Shown piece by piece: positions 1-64,000 of a stretch of 64,000 bases of DNA. Source of the stretch: Mytilus trossulus. Taxonomy: Eukaryota. The DNA lies in contig NC_086381.1 of the NCBI RefSeq assembly GCF_036588685.1, positions 12,896,001 to 12,960,000 of the forward strand. Direction: 5' to 3'. Both the position numbers and the translations under genes were made by a program. Below the pieces are notes generated by a model. That model saw only the letters and a list, made by a program, of their open reading frames with translations. It searched no databases and was not told where the DNA came from. The stretch's first letter is position 1, and each line of letters opens with the position of its first letter.

Positions 1-504
1 ATTTGATAAACCTGCAACTGGTCGAAGCCTGTACTTATTTTGATAAGGATGAACATGAAAGCTTTTTTTTTATTCAACACTTTGCCTCGAAAGTTAAAAA
101 AACAACAACTAAAACATCTCTAAATAAGTTTGAATGATTCAGCTCTGAGAATCGGTCAAGTGCAATTCATGCAGACTGACAGTTTTTAGCCAACAATATG
201 TATATGCAACGTTTAAACCAAAATGATATCCATCAAACAAAAAATTACAGCAAAACAGCATCTTTCATGAGTAATTTGAGATTGAACGATAACCAACATT
301 TTGTGCAACAGTACTTTCTTAAGTTGTGTATATACAACGCATATGTGGATTGATTTAACTATATACTACAGACTATAGAATACCAGATCACAAATGCTGT
401 AATGTCTCATCCGCTTTACTTATGATAGTTAATTTTATGGAACGTCTATAATATTAAGGGTTTTACTAGAAGTGTCAAATACGGTGAATGCGCTTAATCT
501 ATTT

Positions 505-1412
505 TTGTCCATCTGATGAAATTATCCTTTTCAATTGATTTTTATAGTTCGTTCTTATGTTGTACAGTTATACCACTGTCTCAGGTTAGGAGGAGGGTTG
601 GGATCCCGCTAACATGTCTAACCCCGCCACATTATTAATGTATGTGCCTGTCCAAAGTCAGGAGCCTGTAATTCAGTGGTTGGTGTTTGTTTATTTGTTA
701 CATATTTGGTTTTCGTTCATTTTTATGCCCCACCTACGATAGTAGAGGGGCATTTTGTTTTCTGGTCTGTGGCTCTGTTCGTTCGTCTGTGCGTCCGTTC
801 GTCTGTGCGTCCGTTCGTCTGTGCGTCCGTTCGTTCAGGTTAAAGTTTTTAGTCAAGGTAGTTTTTGATGAAGCTGAAGTCCAATCAACTTGAAACTTAG
901 TACACTTGTTGCTTATGATATGATCTTTCTAATCTTAAAGCCAAATTAGACTTTTGACTTCAATTTCACGGTCCACTGAACATAGAAAATGAAAGTGGAA
1001 GTTTCAGGTTAAAGTTTTTGGTCAAGGTAGTATTTGATGAAATTGAAATCCAATCAACTTGAAACTTAGTACACATGTTCCCTATAGTATAATCTTTCTA
1101 ATTTTAATGCCAAATTAGAGAATTTATTCCAATTTAACGGTCCATGGAACATGCAAAAGGATAGTGCGGATAGTGCGAGTGGGGCATCCGTGTCCTTTGG
1201 ACACATTCTTGTTTTTATACAAATAAGGCCGTAAGTTTTCTCGTTTAAATTCTTTTACATTGTCAATATGAGTGGCTTTCATAGCTGACTATGCGGTATC
1301 GGCTTTGCTCGTTGTTGAAGGCCGTACGGTGACCTATAGTTGTTAATGTCTGTGTTACTTTGGTCTTTTATGGATAGTTGTCTCTTTGGCAATCATACCA
1401 CATCCTTTTTTT
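505..1412 (+). mobile_element. SINE-like interspersed repeat carried inside the transposon (interrupted by a HINE-like element)
   Basis: Shares the motifs AACCCCGCCAC, AAGTCAGGAGCCTGTAA, GGCCGTACGGTGACCTATAG and GGCAATCATACCACATC+T-tail with dispersed copies at about 17050-17560 and 58252-58616. Confidence 0.7.
722..1211 (+). mobile_element. Helentron-associated (HINE / Pearl / DINE-1-like) non-autonomous element
   Basis: Inserted in a T-run. It has a subterminal inverted pair ATGCCCC...GGGGCAT, a (GTTCGTCTGTGCGTCC)x3 microsatellite, two 169-bp core repeats (836 and 1005), and a 3' hairpin GTGTCC-TTT-GGACAC. Confidence 0.7.
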
Positions 1413-3329
1413 AAATTATGATTTTCAATGGTTCATAAAAAGAGTGCAAGGTCAGATGAACCATGACATACAGATCTCTACAAATATCCCGTAGACCAAA
1501 TAAATATGTTCCGATCCTTACAGTGCCTTAGAAACTGACAAATATAAAAGTTATGCTTGGCCAATTAATTCGAAACATAAGGTCAAAAGTATATGAACCC
1601 TGACCGACAGCCAAACATAGACATCTTACTATCATTCAATATATCAAATACAATTGACGTCATCATGGTCATATATGAAACATGCAACCAGACATGTACA
1701 CCATACACGAAATACCATGGCGCTATAGCATACAGGTATATAGCCAAAAGGCTAGACAACATAAAACGAACATTGCCGAATTATGAATGATAATGGGTTC
1801 AATGTTAGTTGAAACCTTGCAGAAGTCGAAAATGTACACCTCACAATCATAACAACAAACAGTAATCCTAAAGCTTAACGAATCCGCGATACGGACTTGA
1901 CCACAACAATGAATCTTCACCCATGAAATAAGGCAAATTCGGGGTCAGGTGAATCCTGTCTGACGGACATGTAGTTTATAGGATCCAATATACAAAATGT
2001 GGGTATCCTATAACTCGTGATAAATGAGTACTTCACATGACAATAAAAAGCTTCATCCTACAATCATCCAATTATTTTACATTTCATTTTCTGAAAATAT
2101 TAATACTTTGAAAAGCTTAAACCTATTGAGGATGTTGACCTATAATACATAGCTTTTCTCAATACCAATAACACATATTAACTATGATATAATTGAAGAA
2201 TAATTTGAACGTCTTCGTAGCATCAGATCTTTCACGATTCTTTTCACGATCTTCAAAAATACGGTACGTGATCTTTCACGATCCAAAACATCCATTTTTA
2301 TGTAAATAGTGTTTTATTTACCAAGTTTCAGATTAGGTTTATACAAAATAACTATAAGAACCATTTGATTAATTTAAAAAGAATGCCCTTATTCGTATTA
2401 AATTAGGTTTTCTAGTCGAATTTGTGAAAAAAATCATGTTTGTTTACATTTTGTATGTCATTGAAATGTCGAGAAGCAATCTGCTTTTTGTTGTTTTGTA
2501 ATAACTATGTACTTTTAAAACTGGATATTCTCACATACTGATCATTATGTTGAACCATTTTGACAGACAGTTTTATTTTGTCGTAAATTTGTCTGTGTAA
2601 TTAATGAAATTAGAATATGTATTGACCTTTCATATGTCTTCTCGATTAAATGTCTTTCACGATCCGTTACCAGAACTTTCACGATCGTCGCTCAATACTT
2701 GACCGCCGTTAGATATTCTTTCACGCTCATTTCTCTCGATAAACCGAATGACACCCGTGACAACGGACCTGTTCAATTTGTCTAACTAAAATCCTGTTTT
2801 CTATTCCATAAATTTGAACTACCAAATTAGACTTATCACAGAGTTTGTACTAACATGAAATTAGGATCTGCCTACCATTCCGGAGCACAATTTTGTTGGG
2901 TTTGTGTTGCTCAGTCTTTAGTTTTTAATGTTGAAATTGGTGTACTTTTGTTTTTCTGTTGAAATTTTTATTTTAAGCCATTGCGTATCAATGTATTTGT
3001 CTTGTGAGTTTGAATATAACTTCGATATCTTTCGCCTCTCTTTAGTAAGCACTCTTTTCTATTCCCACATAGTTTGGTGATAAACTGAACTTTGTGCTTG
3101 TGTCATTTAAGAATTGAATGCTTTTTGTAAATTTATTTGGGAGTTAAAACGTTGACCGAGGTACATTTTGTACGAAACTTAGAGGCGCGTCATCTAAAAA
3201 TGAACGATTTTAGAACCAGATGAAATTACAAAAAGAAGCATTGAATACTTATAATTAAAATGTTTAGCTGAGCTCTATCCAGTTTTTCCTTTAATTTACC
3301 TGTGCACTTTATAATGGGAGCTGAGTCAT

Positions 3330-5660
3330 CATGAATGTCACAGTTCATTGTGTAATGAATGTCATTGTGCAATGAATGTCATTGTGTTATGCATGTCATT
3401 GTGTAATGAATGTCACTGTGTAATGAATGTCATTGTGTAATGCATGTCATTGTATAATGAAAAGTAAAAACACAAAAATATTGAACTCCGAGGAAAATCC
3501 AAAAAGGAAAATCAAAAATCAATAGTCCAAATAAAAAGTCCAAACACATCAAACGAATGGATAACAATTGTCATATTCCTGACTTGGTACAGGCATTTTC
3601 TAATGTAGAAAATGGTGGATTGAACCTGGTTTTATAGCTAGAATGTCATAGTGTAATGAATGTCATTGTGCAGTGAATATCATTGTGTTATGCATGTCAT
3701 TGTGTAATGAGTGTCATTGTGTAATGAATGTCATAGTGTAATGAATGTTATTGTGTAATGAATGTCATAGTGTAATGCATGTTATTGTGTAATGATATTA
3801 CAGATCAGTGTGCAATGAATGTCATTGTGTAATGAATGTCATTGTGTTATGAATGTCATTGTGTAATGAATGTCATTGTGTTATGAATGTCATAGTGTAA
3901 TGCATGTTATTGTGTAATGATATTACAGATCAGTGTGCAATGAATGTCATTGTGTAATGAATGTCATTGTGTTATGAATGTCATTGTGTAATGAATGTCA
4001 TTGTGTTATGAATGTCATTGTATAATGCATGTCATTGTGTAATGATATTACAGATCAGTGTGTAATGCATGTCATTGTGTAAGGCATGTCATTGTACAAT
4101 GCATGTCATTGTATAATGCATGTCATTGTGTAATGATATTACAGATCATTGTGTTATGAATGTCATTGTGTTATGATATTACAGATCAGTGTGTAATGAA
4201 TGTCATTGTGTAATGAATGTCATTGTGTAATGAATGTCATTGGGTAATGCATGTCATTGTGTAATGAATGTCATTGTATAATGCATGTCATTGTGTAATG
4301 AATGTCATTGTGTAATGAATGTCATTGTGTAATGAATGTCATTGTGTAATGAATGTCATTGTGTAATGAATGTCATTGTGTAATGATATTACAGATCAGT
4401 GTGTAATGAATGTCATTGTGTAATGAATGTCATTGTGTAATGAATGTCATTGTGTAATGCATGTCATTGTATAATGAATGTCATTGTGTAATGATATTAC
4501 AGATCAGTGTGTTATGAATGTCATTGTGTAATGCATGTCATTGTGTAATGAATGTCATTGTGTAATGAATGTCATTGTGTAATGAATGTCATTGTGTTAT
4601 GAATGTCATTGTGTAATGAATGTCATTGTGTAATGATATTACAGATCAGTGTGTAATGAATGTCATTGTGTTATGAATGTCATTGTGTAATGAATGTCAT
4701 TGTGTAATGATATTACAGATCATTGTGTAATGAATGTCATTGTGTAATGAATGTCATTGTGTTATGAATGTCATTGTATAATGAATGTCATTGTGTAATG
4801 ATATTACAGATCAGTGTGTAATGCATGTCATTGTGTAATGAATGTCATTGTGTAATGAATGTCATTGTGTAATGAATGTCATTGTGTTATGAATGTCATT
4901 GTGTAATGAATGTCATTGAACGTAATGATATTACAGATCAGTGTGTAATGCATGTCATTGTGTAATGAATGTCATTGTGTAATGAATGTCATTGGGTAAT
5001 GCATGTCATTGTGTAATGAATGTCATTGTATAATGCATGTCATTGTGTAATGATATTACAGATCAGTGTGTAATGAATGTCATTGTGTTATGAATGTCAT
5101 TGTATAATGCATGTCATTGTGTAATGATATTACAGATCAGTGTGTAATGCATGTCATTGTGTAAGGCATGTCATTGTACAATGCATGTCATTGTACAATG
5201 CATGTCATTGTACAATGCATGTCATTGTGTAATGATATTACAGATCAGTGTGTAATGAATGTCATTGTGTTATGAATGTCATTGTATAATGCATGTCATT
5301 GTGTAATGATATTACAGATCAGTGTGTAATGCGTGTCATTGTGTAAGGCATGTCATTGTACAATGCATGTCATTGTACAATGCATGTCATTGTGTAATGA
5401 TATTACAGATCATTGTGTAGTGAATGTCATGGTGTAATGATATTACAGATCAGTGTGTAATGAATGTCATTGTGTAATGCATGCCATTGTGTAATGAATG
5501 TCATTGCACGTAATGATATTACAGATCAGTGTGTACTGAATGTCATTGTGTAATGAATGTCATTGTGTAATGAATGTCATTGTACGTAATGATATTACAG
5601 ATCAGTGTGTAATGAATATTACAGATCATTTTGTAATGAATATTACAGATCATTGTGTAA
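3330..5660. repeat. Minisatellite of 17-bp units (GTGTAATGAATGTCATT) interspersed with a 23-bp variant (TGTAATGATATTACAGATCAGTG)
   Basis: Directly visible tandem array, interrupted at about 3460-3640 by an interspersed-repeat fragment. Confidence 0.97.
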
Positions 5661-6206
5661 TGAGTATAAGGAATGTGTTACATACATGCAATGTAATTAT
5701 AGTGAATTAGAACCAATAAATATCTGAAGTTTTGACTTGAATGTGAGTCAAAATTATTTTCTATCCTTATAGCCTTCGGTGAAATTAGTGAACGTGTTGT
5801 CAATTAAAATTGAGAATGGAAATGGGGAATGTGTCAAAGAGAACCTAACCATAGAAAAAACAACAGCCGAATGTCACCAACATGTCTTCAATGTAGCGAG
5901 AAATTCCTGCACCCGGAGGCGTCCTTCAGCTGGCTAAATTAGAACAGTTAAATATCTGAAAATGTATACAGTAACAAATTGTTCTTTGGTTGTCGTTTGT
6001 TGATGTGGTTCATAAGTGTATCTCATTTCTGGTTTTTATATAAATTATACCGTTGGTTTTCCTGTTGTCTTTTTTACACTATTGATTTTGGGTTTTATAG
6101 CTTACTTCGGTGTGTTTATTTCTTTGAAAACTATAATAAAATCATGGCCAACAGGACCCATCTTCCAAGGAATTCCATACAATGAAATTTCACCTGACTT
6201 CATGTA

Positions 6207-9200
6207 CACGGGTGTCATTCGGTTTATCGAGAGAAATGAGCGTGAAAGAATATCTAACGGCGGTCAAGTATTGAGCGACGATCGTGAAAGTTCTGGTAAC
6301 GGATCGTGAAAGACATTTAATCGAGAAGACATATGAAAGGTCAATACATATTCTAATTTCATTAATTACACAGACAAATTTACGACAAAATAAAACTGTC
6401 TGTCAAAATGGTTCAACATAATGATCAGTATGTGAGAATATCCAGTTTTAAAAGTACATAGTTATTACAAAACAACAAAAGGCAGATTGCTTTTCGACAT
6501 TTCAATGACATACAAAATGTAAACAAACATGATTTTTTTCACAAATTCGACTAGAAAACCTAATTTAATACGAATAAGGGCATTCTTTTTAAATTAATCA
6601 AATGGTTCTTATAGTTATTTTGTATAAACCTAATCTGAAACTTGGTAAATAAAACACTATTTACATAAAAATGGATGTTTTGGATCGTGAAAGATCACGT
6701 ACCGTATTTTTGAAGATCGTGAAAAGAATCGTGAAAGATCTGATGCTACGAAGACGTTCAAATTATTCTTCAATTATATCATAGTTAATATGTGTTATTG
6801 GTATTGAGAAAAGCTATGTATTATAGGTCAACATCCTCAATAGGTTTAAGCTTTTCAAAGTATTAATATTTTCAGAAAATGAAATGTAAAATAATTGGAT
6901 GATTGTAGGATGAAGCTTTTTATTGTCATGTGAAGTACTCACTTATCACGAGTTATAGGATACCCACATTTTGTATATTGGATCCTATAAACTACATGTC
7001 CGTCAGACAGGATTCACCTGACCCCGAATTTGCCTTATTTCATGGGTGAAGATTCATTGTTGTGGTCAAGTCCGTATCGCGGATTCGTTAAGCTTTAGGA
7101 TTACTGTTTGTTGTTATGATTGTGAGGTGTACATTTTCGACTTCTGCAAGGTTTCAACTAACATTGAACCCATTATCATTCATAATTCGGCAATGTTCGT
7201 TTTATGTTGTCTAGCCTTTTGGCTATATACCTGTATGCTATAGCGCCATGGTATTTCGTGTATGGTGTACATGTCTGGTTGCATGTTTCATATATGACCA
7301 TGATGACGTCAATTGTATTTGATATATTGAATGATAGTAAGATGTCTATGTTTGGCTGTCGGTCAGGGTTCATATACTTTTGACCTTATGTTTCGAATTA
7401 ATTGGCCAAGCATAACTTTTATATTTGTCAGTTTCTAAGGCACTGTAAGGATCGGAACACATTTATTTGGTCTACGGGATATTTGTAGAGATCTGTATGT
7501 CATGGTTCATCTGACCTTGCACTCTTTTTATGAACCATTGACAATCATAATTTAAAAAAAGGATATGGTATGATTGCCAAAGAGACAACTATCCATAAAA
7601 GACCAAAGTAACACAGACATTAACAACTATAGGTCACCGTACGGCCTTCAACAACGAGCAAAGCCGATACCGCATAGTCAGCTATGAAAGCCACTCATAT
7701 TGACAATGTAAAAGAATTTAAACGAGAAAACTTACGGCCTTATTTGTATAAAAACAAGAATGTGTCCAAAGGACACGGATGCCCCACTCGCACTATCCGC
7801 ACTATCCTTTTGCATGTTCCATGGACCGTTAAATTGGAATAAATTCTCTAATTTGGCATTAAAATTAGAAAGATTATACTATAGGGAACATGTGTACTAA
7901 GTTTCAAGTTGATTGGATTTCAATTTCATCAAATACTACCTTGACCAAAAACTTTAACCTGAAACTTCCACTTTCATTTTCTATGTTCAGTGGACCGTGA
8001 AATTGAAGTCAAAAGTCTAATTTGGCTTTAAGATTAGAAAGATCATATCATAAGCAACAAGTGTACTAAGTTTCAAGTTGATTGGACTTCAGCTTCATCA
8101 AAAACTACCTTGACTAAAAACTTTAACCTGAACGAACGGACGCACAGACGAACGGACGCACAGACGAACGAACAGAGCCACAGACCAGAAAACAAAATGC
8201 CCCTCTACTATCGTAGGTGGGGCATAAAAATGAACGAAAACCAAATATGTAACAAATAAACAAACACCAACCACTGAATTACAGGCTCCTGACTTTGGAC
8301 AGGCACATACATTAATAATGTGGCGGGGTTAGACATGTTAGCGGGATCCCAACCCTCCTCCTAACCTGAGACAGTGGTATAACTGTACAACATAAGAACG
8401 AACTATAAAAATCAATTGAAAAGGATAATTTCATCAGATGGACAAAAATAGATTAAGCGCATTCACCGTATTTGACACTTCTAGTAAAACCCTTAATATT
8501 ATAGACGTTCCATAAAATTAACTATCATAAGTAAAGCGGATGAGACATTACAGCATTTGTTATCTGGTATTCTATAGTCTGTAGTATATAGTTAAATCAA
8601 TCCACATATGCGTTGTATATACACAACTTAAGAAAGTACTGTTGCACAAAATGTTGGTTATCGTTCAATCTCAAATTACTCATGAAAGATGCTGTTTTGC
8701 TGTAATTTTTTGTTTGATGGATATCATTTTGGTTTAAACGTTGCATATACATATTGTTGGCTAAAAACTGTCAGTCTGCCTGAATTTCACTTGACCGATT
8801 CTCAGAGCTGAATCATTCAAACTTATTTAGAGATGTTTTAGTTGTTGTTTTTTTAACTTTCGAGGCAAAGTGTTGAATAAAAAAAAAGCTTTCATGTTCA
8901 TCCTTATCAAAATAAGTACAGGCTTCGACCAGTTGCAGGTTTATCAAATGGTAAAAGATATACTGATTTCTGATTACTAGTAATGTCTGGTCACGCATTT
9001 TCTTTCACGATCAAAATAATGCGTTGTCTGATCTCTCACGATCAAGTTTGATGGATATTCAACAAATTCAAGGTTTTCATATACAAATTAATGCTTTCAA
9101 GAGAAGAACATACCTTAATTTTATTGTACTATCAGATACACCAAAGATTAAATTTCAAATATGTCACGATGAACTGAAACATGACCATTATAGTAACAAA

Positions 9201-9517
9201 AAGCGTGTTATTTGTAATTAATTTTATAGACATGCATTGCGCCTTTTGTGTTTTTTCATAAAGTACTGCATATTTTGTCTTTCTTATTTCACAGTTATGT
9301 TGAGGAAGTTAAACCATTTTGACAGACATATTTTTTTGTTCGGATTTGTTCCGCGTTTTGAAAATTAAGAGATTATTTCAAAGATTCCGACCTAGAATTA
9401 TCATTAAATGTCTTTCACGATGCGTTACCAGAGCTTTCACGATCGTCGCTCAATACTTGACCGCCGTTAGATATTCTTTCACGCTCATTTCTCTCGATAA
9501 ACCGAATGACACCCGTG
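6207..9517 (+). mobile_element. Complete non-autonomous TIR DNA transposon, copy 2 (3311 bp; CAC termini and 5-bp TSD; Transib/RAG-like, CMC group)
   Basis: 115-bp TIRs (6207-6321 and 9403-9517, 2 mismatches) begin CACGGGTGTC. ATGTA is duplicated at 6202-6206 and 9518-9522. A subterminal TTTCACGAT(C) motif is reiterated. No transposase ORF. Confidence 0.88.
7755..8229 (-). mobile_element. HINE/Helentron-like element nested in transposon copy 2
   Basis: Mirror of 722-1211 with one fewer 16-bp microsatellite unit. Confidence 0.7.
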
Positions 9518-10093
9518 ATGTATGTTTAGGTTATTAAATATCCTGAAATGATTTGACCATTTTTGTATTAAAATGTTTTCCAAGTTGATATAAATTAAAC
9601 CTGGTAAAACCGTTACTTAGTTAGTGTAAGATGGATTCTCATGTGAATATATAGTGCATTTCACCCTGAACAGTATTTTATTCTCTCTTTTTTTTTTTTT
9701 TTTTTTTTTTTTAGGTTTGATAGAGTATCGTGAACTATGGATTTGCTTATTACGCTAAAATCAATATACGATATGTTGTCAATTCCGTCTCTTTCACAAT
9801 CAATTTATGACTTTGGCATTGCCCACAAACAAGCGTTTTGTATACAACTAGTTACAATAGTGTTTATCATAAGTGTTCTCTTCGAAGGACATGACATTCG
9901 CAATTTTGCAGGATAATTTTCAAATTAGCTTGTAGTGTGTCTGGTTGGCATTTGGGAATCTTACGAGTATGCTGATTAAGTACAGCGTGTGTCAACACAA
10001 AAACAGCACTCACACGAAGCAAAACCGGTGTCAGACACTTCATTCTGTACAATAAGATTTATAGGACTTTCCTTGTTGCCTGAAAGCTATTAA

Positions 10094-10648
10094 GGGCTAA
10101 CGATACAATTTTGATCCCATACTTAAATTTTGCTAACAATTTGCTTATGGCTATGTTTTGCCTGATTAAATCAAATTTGTATTAAAAAATATACCCTCAT
10201 GTGCTACTTTTTGAGTAAAATGAGCTCGATATTTTTTATATTTGCTCAAATTGGAATTAGTGGACCGGCGTATTTTTCCTTTCAACAAAAATGCGTATCT
10301 CTTTTGTTTTAAAAGATAAACACAAGCTGTTTTTTGTTAAATCTTTTGAAAATTCTGTTTTATACATAATCATTCAAATTTGTGCATTTGTTTTTTTTAA
10401 ATAACTCATATTTATCAAATGTTCATGAATGTAGAAAAAAAACATATTTTTTTGCTGTATGTTTATCAAATATTAAAAAAAAATGCACTATTGATGTTTT
10501 CATGAAAATTTGTACATCTTCTTACGTTATCAAACCAAATGACATTTAAAAAAAGAGGGGTCCATGAACTCATTTTTAAGTTAAATAAGTTTGAATGATA
10601 AAAATCAGTCGAAAATAATTACCTCCCATGTAACTGTATCGTATGCCC
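10094..10648. mobile_element. Kolobok-type MITE with TTAA TSD
   Basis: TTAA|GGGCTAACGATACA ... TGTATCGTATGCCC|TTAA. Confidence 0.75.
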
Positions 10649-10704
10649 TTAAAGGATGTTCGGGAAAGATCTGAGTTTGTTTGGGACATATTTAACATAC
10701 TTAC

Positions 10705-10875
10705 GTATACATATAGGTGGTGGGAGACTCCATTTGTCGCCTGAACAGATGATAATTTTTGTTCCAAATAACTTGTATTTACGAAAGCATCTGAACTTTG
10801 CAATTCTGCCTCTTGCTCGCAGTCTTACTCGACCATGTGCTGGATTTTCTAAGGTTGCACAATTTTGGCCAAAAA
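10705..10875 (-). CDS. Paralog A coding exon 2: Sushi/CCP domain 1
   Basis: 171-bp phase-1/phase-1 exon with cag acceptor and gtaagt donor. Translation [57 protein letters not shown] shows the CCP C..C..C..W....P.C pattern. Confidence 0.9.
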
Positions 10876-11769
10876 CTGAAAATAAAAATATGAATATTGG
10901 TAAACGGAGATTGGTCAAATATATAAAAAGTACATTGACCTTGAAATAGCCCAGAAGACAACTATGCTGTCACTAGTAATGACAAAGAAAAAGCATGGAA
11001 TATCAGCTTAGTTTAATTTATTCGTATTTAAATAAGCATTAAATTTCATAAGAATCAACGTATAAATATAAATTAAGCACATAGTCTCCCATACTTCTGC
11101 AAGGGTAGTATATACAGGTTTCATAAATACGGCCCTACTTTTGGTGACAATTTTTGTATGCTTTTTTTATAAGAAATGATTCAATTGAGAAAACAAACGA
11201 CTTATTTATAACAAAACAATTAACCAAAAAAAATATGACATACATGAACCAGGGACAACCACAGAACTACATGCTCTTGACTTGATACGGACACATATAG
11301 ATGGTGATGGGATTAACCATGTTCGTCAGCGCCCCTTCAAAATTCCACTCCCTAACCTGGGACTTTGGTGTTATAACGACATATGATTATATAAAAAAAT
11401 CAATTGAATAGACTGATCTCTTCAGATCGATACTAAGTAAACAAAAACCAGACCGGACGTGGCATAGTACTTATACATTCCTAACAATAAAACAGACACA
11501 CAGTACAAATCTACGAGTACTCTCAGTTACATACTGCTAGTTATTGCTTTGAAAATACCGTTTACTGTTATGTATCCATGGCACGTAAAATGAAGTAGGC
11601 GTTCAAGAAATAAGAGTATTAGGTATCTGCAACCTATTTATTTCATTGATTTCAAAGTAAAGGTTATATGCAAAACGCAGCATAGCAATAACATGAGACC
11701 TCGATGTTAGGAAATTCCAGATGCAAAGTAATTTACGTAAGTTATAAAAAAAGACATATACTTAATTAA

Positions 11770-12455
11770 AGGGGCCCTAGCTACGGAATATATAAATAAT
11801 ATTAAGTAATTTTTTTTTTTGTTAAATCTATAATGAAAGTGAAATAGTGAAATAATAATTCGCTTTTAGCAGCCAAAATGGTTTAATTTTGTCAAATTAA
11901 GCGAAGAAACATTCATAATTACTGATTCACTTGCAAGTGAATTTTAGTCGACCTCATTTAATCCGTATTAATGTGAACTTCAATTTAACCACTAGCTAGA
12001 GATTGACAACGCATGCATTATACGTGTACAGGTTACTTAAAGAAAAAGAATGTCAACAATGAAAGTGAAACTACGGTAAATCATTTGATAACTGATTCGA
12101 TCTACATAAAAATCATGCTTATACGGTTAAAACAATGATAAACATACATTTTTAATCTATAAGGTAAAATCAAACAGACCTATAAAAATCCAATTGCACG
12201 TGTTGGTTTAATCTATTCATATCGTTATTTATGTTTACATCGCTTATATGGTCATCCGAGGTCAAATCAATAGTTATTTAGATGGCGTCTGGACTAACAT
12301 ACACACGAAACGAACCTACATATTATCTACACCATGCTCTGTATACTGTTTATTTTAGACTTTTGGTAGTTTGGATAAATGTTTTACATTGTTATAAATC
12401 AAATATGAGAATTTAAGTCAAATCGGTGACCATGAATTTGACAGCTAGTGCCCCT
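11770..12455 (+). mobile_element. Kolobok-type MITE with TTAA TSD
   Basis: TTAA|AGGGGCCCTAGCT ... AGCTAGTGCCCCT|TTAA. Confidence 0.8.
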
Positions 12456-12459
12456 TTAA

Positions 12460-13718
12460 GCACTGGCTGCCAAATTTATGTTCACCGATTTGACTCAAAT
12501 TCTAATATTTTATTTATAACAATGTAAACCATTTTTCCAAACTATAGAAAATATCACATTAACAATTTTCAGGACATGGTCTGAATAAGATGTTGCTTCG
12601 TTTCGTGTGAAAGGAGTAGGTCCGGTAAGGGCAGGTTTTGGCCTCAAATTTCAAGTTCATCTGACAAAAGATTTTAGACACTTTTTAGACACTTAATAGT
12701 CTATTTCAATTGATTCAATTATCTTTTGTGAATGATTTTAACTGATTCACTCAATAAAAACGCTCCGCTTCAAGCTTTGATATGAAAAATCCATCAAATA
12801 TGCCAAAAACTGTCACTTTTCATATGTTTTTTTGTCAAAAATGAAAGTGGCCGCATCCGTGTTCATCCTCGACCTTTATATAAGTTATGTATTATCATTA
12901 AACACAACTTAAATCTCCATATCAAGAATGAACACGCATGCGACCATTTTCATTTAAGACGGAAACCGTCTAAAATTTAACTAAAATGATGAAATTGTGA
13001 AGATTGCAGTAATTTAGCATGACTTAAGGATGAAAGTACCCGATATATGTGCATTGTAATGCCAAAAACAGCCCATATTTATGTAGCAGAAGCATTATAC
13101 CCTCCCAAAAAAAACTCAAAGTTTACATTTAAACAATTTTGTAAAACTGCTATATTTTGTGGCCAAAAAACGGTCTAACTGAACTTCCTCCTTTAGCAAA
13201 GACGCCATCTTATTAACTATCGAGTTTACCTTCTATGACCATATAAGCGATGTAAACATAAACACAGATATAAACAGATAAAGCAACTCGTGCAATTGGA
13301 TTTTTAAAGGTCTGTCAAATTTTGTATTATAGATTAAAAATTTATGTTTATCGTCGTTTTTACCTTTATAAGAATGATTTTGTGTGGATTGAATCAGTTA
13401 ATCAAATTATTTACCTCTGTTTCACTTTCAATGTTGACATTCTTTTTCATTAAATGTCCGTACACGGACAATGCATGCGTTATTCTATCACTTTCTACGG
13501 GGTTAAATTGGAGTTCACATAAATTTGGATTTAATGAGGTCCAGTTATTCACTTGCAAGTGAATAAGTCATTATCAATGTTTATTAACTTAATTTGACAA
13601 AATTGAACCATTTTAACTGATAAAAGCAAATTGTTATTTCACGTTTTCATTTTCAATAATGATCGAACAAAACAAATCATACTTTTGATTGTTTATATAT
13701 CTCGTAGCTGGTGCCCCT
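12460..13718 (-). mobile_element. Second, inverted and more diverged copy of the same MITE, interrupted by another element
   Basis: 12460-12609 and 13195-13718 are reverse-complement homologous to 11770-12455. It ends GTAGCTGGTGCCCCT. Confidence 0.75.
12610..13194 (+). mobile_element. MITE with short imperfect TIRs (AAAGGAG...CTCCTTT)
   Basis: A homologous full copy lies in the opposite orientation at 25226-25796. Internal inverted repeat GCATCCGTGTTCAT / ATGAACACGCATGC. Confidence 0.75.
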
Positions 13719-14892
13719 ATAACGTTAGGAATAATAGATTTCTTAACTAGTAATTTAAACACTCTTGTAAAATTATTGTACATTTTAAGTATTACTAATA
13801 TAATACATAGTTAAGAGGCTTACAATGTAATATAATACGTAGATTCTTTAACTTGTTAACATTGGAGATAATTTAAGTGACTCAAGTGCTGACATCAAAC
13901 ACGCCGACGCATGCTTAAAATATATAAAATATAATTCTCAATAACTTAAATGTGTTGTCTTTATATCTTTATATGTTGTTTGACTTATGTAAGCATACAA
14001 ATATTTATATCTATTTATGTTATAAGTAAAATAACAAAAATACCGAAGTTTCTAAGCAAATGGCACAATAAAAAGTCCAAACACGTCAAACGAATGGACA
14101 GCAACTGTCAGCTTGTTTACAAATCCTACTGTTGATACGTATTTTGTATGATGATATATTTGTAATGATGACGAATACATATGATTTAACTAACAACTGG
14201 TATGGGCATTTATGTAAAAAAAAAAAATGGGTGAATTAAACCTTGTTTTATAGCTAAATATCTTTCCAGTCGCATTAAATTCTATTTTGAAAGAGAGAAA
14301 AATATGACTAAATTGACATGGATCAATACTAAAGTGTTGCCAAAATCTGTCAAATTGCTATTATAATATATCTTTAGGCGTTCATAGATGAATGGTAATT
14401 TACAAATTGGTTATAATTTTGTTACAAAATCAAAAAACATTTAAATGCTGTTATACTGTGAATTCAAAAAATTCAGGGGGAACATTTTTTTTTAAACAGA
14501 TAGATAGATAACAACTTTGGCAGATATATTTAAAAAAAAAAAGAGGGACGAAGGATACCAGAGGAACAGTCAAATTCATTAATCCAAAATAAACTGACAA
14601 CGCCATGCCTAAACATGAAAAAAGACAAACAGACCAATAATAGTACACAAGAAACAACATAGAAAACTTAAATCTTCACTTCAATAAAATTTTACTGATA
14701 GTAATTAGCTGATCATGATTAAAACTGTTTTTTTTTTAACCACACACCATGGTGACAGGTCAAGTTTTCAAATGAATACAGCGGAATATCCTGTACATGT
14801 CGGCCGAATATTGCTCATTGTTTGCATGTATTGATGTCCATTTGAAGTCTTTTGTGTTTGTTTTTGTTGTTGTTATTATATATTTATATTAT

Positions 14893-15453
14893 AGGGCTAT
14901 TGCATGAATATTATCAGTTACTCAGTGTGTAATTGTCCTAATACGAGAATTTATCTGGTCAATAAAATTCATATTGGGTGAGGCGAAGCCAAACCCGATA
15001 TGAATTTTATTGACCCGATACATTCTGTATTAGGACAATTGAACACTGTGTAACGAATTTATCCTGATTTTGTTATATTACATATTATTATATTTAAATT
15101 CAATATAATGACAACATCAACCAAATATATTTTAGATATTTAATCTAAAACTCTGAAAAAATAAAACATTAGGACTATGAAGCAACTCATTTAAAAAAAA
15201 AATATTAGGTCAATGGTAGAAGGGAGATAATCCCAATTGACGTAATAACTAAGGGAGATAATTCCTATTGACGTAATAAAAAATTGTACTGAAATTTATT
15301 AGGATAATATCAGCCAATCAAATTGCAAGAAATTACTCTATATCAGGATAATGGGGAATATTGTCCTGGATTGAATTTTATATTGAAAGAGCTTGCTAGT
15401 ACAATATATGTTCTACGAGGGACAATACTCCCTGATATTCATGCAATAACCCT
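14893..15453. mobile_element. TIR element containing a long internal hairpin
   Basis: AGGGCTATTGCATGAATAT ... ATATTCATGCAATAACCCT, with an internal foldback at about 14915-15055 centred on GAGGCGAAGCC. Confidence 0.6.
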
Positions 15454-15842
15454 TTCATTGTATAGCAATATAATATTTGAAAGTAAAAATTAGTTTTTGT
15501 CGTTGATGACGTCATGAATTTTGAAGATTTATTGCACTAGTTCAATTTTATACAATTACTGTCTTTTGATGAGGTAAATATGCGGTTTTATTGACTTTTG
15601 AAAAAAATGATATTCACTGAGGCCGATGTCCGAAGAGTATATCAGTTTTTCAAAAGTCAATTTAACCCCATATTTACCGAAACAAAGGACAGTAATTGTT
15701 TTATTCCATATTCCATATGAGAGAGGAACATGTATTAAATGACAAACATATACCAAAACCAATTCACATGACATATTTTACCATAACGTTGCATTTGAAA
15801 GCGCGTGACGTCTATTAGCGCGGTGAATAACACTTTCTCAGG

Positions 15843-15937
15843 CATCTTCGCTAGCCAATGGTTACGATCCACTTCCGCTCTCTCTTCACTGTGAAAAGAG
15901 AGCGGGAGTGGATCGTAACCCTTGGCTAGGGAAGATG
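15843..15937. mobile_element. 95-bp foldback MITE with 9-bp TSD (Mutator-like)
   Basis: Near-perfect hairpin CATCTTC...GAAGATG, flanked by the direct repeat TTTCTCAGG (15834-15842 and 15938-15946). Confidence 0.75.
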
Positions 15938-17049
15938 TTTCTCAGGTGAATAGTTTTTTTTTAATTCAAAATCCAACTCATATAGAGAAACCTACTGACA
16001 TAATACCAATATGGAATAAATTCTTTTATTCATTTATACAGTTAATTGTAATTTCATTTTAGCATGAAAATGCATGTACTTATGGAATCAGAATGTCAAG
16101 TATGAGGAGAAAGGTGCGGTATGGCTCAACTAGTAATCAGTATATCTATAGTCTTATTCTCAGTTTCCGGAGTTTTCATGTTACAACATAAGCAGTAACA
16201 ATGCATTCAAGATATTAAAACAGACAAGTGCACATCAGAATATACGTCTTGTAAACGTCGAGAAACGTAAACGCTGCTGATGCAGAAAAGATACCTATGA
16301 TAAAATTGATAATGAAAATGGGGAATGTGTCAAAGAGAAATCGATGAAAGTACCCAACAAAGAGTAGATAACTGCCAGTTAAATTAAAGGCCACCAATGG
16401 CTCTTCATTGTACAGCGGTAGAATCCCGCAGCCGAAGCCTAGCTCCAGCTGGCCCCCAAACAAAAATGTGTACCGGTTTGAACAGTGCCAATGAACGTCA
16501 AAAGCTCTATTTTCAATACTTTAAACGGAATGTACAGTATCTGATACATGCGCACACTCTTAAAAATGATTAATTATTGAAAACTAAATGAACACTTTAT
16601 TCAACCCAATATTTTTCCATTACATTATCTCATGGGCGTTTCTAACTTACGATTTGAACCGTATGATTTTATTTTGATTAGAAATTTGAAATACATAAAA
16701 TATTCCAAATATACAATAAATAATCTTTTTTTTTTTTTTTTTTTATATATTAATCACAATTCAGCTTTGAAAATATGAACATGACTTCTGAACCGGTATA
16801 GTATATATAAAAAAATAGTGGTTGGCTTTGTGTTTTGATAGGTTTAACCTACCATTTTCTTTAAAAATGTCCTATGCAAGCAATGAATTAACATTGATTT
16901 CCATTTGTTAATAATTGTTTGATATATATTCGAGGCTATATGATCTTCCCCCTTTTTCATATATAATTTTCCTTGCAATGCATTTTCCTTGGCACTCACA
17001 CCACATCTTCCTATATCTATAGAACAAATACATTTAGTCTATGATGCAA

Positions 17050-17560
17050 GATGTTTAATGGTTGCTTTTGACTTTGAACTAGCTGTAACTGCGAGTACTT
17101 AGTGTCTTTTGTTGTTGAGATATACAAGAACCTGGCCACGTCCACTCTGTGTTTTGTTAGATATATTTCTATTTGTTTCCATCTGATGAGTTTAAACTCT
17201 TTAAACTGATTGTTACAGTCCGTTCTTTATCAGTACTGTCTTAGGTTAGGAGAGGGTTGAAATCCTGCATGTATCCTGTATGTATGTGCCGATCCCATGT
17301 CAGAAGCCTGTAATTTAGTGGTTGTCATTTGTTGCTGTGTTACATATTTGTTTTTCGTTCATTTTTTAATACATCAATGCCGTTCGTTTTCTCGTTTGAA
17401 TTGTGTTTCATTTGATATTTCCAGGTCTTTTAAAGCTGACAATGCGGTATGGGCTGTTCTCATTGTTGGAGCTCGTACGGTGACATATAGTTGCTCATTT
17501 CTGTGTCATTTGGTCTCTTGTGATGAGTGGTCTCAATGGAAATCATACCACATCTATTTA
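17050..17560 (+). mobile_element. Diverged SINE-like repeat copy
   Basis: Homologous to 505-1412 but without the nested HINE. Confidence 0.6.
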
Positions 17561-17619
17561 TTATACAGGTATACCAAACGATTACCGAATATACAAAGAT
17601 GCACTCAGAGATGTCTTAC

Positions 17620-17677
17620 CTTGCAACGTTTCCAACATTAAAAATGATAACATAAATTGCAAAACTATATTCCTCAT
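17620..17677 (-). CDS. Paralog A coding exon 1: signal peptide
   Basis: ATG...MRNIVLQFMLSFLMLETLQ+G|gtaaga. 58 bp, phase 1, matches exon 2. Same length as the homologous exon 63332-63389. Confidence 0.8.
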
Positions 17678-17689
17678 ATTCTTAAATAA

Positions 17690-17780
17690 ATTTTGCAAGT
17701 TTCCATTCAAATAATGACCACAAAAGTCCTCTTAAACCGCCACAGTCAAAAGTCACAAGTACTTGAAGGCAGGATGTTAG
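17690..17780 (-). promoter_or_regulatory. Conserved block upstream of the paralog A start codon (5'UTR/core promoter candidate)
   Basis: On the + strand, TTCCAT.CAAATAAT...CCACAGTCAAAAG...TTGAAG.CAGGATGTT is shared with 63405-63490. Confidence 0.5.
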
Positions 17781-18783
17781 TATATATTGAATTATAGTAC
17801 TCATTGGTTATATGATATATGTATATACTATCTGTATACAATCCGTTATAAGCAGTAGTTTCCTCTTTCCACACCACAACATGCTTAAATAGTAAAAAAA
17901 ATATCTTTTATTCAAAATGAATGAATCTTTTAGAAATAACGTTTATATATCATAAACATGCATACTTTCCGTTCATTAACAATACAATTGTATCAAAGTC
18001 GAGTGACGTGTTTAATAAAGAGTGTCAGACATGCAACGTATGTTCAAATAAATTAAGAAATATATCTAAAACTGACATCTTTAAAACTGACATCTTTTGT
18101 CTTTTGCATTAGTCGTTGTTATACTATTGGTTATGCTTTTTGTTCGTTTGCTGTATTACTTCGAATGGTAGGAGAGGGTCGAGATATCTCAAATATGTTA
18201 AATATTGCCACACTAGTATGTCTGTCTAAATGCAGGAACCTAAAATGTAATGGATGACATCATCATGTCGTTAGTTCTTTGTTGCTGTTTCTCGTTTATT
18301 ATTTTATAGTTTAAAGCTCTATACGTTTTTTGTTGTTGTTCACATTGTTTCTCGTGTTTTCATTTTGGTACATTCAGTTGTCAATAGCTTTATACGGTAT
18401 TAGTTTTGCTCAATGTTAATGGTCATACATCATTGACCCTATAAAGTTGTTAACATGTTCGTTCTTTAGTCACTGGTGGATAGTTCTAAGTGTCCGTCGC
18501 AAACATTCATCTTCTAAACTCGTTATTTACATGTAGTATTGGTGTTCGGCAAGGAGACAATTTCAGTTCTAATCTATTTCAGATTTTTGTAAACTATTTT
18601 TTTTTTTAGATATCAATAATAATATATATGACATATATACATGCACCAGTACTATCTGAAAAAAGTGAAATAAAACATTGCCAAATAATAAATAAAATAG
18701 TGTTTTTTTACCAGTATCATGATTGTGAAGATGGTTACATATAAATCTAGAAGAATATACTTTTCAACTTTTTTGGATTCGGG

Positions 18784-18825
18784 CGTCACTGATGAGTCTT
18801 TTGTAGACGAAACGCGCGTCTGGCG
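18784..18825 (+). ncRNA. Minimal type-I hammerhead ribozyme, intact core
   Basis: CGTCA-CTGATGA-GTCT(TTTGT)AGAC-GAAA-CGCGCG-TC-TGGCG: stem I, core, stem II, palindromic stem III and GUC cleavage triplet. Confidence 0.85.
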
Positions 18826-19219
18826 TGTATACAAAATTTAGTCCTGGTATCTATGATGAGTTTATTTACATTATTATAACATTAAAAGTAACAATGTGAC
18901 TGCACCAGATGTGCAATTCGTCAACAATGAGTGCAAAATCCACAAACATATCTATTATTACGTTTTCAATTTCTTATAAAAATATAAAAATCAATTCTCC
19001 GAAACAGACTTGGATTATATTTCTATGACTGCCAGCATTTACGTTTGAAAATCAACAGTGGTCATCATTTCTTTATTTAAATCCTTCAAATGAAATTCTG
19101 ACACTCTTTGTATGTGACCAGTTTCACAAAGCTGTTCTAGGATGGTTTTAAGAAATATGATAGTCTTAAGTAGGTTTTACAAAGTGGTCCTTAATTAGGA
19201 CATTTCTTGGTCATAAAAG

Positions 19220-20181
19220 AAGGACGAAAGATACCAAAGGGACAGTCAAACTCATAAATCTAAAACAAACTAACAACGCCATGGCTAAAAATGAAAAAGA
19301 CAAACAGACAAACAATAGTACACATGACACAACATAGAAAACCAAAGAATAAATAACACGAACCCCACCAAAAACTAGGGGTTATCTCAGGTGCTCCGGA
19401 AGGGTAAGCAGATCCTGCTCCACATGTGGCACCCGTCGTGTTGCTTATGTGATATCAAATCCGGTAAATAGTCTAATTCGGTAGGTCACATTCATGAAAG
19501 GGAAGGGAATTGTAGTTACGACGTAAGGAACATATCCGATATCATTTGTGAAACGGTTATTCCATAACGGTCAACCAACTCGTGATGGCGTCCGTAAAAT
19601 TTACGAAGGGATGAGTTCAACTTCACCATTTGAAACTCTTGGTTCAATAGCTTCCTTGTGAGCAATTACCCTCTATCAAGAAAATCATGATAGGAAATTC
19701 AAGCACGGGAATATCGTAACAATTGGGAGATATATACCCCGTATGCAGGTGCTGCTGGAATGTTGCTACTTAGAAATGGAAAGTTCACAATTGGAAAGCT
19801 GAAATCATCTCTTTTGTCGTAAAGTTTTGTTTTCAACCGACCCTCATTGTCAATTTCTAGATGTAAGTCAAGATATGAAGCCGACTTAACTGTATCTGTA
19901 GTATCCTTTATCTCTAGTTCAATGGGAAAGATGCGTTTCACATAGTCACCAAATTTTTAATTATTTAGTGAAAGAACATCATCTATAGAGCGGAAAGTAG
20001 AGTTAAAGGATATTGCTAACTTCTCATCTTCAAGTTCCTGCATGAAGTCAGCCTCATAATAATAAAGAAATAAGTCGGCAAGTACAGGGGCACAATTTGT
20101 TCCCATTGGAATGCCGACAGTCTGTTGAAAAACACGTCCTCCGAACGAAACAAATATGTTGTCAATCAAAAAATCAAGCAT
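19220..20181 (-). mobile_element. 5'-truncated Penelope-like retroelement (RT fragment plus 3' region), inactive
   Basis: ORFs 19957-20181 and 19699-19941 contain QQTVGIPMGTNCAP, FRSIDD (YxDD motif mutated) and YLDL...LYDKRDDFSF, with an in-frame disruption between them. Confidence 0.75.
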
Positions 20182-20688
20182 AAAGTGAGGAATACACGAG
20201 AGGTGTCTTGTGATTGTTTTGGGAAAGTCATATTTACATATAGTGTATTTTTATAAATTACACTCATTGTTTCATATTAATTTTGCAAATTAACTTTACC
20301 TTTTCTCCTTTTCCTACTCATAACTAAATCGTATAGGTTGACGGATTACTATGATTTGTCAACAATGAAAATTCGATGTATAATTGATATCAAGAATGCA
20401 CGATTTTATCCTTAAAAAGGTGTAATCTTATTTTAACCGATAAAATGACTCGCTTCATACAAAATGTACTTCAGTCAACTCTTTTACACCCCAATAAATT
20501 TACAAAAAGAAGCATTCAATTCTTAAAATGAAAACGATAAGGTCGTCATTAACTCTTGACTTTTAAGAATCAAATGCAACCATGATGACTTTGTTATGGT
20601 AATGTCAAATTGAATTACTACTCCCTTGACCTGCAACAGTCAATTGAACTCTGCATAAAAAAAGCCCACACCCCATAAAAATAAATAG

Positions 20689-20833
20689 ACAATATAAGGT
20701 CAATGAAAAAAAATTATAATCTTTTTTGTATGAGACTAAGAAACTGGGGAAGAGCGAAGTTCTACCGAGCCCTTCCCCAGTTTTGCGCCGAGTACAAAAT
20801 TGTTTATATTTTTATGACATTGACCTAATATTG
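20689..20833. repeat. Imperfect foldback / hairpin MITE
   Basis: CAATATAAGGTCAATG...AAACTGGGGAAG-loop-CTTCCCCAGTTT...CATTGACCTAATATTG. Confidence 0.6.
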
Positions 20834-23299
20834 TTTTTGTACTGCAAATTTAACTAATACATTGATAGCTTTTTAAATCGTAACACAATTGTGAAACGTA
20901 TTTTCATCCCTTAATGAACCCCCGATTGTGTAGAAAGTGTTCCATGATGAAATTGACATTATACAAAATATTGTTATATTACTTTATTTAGGAAATAAAC
21001 ACAACTAGTTGCAGTATTGAAGGATATAAGGGGCATCATTAGTTCGAAAGCCGATAGCAACCCAACAATAAAAAAGACAAAACGACTTAAAAATAGACAT
21101 TTTTGAGACCTCTTAAACGTCCCAATTCTGTAAAAGCTGTGAAATATACAAAAGTGAAAAAATAAACATTTACATTCTTCATATAACAAAATTCTTATAA
21201 AGCGAAATAAACTACCCCGAATGCATATTAATCGAGTTCATTAACACTTTATAATTTATATTTAAGAATTGAATGCTTCTTTTTGTAACTTCATTGGGGT
21301 GTAAAAGCGTTGACCGAAGTACATTTTTCGATCACTACTCTGTTACGGGCTGTACCCATTACTGTCCGGGATGCGTTTTGATAAAACTACTTCTCTTGTT
21401 TATTTCGCTCTCCGGTCATTACAATGTCATTTTGCCGCCTCCAATGGTAGACGCGACACCGTTGAATGTACATGTGTTCAGGACAGGTAAGATTAAAGGA
21501 ATTAGTTTGGAACCAGACGATCCCCATTGGTATAGGTTGCTTTACGATAAATGCATGTTGTAGAATAATTCATAATCAGGAATAGCTGGAAGGGAAAGAA
21601 ACGTGTTGCAACGATGACCCAAAAATCGAAGGTAGAAAATTTAATGAAATTCTAGAGATTCAAACATGAACACAACTACAGTATCCCCTATCTATCTAAT
21701 GTGTTTTCATAAATATGTGATATAGCGCAAACAGGGAGCTGTTTTATATGTCTTGTTGCTAGGCATTTTCCGGGGATATAATGTAATTTTTACGGGTGTT
21801 ATTGATAAGGTTTGTTACACTGTAACATTATATAATACACGCTCATAAAGTCGCTAAAAAACGCTTATCACACAAATGAACTCGATGTTAATTATTCTGT
21901 TTACCGGATAAATGGTTCTTTATCATAATTGAATGTTTATGTGGTGTATATTACAAAAAAGCGGTACTTTAAAAAAACACCATTTCCTCCAATTGTTATA
22001 ATAAGAGGAGTATTTGGTATCCTCAACCTAACTTTTCTAACACATTCGTTAAATATGTTGTGAATATAGTTTAATATCAAGTATGTATATCCATCCCTCT
22101 TTTGTCAGTTCATTATTTAAACAAACAGCTCTTAATAATATACATATACATAGTAATATATATAAATGTGTAGAAATGTATATGTCATACACGTTAATCT
22201 TTTGTTACGATGTCTGTGAAAACTGCATGAACAACATTTTTTTTATTTGGTCCTCTTTTGACAGTTTAAGATGATGTTGTTTCCTTCAATTAATCATAAT
22301 CTCTTTTACATTTGGTAAAAAGTTTATCTGAAGTGGCAAACAAGATCAAACAAATTAAGGAAGTTTTTAAATATACAGAATTCGTTTTCGGTTGCCCTTG
22401 TAACACTTTGAATTTTAGATTTTTATCATATCATAAGTCTTTTCCTTTATATTTATTTTTAATCTGATTCAAAGTTTGAGTCAAAACAAAAGCATTACAC
22501 GTTCTTACTATCAAACTTGTTTTTTTTATTTAACAGTATAGTATGCATTTACATAGAGGGTCTAAAAAGCCTATGTCGCTCATCTGCATCTTCCAAAATG
22601 GCACATATTTTTTCTTTTTTTCTTCTTCATGAATTTACAGGTAAAAAAACAATATTTATCTTGTTTCACAATAATCAAGTAAGTGCTATTACTGAGCATA
22701 ATAAGTATTTTATTTTACGACCTTATAAAACTGAAATATTTTGAAGAAATTTGTTGTTCTTAAATCAAGTTTTCTTTTATTTCAAGACCTTTTATATGAG
22801 GTTTATATCTGCATCTTACATCTGCAAATAATGGCCTTTGTCAGTAACATAACTTTATTATTAATAAAAAAAATCAGTTCATAATTGTCATAGAGGCCAA
22901 AACTGACAATATTCAATTTTAGTGGAATTTCGATATGGAATATATCGACAATTCAACAATTTATATTGTGCCATGTGTTGGTTACAAGTTGACAACCCAA
23001 AAGTAAAAATACAATTGAAAATGAAAATGGGGAATGTGTCAAAGAGACATCATATGAATATCAGGCACGATCCTTCCCGTTAGGGGGTAAGTATCATACC
23101 ATCATAACATATTATATGAGAAGAACTTGATAACCCGTGTCATGTCAACAACTGGTTTTTGAATAAATGTGTTTAGTTCCGATGCAAATGTTCTATAGTT
23201 TCTGGATCTTTCTTGCTTAATATATACAAATTACAATTAAGACTAGAGCATTTGTCCCCAATGGATAATTCTATATTGAAACCAACATACCCTAATGTT

Positions 23300-24560
23300 T
23301 TTTTGAAATCTTGGTTAAACAAAAGTTTCTTCAAATTTTTCACAACTTTATTAAGAATACCTTCCCATTTCTTACTGCTATAAAATCTATATGTACAGTT
23401 CCTAGATTAAAAATAGTATACATGTCCTTTGAGGACTTTTCGGAATATTAATACTAAAAGATATAACAGCCTTTTTTCTCATTTTCAGTGTTGATTCCAA
23501 AGTTGTAGCTATTTTTTAAAGTGATAATATGAGCCCTTTAAACTGTAAAAACATGGGTTTGAAATTATACATTATATATTTTTTTTTATATGATAATATA
23601 TTTCCATGTTAACTTAACAGGTCATTTACAGTCCAAACCTCATTATGTGCCCAAATTTTATAGTAAACGCTGACGTTACCAATTTTAATATGTTCGTAAT
23701 GCCGTATAGATGTCAAAATTACTTCCTCAAATGAAATGGATGTTTGAGTATTGACATAATTTTCCAAGCATGAAAAACAATCATACCAAAATCTGTTTTT
23801 TTGATTTTTTTAATAATTCTAAAATAACCAAACGGGATAAATAATTGTTTTGACCATTTTTGTAATATTTTTACTATTTCTTATATTGGAGGAGCATAAT
23901 TTAGATTTTTAAAACATTCTATCTAAATCAACACACATAGATACACCAAGTAATTTAAAGGCACCGAAACCCCATTTCAGTCCCAATTTTTCACATATTT
24001 TTTCCTGACTCTGTGCTTTACTACACATCCTTATCACTTTCATTTTGTCTAAATTGATTTTCAGTCCTGATATTTCCGCATAGAATTGTAATTTACGGAG
24101 AAATGCATCAAGTGAGGGAGGCGATCCATCTAGAATAAGTGATGTGTCGTTTGCATATTGAGACAAGACACTATGCTCTGAATCATCCATCGTAATACCC
24201 TTTCACTCATCACTATTTCTTTTAAAATTAAATGCCTAAAATTTCAACACATAGCAAGAAAATATAAGAAGACAAAGTATTGACCTGGTTCAGCCTCTCT
24301 CCACACAGAAAAAGTCTGACAGACACCGTTCTGGTTGACAGTTGGTGTAACATAATTGAAAAATGATAATATCCGGTTTACAATAGAATCTTCAAAATTA
24401 AAATACTTCAGTGTTTCAAAGAGATAAGCCAATGCTATATAGTCAAAGGCCTTCTCAAAATCAATGAGTAATAATATACCAGGTATATCAATTTCCTCTG
24501 TAAAGTGTAAAATATCATATTAAGTTTACAGTTTTCCCCAATAAATCTACCCAGAATAAA
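23300..24560 (-). mobile_element. Decayed L1/Tx1-clade LINE reverse transcriptase fragment
   Basis: LLIDFEKAFDY (about 24440-24470), SQYANDTSLIL (YADD motif mutated) and ISGLKINLDK, with multiple frameshifts. Confidence 0.75.
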
Positions 24561-25225
24561 GCATGTATGATAAAATTGCCACACTTAAGTAATAAAATTT
24601 ATTAAAGGGGAATAGCTCTTTCAAGAGTTAACTGAAAATTTAAGTCATGTTGACATGTGTGTAAGTCTTAAAATGCTGATCCTTTATTTTCCCCTTTAAA
24701 GTTTCTAATTATCTATTATAGTTTTATTATTAATAGAGAAGGATAAAAAAAATCCATCAAATAAATGGACAAAAATAACATTAAAAGGGCAATAACTCCA
24801 ATAACTGTAGATTTTGGCTATTATGGCTTATTTGTAGATTAACTTCTATAATTAGTTTGGTATTCAAATTTTAATTATGGATTTAATTAGTTTTTTAAGA
24901 TAAGACACAACTAAACAATCGTAATCAAAATAGTAATAAGAGGACAATCACTAGAAGTCGACTAACAATTTTGGACAAAATGTACTTATTTGTAGACCTT
25001 TTCTTGCTTATCATTATTGCTTTTACTCCTTCAAACAGCGTTATGCTACTGTTGCCTTAATTTGAAATTCGAATTCATTTTATAAATTCCATGATACTAA
25101 GCAATCATGAATTTTCTTTGGGTTTAATTCTTCGCTTAAGGGCACAACACTTATAAGAAATCGTCTGACAGCTTTAATGTAAACAGATATTCTGTAGATC
25201 TCAACGGTGGTCAAGATGATATACA

Positions 25226-25796
25226 AAAGGAGAAGGTTCAGTAAGACCTCTTTTTGGCTCCAAAATATAGCAGTTTTACAAAAGTGTTAAAATTTAAACT
25301 CTTTCTTAGCTATTAGATAGTAAAATGGTTCTGCTACATAAAAATGGGATGTATTTGATAATACAATGCACATATATTGGGTACAAGCACCATGAAGTCA
25401 CAATTTTCACAATTCCAGCATTTAAGTTAAATTTTAGACGGTTTCCGGGTAAAACGAAAGTGGTCGCATTCGTGTTCATCAAAAATATTGAAATGGAAGT
25501 TGTATTTGATTATAATACATAACATATGTAAAGATTGAGGATGAACACGGATGCGGCCACTTTCGTTTTTTGACAAAAACCATCTGAAAAGTGACATTTT
25601 TCCGCATATTTGGTAGATTTTTCATATTTGAGCTTGAATCGGATCGTTATAATGACTAAATAAGTTAAAATCTTGCACATAAATTAATTGAATCATATGA
25701 AATAGACACTTATGTGTTTGAAAAGTGGTCAAAATCTTTCGTCAAATGAAACTTAAATTTGAGGCCAAAATCGGTCCTTACCGGACCTACTCCTTT
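25226..25796 (-). mobile_element. MITE, same family as 12610-13194
   Basis: Reverse-complement homology along the full length, with AAAGGAG...CTCCTTT termini. Confidence 0.75.
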
Positions 25797-26266
25797 GTAG
25801 TTGATTCATATGTTCAATTTTCAGATATGTCGCATTTTTTTGTAGGCAGGCCACATTCTAATATCTTTTTGACACCCACTTGATGATTGTTGGCAATTTT
25901 TTTTTAATTTAGGAAAGTAGTATCAGAGGAGATGATCTTAGTAAAAGTACGGAAGACAGATGACAGACGGCACACGCCAAGTGACACCGGCCATTTGATT
26001 GAAATGAACTAAAGGGTTTTTGATACGAAACACGACCCTACTAAGTGACTATGACTATCAGAGCACACAGTCCAGGTTCATATGATGTATGGAGTCAAAT
26101 TCTAAAAAAAATATTTTTCGTTTTCGAATAATATTAGATCATTAACAACAATCTTGGCAAACACGTATAGGCACAACAGATACGTATTGTGATGAAAGAG
26201 AATACTTCGTTTTGCAGTATTAAGCTTTTATTATTCAAATGATAGCCAGCGTCGCTGTCTTTACCA

Positions 26267-26490
26267 TTATACATTCCGAGCAAGTAAGTTTATGCTTTCG
26301 GTTCCCCTCTGTCCTATACATTTCTTTTTATAAAGAACATAAATTGCGCTAGTCATTATCATCAACACAATTACTATTCCTACTCCTTTACCAATCATAA
26401 GTACTTGTTGAGTATGGGTTTGTTGTACAACAGATGCGGTTGTATTGATTGCAATTGTTTCTTCATTACCACGAGTACTGTCTACATAAT
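26267..26490 (-). pseudogene. Paralog B terminal TM exon (degenerate)
   Basis: YVDSTRGNEETIAINTTASVVQQTHTQQVLMIGKGVGIVIVLMIMTSAIYVLYKKK... is homologous to 45545-45822. It has a Lys in the TM, and the homologous tail (GKDSDAGYH) lies in another frame. Confidence 0.7.
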
Positions 26491-26829
26491 CTACAAAGAC
26501 AAATGTTCATTATAGCTTAAGTGACTCTTTTAAATCATTTCCATATTTTTTACTGAATGCTACAAATCAACAGAATTTAACTTGTCATGAATATTATGAC
26601 GGATGCGACTAGTAGACACTTACTGTCCACCGGTTTTTAAACATTTAAGATAGGTTCGTGTTAATGTTTGTGACTCCTAAAATTTACACATTGACTCATG
26701 CATAATTGTAGATTAATAGTACGGTTCGATAGTGTATTTTTATATTGATAATGTCGTTATGATATATGTAATGACGTTCTGTCATCGAATTCAAATGCGA
26801 TTAGACATTAAATTAGTTTATAATAAACA

Positions 26830-26990
26830 ATAATGTGTCCCCAGGACACGGATGTCCCAACAGCACTATCATTTTCTATGTTCAGTGGAAAAATCTCTAA
26901 CTTGACATTAAAATGAGAAAGATAATATCATAGGAAACATGTATACTAAGATTCAATGTGATTGGACTTCAACTTCATCAAAAACTACCC
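26830..26990 (-). mobile_element. Fragment of the HINE-like element
   Basis: TGTGTCC..GGACACGGATG..GCACTATC..ATTGGACTTCAACTTCATCAAAAACTACC matches 7760-7940. Confidence 0.6.
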
Positions 26991-28656
26991 CTATAAAAAA
27001 TTTATAATTTTGAAATTTGAATCTTTTCAGAATTTAGCAGAATTGAGGAATAACAGTACTATTGAACGGGCAGTTTCACTACAAAGGGAGAAAAACAGTG
27101 AAACCAATATTTGAGACCATCAAATTCAATTATGTGAGTATACCTTTATATTTTGGGAGCGATATGACCAAAAGATAAAAAATAAAATAATAGCTGAATT
27201 CATCTAAGGTTAACATTTCTTGATAAAAAATGAAAATCTAATTTCTTATTATTTTCTCGATTCATCAAAGGAGAAATGTTTAAAGAGTAGTGGTGTCCAT
27301 GTTCCGGAAGTATTTTTTTTATTCTATATATGAATGTATTTTCAAAAGTAAAACTTTTTCACAAAGTGACCAGTACAACACCTGTAGGGCAAGTTGTATA
27401 CATCGAATAATTTTCACTTTATTGCAATCAAATGTCTCATAAACTTGAAATATGTAATAAAATCAGTATTTTGTAAAAATCGTCACTTTCATATGAACAA
27501 GCAACAGGGATTTTTTCTTTTTTATTTTGGATAATTACAAGATTTGTGGATAAGGTGTTGAGTGTTATTTGTGAAACTATTTTATACCACGAGGGCGTAA
27601 AACAGATGTGTATCTTTATGTTGGGTTAATAAGGAAAAATAACGGATCCGATGTGAAGCCTGGTAGACAAGAATAACTTATAACAAATGTATTATTCTTT
27701 AACGTACCATTTAGAAATTAATGTCCACATACTCTGTGTCGTTTTGAAAAAATCTGTAGAAATCAGTTTTAGGGCACTTTTGGTCACGTTAAAGCTAGCT
27801 AAAACTTGTATGGACAACATCCACGTAGTTCCCTTAGCAATAATTTTAAATTCAAAGACAATCATATGTTGTCTTCGTAAAAAAGGAAGAACATCTTCTT
27901 TGATTTATTTTCGGGTATATTGATGATCTTCTGTAACTAAATAATCTACATTTCTGGTAGTGCGTTCATCTCATGCTTCCCACTAAACCTTATATAAAGA
28001 ATGATACTGAATGTAGGTCTTTGTTGTCGTTTGATCTTTTTCTTGATGTTGATATATACTCCAACTTTCACTAGAGTTAATGACACATATGGCAACGGCC
28101 CATTTCTCACCATATATCACTTTGTATCCGTTGTATGTTCAGGGTTGTGGAAATATCAAATTATTTACTTGTCCATGCAAAATCTACTAGACTTTTTGTT
28201 TTATTGTTCTAACTGTCTGCTTACATAGCTTTTAGACTATCCAGAGACGATGGACATACTTTTTCACATCCCTAAAGTCGTATTCATATTTCAATCAACG
28301 CGTGCAGTATAAGTAATATACAACATTTATTAACAAGGTTGATATTACACAAAATTTCGCAGACAGTATTATGAGCAAAAAGGGATTGAATTCAAACGTC
28401 CGGAGTGTAAAATAATCATAATGAATGAATTGACCAACACGAGCTTTTGCGTCTTAACTCACTGGCAATACCATTTCATGTTCTTATTTCTTTATTCGCT
28501 ATTATCGTGAATTTACCTCCTGTGTTGTATTTCACATTGTGATATTTTGAGTGTGTTTGATTAAGCATGTACAGCAGTGATACCATTGTATTGAAACATT
28601 CTTATTTAATAAAATGTATAATTTGAAAGTAAGTTGCCTATCACATGAATAGTTAC

Positions 28657-28802
28657 CCTAAAATACGTTTTTCGTTCTCCGACTGGAAATTGTCCTTTGA
28701 TCCATTCGTCCCCTTGATTACCAGAAACGTTGAACTCTGCATTTTGTGATAACGTATCCGATTGTCCCAGTTCTTCAATATATATTTTTAAGCTTCCAAC
28801 TT
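28657..28802 (-). CDS. Paralog B exon 6: MAM domain part 3
   Basis: 146 bp, cag/gtaact. [49 protein letters not shown] contains the MAM GxQGxxW motif. Confidence 0.8.
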
Positions 28803-29550
28803 CTGTTTAGAAAATGAATAACTATTATTATCTTGCTTTCTTTAGTGACTATCAGTTATTCAATATTACATTGCGAGGGAAAGGTAATAAGCACAGAGGG
28901 TCTTGGGTCATTTGCACAAATAAATTCTTTCACTAAAATACTTTTCTCATATTGTATAAGATAAATAAAAGTAGATGTAGTATGCATTACAATGAGACAA
29001 CTCTCTCATCTAGGTCACAATTTGTAAAAGTGAACCATTATAAGTCAACGTACGGTCTTGAGCATAAAGCCTTCGCTTCAACAAACGACAGCTACTGAAC
29101 ACCAGATTAAAGCGTATTTATAAATATATGATATCATTGAAATACACGTTTTAATATAGAAAATGAAATTCAGTAATTTTTTTTAAAAATATTCCAGATT
29201 TTGTAATAAACAATTTAATAAAAAAAGTAGGGTTCAATTAAATACCGTTAACAAATGGTAAAGAGTGCTGAAAATAACGGTCTTTAACATAAAAACGGAT
29301 TGTAGTCTCTTTGACACATTCCTCGTTTCTATTCTCTGTTTTTATATTGGATAACAATATAATGATATCTGGACTTATGGGTGGGTAAATGTGAAAATAT
29401 GGACATTCAAAGAGAAATAGGTCGACAAAGCTAAATAAATGCGGTATCAATAAAACACATGTATAACAAGCTGTACAAGCTATGACTTGATCAATGTGAA
29501 ACCGTGTGTCTTTGTGAAATGGTTAATAAAGTTTTTTGACAAATGATTAC

Positions 29551-29691
29551 GGTTGTGTCCTACTTCTCCCCACATGTGATACCAGATCTCAAAACACAGA
29601 CCGCCTGTTGTAGCAGGAAAATATGGAGATAGTAGTCTTGCTGTGTCGTTCATTTTTACAGGAGAAGATGATTCCATAAACATATAATGCC
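29551..29691 (-). CDS. Paralog B exon 5: MAM domain part 2
   Basis: 141 bp. [42 protein letters not shown] contains the MAM motifs GxY, ARLxSP and CxxxWYHMxG. Confidence 0.8.
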
Positions 29692-30422
29692 CTGTAATAA
29701 ACAAGAAATTCGATTCACATATCTGTCATACCAATCAGGAGATGATGATTCCATAAACATATAATGCCTTGAAATAAACAAGAAATTCGATTCACATATC
29801 TGTCATACCAATCAGGAGATGATGATTCCATGAACATATAATGCCCTGAAATAAACAAGAAATTCGATTCACATATCTGTCATACCAATCAGGAGATGAT
29901 GATTCCATGAACATATAATGCCCTGAAATAAACAAGAAATTCGATTCACATATCTGTCATACCAATCAGGAGATGATGATTCCATAAACATATAATGTCC
30001 TGTAATAAACAAGAAATTCGATTCACATATCTGTCATACCAATCAGGAGATGATGATTCCATAAACATATAATGCCCTGAAATAAACAAGAAATTCGATT
30101 CACATATCTGTCATACCAATCAGGAGATGATGATTCCATAAACATATAATGCCCTGAAATAAACAAGAAATTCGATTCACATATCTGTCATACCAATCAG
30201 GAGATGATGATTCCATAAACATATAATGCCCTGAAATAAACAAGAAATTCGATTCACATATCTGTCATACCAATCAGGAGATGATGATTCCATGAACATA
30301 TAATGCCCTGAAATAAACAAGAAATTCGATTCACATATCTGTCATACCAATCAGGAGATGATGATTCCATAAACATATAATGTCCTGTAATAAACAAGAA
30401 ATTCGATTCACATATCTGTCAT
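29659..30422. repeat. 10 x 77-bp tandem repeat spanning the intron 4/exon 5 splice acceptor
   Basis: Units start at 29659, 29736, 29813 ... 30352 (CAGGAGATGATGATTCCAT...). Confidence 0.95.
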
Positions 30423-30646
30423 ATCAAGCAATTATCTGATCAAATAACATATTACTTCATATTTTAGATTATGTTTACTTTCTTTTTTAAATCGTGACTT
30501 TTGCATTAAGAAATAATTCGTTTACATATTTTTTATCAACACATTGTGTATACTATAGAATCTCTCATTCCTTTTTGTATTTTTCAAGCTTCACTTTCAT
30601 CACAAAAGAAAAGAGAACCTCAAAAATTTTACGTTAATTTTCCTAC

Positions 30647-30805
30647 CGTTTCCATCTTTACCCAAGGTATGGTCATATTTCGGACCTGTACGTCGAGTAG
30701 GTGTGGTACCAGAATTCCATTTCCATTCAAAGTTTGCTAGTTTATCATGTTGGCAACCACATATATTTTCATCTTCAAAATCACAAAATTTTTCATGTTC
30801 TTCAT
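30647..30805 (-). CDS. Paralog B exon 4: MAM domain part 1
   Basis: 159 bp. [43 protein letters not shown] contains the CDFE and TGPxxDHT motifs. Confidence 0.85.
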
Positions 30806-31258
30806 CTGCATACAAAATAAAGCAAAACATTACTAAAAGATATCTTAAAAATAACATAACAATGGTTTACCCCCCAATGTGTCATACAAACAAATCTTTA
30901 ACCTTAGTATATCAGCTCTTTTTCCTTTACTGATTTCTTGATTTATCATTTAACTAATAGGTTTCTTTTTATATGAACGGTATTCAAGTGCATAATTAAA
31001 ACTTTTTCATATTTACAGTTCACAACCTGCTGTCGAATGTTCAGAGAGGCGCTTGCAACATGAGATGTGGATTGTTATTGTCCAACATTTCTATCTTATG
31101 TTTTATATTTGAATATCATCTTACTCGAAATCTATTGTTTTGCTTTGTCTTTTTTAATTGTTTTGTTTCGTTTTTATATTCAGTTTATCCTTTAAGTTTG
31201 TTTTATTTCATTAGTAAAGGAACATTCACAATTTTTTTTAGCATAAAACAATACGTAC

Positions 31259-31423
31259 ATTCACATGACGGGACTGGAGCACTCCAAGTTGTACCATCAC
31301 ACGTGATCAATTTCTCGCCTGTTAATTTGAATGATGGAGCACATTTGAATTCTAATACAGCACCACCTTGATCTTTTATGACTGTAAGATTTCCTGAAGA
31401 TGGAATTTCATCACAACCGGTCC
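31259..31423 (-). CDS. Paralog B exon 3: Sushi/CCP domain 2
   Basis: 165 bp, cag/gtacgt. [54 protein letters not shown]. Confidence 0.85.
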
Positions 31424-31568
31424 CTGAAAATAAGTAGTTCTCCCGGGTTTATACTTGTTAATTTTATGACTTTGCCTGATTTTATAGATGGTTTTTGTTT
31501 TTATTTAAAACAGTTTTAGATAAAACGAATAAACTCATCATAGATACCAGGATTAAATTTTGTATTTA

Positions 31569-31610
31569 CGCCAGACGCGCGTTTCGTCTACAAAAGACTC
31601 ATCAGTGACG
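31569..31610 (-). ncRNA. Minimal type-I hammerhead ribozyme, intact core
   Basis: Minus strand CGTCA-CTGATGA-GTCT TTTGT AGAC-GAAA-CGCGCG-TC-TGGCG, identical to 18784-18825. Confidence 0.85.
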
Positions 31611-31930
31611 CTCGAATCCAAACAAGTTAAAAAGGCCAAATAAAGTACAGAGTTGAAGAGCCCTGATGACCAAAATTCCTAAAATGTGTGCCAAATACAG
31701 TTAAAGTAATCTATTCCTGAGGTAGAAAAGCCTTAGTATTTAAAATATTCTACATTTTAGTAAACAGTTGATCTATAAATATGACCATATCAATGATAAT
31801 TCATGTCAGCACCGAAGTGCTGACTAATGGGCTGGTGATACCCTCCGAGACTTTAAAACTAACAGCAGTGACGTCGACTCAGTGATTGTAAATAAACTCA
31901 TCATAGATACCAGGTTCAACTTTGTATTTA

Positions 31931-31972
31931 CGCCAGACGCGCGTTTTGTCTACAAAAGCCCCATCAGTGACC
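31931..31972 (-). ncRNA. Hammerhead ribozyme with mutated core
   Basis: Core reads CTGATGG and AAAA instead of CTGATGA and GAAA. The 3' half CGCGCG-TC-TGGCG is intact. Confidence 0.7.
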
Positions 31973-33507
31973 CTCGAATCCAAAAAAGTTAAAAAGGCCA
32001 AATAAAGTACGAAGTTGAAGAGCCTTGATTACCAAAATTACTTAAAAAAATTGCCAAGTAAAGCTCAAGTAATCTATTCTAGAGGCAGAAACACCTTAGT
32101 ATTTCAAAAAATCTAAATTGTAGTAATGAGTTTATTTATAAATATGACCATATCAATGATAAGTGATGTCAGCATATAAGTTATAGTTTGGGCTTGACTT
32201 TTGTTTGGGGTCTCGCTTATGGCGGAATTCAAGATAAGCTAGTTTATATTGTGTAGTTGACGGATTTATCACGAAAAAGGGGTCAGCTGATTCCCACATC
32301 TGGTCGCGCGATTTTCTCGCTGAGTTGAAGACCCGTTGGTGGCCTTCGGTCGTCATCTGCTCTTTTTTCAGGTTGTTGTCTCTTTGACATCTTCGCCATT
32401 CCCATTCCAATTTAAGTAAACAAACATTTCAGTTGACATTTGTTTCAATTTTGTTTTTGTACTAATGATTAAAATATTGAATATGAGTATTTAAAACCGC
32501 ATAAAAACTGCATAAAAAACCAACTGGATTAACGAAGAAAAGTGTATCGAATGTTTGTTTTTTTTAATTTCAAAGGCTATTTTCTTCTTAAACATTATAG
32601 AAAAAGAACTGTAAACAGCGTAATCGCCAGCAAAATCGGATTTAGAAATTAAATCAACATTACCGAAATTGTTAATATGCATTTGCAGTTAATCTCAATT
32701 TTGCGATTTTGACAGTTACCGTTCATTCAGATTTTGCGCTTTTGATTGGTAACCTTATAACAATGATAAACAACAAGAAACTACTAAATGATGAAAGATT
32801 GATACAAGTGTTGTTATTTCTGTTTTTTTTTTTTATTCATTTCTGTTTTTTATTCTATAATATTTCGAAGGTGAAACACTTTTGAACCTGTAGTGTGTTT
32901 CATCTGAAATATCATTCTTCCTTTCCAATTATTGTGTTTGCTATTGCTCACAACAATTAAATTCTATGTAAGATATGTTGGAAATTCCATTTTTAATAAT
33001 AATAATAATAATGAAAATTTATAAAGCGCCCTATATAAAAAATAAAAATTACTCTAAGGCGCTGTACATACACATGCTAATTAAAACAAATCAATGACAA
33101 TAACATAAAACAAAACAAAATACATCGTGGCAAATTCATATTTTATATGAATTTGCACATGACACATATATTCGCTTTTATTAAAAATGTTCAGACAGTT
33201 CATATGATTAGTTTACCTGTCGCAACAATCTAGGGTGAAAATGTAATTCGAACTTACAAAATAGTTGAATTGTGTCTGCATTGCATTGTTATTGAACATT
33301 GTTGAATCATATATGTATGCTGATAGTTAAAGTTTGTTTAGATTTACTAGTGTTTACAGTGTTTGTAACACTGATAAGAAGCAGAACTGTGAGTAAACAC
33401 TTCAGTTGGTAAGAGCAGATTCGTCGCCATGTCTTTTATGGTGCTTGAAAATTTCAATGGAAGTTGGTGAACGATCTGGGTAGTTGGGATATATAAAACA
33501 TACTTAC

Positions 33508-33678
33508 GTATACATACAGGTGGTGGGAAACTCCACCTGTCGCCTGAACAGATGATAATTTCTGTTCCAAATAATTTGTATTCACGATAGCATCTGAACT
33601 TTGCGATTCTGCCTCTTGCTCGAAGTCTTACTCGACCATGTGCTGGATTTTCTAAGGTTGCACATTTTTGACCAAAAA
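33508..33678 (-). CDS. Paralog B exon 2: Sushi/CCP domain 1
   Basis: 171 bp, cag/gtaagt. [57 protein letters not shown]. Confidence 0.88.
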
Positions 33679-33701
33679 CTGAAACCAAATATGAATATTA
33701 A

Positions 33702-34086
33702 GGTGGCTGCTGGCCAGTGCTGGGTACAAAAATGTTAAAATATAAAATTTGAAATATCTTTTTTAACTCATCGGTGACCTATATTTTTTATTATTGTTTT
33801 CAAATAAGCTGTACATAAACTAAATAATTGTAAAATTTAAGCTATTTCTTATATTAGGTTATTTTTTGTTTTCGATATTACCTCTATTTTCCTATTAGTT
33901 TAACAGAAAAAAAGGACATTAACAAAAATGTATGCTTCTTCCAGAGGCAGATTATAAGCTTAAATGAACAGTGAACCCATTTTTTTATTTCATTTTTCTT
34001 TTAAGTATACAATAAAGTTTATTTATAAAAAGATATAGCAAAATCCTATATTAGAAAAAAAAAAATATTTATACCCAGAAGCCCCC
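33702..34086. mobile_element. Kolobok-type MITE with TTAA TSD
   Basis: TTAA|GGTGGCTGCTGG ... CCAGAAGCCCCC|TTAA. The uninterrupted site is visible in paralog A at about 10890-10920. Confidence 0.75.
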
Positions 34087-34454
34087 TTAATAAAAGAGAA
34101 TTGGTCAAATGTAAAGTTCAATACTATCACATTTTTGTATTGTTCCGTCATTTATGAGACTACGTGTTTATGATTACATACTAGCAGTAAGTCACATGTA
34201 TTTCCATCTATGTACATATCTAAACGTGTTCATCAATGTCTAGAGAAAAGTCAATCATCTTTGTTTAAAGGGTATTTGATCGTTATATAAAACAATACAG
34301 TACACAATCAATAAAATGGATAAACCCTTAACACGTATACAACACCGTCCACATTAGATAAAAAAGGGAAAACGTACATCAAAGTATCAATAAATATTCT
34401 GGATAACAGCAATCCTTCATCTGTACGATTTAAAACGAATCTCATCAATATAAT

Positions 34455-34816
34455 TTTAATGTGCGTATTGTTATTCTTTTACTTTTCTACATTGGCTAGA
34501 GGTATAGGGGGAGGGTTGAGATCTCATAAACATGTTTAACCCCGCCGCAATTTTGCGCCTGCCCCAAGTCAGGAGCCTCTGGCCTTTGTTAGTCTTGTAT
34601 GATTTTAAATTTTAGTTTCTTGTGTATAATTCGGAGTTTAGTATGACGTCCATTATCACTGTACTATTATGCATATTTTAGGGGCCAGCTGAAGGACACA
34701 TACGGGTGCGGGAATTCTCGCTACATTGAAGACCCATTGGTTGCCTTCGGCTGTTGTTTGCTCTATGGTCGGGTGGTTGTCGCTTTGACATATTCACCAT
34801 TTCCTTTCTCAATTTT
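34455..34816 (+). mobile_element. SINE-like repeat (second family)
   Basis: Shares the AACCCCGCC/CCAAGTCAGGAGCC core. Its 3' end (CAGCTGAAGGAC...CTACATTGAAGAC...CTCAATTTT) recurs at 5805-5935, 16310-16460 and 32285-32412. It is absent from the homologous intron of paralog C (about 57640). Confidence 0.7.
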
Positions 34817-34910
34817 ATGCTGATTTCCGAAAACAATCTTGAAAGTAAAACAATTTTAACAATAGTTCAAGCATATATAAGTGTTTGGCCAAAGCACCTC
34901 TCGCAAGGTG

Positions 34911-36017
34911 CAGGTGTAACAAAAAAAATTGTTCCGGCGTGACATTTGTTCCATTGGAACAAATTTCATAGGAAATATGTTCCAGCGGAACTTATATCAC
35001 AGAAAATTTGTTCCGGAACTAATTTCTTAACTAAATGTAAAATAAGTTCCGGCACAAAAATCACAGCTCCATGAGTTTTGTTCCAATATCAAGATTTGAA
35101 AAAAAGTGAAATAAGTTCCCTAATATTAGTTTTGAACGAAATTATTTTTCAGGAATCAATGAAAATGTTCTGCTCGGACCTATTTCATAGAAAATAAGTA
35201 CCTTCAACTTATTGCACAGCGAAATATTTCCGAAATCTTTTCTTGTTACACTAAAAAATTATAATGCAAGCTGGATACTATACTATGCTTGCATGGGGTA
35301 CATTTGCTATTATAAAGGCATGACTGAAGGATGAAGATAAGAAATAAAAGCGATTATAATGTATCATTATTTGTATCTACAATGTATGTGTTATCCTTTA
35401 TGTAAATAATCAACCTCCTTGTTTCCTGTTGATCTGTCATGGGTGTTCTTATCATACATGTACCTAGCTATGGTCATTGCAGTTTTAAAAGTGTGTATCA
35501 ATTATTTCTTTATGCCTTTAAAATAATTGATCAGTTACATTGTCCTTTTCAAATTAGTACAAATGTTCAACTTTAACTATAATGCTTTTTTTTAAATTAC
35601 TTTTATTATTATTTCTTATTCTACTCTTTCCTGGATCATAAGTGTCATTTTCAGTCTCATTAATAGACTTTTGATTAACTCAACAGGATCCAAATTGAAT
35701 GTTTACACATATTATTTATTACAGTATCAATATAATACATGTTTTTTATTATGACTTTAAACTCACTGATGACAAGTGCTCAGTATATAAGATAACTTGT
35801 TTAACTAGTGGAACATATTTCATAGACGAGGAACTTATTTCACCAGGTGATGAACAAATCTCACAAATCCAGAACTTATTTCACCAGGTAAGGAACAAAT
35901 TTCACCAACCCAGAACTTATTTCACCAGATAAAGTGTGGAACTTTTTTCATAGAGGTGGAACAAATTATATGGAAATTGGAACTTTTTTCACAGGAACAA
36001 ATTTTGGCTTTGACCTG
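34911..36017. mobile_element. Possible old TIR element with reiterated subterminal GTTCC/GGAAC motifs
   Basis: CAGGT...TTGTTCC at left and GGAACAA...ACCTG at right, with many GTTCC/GGAAC repeats. No TSD seen. Confidence 0.4.
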
Positions 36018-36512
36018 GAGGCCTTTGGCTGTTATCTGCTCCTTGGTCGGGTAATTGTATCCTTCGCATTTTTCCCATTTATATTATCAATTGTCGTGTG
36101 AAGTTCAGAGAACAGATGCATAGGGTTATTTGCTTTCTTTGGTAAAATGTATACCAGTAGACAATTTCCCTAATATATATAATATTCATTACAGCAAAAT
36201 AATGATCAATGAAATAATAACCAGAGCATCGTGCGGCAGATGTTAACTTCGGTCAGAGTTTATTACGAAGATATGATCGGACCAATAAACTGTATCAATT
36301 TAACTGCATAAGAAAGATTGTTTGTTTACAATTTTACCTGCAACTTAAAAAAATCACTTTTTATATTTATTTTCAGTTTCCCTATCGCGTACTTAATTAA
36401 TTAGGTTATACGAATTATTAATCATAAGTGAGTCGATTTCCAAAATAAAGTTTCTCTTTGGTGCAATAGTTTTCATGAATTTTATGAAGAATATCAGAAT
36501 TAGAGTTCTGCA

Positions 36513-36554
36513 CTCCAAATGCGGCTTTCGTCTGCAGAAGACTCTTCAGTGACG
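36513..36554 (-). ncRNA. Diverged hammerhead motif
   Basis: CGTCA-CTGAAGA-GTCT TCTGC AGAC-GAAA-GCCGCA-TT-TGGAG. The core is retained; the stem III palindrome and stem I are degraded. Confidence 0.5.
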
Positions 36555-37289
36555 TTCGAATTAAAAGAAAATGTAAAGGCAAAGTAAAGAATGATTTCTA
36601 GCATTTGAAAGTCCTTTTCAAATTTGTATAGAAACACCAAACAAAGAAAACCTGGTGTTTTGAAAAAAAAAACAAGATATTCATGACTAAGATTTTTTTT
36701 ACTGCAATAAAATGTAATAGAATTTTGAATATTGTTTTCGACCCTATTTCGTATACATCGGAGGTGACATAGTATGATTGGTGGTATAACACCATTAAAC
36801 GAGTTTCTGGCACAATTTCGTTGAAGTACGCCTTTTTTTCGTTCGACATAAATAACCAATGATTTAAACTTTCCTATAATTTTAGTAATTTTAGGATGCT
36901 AAAAGAAGAGACTGACTTCATAGAAAAACTATGTTGAACGCATTTATCCTAACAACTCGAGATAAAGTTTACAACAAATACATTTAAGTCTACTCTAGTT
37001 TATAGTAGGTTCGTGTGGTTGTTGTATCCCTATTTGTGACATTTTGTCACGCGTCTTTTCAATATAATGGAAATTGATGCGACTGTCGTACGAGTGAGAG
37101 GTTAAGCACTTTAAAACAAGACTCAATCAACCATTTTCGACATTTGAAAATGTCTGTACTAAGTCAGGAATATGACAGTTGTTGTCCATTGGTGTGATGT
37201 GTTTCATCATTTGATTTTGCCATTTGAATAGGGACTTTCGTTTTGAATTTTCCTCTGAGTTTAGTATTTTTGTGATTCATTTGTTTTTA

Positions 37290-37890
37290 TTACTTACATC
37301 TAGAAATTGACAATGAGGGTCGGTTCAAAACAAAACTTTACTACAAATAGATGATTGCAGCTTCCTTATTGTAAACTCTCCATTTCTTGGCAGCAAATCT
37401 CCAGCAGCGCCTCTATACATCTCCCTTTGATACGATATTCCCGGGCTTGAATTTCCTCTCATAATTTCCTCGATATCGGGTTGCTGCTCACATGGAAGAT
37501 ATCAAAATAAGAGTTCCAAATGGTGACGTTGAAATCATTCCTTCGTAATTTTACCTATACCATCACGAGTTGGATGACTATAACGAAATATATGTTTCAC
37601 AGATGATATCGGATATGTTCATAATGCCTTAACTACAATCCCGGTCCCTTTCTATCGAATTAGACTATTTACCGGGTTTATATAACATAAGCAACACTAT
37701 GGGTGCCACATGTTGAGCATGATCTGCTTACCCGTCCGGAGCATCTGCTATTCCTCGTGTTAAAGTGTGGCTAGTGTTGCTTGGTCTATAGTGGTCTATG
37801 ATGAGTTCAATGTACCATTCTTTGTATTTATTTTGTTGCCATTTTTTTTTATCTATGAGTTTGAATGTCCATTTGTGAATTTTCGCCCCA
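37290..37890 (+). mobile_element. Decayed Penelope-like element 3' fragment
   Basis: Homologous to the reverse complement of 19220-19870 (TTACATCTAGAAATTGACAATGAGGGTCGGTT). Confidence 0.7.
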
Positions 37891-40832
37891 CATTTATGTC
37901 TCTTATTACTGGCATTGTACTGGCATTTCCTTATGCAGAAAATTGTGGATTTTCCCAGGTTTTATTGCTGGACAAACCTATCACTTGTACGACAGCGGCA
38001 TATAATTCATTTGTCTTTAAACAATGTTTTAGCAAAACAAACCAACATAAACCTGATGCATTTGTTTGTCCATAGTCAGGAACCTGATGTGCAGTGGTTG
38101 TCGTTTGTTGATGCGGTTCACAAATTGTTTTGGTTTTTGATATAAATTAGACCGTTGGTTTTTGCGTTTGAATGGTTTTATACTTGACTTTATTGGAGGG
38201 CCTTCATATCTTACCGTTCGATGTGAACCATGTCTCCGTATTGAAGATCGTACTTTGATGGTGAACATTTTCAAATTTCTACTTTGATGGAGAGTTGTCT
38301 CATTAGCACTCATACAACATCTACTTATATCTACATAATAAATATACTGTCAAAAGTTAGAGTATGGCAGTCAACCTTGTGCGTTATAACTTTTAATCAC
38401 TATAACAAAAACTAATATGTCAACAAATACAAAACAAATGGCATGTATAAATTCTTTGGACAAAGCACATAAGCGATCAACAATTTATAAACAAAACATT
38501 GAAAATAGTTGTTATATTATAACCAATGACGAATTTTTATTTTCCATGTTGAAGACCGTAATTTGACCTAAATCGCTTTTTCTTTTACAAAGTGTGGCTT
38601 CGATAGAGAGTTGTCTAATTTGCACCCATACCACATATTCTCATATATACACAAGCGATAAACAATATATACAATGGCATTGAAAAGGAGGTTATGTAAA
38701 ATTTTGAATAAAATATAACCGAATGAGGAATTATAATTTTTCACCAAAAAAATCAAATAGAATTGGTAAAATCATATTATTTGTTATTAATTATGACATG
38801 AGGTATGCTGTTCTTTGAGCCATAAACATTAAAAAAATGTTAATTGTATAATTCAATGAAGTTTATTATGATAATACTTAAATCTGCTCTTTGGATGTCA
38901 CTTATTTGTCAAAAACTATGAAACATAACCATTAAGGTCATCAATTTTTTTAAATTGTGTCAATTGGTGGCATATAAAAAATCCTTGTACTTTATAGATC
39001 TACATCTTAATGTTGTCTAAATACATAAGACATATATTCCTTTTTTTTTCAAATTATAAGTAAACTGGTATGGAGTTTCCATTCTTTAATCAGATGTTTA
39101 TCTATTTATGTGTACTTGACTTAAAGTATCATTTAGTCCTTGGCGAATTGAAACTTCCCAACTAAGTAAGAGAAATTTCCAAGGAATGAAATTATTTTTT
39201 CCTGGAAGTTTTCTATGTTTAACGTACCAAATACTTGATTTATTAGATTATATATTCTAATGATATAAAAAATTAACATTAATTGGAAAAAATATCAACA
39301 GTTACTACATTTCTATTTATGTCATACGAGAGCTATGGCAGAACGTCAGAACTCCTTATAGTGAAGCTGTATGGACTTGATTTTGATCAGTTGTTGTTGA
39401 TGGGGAAGACATTCTCGGAGTAAATTTCTATTCGGAAATGAAACTGCTTGAATAGTACATGCCTCTACTTAGTAGGTAATCCTCAGAAATAATATGTTGA
39501 TTTGTTTTGGAAATACCCTAACATATTTCAAAGTTTAATACTAACAAATTCCCCTTTTTTTAAATTATAAATATTAAATAAAAGTAAATTAAAAAGAAAA
39601 TAAAGTAGGGAAATAGATAGATAAATGAGTAAAGGAACAGATTACATATATGAACTCATAAAATAAATACCTATGTTATAAGAAAAACTTTCAGAAGCTG
39701 TTCTGGTTTTAAACAACCAGAATCTGTTCTTGGGTCAAAACCTTTTGAAGGTTATAGTTGTAATAAATTGTTAAATCATTTTATCACTTGGTTTGTCGAT
39801 TTCACCGATTTTATTCTATTCCACGTTGTGATATTTTGTATGCGCGTTCATTCGCATAGAGTGTAAAGCATAAATAGCAGCAGGAAAATGACACTGACAT
39901 TTTTAATGTTCTTGCGATCCCTTCAGTTTCAGTCTTTTACGTGTTTCCACTTAAAGTCGACAATACACATTGGCTAAAATTGATTTGGTTCGTATTAATT
40001 TTTAAAATATTGGAAAAAATAATAACTTTGACCCTCTGACAAAAAAGAAAAAAAAATCAAGATACTTAAACCACACACTTTCTTCGAAAAAAGTCATTTG
40101 GTATATAACAGTTTGTCAAACACTTATTGAAGCCATGAACTTAGATGACCCAAATGTCAGCCTCGTATATGCCACGTGTATATGGTAAGGTAGCAATATT
40201 ATGGAATAAACTATTGATTAATACATGAAGCCAATTGTAATGATTAAAATCGTATACATTGCATTGAGTTGTTAATTAACAAGCCAGCATCGTTAAACAT
40301 ACAATACAGAATTACATTGGCACCATGATCAAGGCGATCATCAGATATTTTTATATGCTAGAAGACGACCATGTGAGCTTTAACTAGATCATGAGAGGAA
40401 CATCATTTTTTTTGTTGAAACCTTTTGAAATAATAGTAAACAAAAGACCAAGAACAAACAATATCTGAAACGAAGAAATCGCAGAGCCAAGCATATACGT
40501 TGTGAAAGGTCTATGAACCACCAATACATATCGATCATCCATCAATTATTGAAAAGAAACTGACACGGAAAATATTCAGAACTGAAATCAGGACCAAGGA
40601 ACTAGAAAATATAACAACTTCAAAAACTCCAATAATGACGTAAATATGAGTACGTAGGCATAAACCAAAAGCAATATCTTCAAAAGTGACTTAAACATCG
40701 ATGGAGACATTTTAACAGTTTAGCAGTGCCAACTGAACATCCAACATTTAACTACCGCATTTACAGCTATGTGTATAGGACTAAAATATATTATCTTACA
40801 AAAAGGCTAGTGTTAAATAATATAAATTATAA

Positions 40833-41223
40833 ATGTAAATCCATAAAAGCGCTTCGGACGCATTGCAATTATTTAACGTGTTGTTTTCAATTTCATACAT
40901 CACTGGGTCGATACCTCTGCTGGTGGACTATCAGTCCGCAAGGGTATCATCAGCTCAGTAGTCAGTACTTCGGTACTGGATTTAACAAAGTTTTCTAAAA
41001 TTTTCCGTTTATAAATTTTGAAATTATTTAGAAACTAAGGGTTCAACTCCTTCAGGCAAAGTTGACTTTAGATGAATATGGATATCACTTTTAGGTATTT
41101 TTTGTCATATAGCTCGTCAACGGATTGCGTACTTATACATCCACGGATTACTAATGTTTGGCTTTGAGCGTTTCTGATGAATGTAAATCCAGGAAAGCGC
41201 TTCGGACGCATTGAAATTATTAA
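40833..41223 (+). mobile_element. Second retrozyme-like family unit (about 348-bp spacing)
   Basis: GTAAATCCA..AAAGCGCTTCGGACGCATTG occurs at about 40835 and about 41183. Confidence 0.6.
41168..41209 (+). ncRNA. Type-I hammerhead motif, second family, weak stem II
   Basis: GCGTTT-CTGATGA-ATGTAAATCCAG-GAAA-GCGCT-TC-GGACGC. Confidence 0.55.
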
Positions 41224-41617
41224 GTGCCAGTCTTTGTAAGAATCAGGCAATTTAGGGAAAAATAAAAACATGATCAGAAAAAACCCACCGAGCTAATCAT
41301 GCTATTTAATACTAACCATCGTCCTGAGTTAAAAATAATTGGTCTTTCGTTTGTGTGTGTCTGGTAATATCAAATAACTTGGTTAGAAAATTGGTTAGAA
41401 TGATAGCAAATTATAGCAAATTACAGAGTTATCTCCCCTTATTCGTTAATTTCTAGTGCATTTCAACCAAATTGTATCTTCAATTACCAGAACAGATAAT
41501 GGAAATAAATGTTATTTTTGTGCATAACTACATTTTATGAATTGAAATCAATGTCAAATTGGGTGGGTTTTTTTGGTCATGTTTTCACCACTGCCTGATT
41601 CTTAGGCAGACTGACAC
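41224..41617. mobile_element. TIR MITE with TTAA TSD (Kolobok-type)
   Basis: TTAA|GTGCCAGTCTTTGTAAGAATCAGGCA ... TGCCTGATTCTTAGGCAGACTGACAC|TTAA. The empty site ATTTAACGTG is at 40871. Confidence 0.8.
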
Positions 41618-44600
41618 TTAAACGTGTTGTTTTCAATTTTATTCTTTACAAGTGAACAAGTGGATGAATCTGTCGTAGAGTTTTAAGTTATTTAGACGTA
41701 CTTATGGTGGTGGAAATGCATTAAACTACTCAAGATAAGGTTGTCCCAAAGTGGGCGGAGAAAGATTTCGGTAAGGTAATATCATTAAAAAGATTAATAC
41801 TTTCTTAACAACAGAACGTGACTAAAACGTTCAGCTGATTCGTATGTAGCACCTTAAAGGATATAGGACATTTTCAAAAGTAAGATAAAAAGTAAAATAA
41901 CAAAAATATAGAACTCCCAGGATAGCGTCAGTCTGAATTTGTAACGAAGTTGTTATCATCTATCTCCATAAATGAATCAACGCGAATCCACACGTAGTAA
42001 ATCTTTTACATTGAATCGAGAATAGAACCCAACCAGGAACATTCAGATGCGTCAACTCTTTTTGGTATGGGAACATGCATAGGCATAAAATATCAATTGT
42101 GATATATAAACGCCATAAGGGTAGGCATATGGTTTGTTACTGCTGAGAAATGGAAAGTGAAAATTATCACGTTTCTCATACATTTTAGATTTGGATGTTT
42201 ATCAATATCGAGGAAAAGGGATATTGAATGGCTTATAAGGTATTTCTAAGTTGTGATGTTACACTATTAATCCAGGTAATAGTAACATGGTAAAGGTTAA
42301 TATATATCAAGTAGTTTAAACCCGATGCATTTGTTTGCACCTGTCCTAAGTCAGGAACCTGTTGTTCAGTGTCTGTCGTTTGTTCATTCAGAAGTGGTTC
42401 ATGCGGGTTTTTCGTTTTTATATAAATTAGACCGTTAATTTTCCCGTTTGAATGGTTTTACGCTTGTCATTTTACTTGGATGGAGAGTTGTCTCATTGGC
42501 ATTTATACCATCTCTCTTTTTTTTTATATCTAAGAAATTTAATTAATGGAAAAATTTATATTAAAAACAGGCCAATGTTTTGTTTAACCGAGTCTCACAG
42601 TATATCATTTATATCTTTGCAGATAACCTTTCCCTCATATGTCATTATACTAGTATGAAAAAAAAGTTACAATATTAACATCAGTTATAAAAGTATGACA
42701 ACTCTTGTATTTCATCTTTTATGTATTATAATTTTAGATGATGTGTTCTACTTTGTATAATAACGCATGTAAATATTCTTTCTAATTATAAAGTATTGGA
42801 AATAGGACATCAGATTAAGTTTCAGGAAGATATCATAGCTCAGATATTTAGATACGAATTAGATTTTTGAGTGGTACACTTAATCATGTCTTTTGACGGA
42901 CCGATAAGAACTTCTATTTTTGTTTGTTTTGTAAGAAAAAGGATGTCAGTGGTCTCCAGTGCATTCTCCGATTTCATGTTGGAGAATATGATCTGAGACA
43001 TTTTATGTAAGGATATTGGGGTATCATCAATGGCACAAAATCAGTACATGCAAAGCAAAAAACTCACAAAAAGCAAAGAAGCTTCCATTGCTGTTGTTCA
43101 TCTCAAAGTTACAAAGAGGCCTTCAACACGGAGAAAAAAACAAATATCACATCATGATCACTTCAAGTTTATTAAAACGACCCAAGCACCGACTATAGTG
43201 GAACTCTTTGCAATATATTTCGTTTAGACTTTGTAAAATGTAAAAACAACAAATCGGCCCGGTGTCAATAGACATATTTCCCATGTCCATTTTATCCGGA
43301 GGAAGTAAACAGATCGATCATGATTCCCCTGGAAAAAATGGAATGGTCCCAGTTTTCCCTTAGCAAGATGGGGCAAAACCAGGACCAATCCTATCTATTT
43401 TCTGTAGTTTCACGAGAAGCTAATTGTATCCCTGGTAGTAAAAGTCGACAAAAGTTTGTTGGAATATATTAATCCATGATCACGCCCATGAACCATGTGC
43501 ATGTGCTAGTAAGCATACTATGTTCAACAACATGAAATACCCATACTGTAAAGTCGGCTATTAAAGGCTTAGCACGAGTAGGTCATAAGGACCAAAAGTC
43601 AAACCCATTGCCTAATTGTAGCTCACTTGCTAATACCCTCACCTTAGAAATGTATTAAGGTCTACTTGGTAAACTGTGTTAAGATTTTAAAAAATCATGG
43701 CAAAACATTGTCCCTTTTTTAAATCTTTGATTGATATGGTTTTCTCAGTATTTGTGGAATAGTTTGTCTGTATTGAAGCACCACATTTATCAAGGGTATA
43801 CAGCAAACTTGTGGTTGCTCCCTTTAGTATGAAGTTTTGTCTTCTGTAAATAAATATGTCCATAGTTCTGTTTAATTCTAGCGTAAAATCCTTTCAACAT
43901 ATTTGCACCAATAAGTAATGTAACTACGATGTAGCGTATAATGTCGGAAGCAATGATGCATATTTATAAGGATATCTTTTAATCGTGGGCTATCCCTTTC
44001 ATTTATAACGCTTTGAGATCTGAATAAATTGTTTTGACATATTTGGTTAATACTTGGGATAACCTCTTGCCATTTTTAAAAGAAATATCTACCTTTGAAA
44101 CGGATAAACGTTTCCCTCCGTATAGTAAAACGCTTTCCATACACGATAATTTGTGCCCTGCAATCAAAACGGAATATTTCGGATATTTGGACAAATAAAT
44201 GAATGTGAACCTTTTTCAGAATGGTTACACGTTCGTAAAAGGTTCTAGACCTTAACATCATTCTTTGATTCCAGACATGTTTGTCCTAAAAAAGAACACA
44301 ATTATAACCTTACATTTGTTGTATGCATCCCAAGCCGATAAAAACCGCAGATTATTGAATAAGTCCAGAGTACATGGTCATATGTTACATGTATATGTGT
44401 TTGCGACAATACTGCAAATTCTGTAATAAACGACTGTTTTATGTAAAAGGTACAATTAATTTCATCCTTAATTATCCTGATGATCAAACTTATACAAACT
44501 TTACATTCAGCTGGAAAAAAATATTGAAATGTAAGATGACAAAAACAGTTTTTTTGAGAAAACTGTGAAATACTCTGATTGTCAAATATTGAACAGTTTA

Positions 44601-45544
44601 CCAAAAAAAAAAAAAAAAGATGAATAATACACTTGTATCTTATGAAACAGAATGGTATAAGGCAGATTTCTATGCTTTTCTATTAATATACGTAACATTA
44701 TATATTTTTTATATATCATTGAAATATTGTATGTACTTTATGAATATGAAAATATCGTTTTAAAGACTTGAAAGAAGATACTTTTAAACTAATGGGCGTA
44801 TCATCTTAATATCAAGCATATTATTTATGAATTTATTTAGAGTGGGATCTAACACCAAGTTGAATTGTTTTAAATTATTGTTTTAGAGTTACAAACTAGA
44901 AGTTTAGTGTATTCGATTAGCATGAGCTCAGCAGCTATGAGTTTGACTCTCCCTCTTGTATCTTTCGTCCGTTTTATAAAGCTATTTCATTTGAAGAATG
45001 AATTATAATCCGCAGATGGTAATTATTTGTTTTTATCTCTGTTGTTATTAACAGCTTTTTAAGACTTTTTGTTGTCTTGAATGTTTCTTGGTTTGTTTTT
45101 ATCGTCGGGTTGCTTTCATATTGATGTAAATCCTAAATCTTCTTTTATTGCTTATAGAAATGAAGTCCTCTTTTATTCAAAATCAACATGTTTCTTTCAT
45201 GCTGTAGAACTAATTAGTTACTTTATGTAGGGCTCTTAAACTTTGCTGCTACCACCTTCGTTTACAGGTACACAGGGAACCTGAATAGACTAGAAATGAC
45301 TAGTCGCATAGTTAATAAAACAAATTGACACCGCAATGTAGAGGCAAAACCTCTAAATTGAACACATACAAACTATCACTCAAAAAGTGGAAATGCACGA
45401 GACAAAACCATAAGACTATCACACAAATGCATATCCAATGATCAGTTACAAAAATCTAGGTATGCAAGGAGGCACACTTTTAACGGAGCAGATAAGTCCT
45501 TTGATGAAGGAGAACACTTGTCTTCGTTTTGCAGTATTAAGATT

Positions 45545-45822
45545 TTATGTTTCAAAATGATAGTCTACCTCGCTGTCTTTCCCATATTTATATATTTCGA
45601 ACAAGTATTTTCTAGCTATCGGTTCCTCTTTGTCTTCGAAAACATCTTGTCTTTTGCGATTTTTATGATGAACATAAATTGCGATAGTAACTATAATTAA
45701 TGTAATTACTATACCAACTCCAATACCAATCATGAGTACATTTTGAGTAGGCTTTTGTATTACAGCTTCGGTTGTATTAGTTGCAGTTATTTCTTTATAA
45801 CTACGAGTAATGTCCATATAGT
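45545..45822 (-). CDS. Paralog C exon 11: juxtamembrane, TM and cytoplasmic tail
   Basis: [23 protein letters not shown] followed by basic HHKNRKR and a tail ending DYHFET*. Confidence 0.85.
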
Positions 45823-48800
45823 CTACAAAAAGAAATATTCACTATTTTTACTGAAATTCTAAAATCAACATAATTTTACTTAAAATGGAAACAATGACGT
45901 ATGCGACTAGTAGAACCGGAACTTTTTACCCTTATCGTTCATCGATTTTCATCTTATAAAGCTGATAAAAAGCCTTTTGCTGAAAATGTTTAAAGATAAA
46001 TGGGTGTCCTTGTTCTTGAAGTTATTGTTTATACTGTATGTCATAGTAAATGTTTTTACTTTCAGTTCTTTTTCAAAAAGTGACCAATAAAAATAATACC
46101 TGTAGGCGATGCTGCTAATTCTTCTGTTTTTACTAGACGGGTAACTGTTGTTGCCAAACTTGACGAGGCTTCAGTGGTTCCAATACGTCTACGATATATT
46201 GTTGTGGTTTCTGAACCTGACTTGCTTGTATCAATTGCCGTTGTTTCTTGGTAACTGAGAGTACTGTCCGTATAATCTACATATAAAAAACTATGTATTA
46301 GAGTTGAATATTCCGTATCTACATCTTTTTCTTGCAGTTGATTACTATGAGTATTGTCCGTAAAATCTAGAAATTCAAGTATTCATTAAAGCTGTACCTT
46401 ATTCAATCATTTCCATATTTTTACTGAAGCCATAAATCAAACAGAATCAAACTTGACACCAAACAAAACCATTTTACTTAAAATATTTAAAGAGTAATGG
46501 ATGTCCTAGTTCTTGAAATTATTTTGTATACTATCCATTGTTATAGTTTTCAAAAAGTGATTGATATAAATAATACCTGTATGGGAAGCTGCTAATTCAT
46601 CTGTTGTTTTAACTAGACGGGTTACTGTTGTTGTCAAACTTGATGGGGCTTCAGTGGTTTCGAAAGGTATATGATACATCGCTGTGGTTTGCACATCTGA
46701 CTCAGTTGTATCGATTGCAGTTTTTTCTAGGTAACGAAGAGTGCTGTCTGTATAATCTACAAATTCAAATATTCTCTATAGCTTTATTGATATTTAAAAT
46801 TATTATATCATTTCTATTTTTCACTCAATGCCACTTATCACCAGAATTTAAACTGTCATGAACAAAATGACGAATGTGACATTTGGAACCGGAATCGTTA
46901 AACCTTCCCATCCACCGGGGTTTACCTTATGTTTAATAGGTGTGCGTTGTTTTTTGTATAACTTTAAATTTTTGCATAGATTCATGAATATATTTATATA
47001 AATGGAACATAGAAAATGTTTAAATATTGATTATAATTGGTTTTTTTTCAATGTTAAACGTTCAGTAGTATTTAAAAAGCGATCAATATGAATAACACCT
47101 GTAAGGGAAACTGTAAATTCTTCTGTTGTTTTAGATATACCGTTAACTGTCATTGCTAAACTTGACGAGGCTTCAGTGGTTTCGAAAGGTATATGATACA
47201 TCGCTGTGGTTTGCACATCTGACTCAGTTGTATCGATTGCCGTTGTTTCTTTGTAACGAAGAGTACTGTCTGTATGATCTACATATAAAAATCTATGTTA
47301 TAAGGTTAAATATTCCGTATTTACATCTTTAGCTAAACAGGTCTTTACAAAATAATTCAACTGGTTATAAGCAATAACGACGGATTTAATTTGTTGAATA
47401 GGAACTGTTCATCGCATTTAAGTTTATGTTAATTTATAAACCATTTAAAGTCTCCGCAACACTGATAACTGAGCTGACGAGACGGTATAGTGTCACATAT
47501 TCATATAGAGTACTCGCAATAAACTCGATATTAAACAGTAATATCTTGAAAACGTCAGCAGTTACAACGTAAAGTTTTCACAGTTGACTACGACTGTCTT
47601 CCAAGCTATTATTAGCAGAAATCTATAATAAAAAATGGCGTTACATGTCACATTACATTCAAAAAAGTTCTGAAGTCTCTTAATAAGACAACTTCTGCCT
47701 GGAAGCCAATAACAACAACCGAAATAATCAAGTAGATTTTTTAAGTACATACATTACGTAAGTTTGTGATAAAAGTAAATAAATCAATAACCAAAAATAA
47801 TTATCACCAGGACACTGAATTTTTGCTTGTGTTTATTACAGAAATATATGTTTGAGGATTTTCGAATTAATAGTAATGCAATAATCATGGAACAGATCAA
47901 AGACATATATTGAAATACTTATCCATTTAGCGTAATTGTATCAGTAAACCAACTTATTTTTCATAAAAATCACATTTTTTCTTCAAAAAAGTTTTACATA
48001 ACATGAGTTTGAACATATCTTGTTAATGTATAATGAAGATTACCAAAGGTTAGATTTAACAGCGTAAACCTTATCGCCATCCCCATTGATTAGCGATGAA
48101 AAAACAGTTGTATAGTGTAAGACCAAACTTTAAAAAAAAAACATTAGCTATAAAATGAGCATTACTTTATTGTGGTAATGCACACGTTTGATATTTTATT
48201 AGTAGATAGACCAGTTACTGTCATACCTGAATCTAGACTCTATTTGATAACAATATCTATTAATCTGAATATGAATACAATAATTTGTTATAGAAAGCAG
48301 TAACTAGAGAAGAAGTTTGTCTTATAAACCCTACACAGTCGGTGACTTCATAAAGCAAAGACGTCATGCCATCGACTTTTTTACAACCTTTTATTTTTTT
48401 ATTTTTTTTTTGACATATGTGTTCCTTTTTATAGTGATTATGCGACTGTCATACAAGTAAAAGGTTTAGTTAGTTTTAAAACTAGGTTTTTACAACCATT
48501 GTGTAAATAAGAAAACGCATAGACCAAGTCAGGAATAGGACAGTTGTTTTCGATTCCTTTCGAGTTATTAGCTTTTGATTTTCACGTTTGATTATGAACT
48601 TCTAGGATATCCAAATTCATGTATTTAGTTTTGATGTTATATTTCTTATTCGCATCGGACTTTGTCTAATGCTTAGTTCGTTTCTGTGGGAGTTTCTCTC
48701 GGTTTTGGTTTATGATCCGGATTTGTTGTTTTTTCTATCGATTTGTGAGTTTTGAACATCGGTATACTACTGTTGCCTATATTTATTTCCGATTGGATAT

Positions 48801-51800
48801 TTTTGAGGGTATTTTTCTTTCTAATATCTCTGCACTTTATAATAAAAGATGTGTTAATGATAACACACGGCATTTGTTACAGCAGTGAGCTGACAGTTAC
48901 TGTTGCAACAGTATTGCAATTTCTAGTCAGAATATCTAATTGATTATACAATACAGATAATTATAATACTTTTATTGACCTACTGCAAGATTGATGATCA
49001 ATTGTAAAACGTACCGTCTGAACAGTTGTACAGTTTAGGATCATCTACAGAAATATCACTCAAGTAACTTTTTAACTTCATGCCTTCAATTATGAACTGA
49101 AAATGTCAACACAATATTATGTTCTTTGTGAAGATTGTAATTCAAAATGCAATTATCTGTTAAGATGTAATGCTACATAACAATTGCTTTTTTAAACTTA
49201 TATCGCATTTTCTTTTAATTCGGATTCACCTGGTTTTAAATGAACTGTTTGATACTATTAAATTAAAATAATGTACATCATAGCATTAAAAACCTAAATG
49301 TAATTCGATTTACCAACTCAAGAACGTTTATACACGTTAAAAGCAAAATATTTTTAAGAAATCACAAAAACCATAAGTTTCATTACAAACAAATGTTTCT
49401 ATTTTACATTTTCTACTTGGATTCACCGAATGGGCCTAAAGGAACTGTGTGACCATGGAAGACAAATGTACATACAAGCATTAAATGATGCATAATGAAT
49501 CAATGTACTTCATATTCAACAAAACCATCTAAGGCCAACCTGTTAAGTTATGATCTCTACCTGTTACCAATCTAAGTGAAATAAATCATGACCAAATACA
49601 AAAAAATGGCTACTCGGTCGTTTGTTTCAACAGATTCAACTTTACTGCAATAAAAATGGACCACAAAATAGAAACATTCTTTGATAATAAAACAAAAAAT
49701 AGAAAAATAGCCACTGAATTGTGCATCTTAAAATTTTGTTTAAAAACGTTTCGTCAGGAAGAACAAGAAAAAAATCCATTTTCGGTTCGCGTTTAAACGT
49801 TGCAGATCTCTTTGAATGAAAAAAAAAGACAGTGATTCCGATAACTTAAGTGTCAGCCGTTTGGTATAGTTTTCCGGATAAAACATACATGAACATGTAC
49901 ATTGTCAGAAAATATGAAATTTGATAGTACAAGCTACGAAATATACATACACTGTAAATTATTTTTTTTTATCGAATAATGATTTTGAAGATCTACCTTT
50001 TTTTAGCCTAAAGACTTTTAAAGATGACCACCATGAAATATGGGTAACATTTTATAAATTTTGTTCAATAAGGTAATTGGTATAAGCACTGTCACCCTAT
50101 TCTTAATGATGTATGTCAATATCTTTACTAGAATGATGTTCGTGAATTTGTTTATAAAAGTTTACAAATCAAATGTCCACCATCTTTAAAATGGCCTCAT
50201 TTCCCACCAGTTTTGAATTTTTAGAGTGGGTTCATTGCGAACATGTTTTGAATGACATATTCTGCACTTATGCTAATTTCTATGCTTTTACTACAATTTG
50301 AGCATTTTTGCCAAAAATGCCAAAAATAACTCTTACGTGCTTACATTATGCAGAATTTATGATTAATGTGCTTCTTACATAAAATTGCTCAAACAGAGGT
50401 TAGAACAAAAAGGAATGAACTTGACAATTCTTGAGCTCCACTCACATCGGATTTTGTCTAATGCTTAGTTCGTTTCTGTGTGTGTTACATTTTAGTGATG
50501 TGTCGTCGTTTTCCTCTTATACTTTCCCTCAGTTTTAGTTGTTAACCAGTATTTTTTTCTATCGATTTATGAAATTTGAACATCAGTATATTACTGTTGC
50601 CTTTATTTACAAAAACAATCATGAATTGAATTAATGACACGAGCTGAAAATATGATTTTGCGTTGTTAGATCTTATTATATCAGAATAGTTGTCTGATTT
50701 GTAAGTTACCTTTGGAATGAGTTAGAATTCTAATTGTAGGTAATGCATGTAATGCAGAAGATAGCATTGTATTGATGCGGAACACAACATAATCTCTTTT
50801 AAACGTATAGTTTGAAATTAAGGTGGCTATCACATGCAAAGATACCCTAAAAGACGTTTTTCGTTCTCCAACTGGAAATTGTTTTTTTATCCATTCGTCC
50901 CCTTGATTCCCAGAAACTTCAAACCTTGCTGTGTGTGATAACGTATCAGTTTGTCCCATGTCTTCAATATATATCTTTAATCTTCCAACTTCTGTTTAAA
51001 AAATAAATAAATATGAGTTTCTTGTTTTTTTTATGAATACAAGTAATACATTATGGCAATGTGATGAAAATGTCATTTCATCAAAGAAGCCCGGTTATTT
51101 AATTTCACATTCAGATATATTGATTTCCTATTAACAACTCTATCTTTTCTTATCTGTTTCCATTAATACAGCCACCATAAAAAGAAATAAAACAAACAGC
51201 AGACACTGCTTCCTTCACCTCATTTTAAGACTTATACTTCAAATTTGACATAAACAATCATCTCAGTACAGGAATCTATGACAAGCGAGACGATTTTGAT
51301 TTGGCAATTTTCAATTTCCTCCACGTAAGTTACATTATCTTACTTCTTATACAATTCAAGAAATGTGATTGATTAAAAGCGCCCTCGTGGAGATCGTGTA
51401 TATTTCTTATTAGGTTAGTAGGGAGGAGGGGCTTATCTCATACACGGTATGTAGTGGTGTTACGTCCCTTTATATACCATATAAGGTAGAAGGGAGGCGG
51501 GGTGTATTTCATACACGGTGAGTAGTGGTGTTGCGTTCCTTAAGAAAAACAAAACGGTACTGAGAAAAAATACGTAAAGGTTTCAACAGACGAAGAAATT
51601 GCTTATTAAGCATGAAATATATTCATAAAACACATTTAAACCTAACAAGTTGTTATTGTTGGTATCTGTTTGTGTAGGATCAATGAAAGTAGTTTCTTAA
51701 TGCTATCAGTATGGAAGACTTGCTCATTTTGATAGGTCACTAGTCTAAATTTTACACGTTCAGATAGTTGGTAAGATAAATTTATTACAAAGTGTGCTAG

Positions 51801-54800
51801 TGACCTTATACGCTCTCACTTCATATGGAATTTACTGACCCCATATATACCGTATTAGGTCACTAGCACACTATGTAACTAATGATATACCAACTCACCT
51901 GCATATGGGATATATATATTCCAACTTATTCGGTAATCAAGAGCTTTGAAGCTACTACTCATATTTTGTTAAACGTCCCCAGTGTCTGAGCAGAAAGTTG
52001 ATGAAAGAAGGGTATGTCAAGAACTTCTCATCCTTTTTTCTATAAAAGTCAATCGGAAGGTACCAAGACCTTGTTGATAAATATTCCATATCAGTTTCAC
52101 AAATAATACACGATGGAATTGAATTATAGATTCTGGTACAGACGTAGTTAATCATCCTAATTACGTGTTGTATTAATTTTTTTATGTCTTTATGAATATT
52201 TCTTTTAAGGTTTAGTCCGTTTAGGTGTTCTCCATTAGACGTGACTCTTTATCTTATATCTAACCATCGTGTTATTGTTTTATGATAATTTTGTATTTTT
52301 GTCTTTCATTTTAAAATGTGCTTTGTCTATATGAATTTTGTGCTTCTTTGTTACATATTTTTGTTTTATAGTGATTAAGATCATAAAACAATGTTGAATA
52401 CTCTAACCATAATTTTGACATTGTTATCTATTATGTCTGTTTGTTTTGTTTACACATCGTTTTCAACATAATGGAATTTAATGCGACTGTCATTCAAGTG
52501 AGAGTTTTAGCTAGCCATAAAACTAGTTTCAATCAACCATTTCCTACATAAGAAAATGCATGAACCAAATCAGGAATATAACAGTTGTTATCCATTTGTT
52601 TGGTGTGTTGGAGCTTTTGATTTTTTTCATTTCATAAGAGACTTTCCGTTTTGGATTTTCATCGGAGTTCAGTTTTGTTGTGATTTTACTGATGCAAATT
52701 TCAAGGTTTTGACACAGAAGACTATAATATGGGTCATTCGCAATTTGTTTCAGATAGTATTAAAACATGTTTATCTGTATGATTTCATTTAATAATTGAC
52801 TGTAATATCTTTTCTGTCTATGAAATAAATAATATTACAATTGTGGTGCACACTGGATAACCAGCGTATTCTCAAAAGGTGTAAATATTGATGACGTCGC
52901 GGTCATTTGACAAAATTGCGTCTTTGATCTGATAGTCAAAACACCTTCAGCCAATCAAAGGATGTGTTTCATTCAAAATTAAATTAATGAAATAAATGCT
53001 ATAATTTCGAAAAAGATATTCTGTTATATTTCAAACACTGTATTTTACATTTTTGTAAATTATGTTGAAATCGATAAATAAGGTTTTAATTAAATTACGT
53101 TAAGAGTGTCACAAATATCAGTATTTTTACTAAAAAAACGCTGAAAAGTTCCTTTTAATTCTGTAGACAACGCTGTATATGCAATATGCCAAGACGTAAA
53201 AGTAGAGTCGAAACCGGCCCATTAAGAATTCTCAGTTGGTTGATGTAACAGGACAATTGTAATGTTTAAAATATTACGTATTTTCCTAATTGTTTTGAAA
53301 CTCGTACAATTTAAACAAAGAACCGGGTTTTATTTAATAAATTCTTTATATAATATCTTAAAAAATTTGAATATTTTTTACGAAAATTTGCAGAAAAAAG
53401 TCAGAAGAAACAAATGGAAAAATTTGAATCGAAAAATAAAGACTGAGTAACAGGAATCCTGCTTCAACTGGGATTGATACGAGGTGCTCCTGTAGGGAAA
53501 TACCGATCCTGGTCATAAAATTGCATATGAATTACACTAACTTACATGCAGTATAACAAGCTATTGCAAGCTATGAATAAATATATTTGAAACCGCAAGT
53601 ATTTCATGATATGATAAATATAGTTTGTTGAAAAAAGCTTACGGTTGTATCCCATAACTCCCGACATATGATACCAGATCTCAAAACACAGACCACCTGT
53701 TGTAGCGGGAAAATATGGAGATTGAAGTCTTGCTTTGTCGTTTATTTTTATAGGAGATGATGATTCCATAAACATATAATGTCCTGAAATAACAAGAATC
53801 CTCTTTACATAGTCGTCATATGAAACAAGTATCAATTCAGATAAACACTTTACTTTATACGTTTGAAATATGTGTAGTTTCTTACTTAATTGCAACTAAT
53901 GCACAAGGAAAATAATTTTCGTTTGTGTATAATATATAATATTTATTCGGTAACACTTTTTTTTTTTTTTAAATAAACATTTTGATTTTCATCTCCTTTG
54001 AAAAAGAAACTAATTCCCCTTATTTTACGTCCATTTTCCTACCGTTTCCACCTTTACCCAAGGTATGGTCATATTTAGGACCTGTACGTCGAGTAGGTGT
54101 GGTACCAGAATTCCATTTCCATTCAAAGTTTGCTTGTTTATCATGTTGCCAGTCACATATATTTTCATATTCAAAATCACAATAATTTCCTGGTTCTACA
54201 TCTGCTTACAAAAACAAAGCAAAGAACTGCATAAGACATTTCAAAACGTAACATTGCAATGCTTTATTCATATTGGGTTACACACAAAAGAAATACTGTA
54301 CCATTTTATCATCTCTACGATTAGTTTTCTTTTAAAAATATATTATTTAACTCAAATAATATGCTTTATATTAAAAGTGATCTTTCAATTATTGTCGAAT
54401 GACACAAAGAGGCGCTTGTCACATGAGCAGATTAATAATGTCAAACGGTTAATTTTGTTTTTGTTTTAAATTATGTATTATATTTTAGACATTGCTCGAA
54501 ATCTATCTGTGTTTTATATGTTTTATTTGTTTTGTTTCGTTTTCATATTGAATTAAATGTTTACAAATGTGTTTTTCTATGAAGAATAAACATAAGATTT
54601 CTATTGATCAATATAACGCCATGTCAAACAGAAACACCTCCGTCATTAGCTTTTGGATGGTGCCGGCATTTAAAATTATTGTTGAAAACCTTTAGTAATT
54701 GAAGAGAAATTAACTTTTTGTCGCAAACATTTAGCTTTCTTGATTTAAACGAAATAAACCGTTTTGTTTTTGAAAAATAAATTTTTGAAAAGGTTGAATT

Positions 54801-57800
54801 CGGATGAACATCAAAATATACGTACATTTACATGAAGGGACTGGGGAACTCCAAGTTTTACCATCACAAGTGATCAACTTCTCGCCTATTAATTTTAATG
54901 TTGGAGCACATGTGAATTTTAGTACAGCACCTCCTTGATTTTTAGTAACTGTAAGATTTCCTGAAGATAGAATTTCATCACAACCGTTTCCTGAAAATAA
55001 ATGGTTTATGATTTATACTTGTACAGTTTATGATATTTTGTCTGCTTTATAGATGATTATTCATAAAAACAAACCTTTATTCATCCATTTGTATATTAAA
55101 TCTTTAACAGAGTTTTGGTTATAAGTATTAATTGTTGAGGCTACATTTAATTGAGGTCTAGCTAATGATCGGATTCATTTGCCTTACATAGCAGTTGTAT
55201 ATGTTGTAGTTGTAAAGTAGTTGGTTAGAATTGACAATAAAGTTGTTATTAGTTTGAATATAATTGTTACTGAATTTCATCAAACAGTTTTAATGTAAAA
55301 TATATCAAAAATTATGTTATGTAAACTGAAAAGATTAATTGTTAAAGTTAAATAACAGTTAAATATCTGAAAGTATACTAGTACACAACATGTAAGTAAA
55401 TATAGATATCAAACCTTCGTTCTATTGAATAAAGTAAATAAATTTGCATATATGGAATCGCTTTAAGACTGAACGTAAGAAACATCTTTAGTATCAAAGA
55501 ATTGAGAATAGCAAGAATGTTTTTTTTCAAAATATGTTTTAAAGGCTTGTTTTTCTGAATAATTATATAATAAGGAGAAACTGTGAATAGCTAAATTGTC
55601 AGCAAAACCCGGCGCCGTGTCATCGACTCAGGTCATTGAAGGTGTCTTAGGACTAAGATATGTCCCAAAATCATCTTAAGAGAATGTACTGCTCTTAGTC
55701 GTGGTATCTAAAAGATCTTATCTTATGATATCTCACAATTTTGTTCCAAACTACGTTAGGACTACTAATAAGCTGTCTTAGGATAGTCTTTAGACCATTT
55801 CAACTGTAAGAACAGCTTTGTGATTTCCTACCATATATATAATCAAACATGGTTTACATCATTATGCCCTAGTATAGCAACTTTTTGAAACTAGGGGGGG
55901 GGGGGGCAGGAGGTATTTGTCAAGATAATACATAAGTAATAAACGATCGACTCGATGGAATTATAACACCTTACTCCCCCCACACACATACACGTAATGT
56001 GAGTGTTGTATTATGGTCCATATTTCTGTGTTCAATTAATAATTCATGTCTCAATTTGTTATACCAAGATTACACGAGATTTCCCTTTGAACTATAAAAT
56101 CAGTTTAGCACTTTTGAGTTCGTCAAATCTAATTATTTATAACTGAAAGTATATATTTATAGATTATTGTTGATCATCTCAACGAGATTGAATTTCTCGC
56201 TTGAGCCGGTACAAGGTGATTATCAGTCAAGATGATCAAAGGAGAATATCGTGAAATTAGTATGTGCAAAGATGATTTGTATTATTAAATAATTCATATT
56301 TTCTAGCTGTATTGAAGTAGTAATTATGCATATGCTCAAAGCATTTCAATTCATCATAAATTATGTTTGTAATTCTTTTTGTCTTTATTATCAGTTTGTA
56401 GATGAAAACATTTTTGGTTTCGAAAACTTACGGCCTAACTTATATACAAAAACAAATATGTAACACATAAACAAAAAACAACCATTGAATTACAGGCGCC
56501 TTACTTGGGACAGGCACATACATACAGAATGTGGCGGGGTTAGACATGTTAGCAATAGACCTTTCAGTCGATATAAGCAGACTCATCGGAATTTAATTGC
56601 TGCTTGAAAGTTTCAGAGGGGCTTACTAAAAGTTTTGGGTAGTTGGTATAACTTACTTACGTATACAAACAGGTGGCGGAAGACTCCACTTGTCGTTTGA
56701 ACAGATGATAATTTTTGCTCCAAATAACTTGTATTTACGATAGCATCTGAACTTTGCAATTCTGCCTCTTGCTCGCAGTCTTACTCGACCATGTGCTGGG
56801 TTTTCTAGGGTTGCACACTTTTGGACAAAAACTAAAACAAAATATAAAAAATGGTAAAAGGAGATTGGTTAAATATACAAACTTTCAGTCCAACAGGACA
56901 AACCAAAACATACAGTTACAATTTGTGAAAAAATTGATGCCAAAAATTGAAAACGAAAATATGAATATTAGTAAAATTGGATTGGTCAAATAAAAAGAAA
57001 TGTTGTTAAATAGGACGACCAATAGTATAATATCACATTTAGGACACACCAATATAATTGTTTTGCATTATCTGTCTTGGATAATTTCTTACGTTTTCGT
57101 TATTGGGATAACTATGTGTTTATAATACAAGTGGTCAGTTACATTTATTTCCATATATTCATATCTATTATAAGAGGGTGGTAAAGGGTTATTCTCGTGC
57201 AATGTTTTTTGGCCTTTTGGTTTCACGCGTTTTCGTGTTTTGACATATAAATTCTTATGTTCTCGTGTTTGGTTCGATGTGCCTGATTCGTGTTTTCCCT
57301 TATTTATTTTTCGTGTTTCGTGTCGGCTCTTTGTTAGTTCAATTAATCATGACGTCTTGAAAGGCTGTTATCCTTTTTTACTTTGACCCCTTGCAGCGAC
57401 GTTGTAAGGCGTCAAAGCAAAAAAAATGTAATACCCTTTCAAGACGTCATAATTATCTGGACTTGATCTTTGTATGAAATGTGAAATAATACTTTGCACA
57501 ATAAATGAATTTTATGAACGCCTCACAGTAAAGAGAGTAAACAAAACAGCTTACATTAAGAAAAATGAAAAACGTACATCAACGTATCAATAAATGTAAC
57601 AGCTGTCCTTCATCAGATGATGTAAAATGATTTTCATTAATATATACTGATATCCGAAAACAATCTTGATCGTAATCCAATTTTGACACTAAACCAAAGT
57701 TATGTATTTCTTTAATCTAAAAGTTCACGAAAGTATGTAAACATTCAAAATGAAAGGGAAACTGACCAAAACAAACATTGAGTTACAGAGGGCAAATGCA

Positions 57801-60800
57801 TAAGATAAGTTCGGATTTTTAATGGAATGTTAATAAATAATCAATTTTACTATATTTAAAAGAGGGACGAAAGATACCAAAGAGATAGTCAAACTCAAAA
57901 TTTGAAAACAAACTGACAACGCCAAGGCTAAAAAAACGACAAACAGACAAACATAGTACACACAACATAGAAACACGAACCCCATTGAAAACAAGGGGTG
58001 ATCTCAGGTGCTCCGGAAAGGTACGCAGATCCTGTCCCTCATGTGGCATCCGTCTTGTTGCTCATGTTTTAACAAATCCGGTAAATAGTCTAATACGGTA
58101 GGTCACATTCATGAAAAGGAAGGGAAGGGATTATAGTAATACGACGTAGTGTACATATCCGATATTATCTGTGTAAACGGTTATTTAATAACGGTCGTCA
58201 ACTCGTGATGACGTCCGTAAAATTTACGAAGGGATGATTTCAATTGGAACTATAAAAAAGAAGATGTGGTATGATTGCCAATGAGACAACTATCCACAAA
58301 ATACCAAAATGACACAGCCATTAACAACTATAGGTAACCGTTCGGCCTTCAACAATAAGCTAAGCTCATACCGCATAGTCAGCTATAAAAGGCCCCAATA
58401 AGACAATGTAAAACAATTCAAACCAGAAAACTAACAGCCTTATTTATAAAAAAAAATGAACGAAAATCAAATGTAACACATAAACAACCGACAACCACTG
58501 TATTACAGGCTCCTGACTTGGGACAGGCACATACATAAATAATGTGGCAGGGTAAAACATGTTAACGGGATCCAAATCCTTCCGCTAACCTGGGACAGTG
58601 GTATAACAGTACAACATGGAACTGTTGGTTTAGTAGCTTCCTTGTATACCGTATGCAGGTGATGCTGAAATGTTGATACTTAGAAATGGAAAGTTCACAT
58701 TTGGAAAGCTATAATATTCATTATAGCAAAAATAATGATATATGGAATAATTTCTACAATGTGCACAAGTAACAAAAGAGATGGATAAATACAAGATTGA
58801 AATTCTAGGACTAAGCGAAGTCAGATGAAACACATTAGGTATGACAAATTTGAAAAACAGGCCACATAACTATATATTCTAGAAACACCAAACAAGATGA
58901 CCCCAATGAAGTGGTTGTTGGATTTCTTATAACAAAAAGATCTAAAACAACCTTGCTAGATTCGAATCCCATCTCACCATAATTATATCACAGCACTCTT
59001 TAAATCACGTTTAAAGAAAAATCTTTGATACAAGTATATGCCCCTACCAATGGTGCAGACGACTGTGAAAAGGAAGATTCTATCACTCGTTACAAACAAC
59101 CATAGAAAAAGTGCCAAAAAGAGACCTATTGGTACTCATATGTGGCCGTACTTTAACCTATAATGGTTTAATTTTTAAATTGTTATTTGGATGGAGAGTT
59201 GTCTCATTGGCACTCACACCACATCTTCCTATATCCAATTAAGGCCAAGGTTTGATTAGACAGAAAGGGATTGGAGAGAGAAATTGGTCCTAATGGGATA
59301 TGCAAAATGAATGAAAACGGCGAACTTTTTGCAGACTTCTGTGCTACCAACAACCTTGTTAGAGGAGGAACACTCTTTAAACTCAAAAATTACCATAAGG
59401 TAACCTGGGTGTCACCAGCAGGAAATGTAGAAAACAAAACCCAAAACCAAATAGACCACATAACCATTTCTCAAAGATCGAGGTCTTCACTGCAAGATGT
59501 AAGGGCAAAATGAGGAGCAGATGCAGCATCAGACCATCATCTAGTTATAGTGTAAAAAAAGATGAAATGTTTAGCCCAAAAAAAGAACAGTTGTCAAAAG
59601 AAGAAAGTTTAGCGATGCTAAGCTCAGAATACCAAACATAGGAGAAGAATTCCAAATATCTCTTCAAAACCGATTTTTAGCTATAAGTGACCTGGATATA
59701 GAGAACAGCAATATTAATGACACAAGGGAGCAGGCAAAAAATGTAATCATAGAAACATGCGAGGAAATATTGGGATAAATGCAGTCTAAATGCAAAACTG
59801 GATGTCAGATGATACAAGGTTGAAGAAAGGAGAAAGGCCAAAGAAAAAGTTTTAAATGCCACCACAAGACAACAGAAAGCACAAACAAAAGATCTTTATA
59901 GTGAGACAAAGAAGTAAAGAAGAACTGTAAACATGACAAAAGAGACTATGTTGAACAACTAGCGTACGAACCAGAAATTGCCTGTAGCAAAAGAGACATA
60001 AAATATCTCTACAACACAACTCGACAAATTAGTGGCAGAATTTCCAACTCAAATGCTACAGTTAAAGACAAAAATGACAATGTAATTACAAAATGTGAAG
60101 AACAATTAAATCGATGGAAAGAACATTTTGAAGAAGTGCTAAACAGGCTCCTTCCCAACAAACCCACCTAACATCGAAGGGAGACAGGCCCTAAATATCA
60201 AGGTATATATAACCAAAAAAGAAGTTAATGCGGCAAAAAAAAACATTTGAAAAATAAAAAAGAAGGAGGGATCGACAACACCCCCTGAAGCTATTAAGGC
60301 AATGGATTACATCTGTTTTGGTAAACTTCACCAACTACTTAAAAAAAATTGAAATGACGAACAGATACCTGAAGATTTGAGTAAAGGAATCCTCATTAAA
60401 CTAAAAAAAAAAAAGACGATAAAGCCATCGTTAGCAACTGGAGAGGTATTTTTTTGCTTTCCAATTCTAGCAAGGTCCTATGTCACATCATCCTACAAAG
60501 ATTAAATTGCTGAGAGATGAACAGTCCGGTTACAGACAAGAGAGATTATGCATTGACCAAATTGCTACACTAAGAATCATCATTGAGCAAACCATTGAAT
60601 GGCAGACAACCCTATACCTAACATTTGTAGATTTTGAGAGGGTCTTCGATAGTATAGACCATGAAGTACTGTGGAAAACCCGTAGGCATTATGGAATACC
60701 TGACAAAACGATATCCGTCATCCAACAGCTCTATGACGGTTTTAATTGTCAAGTGAGCCATGCAGAGACCCTGACAGATCCATTTTCTGTAACTACTGGT

Positions 60801-63389
60801 GTGAGGCAATGATGTTGACTCTCCCCTCTCTTATTTCTGATGGTTATAGATTGGGTGAGTAGGAAATCATACAACACTCCTCACGGTATTAAATGGACAC
60901 TACAGTCATGCATCGAAGACCGTAAGGTTTGCAGACAATATTTTCCAAGACTCACAAAATCAAGCAACCAACCTTGAAACAACTGCAAAACAAGTAGGAC
61001 TGTATATTAATGCAAATAAGACCAAATATATGAGAGTAAACGCAAACAACTTTAACAAAATCAAAATGAGAGATGCTGAAATTGAAGATGTCTGAGGATT
61101 TACATATCCTGGAAGTGTAATCAGTACATCAGGTGGGACAGATGAGGACATCCAATCTGGAAAAAGAAAAGCACAACAAGCCTTTGCAATCGTTAAACCA
61201 GTCTGGAAGAGCAAAGCATTCAGAACAAATACCAACATCAGGATCTTCAACTCCAATGTAAAATCTATACTTCTCTATGGATCAGAAACTTGGAGACTAA
61301 CAGCTGTATCAAAAACACCACAAGTTTTCATGAACAGGTCTTAGGAACATAATTGGAATCAAGTGGCCTAACACCATTAGCAACAAAAAACTATGGAAAA
61401 GGACTAAACAGGAACCAATAACAAAAACAATTACGACACGAAGATGGAAATGGCTTGAACGCACGTTACGTAAATCAACACTAATGAAAATAGACAGGAA
61501 CTAGATTGTAATCCGCAGGGCCATCGTAAAAGACAAAAATCCACATGGCGCAGAGATCTTACATCTGATCTACAGAAAATTGGGAAAACATGGGGAGAAG
61601 CAAAGAAAATAGCCAAAGAAGGATGGAAAGCTACTGTAGTCGCCCTAAGTCAAGTAAGAATCATTTCTAGCACATCGTAAGGGAGAATTTTTACTTCGTT
61701 CAAAGTATACTACTGTGTTATGGTTATTATTTCTAGATCTGATCGTTCGTTTTTACCAAGAGTTAAAACATTAAACGGTACAAATGTTACTGTACTAGTA
61801 CAATACATATGAACATTTGTTTGTTAACAATTTTATCAATTTTGACATGTGACATACACATTGAAATCGGTAAAACGATAATTGGGAAAATTGTATACGA
61901 GTTGATATCTAAAATAATATGTGTATGTCTAAAAATATTAATGATCTGGCACTGACACACCGTGTCTTCATGGGATAAATATTACAGAATGTATGAAGCA
62001 GTTGAAATATAGATCCCTCCGGTAAGTTGACACTAAATTGATTTAGCTTTTATCTTAAATACATTTTCTTCATATAGCTTTTCACGTGTTTTCCTCGGCT
62101 TTCAAATATTTGCTTTTGATGTCACTCCGAACGAGGAAAGCGTTTCGAATCCATAACATTGTAATGTGCAATAACATTTATTTTTTCTTAGCTTCATATA
62201 AATGAATATCTAATAATGGTTGAAACCCACTTCGTCCTTTTATTAAAAAAAACAACAGTTTTATGACTCATCGTTTTACACTCTTAAACTAACCAGTTGA
62301 TATAGAATATCACAAAAATAACAAAATAAAACATAAGAATTTAGTTAATATTAGGTCTAGAAATAATCTTGTTTTTATATTTCAAATGAAGTACAAAATT
62401 CCTTATAATGTCCTCCATGTTCTATTTTACAAATGGAAAACATGGTCTACGTCAAACTGCTTTATTCATCACACAATTTCATAAGTGTTATGACTTCTGT
62501 TTATTAACTTTAAAATTAAAGAATCTTGAAAACAAGGAAATAATGAACTTATCTGTTAGTATCATAAATGTGTAAAATTATGTACATATCCTCTTTGTCA
62601 CAATTTAAACAGATAGTATCGTTTAACAAGTTTTTGCACACTCTGGGATTTTGATCGACAGAGATAACTTGTTGACATCTTAAATGACCTGACTATATAG
62701 ACCAGTTTGAAAAAAATTATGTGAATATTTGGTATTGTTTATATCTGTAAATTATATTTGTACAGAATCTATCTTGTTGAAAGAAACTTTAAACCACTAA
62801 AAGAAGAATATATGCTTCATTACTTTTCTTCCGTTTTCAGATTCTTTACCTTGATGTCCTGACAAATCTAATAAAATTTCAACTAATGAATTTTGAAATC
62901 TAGGTTGTAGCTTGATATAAGATATGAAAACACCTTATGAGTTATTTGTTATACTCTAATGACGGCTCTAATATCAAGAATGCATATTGTGTTGAATAGA
63001 AGTGGTAAAGTAACTTAGTTATAGTTTTATATAAAAAATCTTCTGTTGCAATTACTTCAAGGTTAGGGTCTAATTTATTCTAGATCGACTGGACTAATAT
63101 CACAAAGGATGGTTATGAAATGATTTGAAATTTTGTATTTACACCAGACGTGTCTACAAAAGACTTGTTAGTGATGCTCGAATCAAAATGTAATATTAAA
63201 GCCAAATAAAATACAAGGTTTGTGAGCACTGATCTCTGCTTATTTTAACTTCTTGCATAAGATATAAGTCAGTATAACACAAAGAACACAAAATATTAAC
63301 CCTTTTTTAGTGATGTAATCATACTACTTACCTTGTCGAATTTCAAAAGCTATTAATAGAAAAACAAATTGGAAAAGTACAGTCCTCAT
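45545..63389 (-). CDS. Paralog C (whole gene, 11 coding exons): Sushi x2 - MAM - mucin stalk - TM protein, about 578 aa
   Basis: Exons 58+171+165+159+141+146+82+180+180+177+278 = 1737 nt. All junctions are GT-AG with compatible phases, and no internal stop was found. Confidence 0.85.
46100..46276 (-). CDS. Paralog C exon 10: Thr/Ser-rich repeat 3
   Basis: 177 bp, phase 1/1, homologous to exons 8 and 9. Confidence 0.75.
46577..46756 (-). CDS. Paralog C exon 9: Thr/Ser-rich repeat 2
   Basis: 180 bp, phase 1/1. ...[38 protein letters not shown]. Confidence 0.75.
47099..47278 (-). CDS. Paralog C exon 8: Thr/Ser-rich repeat 1
   Basis: 180 bp, phase 1/1. [60 protein letters not shown]. Confidence 0.75.
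49015..49096 (-). CDS. Paralog C exon 7: MAM domain C-terminus
   Basis: 82 bp, phase 0/1. [27 protein letters not shown] contains the MAM DIxxDD...C motif. Confidence 0.85.
50846..50991 (-). CDS. Paralog C exon 6: MAM part 3
   Basis: 146 bp. [49 protein letters not shown]. Confidence 0.88.
51230..52110 (+). mobile_element. Highly decayed Penelope-like fragment split by an unrelated insertion
   Basis: ATCTATGACAAGCGAGACGATTTT (YDKRDDF) at about 51275, continuing at about 51885 with TCACCTGCATATGGG (PAYG). Confidence 0.5.
53643..53783 (-). CDS. Paralog C exon 5: MAM part 2
   Basis: 141 bp, cag/gtaagc. [42 protein letters not shown]. Confidence 0.88.
54043..54201 (-). CDS. Paralog C exon 4: MAM part 1
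   Basis: 159 bp. [47 protein letters not shown]. Confidence 0.88.
54826..54990 (-). CDS. Paralog C exon 3: Sushi/CCP domain 2
   Basis: 165 bp. [54 protein letters not shown]. Confidence 0.88.
56661..56831 (-). CDS. Paralog C exon 2: Sushi/CCP domain 1
   Basis: 171 bp, tag/gtaagt. [57 protein letters not shown]. Confidence 0.9.
57857..58710 (-). mobile_element. Penelope-like element 3' fragment interrupted by a SINE-like insertion
   Basis: Collinear with 19220-19800; encodes the remnant [20 protein letters not shown]. Confidence 0.75.
58252..58616 (-). mobile_element. 5'-truncated SINE-like copy with 7-bp TSD
   Basis: TGGAACT is duplicated at 58245-58251 and 58617-58623. Homologous to 505-1412. 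Confidence 0.75.
59030..61660 (+). mobile_element. Decayed RTE-clade LINE (APE endonuclease + RT), multiple stops and frameshifts
   Basis: [21 protein letters not shown]...NQIDHI, ASDHHLV, EQSGYR...[22 protein letters not shown] and TGVRQ. Confidence 0.88.
63332..63389 (-). CDS. Paralog C coding exon 1: signal peptide
   Basis: [19 protein letters not shown]+G|gtaagt. 58 bp, phase 1, homologous to 17620-17677. Confidence 0.8.
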
Positions 63390-63404
63390 CTTTTCAAAAT
63401 GATT

Positions 63405-63490
63405 TATGCAAACGTTCCATCAAATAATATCTTCAAAACCCTTTCCTACCACCACAGTCAAAAGACATTAGTATTTGAAGCAGGATGTTG
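63405..63490 (-). promoter_or_regulatory. Conserved block upstream of the paralog C start codon
   Basis: Homologous to 17690-17780. Confidence 0.5.
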
Positions 63491-64000
63491 GTTTTCATTG
63501 GCTTACTGTACTTACGGTATCATATATAGGTATATAATTTCATATGTTACTGCACACAATGAACGACAACTACCATATAATGATCTATCATAGAGCATAC
63601 TACAGGTACAGAATGGACAAGTATTGTTAGTTCGAATGGTCTCGTTTATCATAGATTTTAGTCTGAAGTTGTCCATCTGTGTCAATATAGAGAAAAGGGG
63701 GTACTATATGTTTCATAATGTCGTTACAATTGACAATGAATTTTATAGAGAAAGCAAACTACAGATTGAATTAAATAAAATGGAATATATTAGCTAAACA
63801 GGTTAATGCTGACTGTGTTTAACAGAATGTCCAAATATATCAGTTTTAATTTTGTAGATAGCCTTTTTCGATTTTCAAATGAAAACTACAGCTTCAGTTA
63901 TATAAGTAAATATGACAGCTCTTATTATTTTCTAATATATATATGACATTTTAAAATCTTAAAATGACATTATAACATTAGTAGTCTCTCTTGTATTTGT

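Follow-up and report, generated by a model that had tools for sequence, protein, structure and literature searches.

A gene-less transposon of 3311 bp lies at positions 6207-9517 of the window, by which we mean the whole 64-kb stretch of DNA analysed here. It begins with CACGGGTGTC, ends with GACACCCGTG, and sits between two copies of a target-site duplication (TSD) that is 5 bp long. We lean towards the reading, drawn from sequence comparison, that the element would be moved in trans by a Transib-like transposase of the CMCT clade, one that makes a 5-bp stagger and recognises ends unlike an RSS. No transposase was found, and the clade assignment therefore rests on the ends and on one duplication. 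No named family cleanly matches the combination of features in this element.

Ends, duplication and coding content

The features of the element, and of a second copy at the start of the window, are as follows (window coordinates, with the strand in brackets where one applies).

1..2759 (-): second copy, inverted, cut by the window start, with the same nested repeats inside
2760..2764 (+): ACAAC, flanking the second copy on its outer side; candidate for one half of its duplication
6202..6206 (+): left TSD copy, ATGTA, from flank sequence comparison
6207..6321 (+): left near-perfect 115-bp TIR with CAC tip; three GATCGTGAAAG-type motifs form its outer cluster, at tip distances of 32, 74 and 96 bp
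6322..6740 (+): left arm, degenerate continuation; inner motifs at 6683, 6715 and 6727 (477-531 bp from the tip)
6741..7550: left stretch of the non-coding family core; searches gave neither a protein family nor a homologue
7551..7754: first segment of high-copy repeat A (nested)
7755..8225 (-): element B, 471 bp, nested and HINE/Pearl-like, within a T/A run of repeat A
8226..8466: second segment of high-copy repeat A (nested), with an approximate right edge
8467..8987: non-coding family core, right part; weak RING-like Pfam match at 8686-8808, unconfirmed
8988..9402 (-): right arm, degenerate continuation; inner motifs at 9002-9012 and 9033-9043 (475-516 bp from the tip)
9403..9517 (-): right 115-bp TIR, with GTG tip and the three motifs of its outer cluster
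9518..9522 (+): right TSD copy, ATGTA, from flank sequence comparison

The left and right TIRs are identical at 113 of their 115 positions. ATGTA is present on both flanks (6202-6206 and 9518-9522), as the earlier note had observed, and a flank match of at least 5 bp was reached by chance in 0.27% of ~500,000 random junction pairs from the same window (~0.003). Of the duplication lengths from 1 to 12 bp that were tried, only 1 and 5 are compatible with the flanks, as judged at a single site, the one insertion with both flanks in the window. Because the insertion lies in an ATGT repeat, a duplication of 1 bp would formally fit too; no 1-bp duplication for any CAC-ended family appears in the available portions of the literature compared. 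Across three insertion flanks (ATGTA, ACAAC and ACTAA; n = 3), G or C accounts for 4 of the 15 positions, a share similar to that of the genome background. No paralogous empty site was found within the 64-kb window. We also looked for a host exon with its end at this insertion; nothing supported one.

No frame of at least 100 aa lies inside the element, and RAG1L and RAG2L genes are absent between the ends of this copy. A Pfam scan of 20 core frames of at least 40 aa (26 peptides in the scan) returned one RING-like match, below the curated cut-off (E = 0.0067), and one Alba match (E = 0.085). The RING-like peptide returned no homologue, only a 0.76 Atlas lead, and was rejected as a chance match. 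Stop codons were read through in two of 12 core frames: the frame in the left core gave no match, and that in the right core led only to the 41-aa peptide P0001, which resembles a spurious ORF in another copy and was set aside. The frames tested hold no transposase remnant, and no partner was found in the collections searched; a decayed coding remnant could still lie in other frames. The original description of a non-autonomous TIR transposon is supported.

Nested repeats, copies and age

The element had been presented as a 3.3-kb transposon, and while that span holds, the unit size does not: 2395 bp (~2.4 kb) form the family core, and the other 916 bp (7551-8466) are nested repeats outside it. 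Four of 24 listed sequencing runs (X24, X2, X6 and X1) were mapped onto 6060-9660. Sequences joining 7550 directly to 8467 were found as 22 reads in X24 and as contigs in X2 (two) and X6 (one), with none in X1; those joining 7754 to 8226, a skip of 471, comprise 22 reads in X24, one contig in X1 and two in X6. Uninterrupted relatives of repeat A lie at 58255-58617 and 17168-17563.

In element B, a hairpin at the 5' end is accompanied by a GTCY-type microsatellite, a tandem pair of 169-bp units, and a 3' sub-terminal repeat with a palindrome. HINE, Pearl and MgE elements are described, in the available part of the source, as having a subTIR with an inverted partner, a microsatellite, tandem units, a 3' palindrome and insertion into T runs (PMC7492417), and element B has its 5' subTIR and inverted repeat, microsatellite, tandem units, 3' subTIR and palindrome, and T-run insertion alike. 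It resembles the HINE/Pearl/MgE/DTC84 group in its GTCY microsatellite, its array of ~160-170-bp units, its 3' palindrome and its insertion into a T run without duplication, a likeness of anatomy taken from published descriptions rather than of sequence identity.

The second copy aligns with the element over 2743 bases, with 2734 matches and nine mismatches (0.33%), besides a single 16-bp indel in a microsatellite, which confirms that the two are more than 99% identical; 568 bp of it would be expected beyond the window start. A third left end, on the metagenome contig L001, was the one locus returned by a scan of metagenome contigs, which yielded the left end only. It is identical to the element at 572 of 611 positions (94%), and it has the same start base and another flank, ACTAA.

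Forty differences from the read majority were listed, of which 27 are at sites covered by both window copies, and at 25 of these 27 the two copies share the minority letter, while L001 carries the majority letter at five of six sites tested. The shared minority letters together with the majority letters in L001 indicate that the family is older than its two window copies. The youth claimed for the element thus applies to those two copies and not to the family, whose third end is only 94% identical. The window copies represent a diverged, insert-laden variant that was recently duplicated: one old, diverged copy would have gained the two nested repeats, kept its ends intact, and recently been re-mobilised to give two near-identical copies.

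The second copy may alternatively have arisen by local inverted duplication or gene conversion, with no need of recent transposase activity. The two copies are inverted with respect to each other and 3.4 kb apart, with a satellite array between them, and the far end of the second copy lies beyond the window, all of which would suit such an origin; however, identity between the copies breaks off precisely with the tip of the TIR, after which the flanks diverge at their second base. Local duplication therefore seems to us very unlikely, and because the boundary is exact, we infer transposition of the second copy rather than mere duplication.

Parts of the stretch are present in 20 of the 24 listed runs, which come under four organism labels and a "mollusc metagenome" label. 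The host would be a bivalve, probably a mussel. The raw-read depth in X24 is ~1.1 in the flank bins, 182-429 in 20 core bins, and ~4,800-14,400 in eight bins over 7512-8479. The ratio of core to flank depth points to roughly 165-390 copies of the family (at least 88% identity), an estimate in which the flank depth comes from very few reads and X24 may not be the species of the window. One contig in X2 aligns from 6207 onward and has 46 different letters before it, and this other flank at the same position confirms the boundary. Another contig seems to end at 6206, which hints weakly at a polymorphic site. Among viral contigs, 14 matches to a 16-mer were found, none extending along the element, and an inner 20-mer had no match; prokaryote genomes gave no match. 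Rfam had no match over 1-12000. The window is ~32% GC and contains short Sushi, MAM and reverse-transcriptase fragments (Pfam).

Two-cluster arms

Allowing at most one mismatch, we count 18 occurrences of the motif GATCGTGAAAG in the window, where 0.8 would be expected, and none of 100 shuffles reaches that number. Seventeen of the 18 occurrences lie inside the two copies, and the TTTCACGAT strand reads toward the nearer end, confirming the report of a reiterated motif that points to each end. The motifs form two clusters in each arm. At both tips the outer ones stand at distances of 32, 74 and 96 bp; the inner ones lie 477, 509 and 521 bp from the left tip and 475 and 506 bp from the right tip.

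The figure of 115 bp given for the TIRs describes their near-perfect part but not their extent, as the mirrored arms are homologous to ~530 bp. The alignment score past the 115-bp TIR is 114, whereas the highest of 1500 genomic controls is 74 (0/1500 reach the arm score); with the inner cluster left out, the score is 88 against a control maximum of 73 (again 0/1500). The direct orientation scores 49, and the sequence beyond position 540 scores 39. Such an arrangement is reminiscent of the IR/DR layout, a term that comes from Tc1-type elements.

Differences from L001 are unevenly spread along the arm, with 0/115 over positions 1-115, 3/185 (1.6%) over 116-300, 28/170 (16.5%) over 301-470, 3/75 (4%) over 471-545 and 5/66 beyond. 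The low divergence over the clusters relative to the spacer fits what would be expected if the clusters were under constraint, as seen in one pair of sequences. A transposase, or a partner DNA-binding protein, would bind the outer and inner GATCGTGAAAG clusters; the bound ends would then be paired and cut at the CAC tips, and integration would proceed with a 5-nt stagger.

Class assignment and comparison with known systems

The CMCT group (CACTA/Mirage/Chapaev/Transib) is characterised, in the available part of a published account, by CA..TG termini, TSDs of 2-5 bp, and DDE transposases that carry C(2)C and H(3-4)H motifs (PMC12730594). The present element has CA..TG termini and, at one site, a TSD of 5 bp, within that range. 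Five base pairs is also given as the canonical TSD length of Transib and RAG in the portions of two sources (PMC1131882; 10.64898/2026.08.26.747230), a length found here at one site with a chance probability of 0.27%. In favor of a Transib-like partner, CAC..GTG termini with a 5-bp duplication lie within the CMCT definition, and L001 and the X2 contig share the start base of the element. Against it, the Transib heptamer and nonamer positions are not matched, and reiterated sub-terminal motifs are characteristic of CACTA.

According to the part of PMC1131882 available, Transib termini combine the heptamer CACAATG, a spacer of 23 bp and an A-rich nonamer whose AA at positions 34-35 is conserved, and GC-rich sites are the preferred targets. 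The tip of the present element agrees with the Transib heptamer at 3/7 positions, with only the invariant CAC kept, and with the RSS heptamer at 4/7, and its positions 34-35 are GC, not the AA of the nonamer. We thus agree with the earlier note that no nonamer is evident and that the element is not to be claimed as RAG itself. Its further statement, that CAC termini with a 5-bp TSD typify Transib and RAG-like elements, is sound as a fit but not as an exclusive mark: hAT5 also makes 5-bp TSDs, and TSD length varies within Transib itself, one lineage having 5-, 3- and 2-bp TSDs and variable tips, on which its authors, in the available text, warn against classifying (10.64898/2026.08.26.747230).

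A non-autonomous derivative of a RAGL/ProtoRAG transposon would share with this element the CAC tip, the 5-bp duplication and a mollusc host, and RAGL elements, non-autonomous ones included, occur in bivalves (PMC7204232, in part). The protostome RAGL tip consensus in the same source, CACTWMCAAACKTYKBB with AAA at positions 8-10, agrees with the present tip at 9/17 positions, six of them degenerate; positions 4-11 all mismatch, and 8-10 read GTC. The consensus, the AAA block and RAG1L/RAG2L sequence are absent here. Conservation of RAGL ends spans 13-15 bp, with no motif clusters described in the available part of PMC7204232, and CACGGG/CCCGTG sequences in the available part of its supplement are internal rather than terminal among the matches listed. 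We consider this derivation highly improbable. The Transib/RAG-like signature that had been read into the tip finds no support at the heptamers, at positions 34-35 or at positions 8-10, and the element is not evidence for a RAG-like transposon.

The partner could instead be of Chapaev or EnSpm/CACTA type, with a 5-bp duplication that is atypical or reflects a lineage-specific shift, which we regard as rather unlikely. EnSpm/CACTA, Chapaev and Chapaev3 elements (CMC) share with this one the invariant CAC..GTG ends and, by analogy, reiterated sub-terminal motifs that are likely protein-binding sites; in the CACTA design such motifs are bound by a separate TnpA-like protein (PMC2613891, in part). 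In the available part of a bivalve survey, CMC elements occur in all the mollusc genomes surveyed, and Transib ORFs are nearly absent, with one across them (PMC10294476); the lability of TSD length also suits this reading. In contrast, TSDs are 3-4 bp in Chapaev, with a TWA target for Chapaev3 (PMC4079192 and PMC3014272, in part), and 2-4 bp in CACTA/Mirage/Chapaev (10.64898/2026.08.26.747230, in part), whereas no 2-, 3- or 4-bp duplication fits here and there is no TWA target, which upholds the proposal that the duplication is unlike CACTA/Chapaev lengths. The RING-like match, which might point to Chapaev, is weak (E = 0.0067) and unconfirmed.

A partner outside CMCT, either hAT5 or another long-armed superfamily, is in our view improbable. 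Sub-terminal motif arrays are known in hAT elements, and long arms in Sola2/3, and both would be in keeping with such a partner. In the available parts of two sources, the hAT5 TSD is 5 bp (PMC12730594), which the duplication here equally matches, and hAT elements prefer AT-rich targets (PMC1131882), as in the three flanks here; however, the third terminal base is always G in 22 hAT families (PMC1131882), a rule that comes from classical hAT families and not from hAT5, while here it is C.

No family with this tip was found in the available portions of the literature and supplements, or in a bivalve repeat library searched in part, among 21 of 27 short-motif matches listed. Full-text querying with the tip 8-mer led to no such family among the papers listed, and this end was not found in PMC9435367, text and supplements, or in the available parts of PMC10462144, PMC4411706, PMC8355894 and PMC6004678. 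In Repbase, gene-less elements are filed according to whether the TSD is equal and the first 11 bases match (PMC4455052, in part), and by this 11-base rule the tip would fail against the Transib and RAGL tips compared. The family may already be catalogued in Repbase or Dfam.

As it stands, the element adds another gene-less family to a repeat-rich mollusc genome, of use in annotation and likely to give rise to insertion polymorphism. With their intact ends, a few hundred copies constitute a ready probe for the partner enzyme, and if that partner were found, an enzyme with a 5-bp stagger that reads non-RSS, two-cluster ends would inform the evolution of end recognition in the parent clade of RAG. 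It is possible, although doubtful, that the element belongs to an undescribed, recently active animal CMCT lineage that combines a 5-bp stagger with half-kilobase, two-cluster (IR/DR-like) arms in place of RSS-like ends. If so, its transposase would stand between Transib/RAG and CACTA/Chapaev, with stagger length and end recognition evolving apart.

Under the Transib-like assignment that we prefer, the closest known counterparts would be the non-autonomous elements TransibN1_AG, TransibN1_SP and Hopper/Kodama, which likewise have CAC..GTG ends, a 5-bp TSD, and gene-less copies more numerous than their rare autonomous partner. They differ in having 38-bp RSS-like ends, whereas the arms here extend over ~530 bp and carry two motif clusters. 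They prefer GC-rich targets, and the flanks seen here are AT-rich (n = 3, like the genome background).

Insertion site and the called peptide P0001

When the empty site of the CAC...GTG element (6207-9517) was reconstructed by joining positions 6100-6206 to 9518-9526 with a single ATGTA kept, a short open frame with a donor-like GTATGT at its end was obtained, and an acceptor-like poly-T/AG site lies downstream of the element at ~9690-9714; the insertion may have struck a host splice donor. Protein support for the putative host exon at this site was looked for, and none was found.

Comparison of P0001, a called peptide of 41 aa, with the window revealed that it joins two segments lying ~150 bp apart within 9050-9315. 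Some data set may thus contain a family member with an internal deletion.

Other repeats in the window

Between both inverted copies of the element, a satellite array of 17-bp TCATTGTGTAATGAATG units (>100 copies) occupies 3284-5667. At 11766-13722, a palindrome of 308 bp (12302-12609) lies within an inverted pair of ~525 bp (81%), along with a segment found a second time at 25226-25796; these structures are probably further nested TIR elements. A tandem array at 29659-30427 consists of ten 77-bp units, 97% alike; of two paralogous introns, one carries this expansion. Other short features are as follows:

14917-15054, short imperfect palindrome, MITE-like
15552-15699, short imperfect palindrome, MITE-like
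60471-60812, part of the reverse transcriptase of a LINE-type element (Pfam RVT_1 hit, E=9e-09)

Sushi-like and MAM exons

10651-10927, Sushi-like exon
33401-33699, Sushi-like exon
50684-50995, minus strand, MAM exon
53545-53895, minus strand, MAM exon
56563-56881, Sushi-like exon

The ~23-kb spacing of the three Sushi-like exons, together with the two minus-strand MAM exons, suggests a tandem cluster of MAM/Sushi genes.

Follow-up and report, generated by a model that had tools for sequence, protein, structure and literature searches.

Which class of protein does a tandem gene family on contig NC_086381.1 of the mussel Mytilus trossulus encode, and what might that protein do at the cell surface? 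The window (the whole stretch of DNA analysed, 64,000 nucleotides, positions 12,896,001 to 12,960,000 of assembly GCF_036588685.1) holds three minus-strand copies of one gene, which we call A, B and C. The initial annotation had described Sushi-Sushi-MAM-mucin-TM receptors of an architecture without a name. Pfam domains, a Ser/Thr stalk and a predicted TM segment bear out that layout in C, and it does have a name: two CCP (Sushi) modules, a MAM domain, a Ser/Thr stalk and a TM segment make up the layout of the class C scavenger receptor (SR-C). The C family is likely an SR-C-type receptor in a mollusc; the SR-C layout itself is already known.

Gene C runs on the minus strand from 63389 to 45545 in 11 exons, with introns that are all GT-AG. 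Its spliced coding sequence of 1737 nt has a single terminal stop and yields 578 aa identical to the Mytilus trossulus RefSeq protein XP_063400693.1 (P0001), in agreement with the intact 11-exon copy of about 578 aa proposed initially. The existence of spliced transcripts, on which that proposal depended, is supported by public contigs from four runs in two studies (runs presumed to be RNA), in which eight of the nine tested C introns are joined exactly. The parts of gene C are:

63332..63389, minus strand: exon 1, predicted signal peptide, 58 nt, phase 1 (hydropathy peak, residues 3-22)
56661..56831, minus strand: exon 2, CCP1, net charge +12 (Pfam Sushi E 1e-5; charge)
54826..54990, minus strand: exon 3, CCP2 (Pfam Sushi E 4.7e-7)
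54043..54201, minus strand: exon 4, MAM part 1 (Pfam MAM 1-41)
53643..53783, minus strand: exon 5, MAM part 2 (Pfam MAM 44-84)
50846..50991, minus strand: exon 6, MAM part 3, phase 0 at its end (Pfam; splicing of exons)
49015..49096, minus strand: exon 7, MAM part 4 (full MAM in P0001; spliced joints)
47099..47278, minus strand: exon 8, Ser/Thr stalk repeat 1 (37% S+T; 75% aa identity to exon 9)
46577..46756, minus strand: exon 9, Ser/Thr stalk repeat 2
46100..46276, minus strand: exon 10, Ser/Thr stalk repeat 3
45545..45822, minus strand: exon 11, coding part, with stalk end, predicted TM, tail and stop (Kyte-Doolittle 2.91; helix in model)

Pfam recognises two Sushi domains and one MAM spread over exons 4-7, a single full domain at residues 139-305 of P0001, with exon 7 carrying its last strands, conserved acidic residues and last Cys. 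Between the MAM and the TM lies a stalk of 208 aa (36% S+T), whose exons are phase 1-1 cassettes. C has the features of a type I membrane protein, namely an N-terminal hydrophobic segment and one predicted TM segment at about 515-533, followed by a cytoplasmic tail of ~45 aa. In the structure model the CCP-CCP-MAM head is confident and the stalk is disordered (pLDDT <50 over 309-516). A homotrimer prediction for the head, run without an alignment, scored 0.00, a value that counts neither for nor against a trimer.

The descriptions of A as partial in the window and of B as internally deleted both held, and the following parts of the two copies were located:

33508..33678, minus strand: B exon 2, CCP1
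31259..31423, minus strand: B exon 3, CCP2
30647..30805, minus strand: B exon 4, MAM part 1
29659..30429, minus strand: ten tandem 77-bp copies of the B exon-5 acceptor with the first 32 exon bases
29551..29691, minus strand: B exon 5, complete from the last acceptor only
28657..28802, minus strand: B exon 6
27274..27388, minus strand: B remnant, the end of a stalk exon plus the intron after it (72% to C 46106-45984)
26267..26490, minus strand: B last exon, TM and short frameshifted tail
17620..17677, minus strand: A exon 1, predicted signal peptide (19/19 residues match RefSeq isoforms X2-X4)
10705..10875, minus strand: A exon 2, CCP1 (100% to X3 and X4)

Copy B is without exon 1, which an upstream search at the protein and DNA level failed to find, and without exons 7-10. 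Exon 7 and whole stalk exons left no trace in local alignments, which scored 20-30 against shuffled maxima of 26-33 and a positive control of 115. In B exon 4, Trp149, invariant in 27/27 aligned homologs, is replaced by Cys; entry at any of the nine upstream copies of the 77-bp array leads to a stop within ~42 codons, and the last exon is out of frame when joined to exon 6. It is likely that B is a dead duplicate, or pseudogene. Copy A represents another gene, of which the window contains the 5' end while the rest lies beyond the window start; its signal-peptide exon (17677-17620) had been missed initially, and exons 3, 4 and 7 were not found in 1-10704 at the protein or DNA level. Identical exon sizes and phases had been claimed for all three copies. 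This is correct for the shared exons: exon 2 measures 171 nt in all three copies, in the same phase, exons 3-6 are 165/159/141/146 nt in both B and C, in the same phases, and exon 1 is 58 nt in both A and C. It does not extend to the last exon of B, which differs in size from that of C because the B tail is frameshifted relative to C. Overall, the picture of a cell-surface and probably immune recognition family, recently expanded in tandem and with at least one decaying copy, stands.

SR-C in the broad sense (PMC4493455), a definition that includes the somatomedin-B-less MjSRC, has an N-terminal CCP pair and then one MAM, and both features are present in C. The Spodoptera SR-C structure 8YT7 was the top PDB MAM match in a phmmer search with a paralog (E 1e-27, first of 37 rows), the first MAM entry in a PDB profile search (E 1e-45) and rank 1 in a Foldseek search with the C model. 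Seventeen insect-type Sushi+MAM proteins occurred among 45 profile-search matches, 11 with precomputed somatomedin B and one matching 8YT7 at E 6e-81; the use of a mollusc profile to find these rows introduces some selection bias. Identity between C and the 17 proteins is 34-40% over 238-296 aa, against about 27% reported between Sf-SR-C and dSR-CI.

Profiles built from insect sequences only (15 sequences for the CCP profiles) indicated that the homology is position-specific, CCP1 to CCP1 and CCP2 to CCP2. C scored 59.9 bits with the CCP1 profile, where the best of 423 other CCP hits reached 32.9, and 45.3 bits with the CCP2 profile, where the best of 434 reached 34.1. In addition, one colinear mollusc-insect alignment spans CCP, CCP and MAM, and a CCP1 net charge of at least +5 was found in 15/15 insect and 17/24 mollusc-type sequences versus 2/291 other CCPs. 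The MAM alone does not single out SR-C, since the insect MAM profile gave 172.6 bits to a multi-MAM protein and 149.4 bits to C, and none of 26 mollusc-type rows exceeded the multi-MAM protein. Somatomedin B gave no Pfam hit in 23 mollusc-type proteins, which have 0-2 Cys after the MAM versus 8-9 in 16 of the 17 insect-type rows. Because somatomedin B is missing after the MAM, we do not assign the C family to the insect-type four-domain SR-C (dSR-CI / Sf-SR-C). Mollusc tails have no visible likeness to the insect cytoplasmic tail motif.

MALRD1/2 proteins have repeated MAM domains with LDL-A, and zonadhesin combines MAM with VWD domains and a mucin region. The automatic RefSeq names of the family (zonadhesin-like, MALRD1/2-like, MDGA-like, mucin-like) vary and follow one shared domain: MAM is common to the proteins named, but the C family has one MAM only, and its proteins gave no Pfam hit for LDL-A, VWD or Ig domains. 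We found the CCP-CCP-MAM-stalk-TM layout in 12 other named mollusc species (bivalves and gastropods), and there is a priapulid fragment besides. The family is thus old, and the lineage-specific expansion proposed initially applies to the Mytilus tandem array and not to the family, whose layout occurs in bivalves, gastropods and insects. SR-C has been described as insect-only (PMC4493455, PMC6191154) and, in PMC5222524, as known from a few invertebrates, shrimp among them. Outside subscription journals, no report of a molluscan SR-C or Sushi-MAM-TM receptor appeared among the matches listed; the one bivalve match for 'class C' proved to be a coincidence of wording.

According to PMC5222524, MjSRC of the shrimp Marsupenaeus japonicus resembles C in having two CCP, one MAM, a TM and no somatomedin B, and its 692 aa compare, by description, with 578-671 aa for the long Mytilus forms. 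It is for MjSRC alone that ligand binding, trimer formation and beta-arrestin/clathrin uptake have been demonstrated, and that paper describes one gene, whereas the mussel locus is a tandem array. The insect proteins (Drosophila Sr-CI to IV, Spodoptera Sf-SR-C / 8YT7, Aedes AaSR-C) share with the mussel family the CCP-CCP-MAM head, the basic CCP1, a Ser/Thr region, a TM, and membrane-bound plus apparently secreted paralogs. Somatomedin B is missing in the molluscs and the cytoplasmic tails differ. Unlike insect SR-C, the mussel C stalk consists of three duplicated exons of ~59 codons each. Mussel paralogs P0010, P0017 and P0020 are without a TM, although these gene models may be truncated; P0010 and P0020 are the apparently secreted forms.

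Based on the SR-C layout and the sequence kinship with insect SR-C, the likely role of the protein is in the catching and engulfing of microbes by mussel cells. We consider it fairly probable that the locus is a tandem SR-C-layout cluster of arthropod SR-C homologs and that C is a surface pattern-recognition or uptake receptor; a scavenger or pattern-recognition function is what we infer for the C protein. The basic CCP1 is the single pointer to polyanion or microbe binding and uptake. The Ser/Thr stalk, which is disordered and is predicted to carry O-glycans, would hold the CCP-CCP-MAM head above the cell coat, where the basic CCP1 together with the MAM may attach to polyanions on microbes, for example LPS or lipoteichoic acid, and perhaps to thioester proteins as well. 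By analogy with MjSRC, the receptor might then cluster and undergo endocytosis or phagocytosis. Differences between the copies lie chiefly in the length of the stalk and in the tail, and would alter reach and trafficking more than the binding head.

Regulators of complement activation (RCA) such as CD46, CD55 and factor H lack a MAM and carry at least three to four CCPs in tandem; CD46 also has a TM and an O-glycosylated stalk, and C3b regulation requires three to four tandem CCPs. C shares CCPs with them but has only two, followed by a MAM, and so departs from the RCA layout. That C is a CD46-like membrane complement regulator, or a thioester-protein adaptor, acting on mussel C3-like or TEP proteins is very unlikely: its CCP pair does match factor H, CR1, CD46 and CD55 in PDB, but such matches are generic for CCP (Foldseek identity 13-28%), and the CD46 comparison of the initial annotation is not supported. 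An adaptor role would be compatible with SR-C identity, because mosquito AaSR-C binds a thioester-family protein according to PMC3983052. We regard it as highly improbable that molluscs brought CCP, MAM and mucin modules together by convergence, in a protein with no relation to arthropod SR-C (a gamete-adhesion protein, for instance). In favour of this, the MAM tree does not resolve molluscs and insects as a clade (64/74 support, four outgroup rows inside; an AU test did not reject the grouping, p 0.27), somatomedin B is absent, and the RefSeq names vary, with 'zonadhesin-like' suggesting gamete adhesion. Against this stand the position-specific CCP kinship, the basic CCP1 of both groups and the colinear three-domain alignment, and we found nothing pointing to the gamete adhesion proposed initially.

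A rather unlikely alternative is that C is a true SR-C homolog serving host-matrix or cell adhesion, as a glycocalyx or epithelial tether, and not microbe capture; its basic CCP1 would then bind acidic matrix proteins or sulfated glycans of the host. Five Mytilus species show strong conservation of CCP1. The module also hardly varies among Mytilus copies, a pattern more in keeping with a fixed ligand than with an arms race. The C-B comparison gives a dN/dS of 0.40 and no surplus of replacement changes, and MAM domains are described as mediating adhesion in other proteins. However, the characterised SR-Cs in the literature consulted are recognition or uptake receptors, and Drosophila Sr-CI to IV offer a parallel for a tandem expansion with both membrane and apparently secreted forms. 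The window copies gave no signal of positive selection among themselves (the counts for single exons are low, with a ratio of 0.99 in exon 4), whereas Drosophila Sr-C has many selected sites.

Under the preferred reading of a molluscan SR-C, the class, described from arthropods, would extend to molluscs, and its presence in bivalves and gastropods together with the priapulid fragment would date it to the protostome ancestor. The gain is in annotation and evolutionary range, and the mechanism is not new. Bivalve immunology would obtain a named candidate phagocytic receptor, now hidden under zonadhesin-like, MALRD-like and mucin-like labels, and the variants in stalk length and the secreted variants that occur naturally in the Mytilus array could serve to test reach versus capture. 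A quite unlikely extension is that an ancestral protostome SR-C was overlooked in molluscs through mistaken automatic naming and that the Mytilus array acts as a diversifier through mix-and-match splicing, which is implied by RefSeq isoforms X2-X4. Whole and partial copies would then be combined, one first exon or CCP head with different MAM ends, stalks and tails, so that a single locus would yield secreted receptors as well as receptors on long and on short stalks.

An origin of the Sushi-MAM head from lysyl oxidase was rejected, with no LOX domain in 27 proteins scanned; the LOX literature consulted places Sushi/MAM-bearing LOX in calcareous sponges only. In an ESM Atlas feature search, ephrin receptors came top at 0.83, a lead-only score, and a mollusc MAM+Sushi cluster of 55 members came 10th at 0.79; neither is taken as support.

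We found that this locus is most plausibly interpreted as a molluscan representative of scavenger receptor class C (SR-C) in the broad sense. Self-comparison of the AT-rich window revealed an exon set repeated three times on the minus strand, in keeping with the three same-strand paralogs (A, B and C) of the initial annotation. Gene C is intact, as had been proposed with an estimate of about 578 residues: its 11 exons run from 63389 to 45545 (-), with GT-AG at all introns and a single open frame of 578 codons, and its product is identical to the M. trossulus RefSeq protein XP_063400693.1. The proposed Sushi (CCP)-Sushi-MAM-stalk-TM layout was also recovered, with Sushi, Sushi and MAM found by Pfam, a stalk of 208 residues (36% Ser+Thr) and a single predicted TM segment at about 515-533. 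The AlphaFold model is confident in the CCP-CCP-MAM head and disordered in the stalk, whose three exons are duplicates of one another (59-75% identity, each phase 1-1).

The locus is expressed. Contigs from four of the five runs listed (two studies; run type RNA by guess) were mapped to 44800-57200 at 88% likeness, and at eight of the nine introns of C within this stretch, which excludes intron 1, they join the predicted ends in three or four runs apiece. The exon 9-10 junction has only a near-site joint, in two runs, among the joints listed. Part of the contigs laid on C may derive from alleles or paralogs; one contig matches 312 bases of the last exon with zero differences, and exon 3 has a zero-difference match in three runs. 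A lack of spliced transcripts, which the initial annotation had set against its own reading, is thus not at issue.

Exon 2 of C (56661-56831, -) encodes Val at residue 22, the likely signal-peptidase -1 position, where the other 14 of 14 aligned Mytilus proteins have Gly, and the cleavage site may be shifted. This exon shares 95% identity with a same-species long-mucin paralog but 79-80% with the C-type proteins found in other Mytilus species, a hint of gene conversion. Intron 1 of C holds a broken reverse-transcriptase element on the opposite strand (59905-61341, +; RVT_1 E 9e-9, DUF6451 E 6e-15).

Several comparisons indicate that C is very probably an SR-C homolog. The top match of a paralog's head in the PDB is 8YT7, the MAM domain of Spodoptera SR-C, which is also the first MAM entry in a profile search of the PDB and rank 1 in Foldseek with the C model. 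A profile search in which the best 8000 candidates were scored gave at least 45 proteins, including a Priapulus fragment and 17 insect-type Sushi+MAM proteins (15 on record as insects, one more via a cluster mate), 11 of which carry a precomputed somatomedin B domain. One insect-type row matches 8YT7 at E 6e-81, and C is 34-40% identical to the 17 rows along the head. SR-C are defined by a CCP region followed by MAM in a type I or secreted protein (PMC4493455), insect SR-C add somatomedin B and a Ser/Thr region (PMC6191154), and in the shrimp MjSRC two CCP are combined with MAM and TM, with no somatomedin B (PMC5222524). The architecture, initially not recognised as that of a named gene, is therefore that of SR-C, and C lies outside the insect four-domain subtype. 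The earlier likening to CD46 was abandoned, a complement regulator being rejected as the identity of C in favor of broad-sense SR-C.

Kinship was clearest in the CCP modules. On profiles built from 15 insect sequences only, C scored 59.9 bits (CCP1) and 45.3 bits (CCP2), whereas other proteins reached at best 32.9 bits among 423 CCP1-profile hits and 34.1 among 434 CCP2-profile hits; 20 of 26 (CCP1) and 23 of 26 (CCP2) mollusc-type proteins lay above the best other-CCP score. Throughout these kinship tests the outgroup domains are uncurated hits to C, and the insect rows come from searches, with no curated SR-C sequence. A CCP1 net charge of at least +5 was found in 15/15 insect, 17/24 mollusc-type and 2/291 other CCPs. 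The insect MAM profile did not discriminate, with 0/26 mollusc-type proteins above the best outgroup. FastTree on 80 MAM domains grouped 27 mollusc-type rows, six of them assigned to that type by similarity only, 16 insect-type rows and one astacin-Sushi-MAM protein at 0.80. IQ-TREE on 65 of the 80 rows gave weak support (64/74) to a mollusc-insect join with four outgroup rows inside, and the AU test did not reject a one-clade tree (p 0.27), which is no proof of the clade. The Priapulus caudatus protein P0197 (CCP-CCP and a MAM start) had the top non-insect score on both insect CCP profiles.

The CCP-CCP-MAM head occurs in five Mytilus species and in 12 further mollusc species (Ylistrum balloti, Pecten maximus, Saccostrea cucullata, S. 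echinata, Mya arenaria, Solemya velum, Ruditapes philippinarum, Potamilus streckersoni, Patella vulgata, Haliotis asinina, Lottia gigantea and a Gigantopelta species), and most long mollusc forms also have the stalk and TM. The Mytilus rows form a single clade on a long stem (100/100 with four rows in the IQ-TREE of 65 MAM rows; 100/99 with 16 rows against four long-branch outgroups), and span forms whose stalk is a long single mucin, a set of repeated exons or very short, as well as models lacking a TM. The suggested lineage expansion therefore holds for the tandem array at this locus, which is Mytilus-specific, but not for the Sushi-Sushi-MAM family itself, which is old. In an oyster protein (P0076, Saccostrea echinata), two CCP-MAM heads follow each other and there is no stalk. 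Two near-identical Ruditapes philippinarum models, P0145 and P0201, each on a 208,894-bp contig that is probably one and the same, represent a subfamily with near-neutral CCP1, which suggests a separate duplication and a different ligand. RefSeq already lists these proteins with automatically assigned, unrelated names, and the family is not described in the accessible portions of PMC12357810, PMC4448552 and PMC4390376. No molluscan SR-C report was found among the literature matches listed, a coverage without most subscription journals, where much bivalve immunology appears; this silence is a weak sign of absence.

A scavenger function in mussels is reasonably likely by analogy. Structure, splicing, layout, kinship and charge were observed here, and the steps from binding to uptake are drawn from shrimp and insect SR-C (PMC5222524, PMC7062681 and PMC3983052): the CCP and MAM domains would bind microbial polyanions or viral or thioester proteins, the bound receptor would cluster, and the clustered receptor would enter by clathrin-dependent uptake. 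The MAM acidic residues E142, D176, D298 and D299 are invariant in 27/27 mollusc-type rows. A structural cation site is plausible because 8YT7 contains a calcium ion (PMC11203654), and it is not SR-C-specific because these residues are common to most MAM domains. Drosophila Sr-C genes have many positively selected sites (PMC12962805), whereas a small pairwise test showed no such signal between the window copies.

Copy B was described as internally deleted, and this was upheld. It retains exons 2-6, the last exon and a remnant of a stalk intron; exon 1 (sought in 33.7-45.4 kb), exon 7 and whole stalk exons were not found, with scores at shuffle level against 115 for the positive control. B is likely non-functional, judging from its missing exons, a stop two codons after exon 6 is joined to the last exon, and early stops from each of nine upstream exon-5 acceptor copies. 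Across exons 2-6, C and B differ with a dN/dS of 0.40 (Fisher p 1.3e-4), implying that constraint acted on the B lineage for much of its history. At 29659-30429, B contains ten 77-bp tandem copies (97% alike) of a splice acceptor and exon start, with the acceptor altered in one. In the RefSeq isoform X4, exons 5, 6 and the last are B-like (89, 94 and 98% identity) and exon 7 is also present, which points to a further B-like copy beyond the limits of the window. The short tail, shared by the two copies, is not a lesion peculiar to B.

Two exons of copy A were located:
17677-17620 (-): signal-peptide exon (exon 1) of A, exact match to RefSeq X3 and X4
10875-10705 (-): exon 2 of A, exact match to RefSeq X3 and X4

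No later exon of A was found within the window, so A extends past position 1, and the initial description of it as partial was correct. The accessions of isoforms X1-X4 are consecutive, and these are therefore probably one gene model. In X2, A exon 1 is followed by an exon 2 other than that of A, and X3 and X4 have their first 195 residues in common before the MAM end, stalk and tail diverge. These patterns could reflect transcripts genuinely spliced from one tandem copy to another; the simpler explanation is that allelic reads were cross-mapped, as A exon 1 is identical also to that of an M. galloprovincialis long-stalk protein.

Intron 2 of A contains an inverted repeat (1-2759 / 6207-8949; at least 2759 bp, 99.1% identity) that runs off the window start and encloses a 17-bp satellite at about 3345-5667; it represents a foldback element or else an error of assembly. 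Between B and A lies a weak reverse-transcriptase fragment (24247-24519, -; RVT_1 E 0.003).
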